Both the position numbers and the translations under genes were made by a program. From a virus (taxonomy: Duplodnaviria > Caudoviricetes): 41,693 nucleotides of DNA. The DNA is taken from positions 1 through 41,693 of IMG/VR virus record IMGVR_UViG_3300049009_000456, one strand, 5' to 3'. Position 1 is the stretch's first letter; each line of letters opens with the position of its first letter. Positions 1 to 41,693 of this stretch are shown piece by piece. The notes beneath the pieces are model-generated. The model did not search any database. It worked only from the letters and a program-made list of their open reading frames with translations, and had not been told where the DNA came from.

Positions 1-1
1 C

Positions 2-595
2 TACGTCAAGTTCGCGGGGGTGAAGACCCTGCGCGACGTCATCTACCGCTGGGCGCCTCCTCCGCCTGGTGGGGAGATCGTCGGTCCTGCGGGGTCGGCG
101 GTTGGTGGCGTGGACATGAACCACACGTCCAGTTACTTGCAGTCTGTGTGCCGCGAGACGGGCCTGCCCTCCGACTTCGACATGACCGCGATCATCCTTC
201 CCGACTCCTCGCCGTACTGGCGGGGCAAGCTGGCCTCGATCATCCGGGCCATGAACCGGGTCGAGGCAGGCAAGTCCACGATCACCTTCCAGGAGGCCGC
301 GGAGGGCGTCGACAAGGCGCTGGGCCTGCCCAAGGGCTACGTGCGGCAGGACGACGGCAACGTGATCCGCGAGGACATGAGCCAATCCAAGACGCTGAAG
401 ATCAACACCGAGGGCCAGATCGCGAACGTCGCGGCCACCGGGGTCAGCGCGGTCACGGCCCTGTCGGTCATCAGCGATTGGAAGATTGCGGCTATCGTGG
501 CCGGGATCATCGTGCTGGGCGGCATCGGCGTGGCGGGTTACTTCTGGATGTTGCGTAAGGACCGCAAGAAGATGAACGAGGACGGCATTGCCTAG
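2..595 (+). CDS. Putative endolysin, allele A, 5'-truncated by the window edge
   Basis: Open frame from base 2 (YVKFAGVKTLRDVIYRWAPP...), near-identical to 40354..41118. Confidence 0.75.
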   Translation, partial: YVKFAGVKTLRDVIYRWAPPPPGGEIVGPAGSAVGGVDMNHTSSYLQSVCRETGLPSDFDMTAIILPDSSPYWRGKLASIIRAMNRVEAGKSTITFQEAAEGVDKALGLPKGYVRQDDGNVIREDMSQSKTLKINTEGQIANVAATGVSAVTALSVISDWKIAAIVAGIIVLGGIGVAGYFWMLRKDRKKMNEDGIA

Positions 596-752
596 CAAGC
601 GCGAGATCATCCCCGACCTGGAGCGCTCGGACTTCGCGTTCATCGTTCCGGGCCTCGACGGGCTCACCCTGAAACTCCCCTACGCCAAGTGGGCCGAGTT
701 TCATGCGGCGCTGGGCGCAGAACTGGCCAAGCGCATGAGGCTGGAAACGTGA
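588..752 (+). CDS. 54-aa hypothetical protein in the lysis cassette (MPSKREIIPDLERSDFAF...RLET)
   Basis: GAGGA SD at 578-582, TTG start, TGA overlaps next GTG; differences from the copy at 41111..41275 are mostly synonymous in this frame; too short for the ORF track. Confidence 0.8.
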   Translation: MPSKREIIPDLERSDFAFIVPGLDGLTLKLPYAKWAEFHAALGAELAKRMRLET

Positions 753-1075
753 GGTGGCTGGTCGCCACCGCTCTGGTGCTGGGCCTGTCGATCGAGGCCA
801 GGGCGCACGACCAGTACAAAGACTGGAAGGCATGGGATGGCGGCTCATGCTGCTCCGAGCGGGTGGAGCACCCGAATGGCCATGTCACCGGGGACTGTCG
901 CCCGGTGCGTGCGGCGCAGGACATGGATGGCAACTGGATCGCCTACGAGCGCGGGAAGGAGTACCGCATCCCGCCGCGGGCCATTCGCCCGATCAAGTCC
1001 CCGGACGGGCGCAGCCATCTGTGCGAGATGGCGAACCATATCTTTTGCTTCGTTCCCGGTGAGGTGAGATCGTGA
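749..1075 (+). CDS. Secreted Cys-rich protein (signal peptide, mature N-terminus HDQY; SCC, DCRP, SPDGRSHLC, FCF)
   Basis: GTG start coupled to upstream stop; hydrophobic N-terminus ending ARA; absent from allele B. Confidence 0.8.
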   Translation: MRWLVATALVLGLSIEARAHDQYKDWKAWDGGSCCSERVEHPNGHVTGDCRPVRAAQDMDGNWIAYERGKEYRIPPRAIRPIKSPDGRSHLCEMANHIFCFVPGEVRS

Positions 1076-1320
1076 CCTGGTTCCTGCCCCTGTGGCCGAA
1101 GATAAAGCTTTGGGCGATCGGCGCGGGACTTGCGCTGGTCTTCGTCGGCATACTAATATGGAGGGTGTTCGACGCCGGGCGCAACGAGGAGAAGATCAAG
1201 CAGGTTGAAGCGCAGTTGACCAACATTCGCCGGGCGGCGCAGGCCCGCGCGCAAGCAAGAGGGAAGCCGATTGATGCTGAAGTGGATGAATTTAATAGGG
1301 ACCGCTGGGGCCCTCGCTAG
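1072..1320 (+). CDS. Rz-like i-spanin
   Basis: N-terminal TM helix then coiled coil; overlaps a lipoprotein gene. Confidence 0.75.
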   Translation: MTWFLPLWPKIKLWAIGAGLALVFVGILIWRVFDAGRNEEKIKQVEAQLTNIRRAAQARAQARGKPIDAEVDEFNRDRWGPR

Positions 1321-1456
1321 CTGCACCCCGCGACCCGTCGACACGTTCTGCACCAGCTACATTCCTGTCAACTACTCCGCGGCCAGGGACACGCCCGAGA
1401 CGGTGCGTCAGGTGCAGGAGAATAACGCGGTGTGGCGGTCCCTCTGCCGATCTTAA
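1274..1456 (+). CDS. Rz1-like o-spanin lipoprotein
   Basis: Lipobox LAS-C; small Pro/Cys mature part; partly overlaps the i-spanin gene. Confidence 0.75.
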   Translation: MLKWMNLIGTAGALASCTPRPVDTFCTSYIPVNYSAARDTPETVRQVQENNAVWRSLCRS

Positions 1457-1926
1457 CCTGCGGCCATGACGCGGCCCAAGCTATAACCAAGGGCGTGAAT
1501 GCGGGTGCGTGTAAAATATGTATTCACCGGCAACGTGCGTCTGCCTACTATCGAAACAACCCGGAAAAAGTTAGCGCGTACTGGAAAAGGAAACGGGAGA
1601 GCGGGCATGACTGGCGGCGGTTAAATGTGGAAAAAGCACTGTTTAATGGTGCTAAGCAACGTGCTAAAATTAAGGGGCATGAGTTCTCCATAACAGTAGA
1701 TGACATTGTAATACCGGAGACGTGCCCGGTTCTTGGGATTAAATTGCAGCTCGGTGGGGGCAGAACAATAGGTGCAAGCCCCACCATCGATCGAGTTAAC
1801 AACGCCTTCGGCTATGTGAAAGGAAATATTGTGGTTATGAGCTGGCGGGCAAACCGGATTAAGTCTGACGCGACGCCGGAAGAGATAGAGGCGTTGGCCA
1901 AGTGGGTGAAGTCCCTATGCAAGTAG
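1432..1926 (+). CDS. Free-standing HNH-type endonuclease
   Basis: CPVLG...SPTIDRVNNAFGYVKGNIVVMSWRANRIK; lower GC than flanks; paralogous to 30539..30991. Confidence 0.85.
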   Translation: MAVPLPILTCGHDAAQAITKGVNAGACKICIHRQRASAYYRNNPEKVSAYWKRKRESGHDWRRLNVEKALFNGAKQRAKIKGHEFSITVDDIVIPETCPVLGIKLQLGGGRTIGASPTIDRVNNAFGYVKGNIVVMSWRANRIKSDATPEEIEALAKWVKSLCK

Positions 1927-3083
1927 AGCTTCCCGCGCACAGTAAATTAGGAGCTTCCGGAAGTCACCGCTGGTTCCATTGCCCCGGCAGCGTGAAGCTG
2001 ATCGAGGCCATGGGCGACGCGCCCAAGAAGTCCAGCTCTTACGCCGACGACGGCACGCTGGCGCACGACATCGCGGCACGCTGCCTGAAGTCGGGCGAGG
2101 ACGCCGTGGTCTATCTCGGTGAGGCGGACTTCGCCACCGAGGCCGAGTTCAAGGAGGAAGATGCTGTCGCGGTGCAGATATACTTGGACCATATTCGCGG
2201 CAAGATAGACGATCTTGGTCTGCGCGGAAACAAACTGGGGTCGCGGGTCTTGGTGGAGGAGCGCTTCCACCTGGCCGAGGTGCATCCCGACTTCTTCGGG
2301 ACCACCGACTGCACCCTGATTGGGGACAAGCAGGCGGTTGTGGCCGATTATAAACACGGCGCCGGTATCATGGTATCCGCCGAGAAGAACACCCAGCTTA
2401 TGCAGTACGCCGTGGGCGCGCTGTACGGAACGGAGGCATGGCAGGATGACGACTTCCCCGTCGAGATCAACATATGCCAGCCGCGAGTATACGGGGTGGA
2501 GCCTGTTAGATCGTGGTGGACAAGCGTGGGCGCGCTCAAGACATGGCTGCGTGACGATTGGCTTGCCGCCGCAAGAAGGACAGAACAGTCGGCTCCATTT
2601 CTACAGCCAGGTTCGTGGTGCAACTCCACCTTCTGCCCCAAACGACTGACCTGCCCCGCGATCAAGGAACTGCGGGCGCGCGTCCTGACCTACACACCGG
2701 AGATCATCAAGGCCATGGAAGACTGGGAACTGGGCCTCGCGGCCACCGAGACGAACATCGTGAAGGGCCTGGCCAAGGTCTTCGACGAGGAAATCTTCAC
2801 CCGCCTGCGCGCCGGTAAGCAGGTCAGCGGTTGGAAGATGGTGGCCAAGAAGGCCGACCGTGTGTTCAAGGATGACGCCCCGCTCGACGAGACGTTCGGT
2901 GACGCCGCCTACGAGAAGAAGCGCAAGACGCCGCCCGCGATCGAGAAGCTGCCCGAAGGCAAGAAGTTCGTGGCCCAGTGGGCGTACAAGCCCGACACCG
3001 GCATGACCGTGGCCCCGGACACCGACGCTCGATCGGGGCAGGCGGTGCGAAACCGTGACGAAGTTTTCAAAGGGGTGTTGTAA
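1917..3083 (+). CDS. Cas4-like PD-(D/E)XK exonuclease (DUF2800 type)
   Basis: HSKLGASGSHRWFHCPGS, GTLAH, FGTTD, DYKHGAG, QLMQYA, WC..FCP..TC. Confidence 0.9.
   Translation: MQVELPAHSKLGASGSHRWFHCPGSVKLIEAMGDAPKKSSSYADDGTLAHDIAARCLKSGEDAVVYLGEADFATEAEFKEEDAVAVQIYLDHIRGKIDDLGLRGNKLGSRVLVEERFHLAEVHPDFFGTTDCTLIGDKQAVVADYKHGAGIMVSAEKNTQLMQYAVGALYGTEAWQDDDFPVEINICQPRVYGVEPVRSWWTSVGALKTWLRDDWLAAARRTEQSAPFLQPGSWCNSTFCPKRLTCPAIKELRARVLTYTPEIIKAMEDWELGLAATETNIVKGLAKVFDEEIFTRLRAGKQVSGWKMVAKKADRVFKDDAPLDETFGDAAYEKKRKTPPAIEKLPEGKKFVAQWAYKPDTGMTVAPDTDARSGQAVRNRDEVFKGVL
2446..2649 (+). CDS. Candidate overprinted 67-aa ORF (+1 frame) in the nuclease gene
   Basis: GGAGG at 2432-2436, ATG 2446; host codons shift to ATA/CGA/GTA/AGA/ACA/CCA over this span. 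Confidence 0.45.
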   Translation: MTTSPSRSTYASREYTGWSLLDRGGQAWARSRHGCVTIGLPPQEGQNSRLHFYSQVRGATPPSAPND

Positions 3084-3106
3084 GCGTAAGCGTAGCGTGG
3101 CATAAT
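3078..3106 (+). promoter_or_regulatory. sigma70-like promoter for SSB
   Basis: TTGTAA-N17-CATAAT with extended TG. Confidence 0.6.
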
Positions 3107-3145
3107 AGTTGGGTTAAATGATAACACTTTGAAAGGTAATTGCAG

Positions 3146-3799
3146 ATGGCGAAAGTTACTCCCTCCCTCGTTGTGATTGGTCCGGCCACCCTGGTGCTGT
3201 ACCATCCGGTTCTCACCAAGACCAAGTTCGACAGCAAGACCCGCAAGTCCGTCGTGGATGACGTGAACGGTAGCTACAACGCTACCTTTTTGATCCCGCA
3301 GTCGGACACGGTCACGGTCGAGGCGGTCAAGGCGGCCTATGTCAAGGCAGCGAAGGAGACAAACTCCAGCGTGGATTTCAAGGACTGGAGCAAGAAGTTC
3401 ACCCTCGGTGAGAAGGTGATCGAGAAGGCGATGAAGAAGAACCCCGACAAGTCCGCCGATCGCATGGCGTACATGAAGGGCATGTGGGTTCTGGAGGCCA
3501 AGTCCAAGTTCGCTCCCGACCTGTCGAAGGCGGTGGGCGGCAAGGCGGTCGAGGTGCCCTCGGAGACGGCAGACCGGGAATTCTACTCGGGATGCCTGTG
3601 CAAGGCGGAGCTGAACCTTGTCGGCAGTCAGATCGACAGCGGCGAGATCACGAACCGCTACCTGACCGCCTACGTCAACTTCATCGTGAAGGTTGGCGAA
3701 GGCGATCGTCTGGGCCGCAAGAGCCGCGACGATGTGTTCAAGGGCGTCCTCGGCGGCTCATCCGCCCAGGACCCGACGTCGGGTGACGAAGACTTCTAG
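3146..3799 (+). CDS. Single-stranded DNA-binding protein (DUF2815/gp2.5-like)
   Basis: YNATFLIP, EFYSGC, acidic tail ending DEDF; lies between DUF2800 and polA. Confidence 0.85.
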   Translation: MAKVTPSLVVIGPATLVLYHPVLTKTKFDSKTRKSVVDDVNGSYNATFLIPQSDTVTVEAVKAAYVKAAKETNSSVDFKDWSKKFTLGEKVIEKAMKKNPDKSADRMAYMKGMWVLEAKSKFAPDLSKAVGGKAVEVPSETADREFYSGCLCKAELNLVGSQIDSGEITNRYLTAYVNFIVKVGEGDRLGRKSRDDVFKGVLGGSSAQDPTSGDEDF

Positions 3800-3858
3800 G
3801 CCATGTGAGACGCACTCGCCTACGGGTCCAACTAATCGAGGGACTAGTATAGCCCCAC

Positions 3859-3885
3859 GCCCGGTGAAAGTCCGGGCATCTTTTT
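3859..3885 (+). terminator. Intrinsic terminator after SSB
   Basis: GCCCGG-TGAAAGT-CCGGGC then ATCTTTTT. Confidence 0.65.
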
Positions 3886-3926
3886 ATGCCGGATAGCGCA
3901 TACCACCATTTTATGCGGGAAATTGA

Positions 3927-4538
3927 ATGAAAGTTCTTGTGGGCTGTGAGGAGAGCGGCAAGGTGCGTGACGCTTTCCTGCGGCGCGGCCACGATGCCTG
4001 GTCCAATGACCTGATCGCGGCCCGTAACGGCGGCCCGCACCTTCAGATGGACGTCATGCAGGCGCTCGACGAGCAGGAGTGGGACCTCACCATCCTCCAC
4101 CCGGATTGCACGTCCATGGCCGTGAGCGGCAACCGCTACTACGGGATTGGCAAGCCGGATCACTGGCAGCGCGAGGCGCAGGTACAGTGGACCGTGACGT
4201 TGTGGGAGAAGGCCAAGCGCATAGCGAAGAAGGGCGTGGTGCTGGAGAACCCGGCTAGCGTTATCTTCCCGGTGCTGCGGGCGCAGGGCGCGGTGATCCA
4301 GTATATCCACCCTTGGCAGCACGGCCATCTGGAGCAGAAGAAGAAGACCGGCCTCGCGCTGGATCGCCTGCCACTTCTGAAGGAAACCAACAACGTCTAT
4401 GAGGAAATGATAAAGCTGCCTTCGAAGGAACGCGAGCGCATCTGGAACATGTCTCCGGGAGAGAACCGCAAGCGCGATCGCAGCGAGACGTTCGACGGGA
4501 TAGCGGCGGCGCTGGCCGAGCAGTACGGTTCGCTCTAG
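3927..4538 (+). CDS. Short C5-cytosine methyltransferase-like protein
   Basis: VLVGCEESG (motif I-like), HPDCT (catalytic Cys), LENP (motif VI), RSETFDGIAAALAEQY. Confidence 0.75.
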   Translation: MKVLVGCEESGKVRDAFLRRGHDAWSNDLIAARNGGPHLQMDVMQALDEQEWDLTILHPDCTSMAVSGNRYYGIGKPDHWQREAQVQWTVTLWEKAKRIAKKGVVLENPASVIFPVLRAQGAVIQYIHPWQHGHLEQKKKTGLALDRLPLLKETNNVYEEMIKLPSKERERIWNMSPGENRKRDRSETFDGIAAALAEQYGSL

Positions 4539-6553
4539 TGCATATCACGATCGACTTCGAAAGCTACTCCGAGGCCGACCTGAAGAAGACGGGGGCCTAT
4601 AGGTATTCGGAGCATCCCAGCACCGAAGTCCTGTGCGTGGCCTATGCCTTCAACGACGAGAAGCCGCGCCTGTGGCACCTTGGTATCGAGGGCGAGGAGT
4701 TCGGCCCGCAGTATCTATTTATGGCGCTTAACGCGGGAGCCCCGATCGTCGATGCCCATAATGTCGGCTTTGAGCGCGCGATATGGGAGAATGTCTGCGT
4801 TAAGCGCATGGGCTGGCCCGAGATCGAGGCCCACCAGTTTGACTGTACAATGGCCCGCGCGGCCAGTCGGGCGCTGCCTCTCGGGCTGGAGCAGTGTGCC
4901 AGCGCACTCGGGCTGGACGTGCGTAAGGACAAGCGCGGCAAGCAGTTGATCCAGCTTCTCTGCAAGCCGCAGAAGCCCAAGAAGAAAGACCCGCGCACCC
5001 GCATCCAGGACCCGGAGCTGCTGGCCGAGCTGTACGATTACTGCCTTCAGGACGTGAGGGTGGAGCAGCGTATCCGCCGCGAGCTGGGCGCCCTGCCTGC
5101 CCCCGAGCGGGGCGTGTTCCTGCTGAACGAAAAGATGAACTCCCGCGGTATCACGATCGACGTCGAGAGCGTCCACAACGCCATCGCGGTCGTGAGCCAG
5201 GTGGAGAAAGAGCTTACCGCGGAGCTGGTTGATATCACGGGCGGCAGGATACGCACGGCCAATCAGGTGGCCGAGATACTGGACTTCGTACAATGGAAAG
5301 TTGATGGAGGGCTGGATGATCTCACGGCAGACACCGTCGCAGCGGCGATCCCTCGCGCGGAAAAAGGCAGCGTCGAAAGGCGGGTCCTTGAGATACGGCA
5401 TTCCCTGGCCAAGGCCAGCACAAAGAAGCTGTCTGGACTGCTTGCGGCTGTGTGCGTGGATGGCCGTGTACGTGGTCTTAGCCAGTATCATGGTGCTTTT
5501 ACTGGACGCAACGCCGGTCGGCTAGTGCAGCCGCTCAACCTGCCCCGCCCTGTACTAGGCGCGGACCCGGAGGGCCTTGTCGAGGCCATCGCCTTGCGCG
5601 ATCCCGACTGGCTGCGTATGCTGTACGGCGACCCTATGCAGTGCGTGGCCGACGCGCTGCGTTCCATGTTCGTGGCGGGGGAGGGCAAGAACCTCTGCGC
5701 CGTGGACCTGGCCTCGATCGAGAGTGTGGGTATTGCGGCCATTGCAGGCGAGGAGATTAAACTTGATCTATTCAGGCGTGGCGATGATCCTTATTGCGCT
5801 TTTGCTAGTGATGTGTTTGGGCGTCCTATTACAAAGGCCAACGACCCCCGAGAGCGGCAGGAAGTGGGAAAAGTTGGAGAGCTGGCTTTTGGGTTTGGCG
5901 GCGGGGTTGGCGCTTGGCGTAATTTTGATGACAGTGACAAGTTCGATGACGATGAGGTGAACGCATTCAAGAATGTGTGGCGGCGCAAGCACCCCCACAT
6001 CGCCCGCCCGCCGTGGGACCAGGCGGTGAAGGACGGCGAGGCCGGGGTGGGCCTGTGGTATGGCCTCCAGGACGCGGCGCACGAGGCGGTGCTGCATCCT
6101 GGCAGGCAGGTAGAGGCGTTCGGTGTGAAGTACCAGGTGAGGGGGCGCTGGCTGGTCTGCACCCTGCCTTCATCCCGCAACATCGTCTACTACGATCCCC
6201 GCCTCCAGGAGAAGATCAACCCCCACACGGACAAGACCGAAGTGGTGCTGACCTACATGAGCCAGAAGAACGGCCACTGGGCGAGGATCGATACGTGGGG
6301 CGGGAAGCTGGCGCAGGGCGTGACGCAGGCTACGTGCCGCGATATCCTGGTGCACGGCCAGCGTAGGTGCGACGGGGAGATGCCTGTGCTTATGACCGTC
6401 TATGACGAGATCGTCACCGAGGTGGATGAAGGCTTGGGAACGGAAATTCCGGTTACAAGGCTCCTAGATTACATGACCGGGGAGCTTCCTGCATGGTGCG
6501 CTCACTGGCCAGTTAAAGCAGAGGGATGGTGTGGAAAACGCTATCGTAAGTGA
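4538..6553 (+). CDS. polA: Family A DNA polymerase with 3'-5' exonuclease (SPO2/APSE type)
   Basis: Exo motifs IDFES, AHNVGFER, YCLQDV; motif A DLASIE; motif B R..K...LAFGFG; motif C VYDE. Confidence 0.95.
   Translation: MHITIDFESYSEADLKKTGAYRYSEHPSTEVLCVAYAFNDEKPRLWHLGIEGEEFGPQYLFMALNAGAPIVDAHNVGFERAIWENVCVKRMGWPEIEAHQFDCTMARAASRALPLGLEQCASALGLDVRKDKRGKQLIQLLCKPQKPKKKDPRTRIQDPELLAELYDYCLQDVRVEQRIRRELGALPAPERGVFLLNEKMNSRGITIDVESVHNAIAVVSQVEKELTAELVDITGGRIRTANQVAEILDFVQWKVDGGLDDLTADTVAAAIPRAEKGSVERRVLEIRHSLAKASTKKLSGLLAAVCVDGRVRGLSQYHGAFTGRNAGRLVQPLNLPRPVLGADPEGLVEAIALRDPDWLRMLYGDPMQCVADALRSMFVAGEGKNLCAVDLASIESVGIAAIAGEEIKLDLFRRGDDPYCAFASDVFGRPITKANDPRERQEVGKVGELAFGFGGGVGAWRNFDDSDKFDDDEVNAFKNVWRRKHPHIARPPWDQAVKDGEAGVGLWYGLQDAAHEAVLHPGRQVEAFGVKYQVRGRWLVCTLPSSRNIVYYDPRLQEKINPHTDKTEVVLTYMSQKNGHWARIDTWGGKLAQGVTQATCRDILVHGQRRCDGEMPVLMTVYDEIVTEVDEGLGTEIPVTRLLDYMTGELPAWCAHWPVKAEGWCGKRYRK
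5316..5525 (+). CDS. Candidate overprinted 69-aa protein, basic N-terminus plus one C-terminal TM (+1 frame in polA)
   Basis: GGAGG at 5306-5310, ATG 5316; LCAWMAVYVVLASIMVLLL; codon-anomaly patch ends at the TAG. Confidence 0.55.
   Translation: MISRQTPSQRRSLARKKAASKGGSLRYGIPWPRPAQRSCLDCLRLCAWMAVYVVLASIMVLLLDATPVG
5763..5960 (+). CDS. Candidate overprinted 65-aa two-TM protein (+1 frame in polA)
   Basis: GAGGAG at 5750-5755, TTG 7 nt later; two hydrophobic helices joined by a charged loop; coincides with a T-ending codon patch. Confidence 0.6.
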   Translation: MIYSGVAMILIALLLVMCLGVLLQRPTTPESGRKWEKLESWLLGLAAGLALGVILMTVTSSMTMR

Positions 6554-7010
6554 CCGAAAGCGCCAGTGGCGGCTGCGTAATCCGGATAAGGTAAAGGAAA
6601 GCTCCCGCCGCGCCCGAGAAAAAGGTAAAGCGCAAAGAAAAGAATACATGCGCTTGTACTATCTAGCCAATAAAGAAAGGGTACGAAAGGTAGCGAAAGC
6701 CTGGAGATCAGGCAACCCCAATAAAGCTGCTCTTTCTCGTCTGCAATGGCGGCAGAATAACCCCGGCCACGCCGGGTATCTCGTAGCCAAGAGACGGGCG
6801 CTCAAGAAAAACGCTACCCCTAAATGGCTGACAGCCGAGCAAAAACAGGAAATAAAATCGTTGTACCGACGCGCGAAGTTAGAAGGGAAACAGGTGGATC
6901 ATATTGTTCCTTTGTCCCACAAGCGGGTATGTGGTCTGCATGTTCCGTGGAATTTACAACTTCTAACTAAAGCCGCCAACACTAAGAAAGGAAACAAGCT
7001 GCTGTATTAA
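6531..7010 (+). CDS. HNH homing endonuclease
   Basis: ATPKWLT, VDHIVPL...VCGLHVPWNLQLLTKAANTKKGN; AT-rich; GAGGGA SD. Confidence 0.9.
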   Translation: MENAIVSDRKRQWRLRNPDKVKESSRRAREKGKAQRKEYMRLYYLANKERVRKVAKAWRSGNPNKAALSRLQWRQNNPGHAGYLVAKRRALKKNATPKWLTAEQKQEIKSLYRRAKLEGKQVDHIVPLSHKRVCGLHVPWNLQLLTKAANTKKGNKLLY

Positions 7011-7011
7011 A

Positions 7012-7131
7012 CTAGGTGTTGATCTCCCGGTCGAGCGCCTGCTAAACTACATGACCGCCGATCTTCCGGCATGGTGCGCGCATTGGCCTGTCAAGGCGGA
7101 AGGCTGGTGCGGCAAACGGTACAGGAAATAG
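7012..7131 (+). pseudogene. Displaced original 3' end of polA (39 codons plus TAG)
   Basis: LGVDLPVERLLNYMTADLPAWCAHWPVKAEGWCGKRYRK*, 32/39 identical to polA 6434..6553; stop abuts the ATG at 7132. Confidence 0.95.
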
Positions 7132-7455
7132 ATGGGCAAACTGTCGCGCGACAAGGGCAAGGTGGGGGAACGCGAAGTGGCCGCGCTCCTCCGCGAACAT
7201 GGCTTTGAAGGTAAGAGGGGGGTGCAGTATCAGGGCGGCCACGACAGCGCCGACGTCACCGGCCTGCCGGGCTTTCATATCGAGGTCAAGCGCACGGAGA
7301 AGTTCGCCCTTGAGGCGGCCTTGGCGCAGGCTCGATCGGACTGCGGCGCCAATACTCCGGTGGTGTTCCACCGCAAAAGCAAGAACGACTGGGTCGTCGT
7401 CATGGATGCAGAGAGTTTCCTGAAACTGGTGACAGAGCGGGAGGAGACGTTCTAA
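7132..7455 (+). CDS. PD-(D/E)XK Holliday junction resolvase-like nuclease
   Basis: SRDKGKVGEREV, AD, IEVKR, PVVFHR. Confidence 0.85.
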   Translation: MGKLSRDKGKVGEREVAALLREHGFEGKRGVQYQGGHDSADVTGLPGFHIEVKRTEKFALEAALAQARSDCGANTPVVFHRKSKNDWVVVMDAESFLKLVTEREETF

Positions 7456-7646
7456 TGGCCAAGCTGGATGGGGTCAGCAAAGAGCTGTATCCGGGGGAAG
7501 CGGAGGGTGTGCTTCGGGGAATAGAGCGCCGCCGCAAGGCCGCCGAGCGCACGAACTTCCGCATATCCAACGAGCGGCTGGTCGAGCGCAAGGTGGCCTC
7601 GGGCTACAAGATCGTGTACAAGAACATCGGAGGGTTCCGAGCTTGA
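7455..7646 (+). CDS. Hypothetical basic protein, 63 aa
   Basis: TAATG coupling, GGAGGAG SD, normal codon usage. Confidence 0.75.
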   Translation: MAKLDGVSKELYPGEAEGVLRGIERRRKAAERTNFRISNERLVERKVASGYKIVYKNIGGFRA

Positions 7647-9031
7647 AGCGATATCTGTTCTCGTCGATCCAGAACGACACCCCGCTCCACCGTCCGACCT
7701 GGAACAACCTGCTGGCCCTGGCCAAGCACTACCAAGCCGAGATCGTCCTATCCCGGTTCGTCTATGACCTGTCCGTGCATAACGAAAGCGGCAAACCGGG
7801 AGCCAAGTCGGCGCGTGAAGAACGATCCTGGGCCAGGGACGCGATGCCCTACGTCTGCGACGAACGCAGGCTTATAGCCCCTGGCCTTGAATGGTGCGGC
7901 GAACTGCAAATACTGCCCACCGCCCGCCGCCCGATCAGCGGCTTCGAAAGCTACACCGGGCGCAACTCCTGCATAATTCCCCACCCCAAACTCGCGCTCG
8001 AAAGCGTAGCATCGGGGAAACACGAGGGTACGAAGCTGATCTACACGACCGGCTGCGTCTCCCGGAAAAACTACATCCAGAAGAAGGCGGGCCAGGTGGC
8101 GCAGTTCCACCATAGCTATGGCGCCCTGCTGGTCGAAGTCTCGGAACGGGGGTGGTTCTGCCGCCAGATCACGGCGGCCAATAACGGCACCATGTACGAC
8201 CTGGACGTTCGCGTCAAGGACGGCAAGGTATCCACGGGCCACCGCGTCGAGGCGATCGTGTGGGGTGACGCCCACGCCCGAAAGGCCGACCCTACCGTGG
8301 CCAAGATGGCGTGGGCCAAGGGCGGTATTCTGGACACCCTTCGCCCCAAGCGGCAGGTCTTTCACGACCTTCTGGACTTCCACGCGCGTAACCATCACGA
8401 GATCGGCAACGGCAGGATGCGCTTTAGACGCTACGTCGGGGCGCCTGAAGATGACTGTGTTGGCGCGGAACTGGATGAAGTTGCCGTCGAACTGGCCAAG
8501 CGTAGCCGCGCATGGTGCGAGAGTATTGTGGTTGCGAGCAATCACGATGGAGCCCTCCTTCGGTGGCTGGACACTGCGGATTACAGGTCTGATCCAAGGA
8601 ATGCGCTCACGTTTCTGGAGTTGCAGTCCGCCGTATATAAATCGGAGGTCGACAAGAACCGCCGCTTCTCCGTGTTCGAGTATGCTATGATGGAACGCGG
8701 CGTGAAGAACGTGAATTTTCTCCGAGAGGACGACAGCTATGTCATCTGTAAGGATAGCCATGGCGGCATTGAACTTGGTATGCATGGGCATCTTGGTGTC
8801 AACGGTGGTCGTGGTTCCATGCTCGGTTTTGCTCGCATGGGGCGTAAAAGTTTCATTGGGCATGGCCATCGAGCCGGTATTACTGATGGGGTATGGATGG
8901 TTGGGACTAGCAGTCTCATGGACCTTGGCTACAATCGTGGTCCTGGTGCTTGGTCGCATACGTTCGGCGTAGCCTACGCGAACGGCAAGCGGTGCATGGT
9001 GACGATCTACAATGGAGCGTGGCATGGTTAG
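7643..9031 (+). CDS. Calcineurin-like metallophosphoesterase/nuclease resembling T5 A1-family proteins
   Basis: WGDAH, HDLLD, SNHD, HGH, GHGH metal motifs; NYIQKKAGQVAQFHHSYGALLVE recalled from A1-like proteins. Confidence 0.75.
   Translation: MKRYLFSSIQNDTPLHRPTWNNLLALAKHYQAEIVLSRFVYDLSVHNESGKPGAKSAREERSWARDAMPYVCDERRLIAPGLEWCGELQILPTARRPISGFESYTGRNSCIIPHPKLALESVASGKHEGTKLIYTTGCVSRKNYIQKKAGQVAQFHHSYGALLVEVSERGWFCRQITAANNGTMYDLDVRVKDGKVSTGHRVEAIVWGDAHARKADPTVAKMAWAKGGILDTLRPKRQVFHDLLDFHARNHHEIGNGRMRFRRYVGAPEDDCVGAELDEVAVELAKRSRAWCESIVVASNHDGALLRWLDTADYRSDPRNALTFLELQSAVYKSEVDKNRRFSVFEYAMMERGVKNVNFLREDDSYVICKDSHGGIELGMHGHLGVNGGRGSMLGFARMGRKSFIGHGHRAGITDGVWMVGTSSLMDLGYNRGPGAWSHTFGVAYANGKRCMVTIYNGAWHG
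8451..8690 (+). CDS. Candidate overprinted 79-aa ORF (+1 frame)
   Basis: Matches a T/A-ending codon patch (~8420-8690); SD weak. Confidence 0.35.
   Translation: MTVLARNWMKLPSNWPSVAAHGARVLWLRAITMEPSFGGWTLRITGLIQGMRSRFWSCSPPYINRRSTRTAASPCSSML
8739..8972 (+). CDS. Candidate overprinted 77-aa polytopic membrane protein (+1 frame)
   Basis: GAGGA at 8726-8730, ATG 8739; about half of host codons end in T across exactly this span; almost wholly hydrophobic with basic ends. Confidence 0.65.
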   Translation: MSSVRIAMAALNLVCMGILVSTVVVVPCSVLLAWGVKVSLGMAIEPVLLMGYGWLGLAVSWTLATIVVLVLGRIRSA

Positions 9032-9488
9032 GTGCAGTGATTGCGGCGCAAGGGGCGGGCACTTCAAGTGGTGCGGGGTGAAGCACATGGAGAGTGAGCC
9101 GATCGCGCCGCTGGGCGCCAAGACTCCGGTGTTCAATGAGGAGAGTGAGCCGCTGGCTGGGGTAGGCCCCGTGTGGCAGAAGCCGTCACTGGCCGGGAGC
9201 TACAACAACATCTCCTCGCCCGCGCACTACGCGCGCTTCACCATCCAGCCGATCGACTTCATTGAGGCCAACGGGCTGGACTTCCTTCAGGCCAGTGTGC
9301 TGAAGTACCTCGTGCGCTTCCCGTTCAAGAACGGTGTGGAAGACCTGCACAAGGCGAGGGATATGCTCAACCGCCTTATCAAGCGGGAGGAAGACAAGCT
9401 AGTGGGGGATGCGGGGCAGGAGGTTGGCGGCGAGCCAGCTACCGACAACCCCGAAGACCGCGCTGATCGCGCCTACCGTACCGAGTAG
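9024..9488 (+). CDS. DUF3310 (T7 gp1.7/SaV-like) protein with N-terminal CxxC
   Basis: ISSPAHY...QPIDFI...VLKYLVRFPFKNGVEDLHKA; GGAG SD. Confidence 0.85.
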   Translation: MVRCSDCGARGGHFKWCGVKHMESEPIAPLGAKTPVFNEESEPLAGVGPVWQKPSLAGSYNNISSPAHYARFTIQPIDFIEANGLDFLQASVLKYLVRFPFKNGVEDLHKARDMLNRLIKREEDKLVGDAGQEVGGEPATDNPEDRADRAYRTE

Positions 9489-9641
9489 CTTGGAACGGCT
9501 CTGCTCCAGGGAGCTGACGCGGGTCGAGATGGACGCGGCGCCTTCCTGGAGCAGGTATTTGATATCCTTGACATCCTGCTCCAGCCTGTCGACCTTGCCT
9601 TCGACACGACCCAGTGAGCGCTCGATCTGCTGGTCTTCCAT
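9399..9641 (-). CDS. Coiled-coil plus C-terminal TM protein (XhlA/holin-like)
   Basis: Heptad N-terminus, LLGTVGAISAVFGVVGSWLA; TAATG-coupled to the tail fibre gene. Confidence 0.65.
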   Translation of the reverse strand: MEDQQIERSLGRVEGKVDRLEQDVKDIKYLLQEGAASISTRVSSLEQSRSKLLGTVGAISAVFGVVGSWLAANLLPRIPH

Positions 9642-10873
9642 TAGAGCTTGACCATGACCCGCCAGAACGTACTGGGCGGCATCGACGAACCTGCGTCGGT
9701 TGTGAAGGCATGCTGATGCGGCCCGTTGCTGACAAAGATGCCCGAAGCGGAGGCGCTGAATTGGCCCACGTTATCGTTACCCGTCGTGCCGGTGTGCGTG
9801 TGCGTTTCCGCACCCGCCGTCACGCCTACCGTCCTGGACGTCAGCCCGCTACCGGCCCCGGCAACGCCCATAAGGCGGCCCAGCGACTTGGGCAGGGCGA
9901 TGGTCTTGTTCGCTGCGTAGTCAGCGGCGGCGCTGGCCCCGCGTCCGGTCGAAACCGCCGCCTGGGCATCTGCGAAATTAGTCCAAAGCAACGTGAACAG
10001 GGCAGACGTGTCAGCGTTGGCGCGCGTGGTTCCGCCGCTGGCTGCGTTGCCGATCGTGCCGTCGTCGAGGAGGACCCAGCCGGTGTCGGCGGTCGCCTTC
10101 CATGTCCACTTGAGGTCGCCGGTATCCCACGGCCCCGCGGCCCACGCAGGCTGGCCGCTCACGACTGTGAAGACCTGGCCGGTCGTGCCGATCGCCACGC
10201 GCTCTACAGCCGAGGCGCCACGCCGCAGGATATCTCCAGCGGTAGTGAGCAAGCCCCCGAGTACCTGGGCCAGGGTCCGGTTGCGCCACACCGATCCACT
10301 TGAGTTATACTCCAGGAGATCGAGGTTCTGCACAGTCGAGATCAGGATGGGCAGGTCGGTACCGCTGTCAAATGCGTCTACGTTATCCCAGCCGTCTTCG
10401 TCGCTGTTTCCGGCCAGGACCTTGCCCGATACCGGCAGGGGGAAACTGATATCCCCGCTTTCCGGGTCGTAGGTAGCCGGAAGTTGGGGCGTCTGGCGGG
10501 CGCGGCGGCGGACCTGCTGGACCTGCATGGTGGCCCGGTCCAGGCCCTCCTCGTTCACGTCCGCGGGGAAGCCGTCGTTCGGCTCGTAGTCGATCTCCTG
10601 GGTGTAGGGGATTTCGCGCTGGATGACGAGGGTGGAGCCAGAAGCGTAGGTCGAAACGGTGGTGAGGGAGCCCGTGGTCCCGGCGCCCCCGGTCACGGTG
10701 TAGTTGGTAGTCAGCGTCAAGACTGTCTCGACCGCCGTGGTGTTATTGACTAGAATGACTTCCAGGTCAGTGTTGTCAAAGAACACAAAGGGTACGGAAA
10801 ATACGGTGGTGGAGCCGTTGGTCGAGTACCCGACGCGCGACTGGTCGGATGGGACAGTATAACGTACCTTCAT
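9641..10873 (-). CDS. Tail fibre (T7 gp17-like N-terminal adaptor plus tail-collar domain)
   Basis: YSTNGSTTVFSVPFVFF...EEGLDRATMQVQQ; TGDLK..GWVLLDDGTIG..ALFTLLW. Confidence 0.85.
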   Translation of the reverse strand: MKVRYTVPSDQSRVGYSTNGSTTVFSVPFVFFDNTDLEVILVNNTTAVETVLTLTTNYTVTGGAGTTGSLTTVSTYASGSTLVIQREIPYTQEIDYEPNDGFPADVNEEGLDRATMQVQQVRRRARQTPQLPATYDPESGDISFPLPVSGKVLAGNSDEDGWDNVDAFDSGTDLPILISTVQNLDLLEYNSSGSVWRNRTLAQVLGGLLTTAGDILRRGASAVERVAIGTTGQVFTVVSGQPAWAAGPWDTGDLKWTWKATADTGWVLLDDGTIGNAASGGTTRANADTSALFTLLWTNFADAQAAVSTGRGASAAADYAANKTIALPKSLGRLMGVAGAGSGLTSRTVGVTAGAETHTHTGTTGNDNVGQFSASASGIFVSNGPHQHAFTTDAGSSMPPSTFWRVMVKL

Positions 10874-10910
10874 GGTACGGATACTATCACGTTACTGGGG
10901 GAGCTGTCGA
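10874..10910 (-). promoter_or_regulatory. Putative leaderless promoter for the tail fibre
   Basis: TCGACA-N18-TAGTAT (extended TG), ATG 7 nt downstream, no SD. Confidence 0.5.
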
Positions 10911-13900
10911 GGAGTGAGCCCGTAGCGCTGGACGAGGTTTTCTTCGGCCTGGTCCAGGATACCGCGGAAGGCGATAAAGTTCTGTAGGGGCATGATCCGG
11001 CGCAGGTTATGGACGTCCGACCCGGTCAGGGAGCCGTCCGCTATACCGCGCACCGCCTTGGCCGTGTCGTCCACGAGGCCCGCCGTGGAGCCTAGCGCCT
11101 GACCTACGAAACCCCGCCCCGCGGTGCGCTCCGTCTGCCCGCCCGACAGAAGTGTGACCGGGCTGTTGCCTGTGGCCTTCTTGATTATGGCGTCAGTCTC
11201 CATGAACCGTGAGGCTACGCCCGCCCGGTCGAACCCCTCGCGCACCCAGCCTCGGGCATCGCGCTTCTGGTCGATCTGCCCGTCGCGCACGATATCTCGC
11301 ATGGCCGCGGACACCATGCCCAGCCCGATCATCGCGGCCACGGACGTCAGGGCGCCTGCGTCGCGGTCCTGTAGACCGGAGATCAGGATACGCTGGTGGG
11401 TGGCCCAGCCGAAACCCTGGAACTGGGTCAGGTTCTTGCCCACTTCCGTCTGCGTCCACAGGGGCTTATCCGCCGCAGTCGGGCTGATAATCATGTTGTC
11501 GATATGCCGCATGAGCGCGTCACTGAACTTGTTGGCCGCCGACTGGTCCTTCCACTTCTCGGTGTTGGCGACGTAGAAACCCCGGCTCGCCTCCTCCCAG
11601 TTGGGCTGCTCCTTGAAGATGGCCAGCGCGGTGTCCTTGTCGATCCCGAGCGAGGCCAGCATGGTACGCCACTTGGCGCTGATCTCCTGGCCCTTGCCGA
11701 TCTTCTCGATATTCCGCAGCATATCGTCGGTGCCGAGATAGGAGATACGCGCCTTCTGGTAGACGGTCCACGGGGACACACCAAACAGGACGAGCGCCTT
11801 GTGCGCGGCGATGCCGGTGGCCATTTCCAGCTTGGACTGGCGCGTTACCTGCTCCGATAGATCAGCGATCTGGCCAGCACGCCCGCCCAGCACCATGTCG
11901 GTGGCCGTGCCTACGCGCTGCGCTTCCTTGATACCCAGCTTCACCATCTTGAAGCCGTCTACGAAGTCGCCGATCGCGGAACCGAAAATCTTCATAAAGC
12001 CATGGACGACCATGGGGCGCGCGAGGTCGGGGAGCTGCGAAATAATCGACGAGCCCATGAGACGCACAACATTGAAGTCACGCATGATCTTGCCCGCGGA
12101 ACGGAGGCCGCTGTAGCGCGGGTCGAGGGGGGTAGGGTCGGTGCCGCGGATGCGGTGGATCGTCTCGGTGAGGACCCGGCTTTCGCGGTCGAAGTCGTTC
12201 ATGATCTTCTTCGCCTCCGCGCCCTCCTTCTTGCCCGGCCCCAGGTCGTCGACCATGTTGTCGGCTTCGCGCTTCATGGCGTCGATCATGTCGGCCACGC
12301 CCTTGTCGCCGTCCAGTATCTTTTTGTAACCAATATCCGCGGACATGGTACGGACGTACTGGGCCATGACGTTCACGACATTGCGATCGACGAAGTCCTT
12401 CGTGGAGTACCGCCCATCGGACGTCACGAAGTCATCGGGGATTTTGAACGTGCGCTCCTTGGCCGAGCCGCGCCCCTCGGACACCTTGATCTCGGGGATC
12501 AGGCGGCCCTCGGGTGAGCCCATGATCTTGTGCATGACCTCGCTGGCCGCCTCGGCTGCGTCGTCGGCGTTGGCGCCGGTACGCATGAAGTAGTCCTGCG
12601 CGAGCGCGCGGAAGCCGGATGGGTTGGTACGGATTTTCTCGGCTTGCCACGCACGATACAAATGGGACTTGCCTTTGCCGAGGCCGGGGTTGCCGTCCTT
12701 GAACACGCCAACCTTGAACTCGGTCGCCAGGTCGGCCAGTTTGTCGTCGATAATGCGGTAGGACTTGGCCGCATCGCTGATCGTCTTGTGCGCGCCGACG
12801 TCGCCCTTGGTCATGGCCTCGGCTACCGCCTGGTTGAACTCCAGACGGCTCATAGGCGGGGCCTCGCCTGCCTTCACGGCCTGCTTGTAACCGTCGAAAC
12901 CCTGCGCCGCGATCTTCTCGACCTGTAGCATCAAGGGGTTGCCGATACGGGCGATCTCCGTGTGCAGGTCAGGCGGGGCGGCGATGCCCTGGAAATGGCC
13001 GCCCGTTGTCATGCCGGTGTAGACGAGACGCTGGATGGCATCGCGGGCTACCGCGAACCGCGACATGGACAGCTCGATCGCAGGCGAGGCCATGCCGATC
13101 TTCTTCAGGTACGCGCTGACCTGCGCCGCGCCCAGCGAACTACGCAGGCGGTTGATATCGCCGTAGACCGGGGTGTACGCGGGGGCGTTCTCGCCCGTGG
13201 CCGCAGACGACAGGTCGCCCGCCTTGGCGCCCTCGGTCGGGACCTCGACCTTCGGAGGCTCCGGGGCCTTGCCCCCGCCTCGCGTGCCGACGATCTTCTT
13301 GCCGCTGATAAAGGACACCGTCTGCGCCTTGCCCTCTACCGGGAACCGGGCGAAGCCTTCCAGCCAGGCCATCGGGTCCTTGGGCTTGAGCGCCAGCGGG
13401 TCCTTGCCTTCGTCCAGCGCCGCCTTCATCTTCTGGTACATGTCCGCGATTTCACCGGACAGTTTGGCGCGGTCGGCGGGCTCGATCCGCCTGCCCACCT
13501 CGTCGATCGTATCGCGCGTGGTCTTGATGGCCTTGGCCAGTTTCGCCTCGGCCTGCTCCCACCGCGTCGTCGCCTCGTCCATCTCGTTTAGCATACGGTT
13601 GAGCGTGACTGCGGGCTGGGCGCCCTCGCGGATTTGGGCTGCGCGAGCCTTGGCCGCAGGCGTGCCTTCGCGATCGAGCGCGGCCAGCATGTCGAGGGTC
13701 GGCTTGTCCTTGATCGTGGGCGCGCGGGAGAACAGGGTGGGGTCGGCGCTCAGACGATCGATGCGGTCTTGGAGGATTTCAACTTCGCGCATGGACTTCG
13801 TGACGTCGTCCATGATCTTCGGGTGCTGCTCGGACACATGGTTGAGCAGGTCGCGATCGGTCAGGGCGTTGTCGTAGACGCGGTTGAGTTTGAAGTTCGG

Positions 13901-14689
13901 GCTGTTGTCGGCGTCGAGAAAGCGGGCGACAGGCGTGCTGTCGTACAGGTTCGTGCGCGGAGGAGGGAAGTCACCCAGCCCTGCGGCCCGAAGCTGCGTC
14001 GTGATCTCGACCTCCAGACGCGGGCGGGCGTCACCAAGAAACGCGCCGAGCGCCTTGGCCTCGGGACGCGACAGCGCGCCCGCAGCGGAGCCCAGTACGC
14101 CGCCCAGGAGGAACGCGCCGATAACGCTGGCCGCGCTCTCCTCCATAGTGCGCGTGCGCTGGGTGCCTTGCAGGATGCTCTCCTGGATGGCAGCGCCCGC
14201 AGCGGCGGACGTGCCTACGGTGAGGAGCGAACCGGCTGCGCGGACGGCGGTGCCGCCCTTGACCAGCGGTCCCGCAATGGGGATCAGGGTGGACAGCGAG
14301 GCCGCGCCGCCAGCCATGCTCGCCAACCACTCGGGCAGGGGGCCATCGGCCAGCGCCGCCTTCATCGTCTTCTCACGCTCGATCTGCGCGCGAATATGTT
14401 CTATGTCGCGGTCGCTGTAGGCGTCGGTGAAGCGGTTGGAATACGCCTTCTCCTCGGGCAGAAGCTTGTCGTCCACCGTGAAGCTGCGCGCGGCCTCCGG
14501 GTCTTCATACGGAAGCATGAAGTCGGGGGCGGGCTGCGCTGCGGCCATGGACCCGATATCGCTTTCCATGGTCCACGCCGCGGAGAGCTGCTTGCCGAGC
14601 CGTTCATCGAGCGGGGCCTGCGGCGACGACGGCGCGAGGCGGCGCGTAACCTCCGGTGAAAGGACTACGTTCTCGTCATCCAACGGCAC
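10892..14689 (-). CDS. Large internal virion/ejection protein (gp16-like position)
   Basis: 1265 aa, helical and Ala-rich, last of three core genes; QFQGF and RRIMPLQN near the C-terminus. Confidence 0.75.
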   Translation of the reverse strand: MPLDDENVVLSPEVTRRLAPSSPQAPLDERLGKQLSAAWTMESDIGSMAAAQPAPDFMLPYEDPEAARSFTVDDKLLPEEKAYSNRFTDAYSDRDIEHIRAQIEREKTMKAALADGPLPEWLASMAGGAASLSTLIPIAGPLVKGGTAVRAAGSLLTVGTSAAAGAAIQESILQGTQRTRTMEESAASVIGAFLLGGVLGSAAGALSRPEAKALGAFLGDARPRLEVEITTQLRAAGLGDFPPPRTNLYDSTPVARFLDADNSPNFKLNRVYDNALTDRDLLNHVSEQHPKIMDDVTKSMREVEILQDRIDRLSADPTLFSRAPTIKDKPTLDMLAALDREGTPAAKARAAQIREGAQPAVTLNRMLNEMDEATTRWEQAEAKLAKAIKTTRDTIDEVGRRIEPADRAKLSGEIADMYQKMKAALDEGKDPLALKPKDPMAWLEGFARFPVEGKAQTVSFISGKKIVGTRGGGKAPEPPKVEVPTEGAKAGDLSSAATGENAPAYTPVYGDINRLRSSLGAAQVSAYLKKIGMASPAIELSMSRFAVARDAIQRLVYTGMTTGGHFQGIAAPPDLHTEIARIGNPLMLQVEKIAAQGFDGYKQAVKAGEAPPMSRLEFNQAVAEAMTKGDVGAHKTISDAAKSYRIIDDKLADLATEFKVGVFKDGNPGLGKGKSHLYRAWQAEKIRTNPSGFRALAQDYFMRTGANADDAAEAASEVMHKIMGSPEGRLIPEIKVSEGRGSAKERTFKIPDDFVTSDGRYSTKDFVDRNVVNVMAQYVRTMSADIGYKKILDGDKGVADMIDAMKREADNMVDDLGPGKKEGAEAKKIMNDFDRESRVLTETIHRIRGTDPTPLDPRYSGLRSAGKIMRDFNVVRLMGSSIISQLPDLARPMVVHGFMKIFGSAIGDFVDGFKMVKLGIKEAQRVGTATDMVLGGRAGQIADLSEQVTRQSKLEMATGIAAHKALVLFGVSPWTVYQKARISYLGTDDMLRNIEKIGKGQEISAKWRTMLASLGIDKDTALAIFKEQPNWEEASRGFYVANTEKWKDQSAANKFSDALMRHIDNMIISPTAADKPLWTQTEVGKNLTQFQGFGWATHQRILISGLQDRDAGALTSVAAMIGLGMVSAAMRDIVRDGQIDQKRDARGWVREGFDRAGVASRFMETDAIIKKATGNSPVTLLSGGQTERTAGRGFVGQALGSTAGLVDDTAKAVRGIADGSLTGSDVHNLRRIMPLQNFIAFRGILDQAEENLVQRYGLTPRQLPQ

Positions 14690-16926
14690 TAGCGGTTCCC
14701 CTTGGCCTTGCGGCCCTCATCCCTCATACGCTTGAGACGTTCATCCGCGACCGGGTCGGTAACGGGCTTCTTCACTTCGATATCGAGGTTGCGCGCCTTC
14801 TCGTCTCGCATCAAGCGATCGCGCTCGGCTTCCATGTAGACCGGGTTTTCCTTGACGTCGGCGGGTGTCGGCAAGCGATAGCGCAACGGGCCATTGGCCG
14901 TGGCGATCGGCTCAAGCAGGTCGCCGCGCAGCACGAAAATCTGGTAGGTCAGTTTGCGGCCAGCTCGGGCGTCGTCGGCGGTAATGGCGTCCGCTCGCAG
15001 CTCAACTACTGGAGCCCCCGTCAGGTCCTTGCTCGGGCTTGGGCCGATACCGCGGTTCTTGAAGATGACGTCCAGTTCTGCCATGACCAGTTTGGAACGC
15101 TGGTCGGCGCTCAAGGTCGGGAAGTCGTTCATAAACTTCTCGGGCGGGTAAGCCTGGATCGTGGCCTTACCTTGGCCAGACATGCCCGTCGTTCCCGGCG
15201 CAACCCCAAACTCCTCCAGACCCGGACCCTGTTCTACCTGCTTCGCGTCCAGCACGCCCACCTTCGTGGGGCCATAGGTGTCCTGAATTTTCTTGGCGGC
15301 CAGCGCCTTGGAGCGCTCCTCGTTTCCGTTTGTGGAAACCATCGCCTCCTTGAACACGCGCTCGTACACCGCGCCCATCTTTGCCGACATGTCCGGGGTG
15401 GCGATAAACGGTATATTGCGCTCCGCGAAGGACGTCACCGCTTCCAGCGCGAGGTTGGTCGGGTTCATCTTCTTCAGTCGATCGGTCCCCAGGTCCCGCA
15501 GGTCTTTCTCCCCTTGCAGGGTCAACTTGTCCTTGGGCATTTCCGTCTGCGCGGCTTGCTTGTAGGCTTCGTCCTTCGGGATACCGTCGTGCATGAGACG
15601 CTTGGCCTCCGCGCGCACGCGGTTCACAACACCCGTATCCGACAGGGTAACGCCCGCGATCTTGCCCGGCGCCCGCGCCTCGATTGCGTCCATGGCTTCC
15701 GCGGCGTAGGCTACAGAGCCCGCCTGCTGGGGGTTCGTGATGCTATCGGCGTTGGAGACAAGGTCCCTCATCTGCGTAGGCAGATATCCGGTTCCCGCCG
15801 CCATACTCGTGGCCAGTGTGATGGCCGCGGCGCGCTGTTCGGGGGTGCCTTGCAAGGCGATACGCCCGAAGGGGACGTTGCCAAACTGGTTGGCAAACCC
15901 CCTGTCCGCGTTCTCCTGGTTTGACAGCGTGCCCGTGGCCAACTGCTCCGCGGCGACGGCGTTCTTCTTGGCCTCGACCTGAAAGCGCTGGTTCTCGTTA
16001 TTCCACGTCTTCACCGCCATCAAATGATGCTCGGGCGAGATCGCGCCGCGAGCCTTCATCTGGTCCAGCCGTTCGCGTGTGTTCGGGTCGATCTCTTTCT
16101 TACCGTTGAACTGGTCCTCGATATCGAGCAGAACCGTGGACGCATTGGCGGTGCGGGCGCGATCACCGTCAGCGCGGGCCTTGCTTTCCTTGCTGTCTAC
16201 ATAGCTCGACAGGCCGGTAATGACGCTCGTGTCCAGATGCTCGGCCTGCGCCTTGATGGCCGCACGAGCCCCGCCGAAGTTGCCCTTCTCCGCGTAGCCG
16301 ATAACCTGGTTCTTGGCGAACTCATCGGCGGCCTTGCGCGAGAAAGCGCGGAGCTGGTTGGGGTCCATGCCGACCTTCAGGCGTTCCATGTCCGCCTGGT
16401 GCTCGGCCAGATAGTTATTGGCGCCCGCGGGATCGTTCCTGATCTTGGCCGCGGTGGCGTTCATGGCATCACCCGCGGACATGAGGGCTTCCTTGCCCAC
16501 GGCGTCCTTGCGGAGTTTAATGCCGATAAGCTCCGCACCGGCTGCGTGGCGGGTGAAGCGGCGCTCCAGATCGTTCTTGACCTCGGACGTGGTAATGCCC
16601 GAAGTCGACAGCGCGTTCTTGCCCGCGTCTCCCCAAATCTGTTTGATCTTGTCCTGATAGTCCGGGGCCATCGGGTCCAGCTCGGACATGGCCTTCTCTG
16701 CCGTGGTCACGCCTTCCGTCTCGGCCTTCACCGACGCGACACTGTCGCGCTCAATGTTGATCTTGTTGACCGCTTCCAGCGCGACCGCAGCGCCAAGGCC
16801 AATGTCCGTGGCCGTCGTGTTCTTGAAGCCCCCGACGTTGGGGCCACCCGCCGCTACCGATCGAGCGCGGTTGCCCGTGCTTTCAAACTCGGTGCCGGGG
16901 AGGCGCAGCCCTTTACCGCTGGCCAT
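14689..16926 (-). CDS. Internal virion/ejection protein (gp15-like position)
   Basis: 745 aa helical; gene order; coupled starts and stops. Confidence 0.7.
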   Translation of the reverse strand: MASGKGLRLPGTEFESTGNRARSVAAGGPNVGGFKNTTATDIGLGAAVALEAVNKINIERDSVASVKAETEGVTTAEKAMSELDPMAPDYQDKIKQIWGDAGKNALSTSGITTSEVKNDLERRFTRHAAGAELIGIKLRKDAVGKEALMSAGDAMNATAAKIRNDPAGANNYLAEHQADMERLKVGMDPNQLRAFSRKAADEFAKNQVIGYAEKGNFGGARAAIKAQAEHLDTSVITGLSSYVDSKESKARADGDRARTANASTVLLDIEDQFNGKKEIDPNTRERLDQMKARGAISPEHHLMAVKTWNNENQRFQVEAKKNAVAAEQLATGTLSNQENADRGFANQFGNVPFGRIALQGTPEQRAAAITLATSMAAGTGYLPTQMRDLVSNADSITNPQQAGSVAYAAEAMDAIEARAPGKIAGVTLSDTGVVNRVRAEAKRLMHDGIPKDEAYKQAAQTEMPKDKLTLQGEKDLRDLGTDRLKKMNPTNLALEAVTSFAERNIPFIATPDMSAKMGAVYERVFKEAMVSTNGNEERSKALAAKKIQDTYGPTKVGVLDAKQVEQGPGLEEFGVAPGTTGMSGQGKATIQAYPPEKFMNDFPTLSADQRSKLVMAELDVIFKNRGIGPSPSKDLTGAPVVELRADAITADDARAGRKLTYQIFVLRGDLLEPIATANGPLRYRLPTPADVKENPVYMEAERDRLMRDEKARNLDIEVKKPVTDPVADERLKRMRDEGRKAKGNR

Positions 16927-17384
16927 TATTTACCTTTGGCTTCTTTGTAGAGGGACGTGGCGCCGGGGATCGCCCCGGTGATGCCCTTAATCATGGCGCT
17001 GTCCGCAGCCTGCTGGCCCGCCTTCATGGCAAACCCGGCCTTGGTGCGGAGGACCATCTGGCGGGCCTCGCTGTCCTGGATCAGGGAGAGGCGCTGGGCG
17101 TCGAACAGGCCCTCGCGCGAGGCCACGTAGTCGGGCTCGGAGCCCCCGCCCTGCGCGGCGAAGATGGCCCGCGTGCGCGAGATCGTGGCCGTGCGCTCGC
17201 GTTGCTGGGCGTCGAGATCGCGGTTGAGGCCGATCTGCTCCTGCGTGCCCTGGTAGTTGAAGAAGTCGCGGTTATAGACGCCCTCGTCGAACGCCTGATT
17301 GCTGGCCATGGCGCCGCCAGCAATGGAGCCGACAGCGGAAACGCCCGCCAGAACGGCGGTAAATGGATCGTACCTAACTAGCAT
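16926..17384 (-). CDS. Internal virion protein (gp14-like)
   Basis: DPFTAVLAGVSAVGSIAGG N-terminus, Ala/Gln-rich; gene order. Confidence 0.75.
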   Translation of the reverse strand: MLVRYDPFTAVLAGVSAVGSIAGGAMASNQAFDEGVYNRDFFNYQGTQEQIGLNRDLDAQQRERTATISRTRAIFAAQGGGSEPDYVASREGLFDAQRLSLIQDSEARQMVLRTKAGFAMKAGQQAADSAMIKGITGAIPGATSLYKEAKGK

Positions 17385-17787
17385 TGCCACGTATCCAGGT
17401 GTCCAGGACGCCTTCCTCCGCTACCTTAACCTTTCGCAGGCCCAATAGCAACATGAACCGCTCGCCCTCCGGGTTGGTGCGATCCACTCTCGACCACAGG
17501 GGGCCATACATATCCGCCATGGCGTTGGTGTAGCGCACGAGGCGCACCATGCTGCGCTTCAGGTCACAGCCCAGGTACGCCCACCACTCGCGGTTTGCCG
17601 TTGGCCCTAGCGCGGCCACGGGCTTGCCATCGACCGTCATGGTGAAGGAGAACGGGCTCTCCGTAAGCGCGTGCAGGAGCAGGGGGTTGGCCTGGAACAT
17701 CGGCTTGGCCTCCGCATGGCGGGGCTGCAACTCGATCTCGTAGAAGTCCGACACGCGCAGCGGCCTGAACTTTACTTTACCCTTCAT
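17374..17787 (-). CDS. gp13-like (GNAT-fold) virion assembly protein
   Basis: Follows tail tubular B; VDRTNPEGERFMLLLGL. Confidence 0.65.
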   Translation of the reverse strand: MKGKVKFRPLRVSDFYEIELQPRHAEAKPMFQANPLLLHALTESPFSFTMTVDGKPVAALGPTANREWWAYLGCDLKRSMVRLVRYTNAMADMYGPLWSRVDRTNPEGERFMLLLGLRKVKVAEEGVLDTWIRGNAS

Positions 17788-20152
17788 TGAGCATCATCCG
17801 GGGCGCGACGGCCAGCACGGTCATGGGGAGCGGCTGCGTGTTTTCGAAGTAGACGGTGGGCTCCGTATCCCAACTCGTGTCGACGCTGATAAGCTTCGTG
17901 CCGGTGAACAGTGGAGGCGACTGATCCATGGGGCCATTACCCTCCCGGAAGTTCATCGCATCCAGCTCACGCTCCAACCCGTTGCCGGTAGAGAGGGAAC
18001 CGCCCATGGTGTTGTGCAGGACGACCGCGATCTTGTCGATCGTCGCGGGCTGGCCCTGGCCTGTGCCCAGCTTACCGCCAGCGGTGAAGCGCTGCGTCTC
18101 GCCGCGATAGGTGTAGGGCAGGCCCACGGCCACGATGGACGCGCGGCGGTTATGCAGCTCGATCTCGCCCCCGGTTACAACTTCGTCCGGGTGGACCATG
18201 CCGTCAGCCAGCACGGCCACGGTCAAGCCCTCCAGATGGTCGAGCCCGGTGATCGTCGTCACTTCCTTACGCACGAGCGGGGAGTTCATGTTCGTCGTGG
18301 ACGCACCCGATACGACACCCAAATCCGCCCAATTTGTCGTGTCGATATAGTTGCCGCTACCGTCCTTCAGTTTGAAGGTGTTCGTGGTCTTGTCGGACAC
18401 GATCGCGGACAGGCGGTCCATTTCCGCGGGGCCTTGCGGGGCACGCAGTTTGACGCGGTCGCCGTCCGCGAAGCCATGCGCCGTGGCCGTGAATACGCCT
18501 TGCGCCGCCTTGGTGAAGCTGGCGATCAGGACCGGCAGGTCGTACTTTAAGCCCAGGTCGACGAAGTACGCCTCGTCGAGCGCACGGATTTTCTGGTCAT
18601 CGGTGGCGCGTTCGTAGGACAGGGCCGGGCGGTACTGCGCGTCCATGTAGCAGACGTACTGCTCCGTCGTGCCGTTCACGTCGATCGTCGCGAGGAACCA
18701 TAGTTCGTGCGCCGACGAGGTAGGGTTCTGCACCACCGCGATATCATTGACCGTCGCGAGGCCGTTACCTACGGAGTGGGTATGCACGCCAAGCACCTTC
18801 TGGTCGGGCTCATAGGTGAGGCCGATCAGGGAGCCGTCGCCATGCACCATCCAGATCGTACTATCGGGCGTGGCCTGATAGGCCATACGCAGGATGCCAC
18901 CGTTACCATTGACGTCGCTGTCGGGCACGTCCTCGGCCAGGAGCATGAGGTTGCGCGAGGAGAAGTTGTCCTTCACCACCTCGTAGCGCAGCTCATACAA
19001 CTCCCGCAGGTTGGAATGCACGAACATGATCTGGCTGTCGATCTGCACCGGGGTCTTGTACGCGGCGCCGCGATACGTGGCCGAGCGGACAACTGAAGCG
19101 TTCGGGGTCAGGATGCCCGCGGCGTCGGACGAGAACATGCGGAACTCGCCGCCCGCCGAGCCGATCGCCATGTAGTCCGCCTGTGAGGCCAGCCACATGA
19201 TCGTCTGCAAGCGTTTGCCCTGCACGCGCTTAACAATCGCCTTGTCGTCCTCGTTGATCGTTGGCGTTACGCCGTAGCTAAGACCGCGGAAGAAGTTGTC
19301 GTAGTCGTCGGACATGGACCCGACGATGACGTCCGGTGCCGTGCGCGAGCCCGCATACCACAGGCGCCCGTCGTGGAAGATCACGGCGCGGGGGCCATCG
19401 GTGTCGGAGAACAGGCCCAGCGCCCAGTCGAGAGTGGACCCGGAACCTGCGGGGTCGGCCAGCACCTTCAGCTCCGTGGCGATAACAACGGTGGTGGAGG
19501 ACACCGTCGTGATCTGGTACACGCCGTCATGGAAGCGCAGCGTGCGCCCCACGTCATCCGCCGTAACAAACCCACCGGGCTTGGGGACCGCGGAGAAGGT
19601 GAAGGTATAGGGGCTACCGCCGCCTGTCTTCGTGCAGGTCACGGCGGTAATATTGGACGGCTGCATAGGCGCGTTGCCGTCCTTCCACGCCACCTTGGTC
19701 CAGGTGAAGGACGTCAGGCTGGTGCGGGACAGTTTGTACGGATGGCCGTTAGGGTGGACCATATACATGATGTCGACCTGCTGGGCGACACGAAGGTCCT
19801 GCTGCTCGTCGTTGCTATAGGTCGTCGTCGTTTCCAGCGGCGTGCCGGGACTGCTCTCGACCTGGCCGTGGTTGGCGTAGTATCGAATGTAGTTGTGCCC
19901 GACCTCCATGATGTACTGCTGGTCGGATGCCACGTCGAAGGGGATGAGCGCGTTCTTCGCGCTGGTGCGATTCTTGACCTCACTGACGAACACCGAGCCC
20001 GAGCGGCGCATGAAACCACCATGCGGCAGGATCGTGCCGTTGAGCGCTTGGCGCATGCCCTGGCTGTACTGGTCCAGGTCGTCGCGAGCGCGTAGGCGGC
20101 GGGTGAGCAGGCCCGCAGTGAAGTTGCTCTGGATTGGATTAGCGCGAGCCAT
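17777..20152 (-). CDS. Tail tubular protein B / nozzle (gp12-like) with an FCCH-like insert
   Basis: QSNFTAG, GGFMRRSGS, FHDGRLWYAG, VAVLADG, VGLPY, QPLPMTVLA; insert TATAHGFADGDRV. Confidence 0.9.
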   Translation of the reverse strand: MARANPIQSNFTAGLLTRRLRARDDLDQYSQGMRQALNGTILPHGGFMRRSGSVFVSEVKNRTSAKNALIPFDVASDQQYIMEVGHNYIRYYANHGQVESSPGTPLETTTTYSNDEQQDLRVAQQVDIMYMVHPNGHPYKLSRTSLTSFTWTKVAWKDGNAPMQPSNITAVTCTKTGGGSPYTFTFSAVPKPGGFVTADDVGRTLRFHDGVYQITTVSSTTVVIATELKVLADPAGSGSTLDWALGLFSDTDGPRAVIFHDGRLWYAGSRTAPDVIVGSMSDDYDNFFRGLSYGVTPTINEDDKAIVKRVQGKRLQTIMWLASQADYMAIGSAGGEFRMFSSDAAGILTPNASVVRSATYRGAAYKTPVQIDSQIMFVHSNLRELYELRYEVVKDNFSSRNLMLLAEDVPDSDVNGNGGILRMAYQATPDSTIWMVHGDGSLIGLTYEPDQKVLGVHTHSVGNGLATVNDIAVVQNPTSSAHELWFLATIDVNGTTEQYVCYMDAQYRPALSYERATDDQKIRALDEAYFVDLGLKYDLPVLIASFTKAAQGVFTATAHGFADGDRVKLRAPQGPAEMDRLSAIVSDKTTNTFKLKDGSGNYIDTTNWADLGVVSGASTTNMNSPLVRKEVTTITGLDHLEGLTVAVLADGMVHPDEVVTGGEIELHNRRASIVAVGLPYTYRGETQRFTAGGKLGTGQGQPATIDKIAVVLHNTMGGSLSTGNGLERELDAMNFREGNGPMDQSPPLFTGTKLISVDTSWDTEPTVYFENTQPLPMTVLAVAPRMMLNEG

Positions 20153-20206
20153 TAATTAAAACATACGCCCTTTTGTTTTAATAGCCGGGATGCCGAATTA
20201 AACCTC

Positions 20207-20833
20207 TTAAACAACCGGACCGATCCTCAAAGGATAATTGTCCGAAAACCGAGAGTCTATCCATTCGCTAGCGACGATGACCTCCGGGGTGCCCTGGATA
20301 GCGCCCTTGAACTTGGCCTGCTTGGCGGCCTGCTCCCGGCCCTGCACGAGCGCTGTGTAGCGGTCGGCGCCCTTGGTCAGGTCATAGAAGATGGTCGTGG
20401 CCAGGAGGTAGGACAGGTACTTCACGAACTCCGGGGAGTACAGGCTGGGGTCGGTGACGCGCTTGACGTATACGATCTTCAGTGGCGCGTCGTCGGCCAT
20501 GATATACTGGCCCTCGCGCTTGAAGATTGTTTCACTGGCGGTGTAATTACGCTTGCTCTCGTTCGTGTCCCCACCGATCCCGATAAGCTGGAGCAGGTCG
20601 GACGGCACCGTGAAGCGGTTGGAAAACCCGAAGGCTGGGGCGGTAGGGTCTGCGGCCAGCTCGGCGCGCTCCACCGCAAAGTACCATCGGTAGTCGGTGA
20701 GCGCCTGGTCGAGGACCACGTCATAGACGCGCTTCAGGACCCGCGCCGCCTTGCCGTCCTCGTTGAGGGAAGTGATCGACGCCTCGCCGCAATGAACTAG
20801 CGCGACGTTGCAAATCTGGATTTGGCTCGCCAT
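20207..20833 (-). CDS. Tail tubular protein A / adaptor (gp11-like)
   Basis: ICNVAL..GE..ITSL, WYFA, LSYLLA. Confidence 0.9.
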   Translation of the reverse strand: MASQIQICNVALVHCGEASITSLNEDGKAARVLKRVYDVVLDQALTDYRWYFAVERAELAADPTAPAFGFSNRFTVPSDLLQLIGIGGDTNESKRNYTASETIFKREGQYIMADDAPLKIVYVKRVTDPSLYSPEFVKYLSYLLATTIFYDLTKGADRYTALVQGREQAAKQAKFKGAIQGTPEVIVASEWIDSRFSDNYPLRIGPVV

Positions 20834-20868
20834 ACCCGGAGGGTATCACGGATGGCTTGTAAAGGAAA
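20834..20868 (-). promoter_or_regulatory. Putative leaderless promoter for the tail operon
   Basis: GTGA-TACCCT then 6 nt to ATG; no SD; weak -35. Confidence 0.45.
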
Positions 20869-20910
20869 TAGTTGCTGCGGCGCCGCCTCGTATCGTTTTG
20901 AAAGCGCTTG

Positions 20911-20968
20911 TGGGGCAGGACCGGCACACCCTCGCGGGGATACTCCCTTTCGGGACGCCGCAGCCCCA
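20911..20968 (-). ncRNA. Candidate structured RNA (three-way junction, two GNRA loops)
   Basis: UGGGGC/GCCCCA closing stem enclosing UCCC-GAAA-GGGA and CCC-GCGA-GGG hairpins; intergenic. Confidence 0.4.
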
Positions 20969-20980
20969 ATAGTATGGCAC

Positions 20981-21014
20981 AAAGAGAAACCCCCTGTCCA
21001 CAAGGGACAGGGGG
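20981..21014 (-). terminator. Intrinsic terminator of the capsid operon
   Basis: CCCCCTGTCC/GGACAGGGGG 10-bp stem then TTTCTCTTT on the - strand. Confidence 0.85.
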
Positions 21015-21059
21015 CTGCGGCGGGGGAGAGGAGGGTGAGGGAAACGCCCGCCGCGGAGA

Positions 21060-21290
21060 CTACTCCAAGGTCGATCCCGTGGTGGCGATGCCGCCTACCG
21101 AAGACGCCTTGGACGATTGGCGGTGGTACGAACGCACCAATCCGGCAATCAACTTCTCGACGTCCATACCGGACGTCAAGGTGTTGTCGATCAGGAGCGC
21201 CACGGACCCCGTGAGGGACCCTCCCGTCCCGTAGGTCACAGTGACCTGTCGAGACGGGGTGATCGAGGCGTTGAGGGTAAGGGTGGCCAT
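21060..21290 (-). CDS. Small putative virion protein, 76 aa
   Basis: AAGGAG SD, Thr/Ser/Gly-rich, in the capsid operon. Confidence 0.75.
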   Translation of the reverse strand: MATLTLNASITPSRQVTVTYGTGGSLTGSVALLIDNTLTSGMDVEKLIAGLVRSYHRQSSKASSVGGIATTGSTLE

Positions 21291-21306
21291 TAAGCGCGCT
21301 CCTTAA

Positions 21307-21735
21307 TCACTCGACCGTGTAGTAGATGTAGCCGTAGAGCGAGCCGGAGGCGGGGTTGCCGCCTTCCAGCTTGGCCGTCAGGGTGATGGCCGTCGACAGG
21401 CGCTCGCGGCCAACGCCGTAGAGCGCGTAGGTGTTTGCGAAGGCCGACGTGCCCGCGGCGGTAGCAACGTCCAGAGCCGAGAGGTACTTGTTCTCGGTCG
21501 TGCCGTCGCCAATGTCGAGGGTGATCGACGTGCCGAAGTCGGTGAAGTCCACGAACCCGTAGAGGATGCGGGCGCCGATCGGAAGCTTGCACAGTTCGAC
21601 CAGGTCGTTCTGCGCGGCGTCACCCGTCCAGGTGAAGGTATCGCAGCGCACCTTGCCGTTCGACTGACCGCTGTCGGGCTTCACAACAGGCGAAGCGCGA
21701 AGGCTGGTGATGATATCGGAGTAGAGAGTAGCCAT
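21307..21735 (-). CDS. Capsid cement/decoration protein (Bbp16-like)
   Basis: Directly after the MCP; LCKLPIGARIL, TLDIGD jelly-roll pattern. Confidence 0.75.
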   Translation of the reverse strand: MATLYSDIITSLRASPVVKPDSGQSNGKVRCDTFTWTGDAAQNDLVELCKLPIGARILYGFVDFTDFGTSITLDIGDGTTENKYLSALDVATAAGTSAFANTYALYGVGRERLSTAITLTAKLEGGNPASGSLYGYIYYTVE

Positions 21736-21758
21736 GTGTCAGGTTCCTTTTCTAACTA

Positions 21759-22637
21759 TTAGGCTTCGCTGCACAGGACCGAGACAACCATCTCGTCTTC
21801 CGTGCGGAGGGCGCCCCACGAACCGCAGGTATAAATCTGCGAAGCGTAGCGCTTGTCCGGGCGGGGCGAGGCGGTGGAGTTCGGGGACATGGCCGTGCCG
21901 AATCGGATGGCAGGCTGCGCCCAGGCGAAGCAGTTGCGAACGCTGGACGTCGAGATCAGGCGCTCGGTGCGAATGAACTTGAAGCCCAGGAAGGTATCGA
22001 CCTGGCCCTGAACGAGGGCCTTGACCGTGTTGAAGTCCGTCGACGTGACCTTGTCGTCTTCAAGCAGCTCACGCATCTGACGCGAACCAGCGGCGAAGAA
22101 GCGCGGGTAGAACTCGTCGACTTCGTTAGCGTCGAGGATTTCCTTGGCGCGGTTCAGCTTGTCGATCGTCAGGCCCGTGGAGCCCGAAGCGAGCTGCTGG
22201 GTCGACGTCGGGAAGGCGGTCGTGCCCGTGCCGGTGTGGCCCGTGATGGCCGTGGCGTAGAGCGCGGAGATGATGCTGTCATCCATGCCGCGGCCCATCG
22301 TGCCCGCGTGGCGCATGGTGTAGACGCTATCGAGCTGGATCAGCATCTTGACGCGGTCCTGCTTGTCGATCAGGTCGGCCACGTCATAGTCGCGGATGAA
22401 GCCCCAGCGCCGGGTCTGCGGCGTGTTGTTGAGCGGGGTGTCACCATGGCGCTCGTTGATCTCGTTCGGTGCATCGATGCCGCCCGTGATCTCGACCGCC
22501 CAGCTCTCGCCCGTGACGTCCTCGCGCATTACCGCGGGAAGCAGACGCGAAACCTTCTGCTCCGCGAGCAGATGGACGTTGCTGGAAAACTGGGTGACAT
22601 ACGACACCGGAATGTCGACAGAGTAAAGAATACGCAT
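21759..22637 (-). CDS. Major capsid protein
   Basis: YVTQFSSNVHLLAEQKVSRL, STDFNTVKALVQGQVDTFLGFKFI, GALR; follows the scaffold gene. Confidence 0.92.
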   Translation of the reverse strand: MRILYSVDIPVSYVTQFSSNVHLLAEQKVSRLLPAVMREDVTGESWAVEITGGIDAPNEINERHGDTPLNNTPQTRRWGFIRDYDVADLIDKQDRVKMLIQLDSVYTMRHAGTMGRGMDDSIISALYATAITGHTGTGTTAFPTSTQQLASGSTGLTIDKLNRAKEILDANEVDEFYPRFFAAGSRQMRELLEDDKVTSTDFNTVKALVQGQVDTFLGFKFIRTERLISTSSVRNCFAWAQPAIRFGTAMSPNSTASPRPDKRYASQIYTCGSWGALRTEDEMVVSVLCSEA

Positions 22638-22717
22638 TTAGATACGTTGCCTACTGCATAGGTTGTGGGGGTTCGGTGGAACCGCGCCGGGTGTCCCTGT
22701 GCAGGGGCCGATCTTGG

Positions 22718-22758
22718 TCCGTGGAAGTATGGTTGTCATACTTCCACGGAATTGTCAA
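22718..22758 (-). promoter_or_regulatory. Capsid promoter (-35 TTGACA) overlapped by a perfect 14-bp inverted repeat
   Basis: TTGACA at 22758-22753; TCCGTGGAAGTATG-N5-CATACTTCCACGGA at 22718-22750. Confidence 0.6.
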
Positions 22759-22760
22759 GT

Positions 22761-23735
22761 CTACTTGGCGCGCTTCTCGGCGCGGGCGAACAGGTCTTGC
22801 GCTTTGGCGTTCAGCTCGCGGCGCTTCATCTGGTCGGTTTCATTGATGGCCTGCTTGAGCAATTCCTGCGCCTGCTCCTTGGCCGACGCGGGGGTGATGC
22901 CCTCGCCAAACCCACCGGGCTTGTCGCCGCCGCCCTCATCCTCGGCCAGCATCTTGCCGACCTTGGACAGCATACGCAGGAGCGGGGCATCGGTGCCCAG
23001 GCCCGCCTTGTTGATACTGGCCGCCAGCTCCTCGCCGCCCAGCTTCTTGACCGCGAAGTTGGCCGCAGCCACGTCGCCGTCGAACGCCTCGCCCAGCTCT
23101 GCCTTGAGCGCTTCGATGTTCTTGGCCGTGCGATCGATTTCCGCTGCGGCCATGTCCTGCTGGCCCTTCACCACGAGATCACCGAAGCCTTCGACGAAGC
23201 CCTGGAACTGGTCGGGCAGGATGCCCAGTTTGAACGCCGTCTCCTTCAGCACCGCGAAGTTCGGGTGGTCCGTCTTCAGGAGATTGGCAGCGTCACCCTT
23301 GAGGGGCTTCAGCTCGTAGGCGCCGATCTCCTTGGGCAGACCCATCTTCTCCAGCGCCGCGCGCTTGGCCTCGGGCGTAGCGTTCGGGGCCAGCTCGACC
23401 AGGTGTTCGGTGGGTCGGCCCACGAACTGCTGGAGGTTGTCGGCGCCGCGCACCAGCTCCGTGATGTTCGCGTACTTCTTGGCCGAAGGGCTTTCCTTCA
23501 GCTCGGGGGGAAGGGTGCTTCGGTAGTCCCAGCCTTCAGGGAGCTTAAAAACTTCTGTGCCTGGCTGTTCGCCTGATCCAGTATCCTTTGTCCCAGCTCC
23601 CGCTGCACCTTCGCCAGCTCCTCCTCCAAGGAGACTATTCGGAGCTGCGCCGCCAGGAGCGCCTGCACTCCCTCCTGTTCCGCCCGCTCCGCCATCACCT
23701 TCTCCGTCATAATAAATCCTAAAACTCGCCTTCAT
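22761..23735 (-). CDS. Capsid scaffolding protein
   Basis: Between portal and MCP; Gly-rich N-terminus, WDYRSTLPPELK, GLPKE, LKAELG; AGGTG SD. Confidence 0.85.
   Translation of the reverse strand: MKASFRIYYDGEGDGGAGGTGGSAGAPGGAAPNSLLGGGAGEGAAGAGTKDTGSGEQPGTEVFKLPEGWDYRSTLPPELKESPSAKKYANITELVRGADNLQQFVGRPTEHLVELAPNATPEAKRAALEKMGLPKEIGAYELKPLKGDAANLLKTDHPNFAVLKETAFKLGILPDQFQGFVEGFGDLVVKGQQDMAAAEIDRTAKNIEALKAELGEAFDGDVAAANFAVKKLGGEELAASINKAGLGTDAPLLRMLSKVGKMLAEDEGGGDKPGGFGEGITPASAKEQAQELLKQAINETDQMKRRELNAKAQDLFARAEKRAK
23498..23710 (-). CDS. Candidate overprinted 70-aa coiled-coil protein (+1 frame in scaffold)
   Basis: AGGA SD 6 nt upstream, just after the upstream gene's stop; uses GAG/CTG/GCG/CAG codons while the scaffold frame uses GGA/GCT/ACA. 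Confidence 0.65.
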   Translation of the reverse strand: MTEKVMAERAEQEGVQALLAAQLRIVSLEEELAKVQRELGQRILDQANSQAQKFLSSLKAGTTEAPFPPS

Positions 23736-24015
23736 GGCTTTCACCTTTTTGTTGGAACGGCTCGCTCTCCGCGGCCTTCGGCTGCTTCAGATCGTCCGTC
23801 GTCATGGACAGCATCTTGCCGATATACACCAGGACCCCTCGATGACCCTCGTTGATGTGCGTGCCGTAGGGATCACCCGGCACGTTTGTCGACTTCTCGA
23901 TGAAGCCGAATTTGTGGGCCAGGTGGGTAAGGACGACTTTGCCTACCGGCGACCCAAAGCACTCCTGATAGGCCAGAAGAAGTTCTTCCGGCCCAACCTC
24001 TCTGCTAACCTGCAT
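23719..24015 (-). CDS. Bbp19-like small protein
   Basis: YQECFGSPVGKVVLTHL...DPYGTHINEGHRGV; follows portal. Confidence 0.85.
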   Translation of the reverse strand: MQVSREVGPEELLLAYQECFGSPVGKVVLTHLAHKFGFIEKSTNVPGDPYGTHINEGHRGVLVYIGKMLSMTTDDLKQPKAAESEPFQQKGESHEGEF

Positions 24016-25639
24016 TGTTCGCCTGTGTTACCTTCGCTCCCGCGGTCATAAGGGCCGCGCCCGCCTGCGCCGCTTCCGGCATCATCTGAGCCTGCATCGC
24101 AACCTGCTCCTGCTTGGCCCGCGCCGCACGGGTAGCCCTGACCGTCGTGCTGCTCTGCACGATCTTGGCCGGGGCGCCGTTCGCCTGCGGGATAAGCTGG
24201 GCCACCATGTCGGTATCGATCCAGTCGAACAGGCCCTTGTCGACCTGCGCCCACAGGCCCATCTGCTCGAAAGTCCGCATGAGGGACAGGCCGTCCATCT
24301 GCTTCTGCGAGGCGATGAGCGGGGAGACGTACTCCAGCTTCAGGCGCTTGCCAGACAATTCGGCGGGGGGCTTGGGCAGGAGGCCCGATCGATCGAGAAT
24401 ATTGAACGTGCGCGTGACGAGGCGCGAGAACAGCTCCGTCTGCATACGCACGAGCATGGGGGACAGGGCGCGGTTGCGCTCGTCGACTTCCTGGAGAACC
24501 TGCGTGGCCGTCTTGACCGGGCTGTCCGGAGTCACGAACAGCGGGGTGAAGAAGGCTTCCTTGATGGCGCCCTGGCGGGCGATCAGCAACTCGTTGCCCG
24601 TCTCGATCCGGCTGGTGCCGGGCGGGATCAGCGTCTTGATATCGACCTGCCCCTCGGTGAAGGTCAGGCCACCGGAATATGTACGTACAGGCGACACCAG
24701 CGAGCCGTCCGGGATCACCAGTGGCGGGTCGACGATCTTCTCGGCACCGCGCAGGATCGTATCCGACATGCGGTTAACCATGCGGATATCCGGCATTGCG
24801 GTCATGGCCGGGCTGCGCCCGTAGATTTCGCCGCGGGCCTTGTACCAGCGCGGGACGAAGTAGGGGAATTCCTCGTAGGAACCGTACTCGAGGATGCGGT
24901 TCTCGTGGCCCGTCAAAATCCAGCACGAGTAGTAGGCGGCGCCCTTGAGACGCTGCCGCATCGGCAATTCCTCGGCCAGTGGATCGTTGGCAGGGAAGAC
25001 CGCGTGCAGGAACTTGTCTTTCGTGTTCAGCTTGTCGTCGGAGATGTTCTCGTACTCGCGGCCCAGCTTCTCCTTGCTGAAGCGCTGGAGCGCCGCGCGC
25101 TTGCTCTGCGTGCGCTGACGGATCATGCTGTCGATGTTCTCGTCCTCACCCTCGTCGATCACGCAGTCGTCGAGGTGGTAGACGCGGCAACGCAGTTTGC
25201 TGTTGATGACGTCTTCGAACATGACCGCCGTACCGAAAGCGCCAATGTCGAGGTAGACCTGGTGGAGCTGCGAGTAAATGTCGGCGCTGGGGGACGTGAG
25301 CGCGTTCATAATGTGCTTCTGGCACGTCTCCATGTAGCCACGCACGGACGACGACAGCGTCAGCTCGGGCTCGCCCTCGACGCCCAGGCGCACCCACTCG
25401 GAGGCCGGGTTGTTCAGGAGGGTATGCAGGAAGGACGCGAACATTTCCAGCGACCGCGGGGCCGTGCTGTCCAGAATCCAGCGCATACGATCTTGGCCGG
25501 GCGTGATCTGTTCCATGAAGGACGCAGAGTTAGGCAGGCAGTAGCGGGCGATCGACTGCCACAGGCTTTCCCACGTACTCCGCTCGCCGCGCTTGGTCTT
25601 TTCCCGTTGTACGATCGCGTCGGCTAGTTTGTTTTTCAC
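24005..25639 (-). CDS. Portal / head-tail connector protein
   Basis: WESLWQSIARYCLP, DSTA, AFGTA, GEIYGRSP, KTATQV, LEYVSPL. Confidence 0.95.
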   Translation of the reverse strand: MKNKLADAIVQREKTKRGERSTWESLWQSIARYCLPNSASFMEQITPGQDRMRWILDSTAPRSLEMFASFLHTLLNNPASEWVRLGVEGEPELTLSSSVRGYMETCQKHIMNALTSPSADIYSQLHQVYLDIGAFGTAVMFEDVINSKLRCRVYHLDDCVIDEGEDENIDSMIRQRTQSKRAALQRFSKEKLGREYENISDDKLNTKDKFLHAVFPANDPLAEELPMRQRLKGAAYYSCWILTGHENRILEYGSYEEFPYFVPRWYKARGEIYGRSPAMTAMPDIRMVNRMSDTILRGAEKIVDPPLVIPDGSLVSPVRTYSGGLTFTEGQVDIKTLIPPGTSRIETGNELLIARQGAIKEAFFTPLFVTPDSPVKTATQVLQEVDERNRALSPMLVRMQTELFSRLVTRTFNILDRSGLLPKPPAELSGKRLKLEYVSPLIASQKQMDGLSLMRTFEQMGLWAQVDKGLFDWIDTDMVAQLIPQANGAPAKIVQSSTTVRATRAARAKQEQVAMQAQMMPEAAQAGAALMTAGAKVTQANNAG

Positions 25640-25800
25640 CCTTTATCCTCGTCAGCCTCCTGCTCGGTAGCTTCTTGCGGCGCCTGCTGCGCGTTGGCCT
25701 GCTCGGCAATCTGCTCAAGCACGACGACGGTCTGCTGCTGAAGGGCCTGTAGCGCGTTGCAGATGATGTTGATCGCCGGGACGGAAAGATCGAGCTTCAT
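25636..25800 (-). CDS. 54-aa Gln-rich helical protein (fibre-chaperone-like)
   Basis: TAATG-coupled; INIICNALQAL...LEQIAEQANAQ. Confidence 0.7.
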   Translation of the reverse strand: MKLDLSVPAINIICNALQALQQQTVVVLEQIAEQANAQQAPQEATEQEADEDKG

Positions 25801-26147
25801 TAAACGGCTCCACCATCGACGGCCACCCACGGCAACGGCAGCACCTGCGTCGTCGGGTTTCTCTGCGCCTCAATGCTCTGATCAAGCGCGGCTTGATATT
25901 CAGCCGTCTGTTCCGGTGTCCATGCGTCAAGAACCCAGCCCGCGACTTGCTCCTGCGTCAGGTCGGCGTATGGCGTGAACGGCGTGCCTTGCGTGTAGGT
26001 GATATCGGTCGTGATGAAACAGGACGCTGTGTATTCGCCGTCAGCGGCGACGTAGCTGGCGATTACACGATAGACAACATCTACCTCGCCTTCGGCTTGC
26101 GGGTAGTTGACCAGCGTGGTCGGCGTGAGTGTGTAGGTGGTGGGCAT
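25800..26147 (-). CDS. Fibre-associated hypothetical protein
   Basis: FTPYADLTQEQVAGWV...LPLPW pattern, often seen next to tail fibres. Confidence 0.8.
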   Translation of the reverse strand: MPTTYTLTPTTLVNYPQAEGEVDVVYRVIASYVAADGEYTASCFITTDITYTQGTPFTPYADLTQEQVAGWVLDAWTPEQTAEYQAALDQSIEAQRNPTTQVLPLPWVAVDGGAV

Positions 26148-26157
26148 TTATGATTCC

Positions 26158-27033
26158 TCACCAAGCCGGGATGTAGCGAGTGGTGCCGTTGTCGATGATC
26201 TTGATCCACGTTGTCGGATTACCAGCAGCGGGCGCATTGGTCAGCGTGCCGACCTGAGCGCCCGCGCCGCTGGTGAACGTGCCCGTCGATGTGAGCGCGG
26301 CTGTCGTGACGCCCGGAACCGTTAGCACACCGCCGAGGGTGAGGGAGGTAGAGATAGCCACCGCATTGGTCGTCGCGGCGAACGTCAGAACAGCGGCGTT
26401 GTTTGCGCCTATGCCAAGCGTGCCGCCTGCAACCGTGTTCAAAATCAAAGAGGCATCTGTCGCACTATTATGGGCAACTTGGAAACCAGCCGAGTTGCTA
26501 AGACCGCCGAAGACTCGAAACGTCGCTGTGGCGTTTCCAGATGCCGCACCTGCTATGGTTGTACTCCCAATTACAGACGAAGTGCCTGTAGCGGCAAATG
26601 CCGCCATAGTTGTAAGACCGCTAAACGTCGCCGCACCAGCCGTGATCGGTGCGTCTGCGCTGTCGTCTGCAAGCCGGAAGTTAAGTGCAGTGGCGTTGCG
26701 CTTGATCGCCGGGAAGCTCGACGTGGTGCCGCCGAATTGGAGGCGGGAGAAGTCGGTCTGTGCGTTGTTCAAAAGTTTAATGACGCCATCGGACGGCGAT
26801 GCCATCAAAGACCGAGCATTCCAATAAAAACTTCCACCAGCAGCCGCTTGGAACGCAGTTGAAGTATTGGTGTATCCCGTTGAGTCCACGTTGCCGGTGA
26901 AATGGGTCGTGCCCGTCACCGCGAGCGCATGGGAGCCGAGGCTCGCGCCGCCTAGGGCGAGGGAGGGCGCAACCTGCGCGCCCGTGAAGGTGTTCGCGCC
27001 GAGGGTGGCTTGGCCGCCATTTATGCGGATCAT
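26158..27033 (-). CDS. Secondary fibre/spike-like structural protein
   Basis: Thr/Ala/Gly-rich; ANTFTGAQ; C-terminal WIKIIDNGTTRYIPAW. Confidence 0.7.
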   Translation of the reverse strand: MIRINGGQATLGANTFTGAQVAPSLALGGASLGSHALAVTGTTHFTGNVDSTGYTNTSTAFQAAAGGSFYWNARSLMASPSDGVIKLLNNAQTDFSRLQFGGTTSSFPAIKRNATALNFRLADDSADAPITAGAATFSGLTTMAAFAATGTSSVIGSTTIAGAASGNATATFRVFGGLSNSAGFQVAHNSATDASLILNTVAGGTLGIGANNAAVLTFAATTNAVAISTSLTLGGVLTVPGVTTAALTSTGTFTSGAGAQVGTLTNAPAAGNPTTWIKIIDNGTTRYIPAW

Positions 27034-27036
27034 GTT

Positions 27037-27324
27037 TTAGGCCCCCGTGTAGACGGTGAGAACCTGGGTATTCGTGCCAATCTGCGTCATGGCGGACTGA
27101 GCGGCTTTGCCCGTGATCTCGATAGTCGCGCCCGGTCCAAGCGGGATGCCTGCGGTGAGTGCCGCCGTGCCGCCCGTGGGGTCGATTGCGGCGGTCGCGT
27201 TCGCTGCCGGATTTGATACGATCACAAAGGCACGCGCCGGGTCCGCCGCTACCAGGACGCCCGACGAACCCGTCATCGTCACCGCGGCTTTGGTCAGTTT
27301 TGCGTTGTTACCGGAGAGGGGCAT
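27037..27324 (-). CDS. Small beta-rich putative virion protein
   Basis: LVAADPARAFVIVSN...GIPLGPGATIEI. Confidence 0.75.
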   Translation of the reverse strand: MPLSGNNAKLTKAAVTMTGSSGVLVAADPARAFVIVSNPAANATAAIDPTGGTAALTAGIPLGPGATIEITGKAAQSAMTQIGTNTQVLTVYTGA

Positions 27325-27332
27325 GTTGGTTC

Positions 27333-27473
27333 CTAGGCGTATGCGGTTGCGAGCGCGGCGTTGGCGGTAGGGGCCACGCCGTTCGCCGTGTTGAGGGTCG
27401 TCGCAGCCGTAGTAGCCACGCCATTGGCGGTATTGAGAACACCCGCGGAGATATTTGCTGAGTAGGCCGACAT
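27333..27473 (-). CDS. 46-aa Ala/Thr/Asn peptide with a duplicated LNTANGVA motif
   Basis: TAATG-coupled to the upstream gene, fills the gap to the next RBS; not in the ORF track. Confidence 0.7.
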   Translation of the reverse strand: MSAYSANISAGVLNTANGVATTAATTLNTANGVAPTANAALATAYA

Positions 27474-27745
27474 TATGCGCCCCCGAGGAGGGTCTTGCGG
27501 GTCTTCAGGCCCCCGAAGCCCGAGCCGCTATCGGCGGCGGTAATGAGAGATGAAGCGGCGCCCTGGCGGTTGGCCTGGTCGGCCATCGACTTGTTCTTGG
27601 CGGCCTCCGCGGCCTGGCGTTCCTGCTCGCGAACTTCAGACGCGCTCGGGCCAGAGTTGAAATACTGCTGTTGCTGCTGTTGGCCACCGCCAAACAGCCG
27701 CACGATGGGGGCGAAGATGGCGCCAACGTCATAACGGACTTGCAT
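27473..27745 (-). CDS. gp7.3/Bbp22-like small virion/ejection protein
   Basis: MQVRYDVGAIF..FGGGQQQQQQ...RQGAASSLIT...KTLLGGA. Confidence 0.8.
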   Translation of the reverse strand: MQVRYDVGAIFAPIVRLFGGGQQQQQQYFNSGPSASEVREQERQAAEAAKNKSMADQANRQGAASSLITAADSGSGFGGLKTRKTLLGGA

Positions 27746-27781
27746 AGCCCGGACTGTATCACCGGGGAGCCTAGCCGTCAA
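27746..27781 (-). promoter_or_regulatory. Leaderless sigma70-type promoter of the structural operon
   Basis: TTGACG-N17-TACAGT with extended TG; ATG 7 nt downstream; no SD. Confidence 0.65.
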
Positions 27782-27989
27782 ACTCGACGGTGTCCTTGCG
27801 GGCGAAGCGCTTCCCGTGCAGCGCCCACCAGCGCGCCTTGCCGCTTTCACCGCGCTCGTCGGGGGGCAGGAAGTTCTGCGACAGGGGGTTGTCGCTGTCG
27901 TCGCGCCCGCTCGATCCCACTCCTCGCTGGGTGGAGGAGTGGTACTTGATGCGGCGCGGGCGAATGGCCTCGCTGGGCTTGTCAGCCAT
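27771..27989 (-). CDS. Hypothetical protein, 72 aa
   Basis: Tiles the operon; normal codon usage. Confidence 0.65.
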   Translation of the reverse strand: MADKPSEAIRPRRIKYHSSTQRGVGSSGRDDSDNPLSQNFLPPDERGESGKARWWALHGKRFARKDTVEFDG

Positions 27990-28146
27990 CGACCGAAGGC
28001 CACCAGGTTTCCGGGGAGCCGCACTCGGGGCAGCAATCCGGGATCGGAGAGCGCGGGTTGGGCTTCAGCTCCTTGACCGCGCCTACCCACCCACAGTCGT
28101 CGCAGGTAGCAAACTCGTTCTTGTTCTCATCCTTTGGCGACGGCAT
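27982..28146 (-). CDS. 54-aa zinc-ribbon protein (CDDC...CPEC)
   Basis: AAGGA SD; MPSPKDENKNEFATCDDCGW...CCPECGSPETWW; not in the ORF track. Confidence 0.75.
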   Translation of the reverse strand: MPSPKDENKNEFATCDDCGWVGAVKELKPNPRSPIPDCCPECGSPETWWPSVDG

Positions 28147-28648
28147 CCATCTGATCCTTCAGCTTGAGTTTCCGGAGGGAGAACGCCCAGCGCAAGGCGC
28201 GCTCGTAGCCGGGGTTGTTCTTGCACCCCCGCATGTGGGCCGCGAACGAAGCCCGCTCGGACGGCTCCAGGGTACGCCAGCGCCCGGCGTTCACGTCGGC
28301 TAGTAACGCGAAGGCTTCGGCCTGCTCGTGGCCCCAGTCCCGGCTGACGGGGTATAGACGGTCGTGAACGGCATGCCCGATTTCATGTACGAGTTGTGCA
28401 ACTCCCGCCGTCGCAGGGCAGAAAAGGAATGAGGTAGTAGCAGCACTGTCGGAAACGAAAGCTGGTCTTCCGGAATGAACAGGTCCAGTTGGACGGGTAA
28501 AGCCCCATTGGGTGACGAGTTCTTCGACATACTCACTCCTGAAGTAATCATCCACGATCCTGACGCCCTTGAGGCCCGCCCACAGATGGTTGCCCCACAC
28601 GCAGTGGGCGACCATCATCTCCGCGCCGGTAGCACTACGAAACTGCAT
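28127..28648 (-). CDS. HExxH zinc metallopeptidase-like protein (ImmA/IrrE-like)
   Basis: LVHEIGHAVH then HEQAEAFA; start overlaps the terL stop (TGATG). Confidence 0.7.
   Translation of the reverse strand: MQFRSATGAEMMVAHCVWGNHLWAGLKGVRIVDDYFRSEYVEELVTQWGFTRPTGPVHSGRPAFVSDSAATTSFLFCPATAGVAQLVHEIGHAVHDRLYPVSRDWGHEQAEAFALLADVNAGRWRTLEPSERASFAAHMRGCKNNPGYERALRWAFSLRKLKLKDQMDAVAKG
28300..28530 (-). CDS. Candidate overprinted 76-aa protein with a QLDLF motif (+1 frame)
   Basis: AGGAG at 28540-28536, ATG 5 nt later; VQLDLFIPEDQLSF; codon-anomaly patch in the host gene. Confidence 0.6.
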   Translation of the reverse strand: MSKNSSPNGALPVQLDLFIPEDQLSFPTVLLLPHSFSALRRRELHNSYMKSGMPFTTVYTPSAGTGATSRPKPSRY

Positions 28649-30099
28649 CACATTTCCGCCGTTGATTGGGAATGATCCTGGCCCGCCTCGGGAGCAAAAC
28701 GACGCAACCCCATGGCCAGGGTCCTCAGTGCATCCGCACTGTGAGATGTCCAATCGTGCTTGGGCTTCTGCCGGAATACCTGTTGCCGTTCATCATACTC
28801 TCGGTGGTACAGAGCCACGCGGTCAAGGCCATCTTGCGTGCTGCTGGCGTCGAAGAGGCATCTTGGCAGAAGCATTCGTACTGATGCAATGCCGTCCTCC
28901 ACGTTGGCGCGCGGAACAGTGACGCCGCGAACTCCAAGGGCACGGAGGACCGAGGCTCGCGATTTTCCGCTGCCCAGCTCCGTAACTTCGACATCGTGAG
29001 GCCAGTAGTGTCTGCCATAGCGATAACCCTTCTTCTCCAGAATGTCGGCGTAGTGGTCTAGCGCGGCGCCGCTAGCTTCATAGTAATCGATGACCCGCAC
29101 TTCGTTAGCGACACATTGTACGAACCAGATAGCCGTACAGTCGTCGAAGCCAAGGTCCCATCCGGTGTGGACCGGAAGGAGCGGATTGTAGGGCACCGCA
29201 CGGATACGGTCACGATCCTTGAGTTCGGCAAGCTGCTTGGCGTAGATGGCGCCCTTGACGGCGGCGTCCCAACTGCACTCGTACTCCTGCTCGTAGGCGT
29301 CGTCATCGTTCATGTCCATCTTGGCCAGGCGAAGCTCCTCGGGATTGAGGACACCAGTCTGGCTGGCCTTCCACAACTCCGCGGCCCAGTCACTACGATA
29401 GACGATTTCCTCGCCCGCCGCACTGTCGATCTCGCCGCCACCCATCTTGGCGCCGAGCCCTTGAGCCCACAACTCCGCGCGGCGGTGCATGTGGTGAGCA
29501 TGGTTGCGCCCGAAGGGCGTCGTCATAAAGATCGCCCACTGGTTCGGGTCGAGGCGATTGTCGAAGCCGTTACGGTTTACGTCCGACAGCATCGGGCGGA
29601 CCTGCTGGGTCCACACATGCGGTGGTATCTGCGCCCACTCGTCGAACACGACACCATCGAGGTACATCCCGCGTAGGCGTTGCTTGGGTGTATCCGTCCC
29701 ATAAAGGGCAATCTGCGCACGTCCACCCAAACGGGTGGGTAACTCGACAGTGAGCTTGCTCTCCATCTTCTCCGCGGTTGGTATCCTGTCCGCGAAGTCC
29801 TTCAGGTACGTCCATGCAATGTTCCTCGCCATGTCATAGGTCGGCGCCAGGTAAGCGTACCGCCCGTTGGTGAAAGGACACTCGATCGCTTTCTCGCCCA
29901 GCGCGTTCACGGCCAGGACCGACTTCCCGAAGCGCCTGTGGACCACCCACGAGTTGAAGCGCTTCATGCGCTCGTACATCTGGCCCTGCAAGGGGCGCGG
30001 GATGAAGCGCGTCAGCTCGCGGATATCTTCCGGCAGGTCGACGATGCGGTTGTTCTGTGTGGCTTTTACGATAGCCGCAACCTTGGCAACGAGGCTCAA
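28648..30099 (-). CDS. terL: Terminase large subunit
   Basis: VHRRFGKS (Walker A), YLAPT, LRGMYLDGVVFDE (Walker B), TTPFGRN, GWDLG, HDWTSHSADALR. Confidence 0.95.
   Translation of the reverse strand: MSLVAKVAAIVKATQNNRIVDLPEDIRELTRFIPRPLQGQMYERMKRFNSWVVHRRFGKSVLAVNALGEKAIECPFTNGRYAYLAPTYDMARNIAWTYLKDFADRIPTAEKMESKLTVELPTRLGGRAQIALYGTDTPKQRLRGMYLDGVVFDEWAQIPPHVWTQQVRPMLSDVNRNGFDNRLDPNQWAIFMTTPFGRNHAHHMHRRAELWAQGLGAKMGGGEIDSAAGEEIVYRSDWAAELWKASQTGVLNPEELRLAKMDMNDDDAYEQEYECSWDAAVKGAIYAKQLAELKDRDRIRAVPYNPLLPVHTGWDLGFDDCTAIWFVQCVANEVRVIDYYEASGAALDHYADILEKKGYRYGRHYWPHDVEVTELGSGKSRASVLRALGVRGVTVPRANVEDGIASVRMLLPRCLFDASSTQDGLDRVALYHREYDERQQVFRQKPKHDWTSHSADALRTLAMGLRRFAPEAGQDHSQSTAEM
28725..29018 (-). 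CDS. Candidate overprinted 97-aa ORF (+1 frame in terL)
   Basis: AAGGG 8 nt upstream; spans the T/A-ending codon patch of the nuclease domain. Confidence 0.45.
   Translation of the reverse strand: MADTTGLTMSKLRSWAAENREPRSSVPLEFAASLFRAPTWRTALHQYECFCQDASSTPAARKMALTAWLCTTESMMNGNRYSGRSPSTIGHLTVRMH
29570..29815 (-). CDS. Candidate overprinted 81-aa Cys-rich ORF (+2 frame in terL)
   Basis: GAGGA 7 nt upstream; HC...WTCADCPLW...WC...C; matches a codon patch. Confidence 0.5.
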   Translation of the reverse strand: MDVPEGLRGQDTNRGEDGEQAHCRVTHPFGWTCADCPLWDGYTQATPTRDVPRWCRVRRVGADTTACVDPAGPPDAVGRKP

Positions 30100-30263
30100 A
30101 GGTTACACAACCTCGCGTACTCGTCGGGCGACACCCACGCCTTGCTGTCCGCGTGCCAGGCCACCGTCATAAGAGCGTTGGTCAGTAAGACCGGCCTGGC
30201 CGCGATCGTCTCCAGCGCGACTACTTCCCGCCTACGCAGGTCGTCCGCTTCTTCTGTTGTCAC
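30096..30263 (-). CDS. 55-aa hypothetical protein
   Basis: GGAGGAG SD, GTG start overlapping the upstream stop, TGA overlapping the terL TTG. Confidence 0.7.
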   Translation of the reverse strand: MTTEEADDLRRREVVALETIAARPVLLTNALMTVAWHADSKAWVSPDEYARLCNL

Positions 30264-30526
30264 TTCAGCTCCTCCAGATCGACAATGTACGCCTTCGGTA
30301 CGCAGACGTCACCGCCCGACGAACCGTCCTCCTCGCAGATCGAGGCCACGAGGACGATGAACTTCTCCGTCTCCTTGGCCACGAAGCCCACCGACTGTAT
30401 CAACGCCGGGCCAGATGCCTGTATCTCCTCCCACGGCGTCCACCCGCCGCTCTCCTGGCTGGATGCGTCCTCCCACCGGATACGGACGAGGCGGGTGGGC
30501 ATCGTGAAGTGTGTCTCAGCCATCAT
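30260..30526 (-). CDS. Small phage protein (VRIRWEDA...SVGF...VP pattern)
   Basis: Pattern recalled from small genes near terminases. Confidence 0.8.
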   Translation of the reverse strand: MMAETHFTMPTRLVRIRWEDASSQESGGWTPWEEIQASGPALIQSVGFVAKETEKFIVLVASICEEDGSSGGDVCVPKAYIVDLEELK

Positions 30527-30538
30527 CTATTGTAGCAC

Positions 30539-30991
30539 CTAAAACTGGTTCTCGTCCATCCAGTCGGCTATCTTCCGCAGCTCCTCGGCGGTGGCGTTGT
30601 TCTTGAGGGTGTTCGCGCGGTAACTGATAACCTGCACGTTGCCTTTTATGTACCCGTACTCATTGTGAATACGGTCGAGGGAAGGGGAGTATGCCGCCCC
30701 GGTCTTTTGCCCGGTGGCTACCTCCAGCCTCAACCCTAAGATCGGGCAATGGGTGGGGATGTCGACGTCTTCCACTGTAATATCGAAGCCTAGCCCTCGC
30801 TTCTTTGCCCTACGGCGCGCTTCTGCGTATAAGCGGCGCGGGAGATTTTCTATGTACTTGGCCGCGCGCCGACCAGGCTGACGACACGACTTGCGCCGCA
30901 TCATTGCTTGGTATTTAGCCCAGCGTGCGGGGTCGGCCTTCATACGCGCGTAGGCTTCTTTGGATTTATTTTTGATTGCGATATCATTCAT
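30539..30991 (-). CDS. Free-standing HNH-type endonuclease
   Basis: CPILG...SPSLDRIHNEYGYIKGNVQVISYRANTLK. Confidence 0.85.
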   Translation of the reverse strand: MNDIAIKNKSKEAYARMKADPARWAKYQAMMRRKSCRQPGRRAAKYIENLPRRLYAEARRRAKKRGLGFDITVEDVDIPTHCPILGLRLEVATGQKTGAAYSPSLDRIHNEYGYIKGNVQVISYRANTLKNNATAEELRKIADWMDENQF

Positions 30992-31027
30992 TATTGGGTC
31001 ATATCATATCTTTGGACCCAAAGTCAA
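30992..31027 (-). promoter_or_regulatory. Putative leaderless promoter for the HNH-terL operon with a TTGGGTC/GACCCAA inverted repeat
   Basis: TTGACT-N18-TATGAC, 6 nt to ATG. Confidence 0.5.
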
Positions 31028-31164
31028 ATTAGCTTTTGAATTTTGGCCCTAGTCCTAAAATATTTTTCAGAAAACGCCCTCGTATATTCTGGGGCGAAAG
31101 GGCGGGGCTATGGGACCCGCGCCTGGCTCGGGCCACCCCCTTCCGCGATCGCCGGATTTCAGCC

Positions 31165-31202
31165 TGGTACGTTATAACATTGCAAGAGGGGTGAGCGCTC
31201 AC
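31165..31202. repeat. Motif cluster 1: TGGTACGTTATAACA plus GTGAGCGCTCAC palindrome
   Basis: 15-mer identical to 33867..33881. Confidence 0.8.
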
Positions 31203-31322
31203 TCACTAAGGGCGGACCTAACCGCCTAGGGGGATAGATGTTCCATAATACATCTTATACGATCATGATGCCGATAGCCCAATGGTATCAAGGGCTTAGC
31301 CCATTGTGGCCAGGTCGCAGGC

Positions 31323-31348
31323 AAAGAAAAACCCCGCACAAGGCGGGG
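31323..31348 (-). terminator. Terminator ending the early island
   Basis: CCCCGC/GCGGGG stem then TTTTTCTTT on the - strand. Confidence 0.8.
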
Positions 31349-31373
31349 CTAGGCTAGATGTAGGGGCTAGGGG

Positions 31374-31562
31374 CTAGTCTTCGTCGCTTTGACCTGCCAA
31401 GACGCGCAGTTCGCCGTCTTCGAAGCCCATCTCATAAGCGGCTTGGAGCTCGATTACTTTTAGTAACTGAAAAAATGGGCTTGCCTGAACCACGGGAACG
31501 GCGCCCTCAAGGGCTTTGTAACATTCTGTAACATTCGACATGATAAATCTCCGGTCAATCAA
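31374..31562 (-). CDS. Early hypothetical protein
   Basis: Coupled to the upstream ORF; AAYEMG motif. Confidence 0.6.
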   Translation of the reverse strand: MIDRRFIMSNVTECYKALEGAVPVVQASPFFQLLKVIELQAAYEMGFEDGELRVLAGQSDED

Positions 31563-31789
31563 GGGGCTAGAATGCGCTGCACATGCCGCAAAACCGCCTT
31601 TGGATCGTCAAAGACGGGCGACGGCGCGGGGTAGCGTGCGTCAATGTCCAGCTTATTGGGGAGGAACGTCCAGCCTTCACGCCTGCCGATACTGGCAATG
31701 GCCGGAAAGTAGTTCACAAACCCAATGACGCGTCGGCCCTGCAATACCTTACGGTGATTTGTGCTCGATACTGTTTCCATGGTGATCAT
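31559..31789 (-). CDS. Early hypothetical protein
   Basis: GAAGGGA SD; candidate promoter TTGCAT-N17-TAATGA at 31849..31821. Confidence 0.7.
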   Translation of the reverse strand: MITMETVSSTNHRKVLQGRRVIGFVNYFPAIASIGRREGWTFLPNKLDIDARYPAPSPVFDDPKAVLRHVQRILAP

Positions 31790-31851
31790 TTCAATATCCC
31801 TTCAATGTTCGCTCGCCCCATCATTAGGGCAACGGCGCACGCCATGCAAGC

Positions 31852-31883
31852 AAGAAAAAAGCCCCGAGGGTAATCCGGGCTTT
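31852..31883 (-). terminator. Internal terminator in the early island
   Basis: Imperfect GC hairpin (GCCCG/CGGGGC) then TTTTTTCTT on the - strand. Confidence 0.65.
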
Positions 31884-31887
31884 CCTC

Positions 31888-31980
31888 TCACATGATCCAG
31901 CCTAGCGCCATGATGGCCAGCGCTATAGCTGCCATGGTGGCCAGCGCCTCCTGGCCTTCTATGATATGGCGCGGTTTCAT
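31888..31980 (-). CDS. 30-aa single-TM peptide (MKPRHIIEGQEALATMAAIALAIMALGWIM)
   Basis: ATGA-coupled, AAGGGTG SD. Confidence 0.6.
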   Translation of the reverse strand: MKPRHIIEGQEALATMAAIALAIMALGWIM

Positions 31981-32192
31981 CTTTCACCCTTTGCAATTTG
32001 GCGCGTTACCTCACCATTACGTTCCCTCACAAAAGCGGGCGGCGCTTGTGGCGTACCGCGCACTAGGTCGCAAAGTTTCTCCGCCGCATCATACGCCGCG
32101 TCCGCGTCACGGCGCTTAGTGACCTTGAAAATATCGAGAACGGAAAAGCGGCCGTATCTGTTGACCATAACGGCCTCGAAATAGTGTTTCAT
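31977..32192 (-). CDS. Early hypothetical protein
   Basis: GGAGGG SD, ATGA coupling. Confidence 0.75.
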   Translation of the reverse strand: MKHYFEAVMVNRYGRFSVLDIFKVTKRRDADAAYDAAEKLCDLVRGTPQAPPAFVRERNGEVTRQIAKGER

Positions 32193-32386
32193 GACCTAGC
32201 CCTCCGGTGCAGCAATCCCCGCGCCGCATCCCATGCTATCGCCGCTTTACGGCTGCGGGGGGCTTCCATGACATCTACCAGCCGCGCCAAGATATTGTGA
32301 TATTCCAGAACATCATCCAGCCGCTCCAGCATTTCGGTGCGCCGTTCTTGCGCCTTTCCACGTTCTTTTGGATTTAGGTATTCCAT
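32189..32386 (-). CDS. Early hypothetical protein
   Basis: G-rich SD, tiles the operon. Confidence 0.75.
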   Translation of the reverse strand: MEYLNPKERGKAQERRTEMLERLDDVLEYHNILARLVDVMEAPRSRKAAIAWDAARGLLHRRARS

Positions 32387-32389
32387 AGC

Positions 32390-32563
32390 CTATTCCCCCC
32401 GCTCTTCGATGTCCGCGCGTGGTGCCAGGATGCCCGGTCGACGCTGGTTGGCATCCTGCATTGCAATAAGCGCGTCGACCGGCATGGGGCCGACCGGGCT
32501 ATAGCGCGCGAGGAAACGCGCCAGCGGCGCCGCGTCGTTATCGTCGTGAATATGCTTTGCCAT
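32390..32563 (-). CDS. Early hypothetical protein, 57 aa
   Basis: ATG directly after the upstream stop. Confidence 0.65.
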   Translation of the reverse strand: MAKHIHDDNDAAPLARFLARYSPVGPMPVDALIAMQDANQRRPGILAPRADIEERGE

Positions 32564-32564
32564 G

Positions 32565-32876
32565 TCACCAGACTCCCATTGCTTCAAGTTTAATACGGTC
32601 GAGGTCGCAGACCTTGGCAAGCGCTGGCCTGGCGTCGAAATAGTCGTTTACCTCACGCCACACCACACGTTGTTCCGCATTGGCCATCAAAAGCGCGCCA
32701 ATGCTTACCTTGTAGGGGTTGCATGACATCATAGCCACATGCCAGGCAATATAGGGCAGTCCCATGCATCCCTTGGGGGCGCTAGCTAGCAGCAATCCCT
32801 TGCGTTTCCCCTTAGTCGCAAAGCATGCCATTAGCGCGGCACGCGATGCGGGGGAAAGTGTTGGTTTGTCCGTCAT
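32565..32876 (-). CDS. Early hypothetical protein
   Basis: GGAG SD; tiles the operon. Confidence 0.75.
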   Translation of the reverse strand: MTDKPTLSPASRAALMACFATKGKRKGLLLASAPKGCMGLPYIAWHVAMMSCNPYKVSIGALLMANAEQRVVWREVNDYFDARPALAKVCDLDRIKLEAMGVW

Positions 32877-32879
32877 AGC

Positions 32880-33632
32880 CTATCTCCCCGCCTTGAACAT
32901 GTTAGCCCCCGCGCCATGGGCGACGATGGCGATAGACTTGGCCGCGACGCTAGCCCCACCACACAGGCCGCACTTGTCGCACGTGGTCCGGTACCCGGCC
33001 TCTGCACTGGCAGGGCACAACACCTCTTTGTGGCGCACGATATCGGAGCGGTCCCAAATCACCCTAAACGTGCGCGCACCAGCATTCCAAGCTTGCCAAG
33101 CCGCACTTTCGCTGTCAGCCGATACCATGTAGCGCGATGCATCGTAGGTCGATTGCGCCATGCCGCTTTGGTGGCTGTATGCCGTGTGGCCAGCCGCTTG
33201 TGACAGCAAACTATCCCAAACGTATGAAGGAACCGCCGCGCCGTCGCCATAGGTGCCAATGCGCACCATACGGTCCGCGCCAATCGCCGCGATTGCCTTG
33301 TGACCTGTGGCCACAGGATAGATGCCGCGCAACATGGATTTGTAGACTATGAGCGGACCTTGATCTATGCGCACATAACAGGTCCGGCCAGTAGCTAGCC
33401 CCGTGACGTAGTTATTGGGCGAACCACGGTGCGGGCAGGTACCGCAGATGGAAGCATCTTGGCCAGTGCGATTAGCTTCACGAGGGTCAATGTCGGCACG
33501 CAGGATATAGGTCTGCACCATGTCAGCGGTCTTTGAGTTTTTTGACCGCGATATGGCAATGGCCACAATGGGCGCGCCATCAAGGGCGCTAGGCCCTTTG
33601 TATATGATAAAACCCGTAGGCTTTTTGATCAT
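32880..33632 (-). CDS. Cys-rich GP88-related (radical-SAM-like, Fe-S) early protein
   Basis: NSKT, CGTCP...CY, VRIGTYGD, AYSH, CPA...TCDKCGLC...IAIVAHG; GAGGAG SD. Confidence 0.65.
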   Translation of the reverse strand: MIKKPTGFIIYKGPSALDGAPIVAIAISRSKNSKTADMVQTYILRADIDPREANRTGQDASICGTCPHRGSPNNYVTGLATGRTCYVRIDQGPLIVYKSMLRGIYPVATGHKAIAAIGADRMVRIGTYGDGAAVPSYVWDSLLSQAAGHTAYSHQSGMAQSTYDASRYMVSADSESAAWQAWNAGARTFRVIWDRSDIVRHKEVLCPASAEAGYRTTCDKCGLCGGASVAAKSIAIVAHGAGANMFKAGR

Positions 33633-33710
33633 TTGTCTAGCTCCTCAATAGTGCTACAATAGACGGTCAAACCGTCGATAAGCGGCCCGGAATGTCCTGC
33701 CCGCAGAAAC

Positions 33711-33765
33711 GTTATTTCATGGGGCGCAAAGGCTGGCAACAAGAAAAGCGCGAAAGTTATCCACA
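33711..33765 (-). promoter_or_regulatory. Early promoter with an adjacent consensus DnaA box
   Basis: TTGCCA(33739-34)-N17-AATAAC; TTATCCACA at 33757-33765. Confidence 0.5.
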
Positions 33766-33849
33766 ATCGACACGAACCAAGGCAAGGCGAAAACCGCCAA
33801 ATAGCCGACGGCGGAGCTTGGTTTACAGAGTTAACTTAACGCCGATAAT

Positions 33850-33881
33850 GTGAGCCCCGGCTCACTTGGTACGTTATAACA
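33850..33881. repeat. Motif cluster 2: GTGAGC-CCCG-GCTCAC plus TGGTACGTTATAACA
   Basis: Same two elements as 31165..31202. Confidence 0.8.
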
Positions 33882-34000
33882 CTCGTAGCGCAGCTCGCGC
33901 CAGGCGATCGAGCAGGGGGCCTGGCCAGGGGGTTTTCGATCCCATATCGCCAAGAGATTTTTTCGCGCGCCATTCCAAATTCGTCTGCCGCGCCAGCGAA

Positions 34001-34444
34001 CTAAAATTCGTCTTCCATCTGGTCGGTAATCTGGTCCAGGGGCGTGCCCACGCTCTCGCCCTCTTCCACAACTTTGAACTCGCTTACCGGGGTCCCGCGG
34101 GCTCCTGTGCCCTTCTTGTACGACTTCGTGACCGATCGGTAGTTCCTGGGCGCCAGCTCGGGGATGCCCCCGTCGTGGCCCATGGGGTGATTGCTGCTCT
34201 CCTCCATGTCGAGGCCCGCCGCCACCAGCGTCTTCTCCGCTACGAATATCTCGGCCATGGCCTTCACGGCGACTGCAACCGCCGCCATGTCCTTCATGGG
34301 CCTCAAGCCCTCGTAGCACTCCACCGTGGTACGCTCCAGGAGCCTGCGCATGGCGCGCAGGGATGAAAACGCCTTGCGGTGCCTGCCCATCCTCAGATCA
34401 TCTCTGAGGGCCTCGAAATCAGGCTTGCTGGTGATCTCTGTCAT
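34001..34444 (-). CDS. Putative terminase small subunit
   Basis: 147 aa, helical centre, downstream of primase/origin; no other TerS candidate; positional inference. Confidence 0.45.
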   Translation of the reverse strand: MTEITSKPDFEALRDDLRMGRHRKAFSSLRAMRRLLERTTVECYEGLRPMKDMAAVAVAVKAMAEIFVAEKTLVAAGLDMEESSNHPMGHDGGIPELAPRNYRSVTKSYKKGTGARGTPVSEFKVVEEGESVGTPLDQITDQMEDEF

Positions 34445-34564
34445 CGAACCACCTTACATCACCCCCACCGCATCTGCAATCTACGGGCCGCCAACCACTG
34501 TTCGGCCAGCAGATCATCCTGAAGCGCAAACCAATCCCGCCTGCCGCAGACCGACGTAATAACA

Positions 34565-34805
34565 CTCTCTACCTCTATACCCCTCTTACTACCCCCCTTC
34601 ATAGGGGGGTGGTAGATAAGAGAGTATAGAGTTTTTCGGCAATTTATGTAATGATTTCAATGACTTATGCTTCATGAGGGCTAAAACGCCTTCGCATACC
34701 GTAGAAGCGTTTTATCGTGTGTTATCAATGACTTACACTAAAAAAGGCCCATTTTATTGGACCTTTTCGTAGTTTGCCGAATTATCGTTATATATCAAGG
34801 GCTTA
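34565..34805. other. Putative replication origin: long imperfect palindrome plus three IHF-type boxes in AT-rich DNA
   Basis: CTCTATAC...GTATAGAG hairpin 34573-34631; WATCAANNNNTTR matches at 34723 and 34793, near-match at 34655. Confidence 0.55.
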
Positions 34806-34831
34806 CGCTACACGCCACCCCTTGGTTCACT

Positions 34832-36805
34832 TCATTCCTGTGTGCTGTTTTCCTCAACTACCCTCTTGAAGCATAACCCATTGATATCACACAAGTATTT
34901 TGCAAGAGGGTGTTCGGCCTGAACTTCGCCTTTCTTGACGACGGCCTTGATGAAACGCCTCACGCCACCGCGATTTGCTTCAGGCCCCAGCTCGGTCATC
35001 ATGAAGTTCAGCACCTCGTCTCGCCCCAGTTCGAAATTGGGCGCCGCGGCCTCCATGACCTTTACCGCCGTCTGCGCCCTCAACTCATCGACCGCGATGA
35101 CCTGCATCTTGGCCGAGCTACCATTCTTCTCGGCTGCGGTATCTTTTTGTGCGTGGCGCTCCTGCTCGATCGGCTCGGCGCGCGAGATCACCAGGGAAGC
35201 TTCCTTCTCGTCGTCGCGCTCGCGGCCCGTTTCCACCTCCTCCAGCGCGATCTTCCACGCCTGCCCGATTGCGCCATCCTTCTGCCTCTCGACCTTCAGC
35301 GTGGCGCTATTCAGTCCGGTGCGCTTCACTGACAGGCCGGTGTCGAGGGCGTTCCACACCGCCGTGGAGCCGCGCCAGTCATGGCCGCCCTTGGGGGTAT
35401 GATGCACCAACAATACACAGCACCCGTACAACTTGCGAAATCCGTCACACGACTGCACCACCCTGCCCATGTCCCTGGCCGAGTTCTCGTCCTGCCCCGG
35501 CGCCGCTCGAGCCAGCGTATCCACCACGATCAGGGCAGGCACCTGGCCGCCCCAATTCTCCGCCACCGCGGTGTTGATGTCCTCGACAGCCTCCATGAGC
35601 TGATCGGTGTCGTCGAGGTTGATGCCGTCGAGGATCGCGAAGTTGTCCGTGATCGTGATGCCCCGCGTCTCGATCGCCAGGGCGCGCGGCTCCACACTTC
35701 CTTCACCGCTGATGAAGACAACTGGGCCATGCGCGACAGCCCTGCCGCCCCACGTTTCCACGCCGGTCGCGATCGCCGCGGCCATGTCGAGCGCAATAAA
35801 CGATTTGTAGGACCCACCGGGACCGTACAGCCCCGCCAGGCTCGACTTCGTGAGAAGGCCCCGCACTAGCCAAGCTGGCGGCGCACGACCCTTGCGCTCT
35901 GACCAAAGGCCAAGGCGCTTACGTCCTCCAGCGCCTTTAGCCTCGCCCACTTGCCGCGCTTCTCCAAGGTCGAAACCTTCGGCGGCTTTGTTGCGGCTTT
36001 CTTCGTTGATCGCGTCGATGCCGGGCTGGCGCTGCCCGTTGCGGTAGGCGGAACGGACTGTCGCATTGAACTCCTCGGGGTTTTCCTGACACAGGGGCGG
36101 GATGCCCGTGACACTCGGATACTCCTCCAGCACCTCGAATATCCTGGCCATGGACAGGCCCAGGTCCTTCAGGGTGCAGGCGGTCTTGAACACGGCCATG
36201 TTGCGCTCGCCTTCCTCGGGGGAAGGCAGGTCCTTGATGTACGCCAGCGCACGCTCGACGTTGGCGGGCTGGTCCAGCTCTACCCTCGGCGTTTCCCGGT
36301 CTTCGGAGACTTCACGCTTGCCCCTTTCGAGGGCTTGCATGAGGCTTCCGGGAGCCCCCATACAATCATCTGCAACGCAGGGCGGCTCATCCCCGTAAGC
36401 GTAGACGAAGCCAAGCCCTCCCTCTCCAGTTCCTCCTCGGGTATCAAGACCTTCACCGAGCAAACGCTGAACGGATGAAGGCGCGCTCCCGAGTAAAAAG
36501 ATATGACGCCCTCCCGAAGGGGTCGATTGTTGAGGGTATTCCCACGCTTCAAAGCCATGTTCTGCCTCCAGTTTGGCCAGCGACGTTTCACCGTCCTTGC
36601 CGTTCTTTACGTCCACGTCGATCACGAAGCAGCCCGCCAGACCCGGCACCGCCGCTACGCGCTTGTCTTCCCAGTCCCACGCCCGGATCGTGGCCTCGTC
36701 GGTGGTGGCCTTCTTCTGCCACTCCGTCAGCGTGGGTACGCCATTGTTATTGCAGGGGAATACCGGCCACCCATGCCTAGCCCAGGCCAATGCACGATCG
36801 AGCAT
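34832..36805 (-). CDS. Bifunctional primase-polymerase fused to an AAA_25/RepA-type helicase
   Basis: GWPVFPC, VIDVDVK, TPSGGRH, LDTRG, EGERN; GPGGSYKS, IVVDTLAR, LLVHH, RGS. Confidence 0.92.
   Translation of the reverse strand: MLDRALAWARHGWPVFPCNNNGVPTLTEWQKKATTDEATIRAWDWEDKRVAAVPGLAGCFVIDVDVKNGKDGETSLAKLEAEHGFEAWEYPQQSTPSGGRHIFLLGSAPSSVQRLLGEGLDTRGGTGEGGLGFVYAYGDEPPCVADDCMGAPGSLMQALERGKREVSEDRETPRVELDQPANVERALAYIKDLPSPEEGERNMAVFKTACTLKDLGLSMARIFEVLEEYPSVTGIPPLCQENPEEFNATVRSAYRNGQRQPGIDAINEESRNKAAEGFDLGEARQVGEAKGAGGRKRLGLWSERKGRAPPAWLVRGLLTKSSLAGLYGPGGSYKSFIALDMAAAIATGVETWGGRAVAHGPVVFISGEGSVEPRALAIETRGITITDNFAILDGINLDDTDQLMEAVEDINTAVAENWGGQVPALIVVDTLARAAPGQDENSARDMGRVVQSCDGFRKLYGCCVLLVHHTPKGGHDWRGSTAVWNALDTGLSVKRTGLNSATLKVERQKDGAIGQAWKIALEEVETGRERDDEKEASLVISRAEPIEQERHAQKDTAAEKNGSSAKMQVIAVDELRAQTAVKVMEAAAPNFELGRDEVLNFMMTELGPEANRGGVRRFIKAVVKKGEVQAEHPLAKYLCDINGLCFKRVVEENSTQE
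35866..36066 (-). CDS. Candidate overprinted 66-aa basic ORF (+1 frame in primase)
   Basis: GAGGAG 4 nt upstream; codon patch in the interdomain linker. Confidence 0.4.
   Translation of the reverse strand: MRQSVPPTATGSASPASTRSTKKAATKPPKVSTLEKRGKWARLKALEDVSALAFGQSARVVRRQLG
36280..36558 (-). CDS. Candidate overprinted 92-aa ORF (+1 frame in primase)
   Basis: GGAGG 6 nt upstream of the ATG; T/A-ending host codons begin here. Confidence 0.55.
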   Translation of the reverse strand: MALKRGNTLNNRPLREGVISFYSGARLHPFSVCSVKVLIPEEELEREGLASSTLTGMSRPALQMIVWGLPEASCKPSKGASVKSPKTGKRRG

Positions 36806-37182
36806 TACTTATCTGTCTCCTTCGATGCGATGTGGCGAGGCGGGTAGCCGTGGCGCTGCATGACCGCATCGCGTTCTGTGTCGATCAGGCGGCCATAGGC
36901 CTCGATACACTGCGAGATTTGGCGTGCGCTGCGGCATTTCTTTAGCGCATCCATCAGGCGTTGATATATCGGTGCCTCGGCGGCGGAAATGTCTCGATGC
37001 AGGGGCGTCAGTTCCTCGCTCATCTCTCCGTCTCCTTCGATGCTGTGGCGAGGTGGGACTGCAGGTAAACCCGCGGCATCGGGTGTCTTCATGCAAGCCT
37101 TTCCCCACGCGCAGAGAGGGAAGCCACACGTGACGTTGTTGTGTAAGCATCCTTTCTTGGATGTGCAGTCGTGGTCGCTCAT
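36805..37182 (-). CDS. Fusion of a Cys-rich cassette with a 72-aa cassette (internal start at 37023)
   Basis: Two in-frame ATGs sharing the same 21-bp RBS/start block. Confidence 0.65.
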   Translation of the reverse strand: MSDHDCTSKKGCLHNNVTCGFPLCAWGKACMKTPDAAGLPAVPPRHSIEGDGEMSEELTPLHRDISAAEAPIYQRLMDALKKCRSARQISQCIEAYGRLIDTERDAVMQRHGYPPRHIASKETDK

Positions 37183-37460
37183 CTCTCCGTCTCCTCCTTC
37201 GATACTGCGAGCATGGCGGTCCACGTTTCAACCGCATCCGACGACAAATTGAAAATCTCACGATTGCCCGCCGCACGCATCGCCTCTGTCGGTTTGACCG
37301 GCACCACCGCCAGCCCGTTGGCGGCAAGGTGCGATTCGTAGGCGGTGAAGGCGGCTTCGCACAATTTAGACGCATCGTCCTTGTGCCAGAAACTTGACCA
37401 CGCGACTGATCCAAACATCGCGTCGCGCATCACCTCTATGATCTTGTCGCGGTTGCTCAT
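37179..37460 (-). CDS. Small accessory protein with VVPVKPTEAMRAAG motif (Ead/Ea22-like module)
   Basis: AAGGAG SD; ATGA coupling at both ends. Confidence 0.75.
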   Translation of the reverse strand: MSNRDKIIEVMRDAMFGSVAWSSFWHKDDASKLCEAAFTAYESHLAANGLAVVPVKPTEAMRAAGNREIFNLSSDAVETWTAMLAVSKEETER

Positions 37461-37825
37461 TTCTTCACTCCTTTGGTTCGCTTGCGTCTTTCGTAGTCGC
37501 GCTGCCAGGCAAGGCGGCGTTCTCTTTCTTCGGTGGTTTCGAGAAGACGACTGAAACGGGTCGCAGCAATCTGGCGTTTGTACCAAAGCTTCTCACGAGG
37601 CATTGTACGTGTTCCGCCGCGACTCGTTGATGATCCACGGCGCCGGGCTTTAGCACACTCCAGAACTTCTCCGAGCAGAACACGATCGCCCATCTCCTTC
37701 CCCCAGCGCGGGACTACTTTCAGAAAACCGCTTTGTATCCAACGGCTTACGGTCTTGGGGTACACCCTGGCCACGCGGGCGGCCTGCTCGACGGTCAGCA
37801 CCCGGCGTAGGTTTATCTCATCCAT
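37457..37825 (-). CDS. HTH DNA-binding protein (excisionase/MerR-like) with basic tail
   Basis: LTVEQAARVARVYPKTVSRWIQSGFLK; first gene at the divergent promoter. Confidence 0.8.
   Translation of the reverse strand: MDEINLRRVLTVEQAARVARVYPKTVSRWIQSGFLKVVPRWGKEMGDRVLLGEVLECAKARRRGSSTSRGGTRTMPREKLWYKRQIAATRFSRLLETTEERERRLAWQRDYERRKRTKGVKK
37465..37683 (-). CDS. Candidate overprinted 72-aa ORF (+1 frame in the HTH gene tail)
   Basis: AAGGAG 10 nt upstream of GTG; host codons atypical across the span. Confidence 0.4.
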   Translation of the reverse strand: MFCSEKFWSVLKPGAVDHQRVAAEHVQCLVRSFGTNARLLRPVSVVFSKPPKKENAALPGSATTKDASEPKE

Positions 37826-37899
37826 GATAGCCGAAAAGAAGCCCCTTGTGCCAGTACCGTATAGCACGCTACAATTATTGCGTCGAATTTGGAGGGTTA
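37826..37899. promoter_or_regulatory. Divergent promoter region
   Basis: + strand TTGTGC-N18-TACAAT (37846-37875); genes diverge here. Confidence 0.6.
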
Positions 37900-38079
37900 A
37901 TGGCATCGTCTTTTCGTCTGGAACTGGTCGTCACACGCCGCCAGGTGTCTGACGAGGACTTCGATGACGCGCTCGACAAGCTGCGCGAGATCAAGACCGT
38001 AGCCGACGCCCGCGGCTACGTCCTGCACTACGCCCTGGCGATCTCCGACGACACAGACAAGAAGGACAAACAGAACTAG
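37900..38079 (+). CDS. 59-aa hypothetical protein
   Basis: GGAGGG SD, normal codon usage. Confidence 0.75.
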   Translation: MASSFRLELVVTRRQVSDEDFDDALDKLREIKTVADARGYVLHYALAISDDTDKKDKQN

Positions 38080-39698
38080 TGCTGCTCACACTCAACAACG
38101 ACGTCTACCTTTGGGGCGGGCGCGAAGCTGAAGTCGAGACACTGGCCAAGGATGCCGGTCTAACTCTCTCGACCACGGCTTCGCGCTCGCGCGGGCATAA
38201 CGTCTACTTCACGCCCGAGCCGCACGCGGTCCTGCATCTGTGGAACCACGCCGACGAGAAGGCCAGGGCCGCGCTGCAACCACTGCGTACCGAGTGGGAG
38301 CGCTCCAATATGAACGAGGCGCCCAAGGGTTTTCATGTCCCGGTGCCAGAGTTCTGTGAATTGATGCCATTTCAGATTGCAGGCGTGCATTATGCTAGAG
38401 ACAGAAGTAACTGCCTTATTGGGGATGCACCGGGTCTTGGTAAGACGATCCAAGCCATCGCCCTGGCTAATCTGCGAGGATGCAAAAGGGTCCTTGTGGT
38501 TTGTCCAGCCAACGTGCGCCCCCAGTGGGCTCGCCAAATTAAAATTTGGTCTACGTTGCCGAAAGTCGTCGTCTATCCGGTGTTCAAGTCTTCAGACGGG
38601 GTACACCCGACCGCGAACTACGTCATCACGAGCTTCGAAGTAGCCCGCGACGGGCTATGGGACACACTGCGCTCCTACAACTGGGACCTGTTGGTGATCG
38701 ATGAAGGACATTATCTCAAGACCCCTGACGCCGCGAGAACTCGAGCGCTTTTTGGTGCTAGCAGGCAGAGTAAATGTCGCTATGCTGGAACTGGCGGCAT
38801 TTCTGAACGAGCCGAGCAGATCGTTGCCCTCACTGGAACTCCTCTGCCCAACCGACCCCGCGAATGCTATACGTTGGCAAATGCACTGGACCCCTCGTCC
38901 GTCGACTGGATGAATTTCAATTCGTTCAAGGACCGCTTCAATCCCGGAGGCCGCGACATGGACAGTGGGGCGACGTGGGAATACACCGCTCGCCTGCCCG
39001 AGTTGAACGCCCGTCTGCGCTGTAACTTCATGGTGCGGCGCTTGAAAGAAGACGTGCTGAAGGACCTCCCGGCCAAGCGGTACGAGATCGTGCCGGTGGA
39101 GATGACGGGCAAGATCGCGATGGCCCTGCACGCCGAGAAGATGCTCGATTTCGACGAAGAAGAAATGCTGCGTAGATCGGGAGGCAAGATCGATGGAGCA
39201 ATATCCACGGTACGAAGGCAGATGGGTGAGGCTATGGCGCCAGCGGTCCTGGAACATCTACTTATCCTCCTCGACGGAGGGGTCGAAAAGCTCGTTGTAT
39301 TCGCGCACCATCATGCTGTCCTGGCTGTCCTCCAGAATGGATTGGCCGCGCATGGTGTCCTGCGCGTGGACGGTAACACCAGCGCGAAGGGGAAGCACGG
39401 GGCGGTCGAGAAGTTTAAGTTTGACCCTCGGCTGAAGGTGTTCCTCGGGCAGATGCAGTCGATCGCCACGGGCACGGACGGCCTTCAAGATGTGGCTTCA
39501 CATTGTGTGTTTGCGGAGCAGTCTTGGATTTTTGGTGAAAACGAGCAGGCTGTCGATCGCCTGCATCGCATGGGCCAGAAGGGTTCGGTCCTGGCGCAGC
39601 TCATGGTGGCGCCTGGGTCTATTTCGGAACGCATCCTTGGGCGAAGCATTTCCAAGGGACGCACCGTGCAGAAAGTTTTGGACGGCCAGCCAGCGTAG
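38079..39698 (+). CDS. SNF2-family helicase
   Basis: LMPFQ, DAPGLGKT, LVVCP, IDEGH, LTGTP, MVRRLK, QAVDRLHRMGQ. Confidence 0.95.
   Translation: MLLTLNNDVYLWGGREAEVETLAKDAGLTLSTTASRSRGHNVYFTPEPHAVLHLWNHADEKARAALQPLRTEWERSNMNEAPKGFHVPVPEFCELMPFQIAGVHYARDRSNCLIGDAPGLGKTIQAIALANLRGCKRVLVVCPANVRPQWARQIKIWSTLPKVVVYPVFKSSDGVHPTANYVITSFEVARDGLWDTLRSYNWDLLVIDEGHYLKTPDAARTRALFGASRQSKCRYAGTGGISERAEQIVALTGTPLPNRPRECYTLANALDPSSVDWMNFNSFKDRFNPGGRDMDSGATWEYTARLPELNARLRCNFMVRRLKEDVLKDLPAKRYEIVPVEMTGKIAMALHAEKMLDFDEEEMLRRSGGKIDGAISTVRRQMGEAMAPAVLEHLLILLDGGVEKLVVFAHHHAVLAVLQNGLAAHGVLRVDGNTSAKGKHGAVEKFKFDPRLKVFLGQMQSIATGTDGLQDVASHCVFAEQSWIFGENEQAVDRLHRMGQKGSVLAQLMVAPGSISERILGRSISKGRTVQKVLDGQPA
38392..38643 (+). 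CDS. Candidate overprinted 83-aa ORF (+1 frame in helicase)
   Basis: Strong T/A-ending codon patch over motifs I-Ia; SD weak. Confidence 0.4.
   Translation: MLETEVTALLGMHRVLVRRSKPSPWLICEDAKGSLWFVQPTCAPSGLAKLKFGLRCRKSSSIRCSSLQTGYTRPRTTSSRASK
38701..38913 (+). CDS. Candidate overprinted 70-aa helical ORF (+1 frame in helicase)
   Basis: GGTGATC (anti-SD complement) at 38693-38699; amphipathic LTPRELERFLVLAGRVNVAMLELAAFLNE; patch starts at the ATG. Confidence 0.55.
   Translation: MKDIISRPLTPRELERFLVLAGRVNVAMLELAAFLNEPSRSLPSLELLCPTDPANAIRWQMHWTPRPSTG
39193..39435 (+). CDS. Candidate overprinted 80-aa ORF (+1 frame in helicase)
   Basis: GGGAGG 8 nt upstream; patch boundaries match. Confidence 0.5.
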   Translation: MEQYPRYEGRWVRLWRQRSWNIYLSSSTEGSKSSLYSRTIMLSWLSSRMDWPRMVSCAWTVTPARRGSTGRSRSLSLTLG

Positions 39699-39702
39699 TT
39701 GA
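39490..39702 (+). CDS. Candidate overprinted 70-aa ORF (+1 frame in helicase)
   Basis: T-ending patch begins at the ATG; GGACGG upstream. Confidence 0.35.
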   Translation: MWLHIVCLRSSLGFLVKTSRLSIACIAWARRVRSWRSSWWRLGLFRNASLGEAFPRDAPCRKFWTASQRS

Positions 39703-39729
39703 CAGCGTACCCGATAATATCCGATAATA
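39699..39729 (+). promoter_or_regulatory. sigma70-like promoter with tandem CCGATAATA
   Basis: TTGACA-N18-GATAAT. Confidence 0.6.
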
Positions 39730-39763
39730 AATAACTCCAGAATTTCACCACCAGAGGGTTAAC

Positions 39764-40351
39764 ATGACCGACGTGCCATTCGTGATCTCGGCTTCCTTTT
39801 CCAAGACGGTGCAGACGGCTCCCTACGAAAGCGAGAAGGCCGAGATTTCGGCGCAGTGCAAGGTCGAGGACGGCGCCGACGCCCAGGCCACGATCGAGGG
39901 CACCATGAGCATGGTGAAGCGCCAGGTTCTCATCGCGCTGGGCAAGGAAGCCGGTACGCTCGTCGCCGTGGCCACCGACCCGCAGAAGCGTGGCCCCGGT
40001 CGTCCGCGCAAGGATACCACCGCAGAAATGGAGAAGACCGTCGAGAAGGCGGCCCCGCAGGTGGTTCCCGACAAGGCGGTCGAGGACGCCGCCCAGCCGA
40101 AGCCCGAGCCGGAAGCCGACGACGACTTCGGTGATCCCGCCGACCGCAAGATCGAGGAGATCACCGACAAGCAGCTCCAGGAAGCCTGCGGCGCCGCGTC
40201 GAAGAAGCCGGGCATGGATGCGGCCAAGGTGAAGAAACTGTTCAACAACAAGTACGGCACCACCTTGGTGGCCAAGATCAAGCCCGAGGAGCGCGCGGCG
40301 TTCCTCGCTGACCTCGCCAACCTCGTCGCCGCCAGCAAGCCGCAGGAGTAG
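39764..40351 (+). CDS. Acidic replication-module protein with an AT-hook-like motif
   Basis: KRGPGRPRK; helical C-terminus (KVKKLF..YG..LVAKIKPEERAAFL) like genes that usually precede DUF2800. Confidence 0.7.
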   Translation: MTDVPFVISASFSKTVQTAPYESEKAEISAQCKVEDGADAQATIEGTMSMVKRQVLIALGKEAGTLVAVATDPQKRGPGRPRKDTTAEMEKTVEKAAPQVVPDKAVEDAAQPKPEPEADDDFGDPADRKIEEITDKQLQEACGAASKKPGMDAAKVKKLFNNKYGTTLVAKIKPEERAAFLADLANLVAASKPQE

Positions 40352-40353
40352 CA

Positions 40354-41118
40354 ATGACCACACTAGCAGAGCGGAATAACAACCCGCTGAACATTCGCCC
40401 CCTGCCGCAGGGTCAGACCTGGCAGGGCCAGACCGGGGTCGATCGCAACTCGGTCACGGGCGCCTTCTGCGTGTTCGAAAACAACGTCATGGGCGTGCGT
40501 GCCGCGGTCGTGAACATGCGCTCCTATGTCAAGTTCGCGGGGGTGAAGACCCTGCGCGACGTCATCTACCGCTGGGCTCCTCCCCCGCCCGGTGGGGAGA
40601 TATTGGGTCAGGCGGGCAGTGCGGTCGGCGGCGTGGACATGAACCACACCGCGGCGTACCTCGCCTCTGTCTGCGCCGAAACCGGCCTGCCATCCGACTT
40701 CGACATGACGGCCATCGTGGCGCCCGACCCCTCGCCGTACTGGCGCGGTAAACTGGCAGGGATCATCCGTGCCATGAACCGGGTCGAGGCGGGCAAGTCC
40801 ACAATCACGATCGAGGAGGCCCGTGAAGGCGTCGACAAGGCGCTCGGCCTGCCCAAGGGCTACGTGCGGCAGGACGACGGCAACATGATCCGCGAGGACA
40901 TGAGCCAGTCCAAGACGCTCAAGATCAACACCGAGGGCCAGATCGCGAACGTCGCGGCCACCGGGGTCAGCGCGGTCACGGCCCTGTCGGTCATCAGCGA
41001 CTGGAAGATCGCGGCCATCGTGGCCGGGATCATCGTGCTGGGCGGCGTCGGCGTGGCGGGTTACTTCTGGATGTTGCGTAAGGACCGCAAGAAGATGAAC
41101 GAGGACGGCATTGCCTAG
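40354..41118 (+). CDS. Putative endolysin (RNNNPxNIR family) with C-terminal membrane anchor, allele B
   Basis: RNNNPLNIR, TLRDVIYRWAP, NHTAAY, AMNRVE; hydrophobic C-terminus then RKDRKK; upstream of spanins. Confidence 0.7.
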   Translation: MTTLAERNNNPLNIRPLPQGQTWQGQTGVDRNSVTGAFCVFENNVMGVRAAVVNMRSYVKFAGVKTLRDVIYRWAPPPPGGEILGQAGSAVGGVDMNHTAAYLASVCAETGLPSDFDMTAIVAPDPSPYWRGKLAGIIRAMNRVEAGKSTITIEEAREGVDKALGLPKGYVRQDDGNMIREDMSQSKTLKINTEGQIANVAATGVSAVTALSVISDWKIAAIVAGIIVLGGVGVAGYFWMLRKDRKKMNEDGIA

Positions 41119-41275
41119 CAAGCGAGAGATCATCCCAGACCTGGAGCGTGCGGACTTCGCGTTCCTGGTTCCGGGCCTCGACGGCCTAACCCTGAAACTC
41201 CCCTACGCCAAGTGGGCCGAGTTTCATGCGGCGCTGGGCGCGGAGCTGGCCAAGCGCATGAGGCTGGAAACGTGA
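41111..41275 (+). CDS. 54-aa hypothetical protein, allele B
   Basis: Homologue of 588..752. Confidence 0.8.
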   Translation: MPSKREIIPDLERADFAFLVPGLDGLTLKLPYAKWAEFHAALGAELAKRMRLET

Positions 41276-41520
41276 GGTGGTTCCTGACCCTGTGGCCAAA
41301 GATAAAGCTTTGGGCGATCGGCGCGGGACTTGCGCTGGTGTTCGTCGGCATACTAATATGGAGGGTCTTCGACGCCGGGCGCAACGAGGAGAAGATCAAG
41401 CAGGTTGAAGCGCAGTTGACCAACATTCGCCGGGCGGCAGAGGCCCGCGCGCAGGAGAGAGGGAAGCCTACCAATGCTGAAGTGGACGAATTTAATAGGG
41501 ATCGCTGGGGTCCTCGCTAG
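41272..41520 (+). CDS. Rz-like i-spanin, allele B
   Basis: GTG start coupled to the upstream stop; TM plus coiled coil. Confidence 0.75.
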   Translation: MRWFLTLWPKIKLWAIGAGLALVFVGILIWRVFDAGRNEEKIKQVEAQLTNIRRAAEARAQERGKPTNAEVDEFNRDRWGPR

Positions 41521-41656
41521 CTGTACCCCTCGACCCGTCGACACGTTCTGCACGAGCTACATTCCCGTCAACTACTCCGCGGCCAGGGACACGCCCGAGA
41601 CGGTGCGTCAGGTGCAGGAGAATAACGCGGTGTGGCGGTCCCTCTGCCGATCTTAA
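41474..41656 (+). CDS. Rz1-like o-spanin, allele B
   Basis: Lipobox LAS-C. Confidence 0.75.
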   Translation: MLKWTNLIGIAGVLASCTPRPVDTFCTSYIPVNYSAARDTPETVRQVQENNAVWRSLCRS

Positions 41657-41693
41657 CCTGCGGCCATGACGCGGCCCAAGCTATAACCAAGGG

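Follow-up and report, generated by a model that had tools for sequence, protein, structure and literature searches.

Candidate overprinted genes in the +1 frames of core genes of a podophage

Thirteen same-strand +1 frames inside nine genes of a podophage are, judging from the sequence, likely to be translated overprinted genes that probably encode accessory host-interaction proteins, and one of their products is predicted to bind the host beta-clamp. The window, that is, the whole stretch of 41,693 nt analysed, holds the podophage genome (~41 kb), whose background GC3 is ~0.85 and nine of whose genes bear patches of low GC3. The original prediction had proposed about 15 small genes overprinted on core genes; the number supported here is 13, all in the +1 frame. 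We propose that ribosomes would start at internal Shine-Dalgarno (SD) sites on the mRNA of the enclosing gene. In the +1 frame, the wobble base of the enclosing gene falls at the second position of the nested codon, which allows the chemistry of the nested protein to be tuned while the enzyme stays the same (T for hydrophobic, A for polar or charged residues). Selection on the nested protein might then override the preference for GC-ending codons and thereby generate the patches that we observe.

Low-GC3 patches and conserved +1 frames

The minimum GC3 over 60 codons was below that of within-gene synonymous shuffles in 8 of the 24 genes tested: polA, the A1-like gene, the scaffold gene, the gene at 28127 and the primase gene (p=0.001 each), SNF2 (p=0.005), HTH (p=0.015) and DUF2800 (p=0.018). 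Patches had been predicted in these core genes, and terL was the only one of those named with a non-significant minimum (p=0.16). Their predicted absence from the capsid, most of the portal, tail tube and ejection genes agreed with the shuffles, where none of these, nor the nozzle gene, was significant. In 17 patches delimited by GC3 alone, we counted 31 +1 stops versus 45.2±4.1 in shuffled sequences (p=0.001) and 13 SD-led +1 ORFs of at least 55 codons versus 4.7±1.6 (p=0.001), so that overprinting survived the synonymous-shuffled null that had been set beforehand as a check. Stops in the +2 frame were slightly depleted too (86 versus 102, p=0.018). Antisense frames were rejected as the cause of the patches, as both testable ones lacked stop depletion; the codon-aligned antisense frame lies outside the reach of this test.

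A conservation scan of 8,410 codons, with row counts that include the window itself, covered relatives that are not independent of one another. Rows with <55% identity were dropped, as was one genome (L054) whose alignment looks misassembled. SD, start and open frame were kept in at least 75% of the aligned genomes for 13 of 20 SD-led +1 ORFs and for none of 7 in the +2 frame; 7 of 43 antisense ORFs also passed, so the filter yields some false positives. GC3 of the enclosing gene was ≤0.65 in all 13 conserved +1 ORFs and ≥0.67 in the 7 non-conserved ones. In two outgroups (L056 and L021), used for the comparisons of GC3 steps, hydrophobicity retention and substitution rates, the enclosing genes are present, GC3 is flat on average and the +1 frames are mostly broken or unrelated. 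The nested ORFs thus have a narrower distribution than their enclosing frames, as expected of a de novo origin; at some of the homologous sites there are +1 ORFs that bear no relation to them.

All ten predicted starts and SD motifs were found at their positions and nine of the ten ORFs proved conserved, the exception being a +2 ORF in terL (29570..29815, −), rejected with conservation in only 5/13 rows. Four further conserved +1 ORFs, those starting at 29018, 37683, 38392 and 38701, complete the set of 13. On the plus strand, the DUF2800 exonuclease gene (1902–3083) contains an ORF of 67 aa (2446..2649) with a GGAGG SD, kept in 8/9 rows, whose product is fast-evolving. Two ORFs lie in polA (4538–6553), both kept in 8/8 rows: 5316..5525 (+, 69 aa), whose product has a basic N-terminus and a single hydrophobic segment, and 5763..5960 (+, 65 aa), which begins with TTG after GAGGAG and encodes two hydrophobic segments. 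The A1-like gene (7643–9031; PHROG 1745) encloses 8739..8972 (+, 77 aa, hydrophobic), kept in 10/11 rows and with its ATG found in 10/10. Three ORFs lie in the SNF2 helicase gene (38079–39698): 38392..38643 (+, 83 aa, weak SD, kept in 11/12 rows), 38701..38913 (+, 70 aa, 11/13) and 39193..39435 (+, 80 aa, 11/14). The GGAGG SD of the last one covaries with the frame, being present in open-frame relatives and missing where stops occur.

On the minus strand, the scaffold gene (22761–23744) encloses 23498..23695 (65 aa, kept in 8/8 rows), whose product is E/L/A/Q-rich and coiled-coil-like and whose span covers the scaffold's N-terminal linker, which is rich in Gly. This ORF most likely starts at 23695 rather than at the predicted 23710 (70 aa), since the ATG at 23710 occurs in 3/9 rows only. 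In this +1 frame, 24 database proteins have been called. We rejected the ORF as a free-standing upstream gene: the scaffold frame is open and its start region is conserved together with a Y[DE]GE motif, outgroup included. A gene with an HExxH motif (about 28127–28651), which had no Pfam or PHROG match, contains 28300..28530 (−, 76 aa, kept in 10/10 rows), carrying the sequence QLDLFIPE. The ORF at 28725..29018 (−, 97 aa, kept in 9/11 rows) in terL (28648–30099) could begin later, at 28889. Within the Prim-Pol primase/helicase gene (34832–36805) are 35866..36066 (−, 66 aa, basic, 10/10 rows) and 36280..36558 (−, 92 aa, 10/10), the latter over the Prim-Pol domain and with a conserved core HPFxVCSVxV. 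Finally, 37465..37683 (−, 72 aa, GTG start, 7/7) lies in the HTH_17 gene (37457–37906), within its C-terminal half.

The idea that nearly every patch holds an ORF overstates the case: among the aligned rows there was no conserved ORF in the patches at terL codons ~117–161 and ~290–348, A1 codons 46–90 and the polA 3′ end. We rejected the last as an overprinted gene and interpret it as the scar of an HNH insertion, with an 83-nt duplicate (78%) flanking the HNH gene. Three relatives (L033, L051 and L054) have a GC3 of 0.53–0.60 across the 39193 span despite stops there, which, together with the two ORF-less terL patches, indicates that GC3 can be low without an intact frame. Two +1 candidates are weak: 39490..39702 (+) in SNF2, open in 8/13 rows with SD plus start in 3/13, might be lineage-restricted or decayed, and 8451..8690 (+) in the A1-like gene, open in 3/9, has patch and frame in some lineages only. 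The suggestion that a size-limited genome stores genes by overprinting was unsupported, because the nested ORFs together span ~3 kb in a genome with 1.4 kb taken up by HNH genes and, by the gene list used here, 11 gaps of at least 120 nt.

Codon-level signatures at the nested frames

GC3 falls at the nested start (from 0.74 to 0.47) and rises at the nested stop (from 0.58 to 0.78), whereas outgroup GC3 is flat at these positions. Some of the SDs arise from default codons of the residues of the enclosing protein. Stop-capable contexts within the nested ORFs carry a stop in 6 of 142 cases versus 47.6 expected, a count that is partly circular because the ORFs were picked for being open in the window. 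Codons ending in TA were rarer in patches before purines (12/181) than before pyrimidines (28/130), whereas the two contexts were alike in the background (33/652 and 18/356) and in whole low-GC genes (32/140 and 14/62), so this context-specific avoidance is confined to the patches. It bears on the very unlikely alternative that the patches are zones, within conserved enzyme motifs, where codon selection is relaxed or mutation is raised, the ORFs being by-products of stop-poor sequence. Third-position divergence is indeed raised in many patches, some patches lack an ORF, and distant relatives have low-GC3 +1 ORFs with unrelated products at homologous motifs. However, a lower GC3 should raise the number of xTA stops instead of depleting them in one context, doubly synonymous sites are not shifted, and invariant rare codons are 11-fold enriched, with invariant A/T third positions at 71/613 versus 27/2574. 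Nested spans also had a pSN/pSS of 0.65 versus 1.21 in the background.

The shift affects position 3 alone, which argues against imported low-GC tracts: GC1 is unchanged in the nested ORFs (0.67 versus 0.64) and the doubly synonymous Leu site keeps its GC bias (TTR 6/34 versus 26/167; 22/55 in low-GC genes). Recombination with a lower-GC phage does account for the 3′ end of polA, a duplicate of which flanks the HNH insertion, and the two halves of SNF2 give, with weak support, differing tree shapes. As a general origin of the patches it is nevertheless extremely improbable, since the edges of the patches coincide with nested starts and stops and since, in 10 of 11 comparisons, the enclosing genes had a higher amino-acid identity to the high-GC3 outgroups within the nested ORFs than elsewhere. 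Overprinting thus outlasted the check for recombinant tracts.

Nested products and their evolution

Three products are hydrophobic beyond the null: those of 5316 (maximum KD19 of 2.58 versus 0.87, p=0.002), 5763 (p=0.001) and 8739 (p=0.002). It had been cautioned that T at the third position by itself makes the +1 frame hydrophobic. T3 was specifically raised in two of these ORFs (0.43 and 0.48 versus 0.29 and 0.28 in the null), and all three retained their hydrophobicity in every aligned relative. These three are probably inner-membrane proteins.

The product starting at 28530 contains the beta-clamp-binding consensus QLDLF (28477..28491, −, +1 frame; host codons CCA ACT GGA CCT GTT CAT). QLDLFIPE is spelled by six rare host codons that hardly vary across 10/10 clade rows; the third positions of the QLDLF codons are invariant in all ten, and their lone change, from His to Tyr, is silent in the +1 frame. 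The motif is missing in the outgroup L021 and arose in 0 of 1000 shuffles; the rest of the peptide is variable. Phage Twort Gp168 obstructs the DNA channel of the clamp, not the CBM pocket. Among pentameric clamp motifs, QLDLF is reported to be the strongest, the CBM being QL(S/D)LF, and the phage Mu C protein is described as using CBMs, with lethal overexpression (available text of PMC11139829 and PMC12867686, respectively). The Mu protein is a transcription activator; here, the putative CBM is part of an overprinted peptide of 76 aa that is otherwise variable. It seems reasonably probable that this protein competes for DnaN and so hampers replication of the host, with the phage relying on a polA and a primase of its own. 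A role in host takeover is plausible for the QLDLF protein only.

Eleven nested products, a set that leaves aside those of 29018, 37683, 38392 and 38701, had no PHROG match and no Pfam match at cut-off. Profile searches with three nested products returned same-family proteins only, plus two weak repeat-type matches. The nested product of the primase gene gave an AlphaFold mean pLDDT of 52.6 (low) and a best ESM Atlas score of 0.83 with nothing informative, and a PDB sequence search with that of the scaffold gene gave 0 matches. The best matches listed for polA (~35%) and terL (~40%) included no cultured close relative, and a GTDB genome scan with polA found no relative, so that no host is assigned.

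Purifying selection on the nested amino acids shows clearly in 38392, in HTH and at the QLDLF motif, and more weakly in scaffold, primase (NN/NS of 0.20 for the 36066 ORF) and terL. Six fast products (2446, 5763, 8739, 28530, 38701 and 39193, the last estimated with L033 and L051 omitted) lack it, with pSN above the rest of the gene; that of 5763 is the fastest-evolving (0.72 versus 0.39 elsewhere in polA). Several products evolve at synonymous-site speed, and nested substitutions were no more conservative than the background (BLOSUM −0.65 versus −0.52). Such near-synonymous or faster turnover, together with frames broken in some lineages, fits a scenario in which the peptides are translated but mostly idle, selection acting on internal initiation or ribosome traffic and only a few (QLDLF, 38392, HTH, scaffold and primase) doing work. 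We find this rather unlikely, since translation alone needs no GC3 fall along the whole ORF with recovery at its stop, nor the raised T3 and retained hydrophobicity described above.

The strongest synonymous constraint is that of 38392 (pSN 0.094 versus 0.452), with invariant A/T third positions at 22/70, compared with 16/44 in the HTH ORF. The spans of these two ORFs flank the same divergent primase/SNF2 junction (37457–38643), the 38392 SD is weak, and pSN is very low; their constraint might thus reflect a recent sweep, or else a DNA or RNA element that acts in cis. That is quite unlikely, as pSS is high where pSN is low (0.589 versus 0.094 for 38392; 0.351 versus 0.179 for HTH), a pattern that, although the counts are small, fits selection on a +1 protein. 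Viewed as overprinted genes, the nested set looks like one undergoing birth and death, with some members constrained, some in near-synonymous turnover and some reduced to scars with a broken frame.

Known overprinted genes and significance

Phage T7 (NC_001604) has five nested +1 genes, 4.1, 4.2, 18.7, 19.2 and 19.3, so this kind of organization is already known and its density here is new. The original prediction, which knew of no tailed phage with this many overprinted genes, understated the precedent. Among the papers listed in a literature search, from which subscription papers were largely absent, none pointed to a tailed phage richer in nested genes than T7. Both are podophages of similar size with small same-strand +1 genes, those of T7 lying in primase/helicase, terL and Rz. 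Here, there are 13 conserved nested ORFs versus 5 nested genes in T7, nesting extends to the polA, SNF2, exonuclease, scaffold and HTH genes, the families of enclosing genes differ, and no family match ties the tested nested products to T7 proteins. In the available text of the sources, T7 19.2 and 19.3 are hypothetical proteins with proposed lysis roles (PMC8365609) and 4.2 is dispensable (PMC11482910). The single-genome patch scan recovered 0 of the 5 known T7 nested genes and thus sees nothing where GC3 contrast is lacking; the nested genes here are visible only through the ~0.85 background GC3, a contrast that T7 does not have.

In mycobacteriophage Patience, too, ORFs that have a ribosome-binding site lie out of frame on the same strand within other genes, namely gene 91, which encodes a polymerase (Pol III alpha), and gene 20; as far as the available text of PMC4324244 goes, mass spectrometry backs two embedded ORFs there, of ambiguous conservation, whereas the 13 conserved ones here are known from sequence. 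Young overprinted genes (phiX174 E and K; the Sabath/Pavesi pattern) are described as evolving fast under weak or positive selection, and de novo viral overprints, like those reported here, as restricted in distribution relative to the overprinted frame (PMC8227390, available text). Compared with those of phiX174 and small eukaryotic viruses covered there, many overlaps are found here within one clade of tailed phages.

We tentatively suggest, as a possibility falling short of an even chance, that in this clade the +1 frame of essential enzymes acts as a permanent nursery in which genes arise de novo, where at least 13 overprinted proteins would have been born, diversify at wobble speed and die, leaving the enzymes untouched. 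One of them, with a perfect beta-clamp motif, would shut down host replication; Prim-Pol, polA and SNF2 motifs would have been overprinted repeatedly in distant phages, and hidden second proteomes would be general, and unannotated, in podophages.

If the overprinting is real, ~13 proteins per genome are missing from annotations in this clade, nested genes being overlooked by gene callers and knockout screens, and the nested genes would be lost if such phages were recoded synonymously or refactored. A GC3 patch with a step at a +1 stop would offer a cheap screen for GC-rich phages. The QLDLF peptide would be a concrete candidate inhibitor of host replication born inside another gene. The clade would provide 13 parallel, alignable de novo gene births at different stages (constrained, fast-evolving and decayed), making the origin of new proteins and their gain of function testable.

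Genome, gene content and relatives

The window (41,693 nt, 61% GC, 95% complete, a single virus record) encodes a podovirus morphogenesis module, with portal (PF12236), capsid (PF19821), nozzle and internal virion proteins, together with polA, DUF2800, SSB, Prim-Pol/AAA_25, SNF2 and three HNH-type endonucleases. Since its ends repeat (1–757 versus 40524–41280 at 90% identity, 1071–1493 versus 41271–41693 at 95%), the genome is probably circular, of about 40.5 kb; these ends are likely two strain variants joined in a circular assembly. An extra gene (689–1075) occurs in only one copy of the repeat. The labels scaffold (family match PHROG 3742/458), A1-like (PHROG 1745) and peptidase (a gene without family match) are presumptive names, in part those of the original prediction. 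The ORF at 9399–9641 (− strand; 80 aa), which follows the tail fibre gene, is presumably holin-like; its N-terminus resembles a coiled coil and its C-terminus is hydrophobic. A near-consensus (11/12) sigma-70 promoter (39699–39728, + strand) lies just 3′ of SNF2, upstream of the gene preceding the endolysin. No close cultured relative appeared among the matches listed, and a genome scan with polA found no prophage relative; relatives were taken from scans of viral and metagenome contigs (55–97% protein identity), plus more distant outgroups.

Low-GC3 patches and conserved +1 frames

GC content at codon position 3 (GC3) was ~0.85 in background genes, structural ones included, and dipped to 0.4–0.65 inside nine genes. 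Dips exceeded within-gene synonymous shuffles in 8 of 24 genes, none of them coding for capsid, portal, tail or ejection proteins. The predicted patches are real in the main; among the genes originally named, the terL dip was not significant in that shuffle. Patches, 17 in all, were delimited by GC3 and nothing else, and for the null, synonymous codons were exchanged among their positions. The patches contained 31 stops in the +1 frame (same strand) versus 45.2 ± 4.1 in shuffles (p = 0.001), and 13 +1 ORFs of at least 55 codons led by a Shine-Dalgarno (SD) sequence versus 4.7 ± 1.6 (p = 0.001), which the null thus does not match. Stops in +2 were slightly low (p = 0.018), and antisense stops were not low in either of two testable frames. 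For a +1 stop to arise, host xTA must precede a purine, or host xTG an A. Among Leu/Val/Ile codons in patches, xTA accounted for 12/181 before purines versus 28/130 before pyrimidines, a contrast found neither in background genes (33/652 versus 18/356) nor in whole low-GC genes (32/140 versus 14/62).

An unbiased scan covered SD-led ORFs of at least 50 codons in every gene with at least six aligned rows (8,410 codons), conserved meaning that at least 75% of rows, the window counted as one, kept both an open frame and a start no more than 12 codons away. Thirteen of the 20 SD-led +1 ORFs in the window were conserved, exactly those with host GC3 ≤0.65, and none of seven +2 ORFs was; the prediction of overprinted small genes is supported for 13, short of the ~15 proposed. 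Seven of 43 antisense ORFs also passed; high-GC3 sequence, in which antisense shadow ORFs are expected, accounted for six. Averaged over the 13 ORFs, clade GC3 steps from ~0.74 upstream to 0.47 at the start, stays at ~0.5 inside and rises from 0.58 just before the nested stop to 0.78 right after it; in outgroups L056 and L021 it remains near 0.8 across these spans.

Stop-capable contexts in relatives held stops in 6 of 142 cases versus 47.6 expected, a partly circular comparison, since an open frame in the window was itself a criterion for selecting the ORFs. Four of the six fall in the SNF2-nested ORF starting at 39193, whose SD (GGAGG, made of rare GGA codons) is present in 11 displayed open-frame rows and absent from four with stops; in three rows that have lost its ATG, a TTG lies next to the site. 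Over this span GC3 stays low in three relatives despite stops, so the pattern regarded as contrary to overprinting, a broken frame within a retained patch, does occur there. Nor does every patch hold a conserved alternative ORF: terL codons ~117–161 and ~290–348 and A1-like codons 46–90 lack one. We infer that these patches and the stop-bearing 39193 spans are decayed or lineage-specific overprints.

Those two terL patches, at 29617–29751 and about 29058–29232 (− strand), combine low GC3 with synonymous sites that diverge very strongly within the clade, in which no conserved alternative ORF was found. Low-GC3 stretches also occur in genes 26158–27033 (− strand; no relative among the contigs compared) and 32880–33632 (− strand, DUF7227), the latter with no conserved SD or start found for its +1 frames.

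That the patches are recombinant low-GC tracts is disfavoured, since only position 3 moves inside the 13 ORFs (GC3 0.54 versus 0.79; GC1 0.67 versus 0.64), the Leu TTR/CTR choice, silent in host and +1 frames alike, stays at background (TTR 6/34 versus 26/167; 22/55 in truly low-GC genes), and in 10 of 11 comparisons host amino-acid identity to outgroups is greater inside the ORFs than outside them. The exception is the polA 3′ patch, where a duplicated 83-nt segment (78% identity; 6461–6543 and 7039–7121) flanks an HNH gene that looks like a homing-endonuclease insertion having replaced the polA C-terminus.

Selection on the nested products and a candidate clamp-binding protein

Selection on the nested products appears mixed. 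In pairwise, non-independent counts, invariant A/T third positions at invariant host residues amounted to 71/613 inside the ORFs versus 27/2574 outside, and pSN/pSS to 0.65 versus 1.21, with strong constraint on the products of ORFs 38392 (in SNF2) and 37683 (in the HTH gene). Six products have pSN exceeding the remainder of their gene, and nested substitutions were no more conservative than background ones. In the +1 frame the host wobble base becomes the middle base of the nested codon. The caveat that T at this position creates hydrophobicity is valid but answered in part: T placement is ORF-specific, and hydrophobicity exceeds the pooled-patch null in three products (p = 0.001–0.002), a property retained among relatives. 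Translation would proceed by internal initiation on the host gene's mRNA, and the preference for GC-ending codons may be overridden by selection acting on the nested protein sequence; genome-size pressure, the cause originally suggested, is unsupported. Fast evolution has been described as typical of young overprinted genes (PMC8227390).

Function could be inferred for a single nested protein, the 76-aa product of ORF 28530. Its QLDLFIPE motif is encoded by a run of six rare host codons. Their third positions do not vary across 10 of 10 clade rows, and the sole host change there is silent in +1; the motif is absent from the outgroup. QLDLF is reported as the strongest pentameric beta-clamp motif (PMC11139829), and a six-frame scan of the window gave three clamp-like matches, none in an annotated frame. 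Because polA and primase are encoded by the phage itself, the likeliest predicted role is competition for host DnaN; alternatively, the protein might recruit the clamp, as described for MuC (PMC12867686). Of three products used in database searches, the primase product (2 matches) and the scaffold product (24 matches) returned only same-family proteins, and the QLDLF product two strong same-family matches and two weak repeat-type ones.

Nested genes in other phages

The T7 record contains five nested genes, 4.1 and 4.2 (primase/helicase), 18.7 (Rz), and 19.2 and 19.3 (terL), treated in PMC8365609 and PMC11482910; all are +1, likewise within primase/helicase and terL, but they number five versus 13 in the window. 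Patience has two embedded ORFs backed by peptide evidence (PMC4324244). In the literature, incompletely covered, we found no tailed phage with more nested genes than T7. A single-genome patch scan gave 8 matches per 9,808 codons in the window, 5.7–16.7 per 10,000 in 10 clade loci, 2.4–9.3 per 10,000 in seven outgroup loci, 4 in 33,987 codons for RpY1, BPP-1 and phiKMV together, and 0 in five distant loci; T7 is not comparable in this way because the scan misses the nested genes of T7.

Several outgroup matches, and the one in RpY1, occur over the same motifs (Prim-Pol, polA or SNF2) and have unrelated products. SD-led low-GC3 +1 ORFs, all on the − strand, cover the Prim-Pol motif in the primases of other contigs (L056, 4690; L034/L036, 9334; L035, 8484; L037, 4774) and a Prim-Pol-like domain in RpY1 (3252; host annotated as integrase). 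The primases of these contigs are just 30–43% identical overall, and the nested products, that of RpY1 included, are unrelated, which suggests either an overprint of ancient origin or a hot spot at which overprinting recurs. In phiKMV, two unannotated candidate SD-led +1 ORFs with lowered host GC3 lie on the + strand in gp37 (32029, 111 aa) and the RNA polymerase gene (19065, 247 aa). In outgroup L021 the Gly-rich linker of the scaffold gene is overlapped by a separate +1 ORF (9464, + strand), hydrophobic and not coiled-coil-like as in the window.

The 13 likely overprinted +1 genes are a real feature of the window, and it is quite probable that the majority are translated, selected genes. They are nested genes of a known kind, at a density for which we found no reports, and with one testable function.
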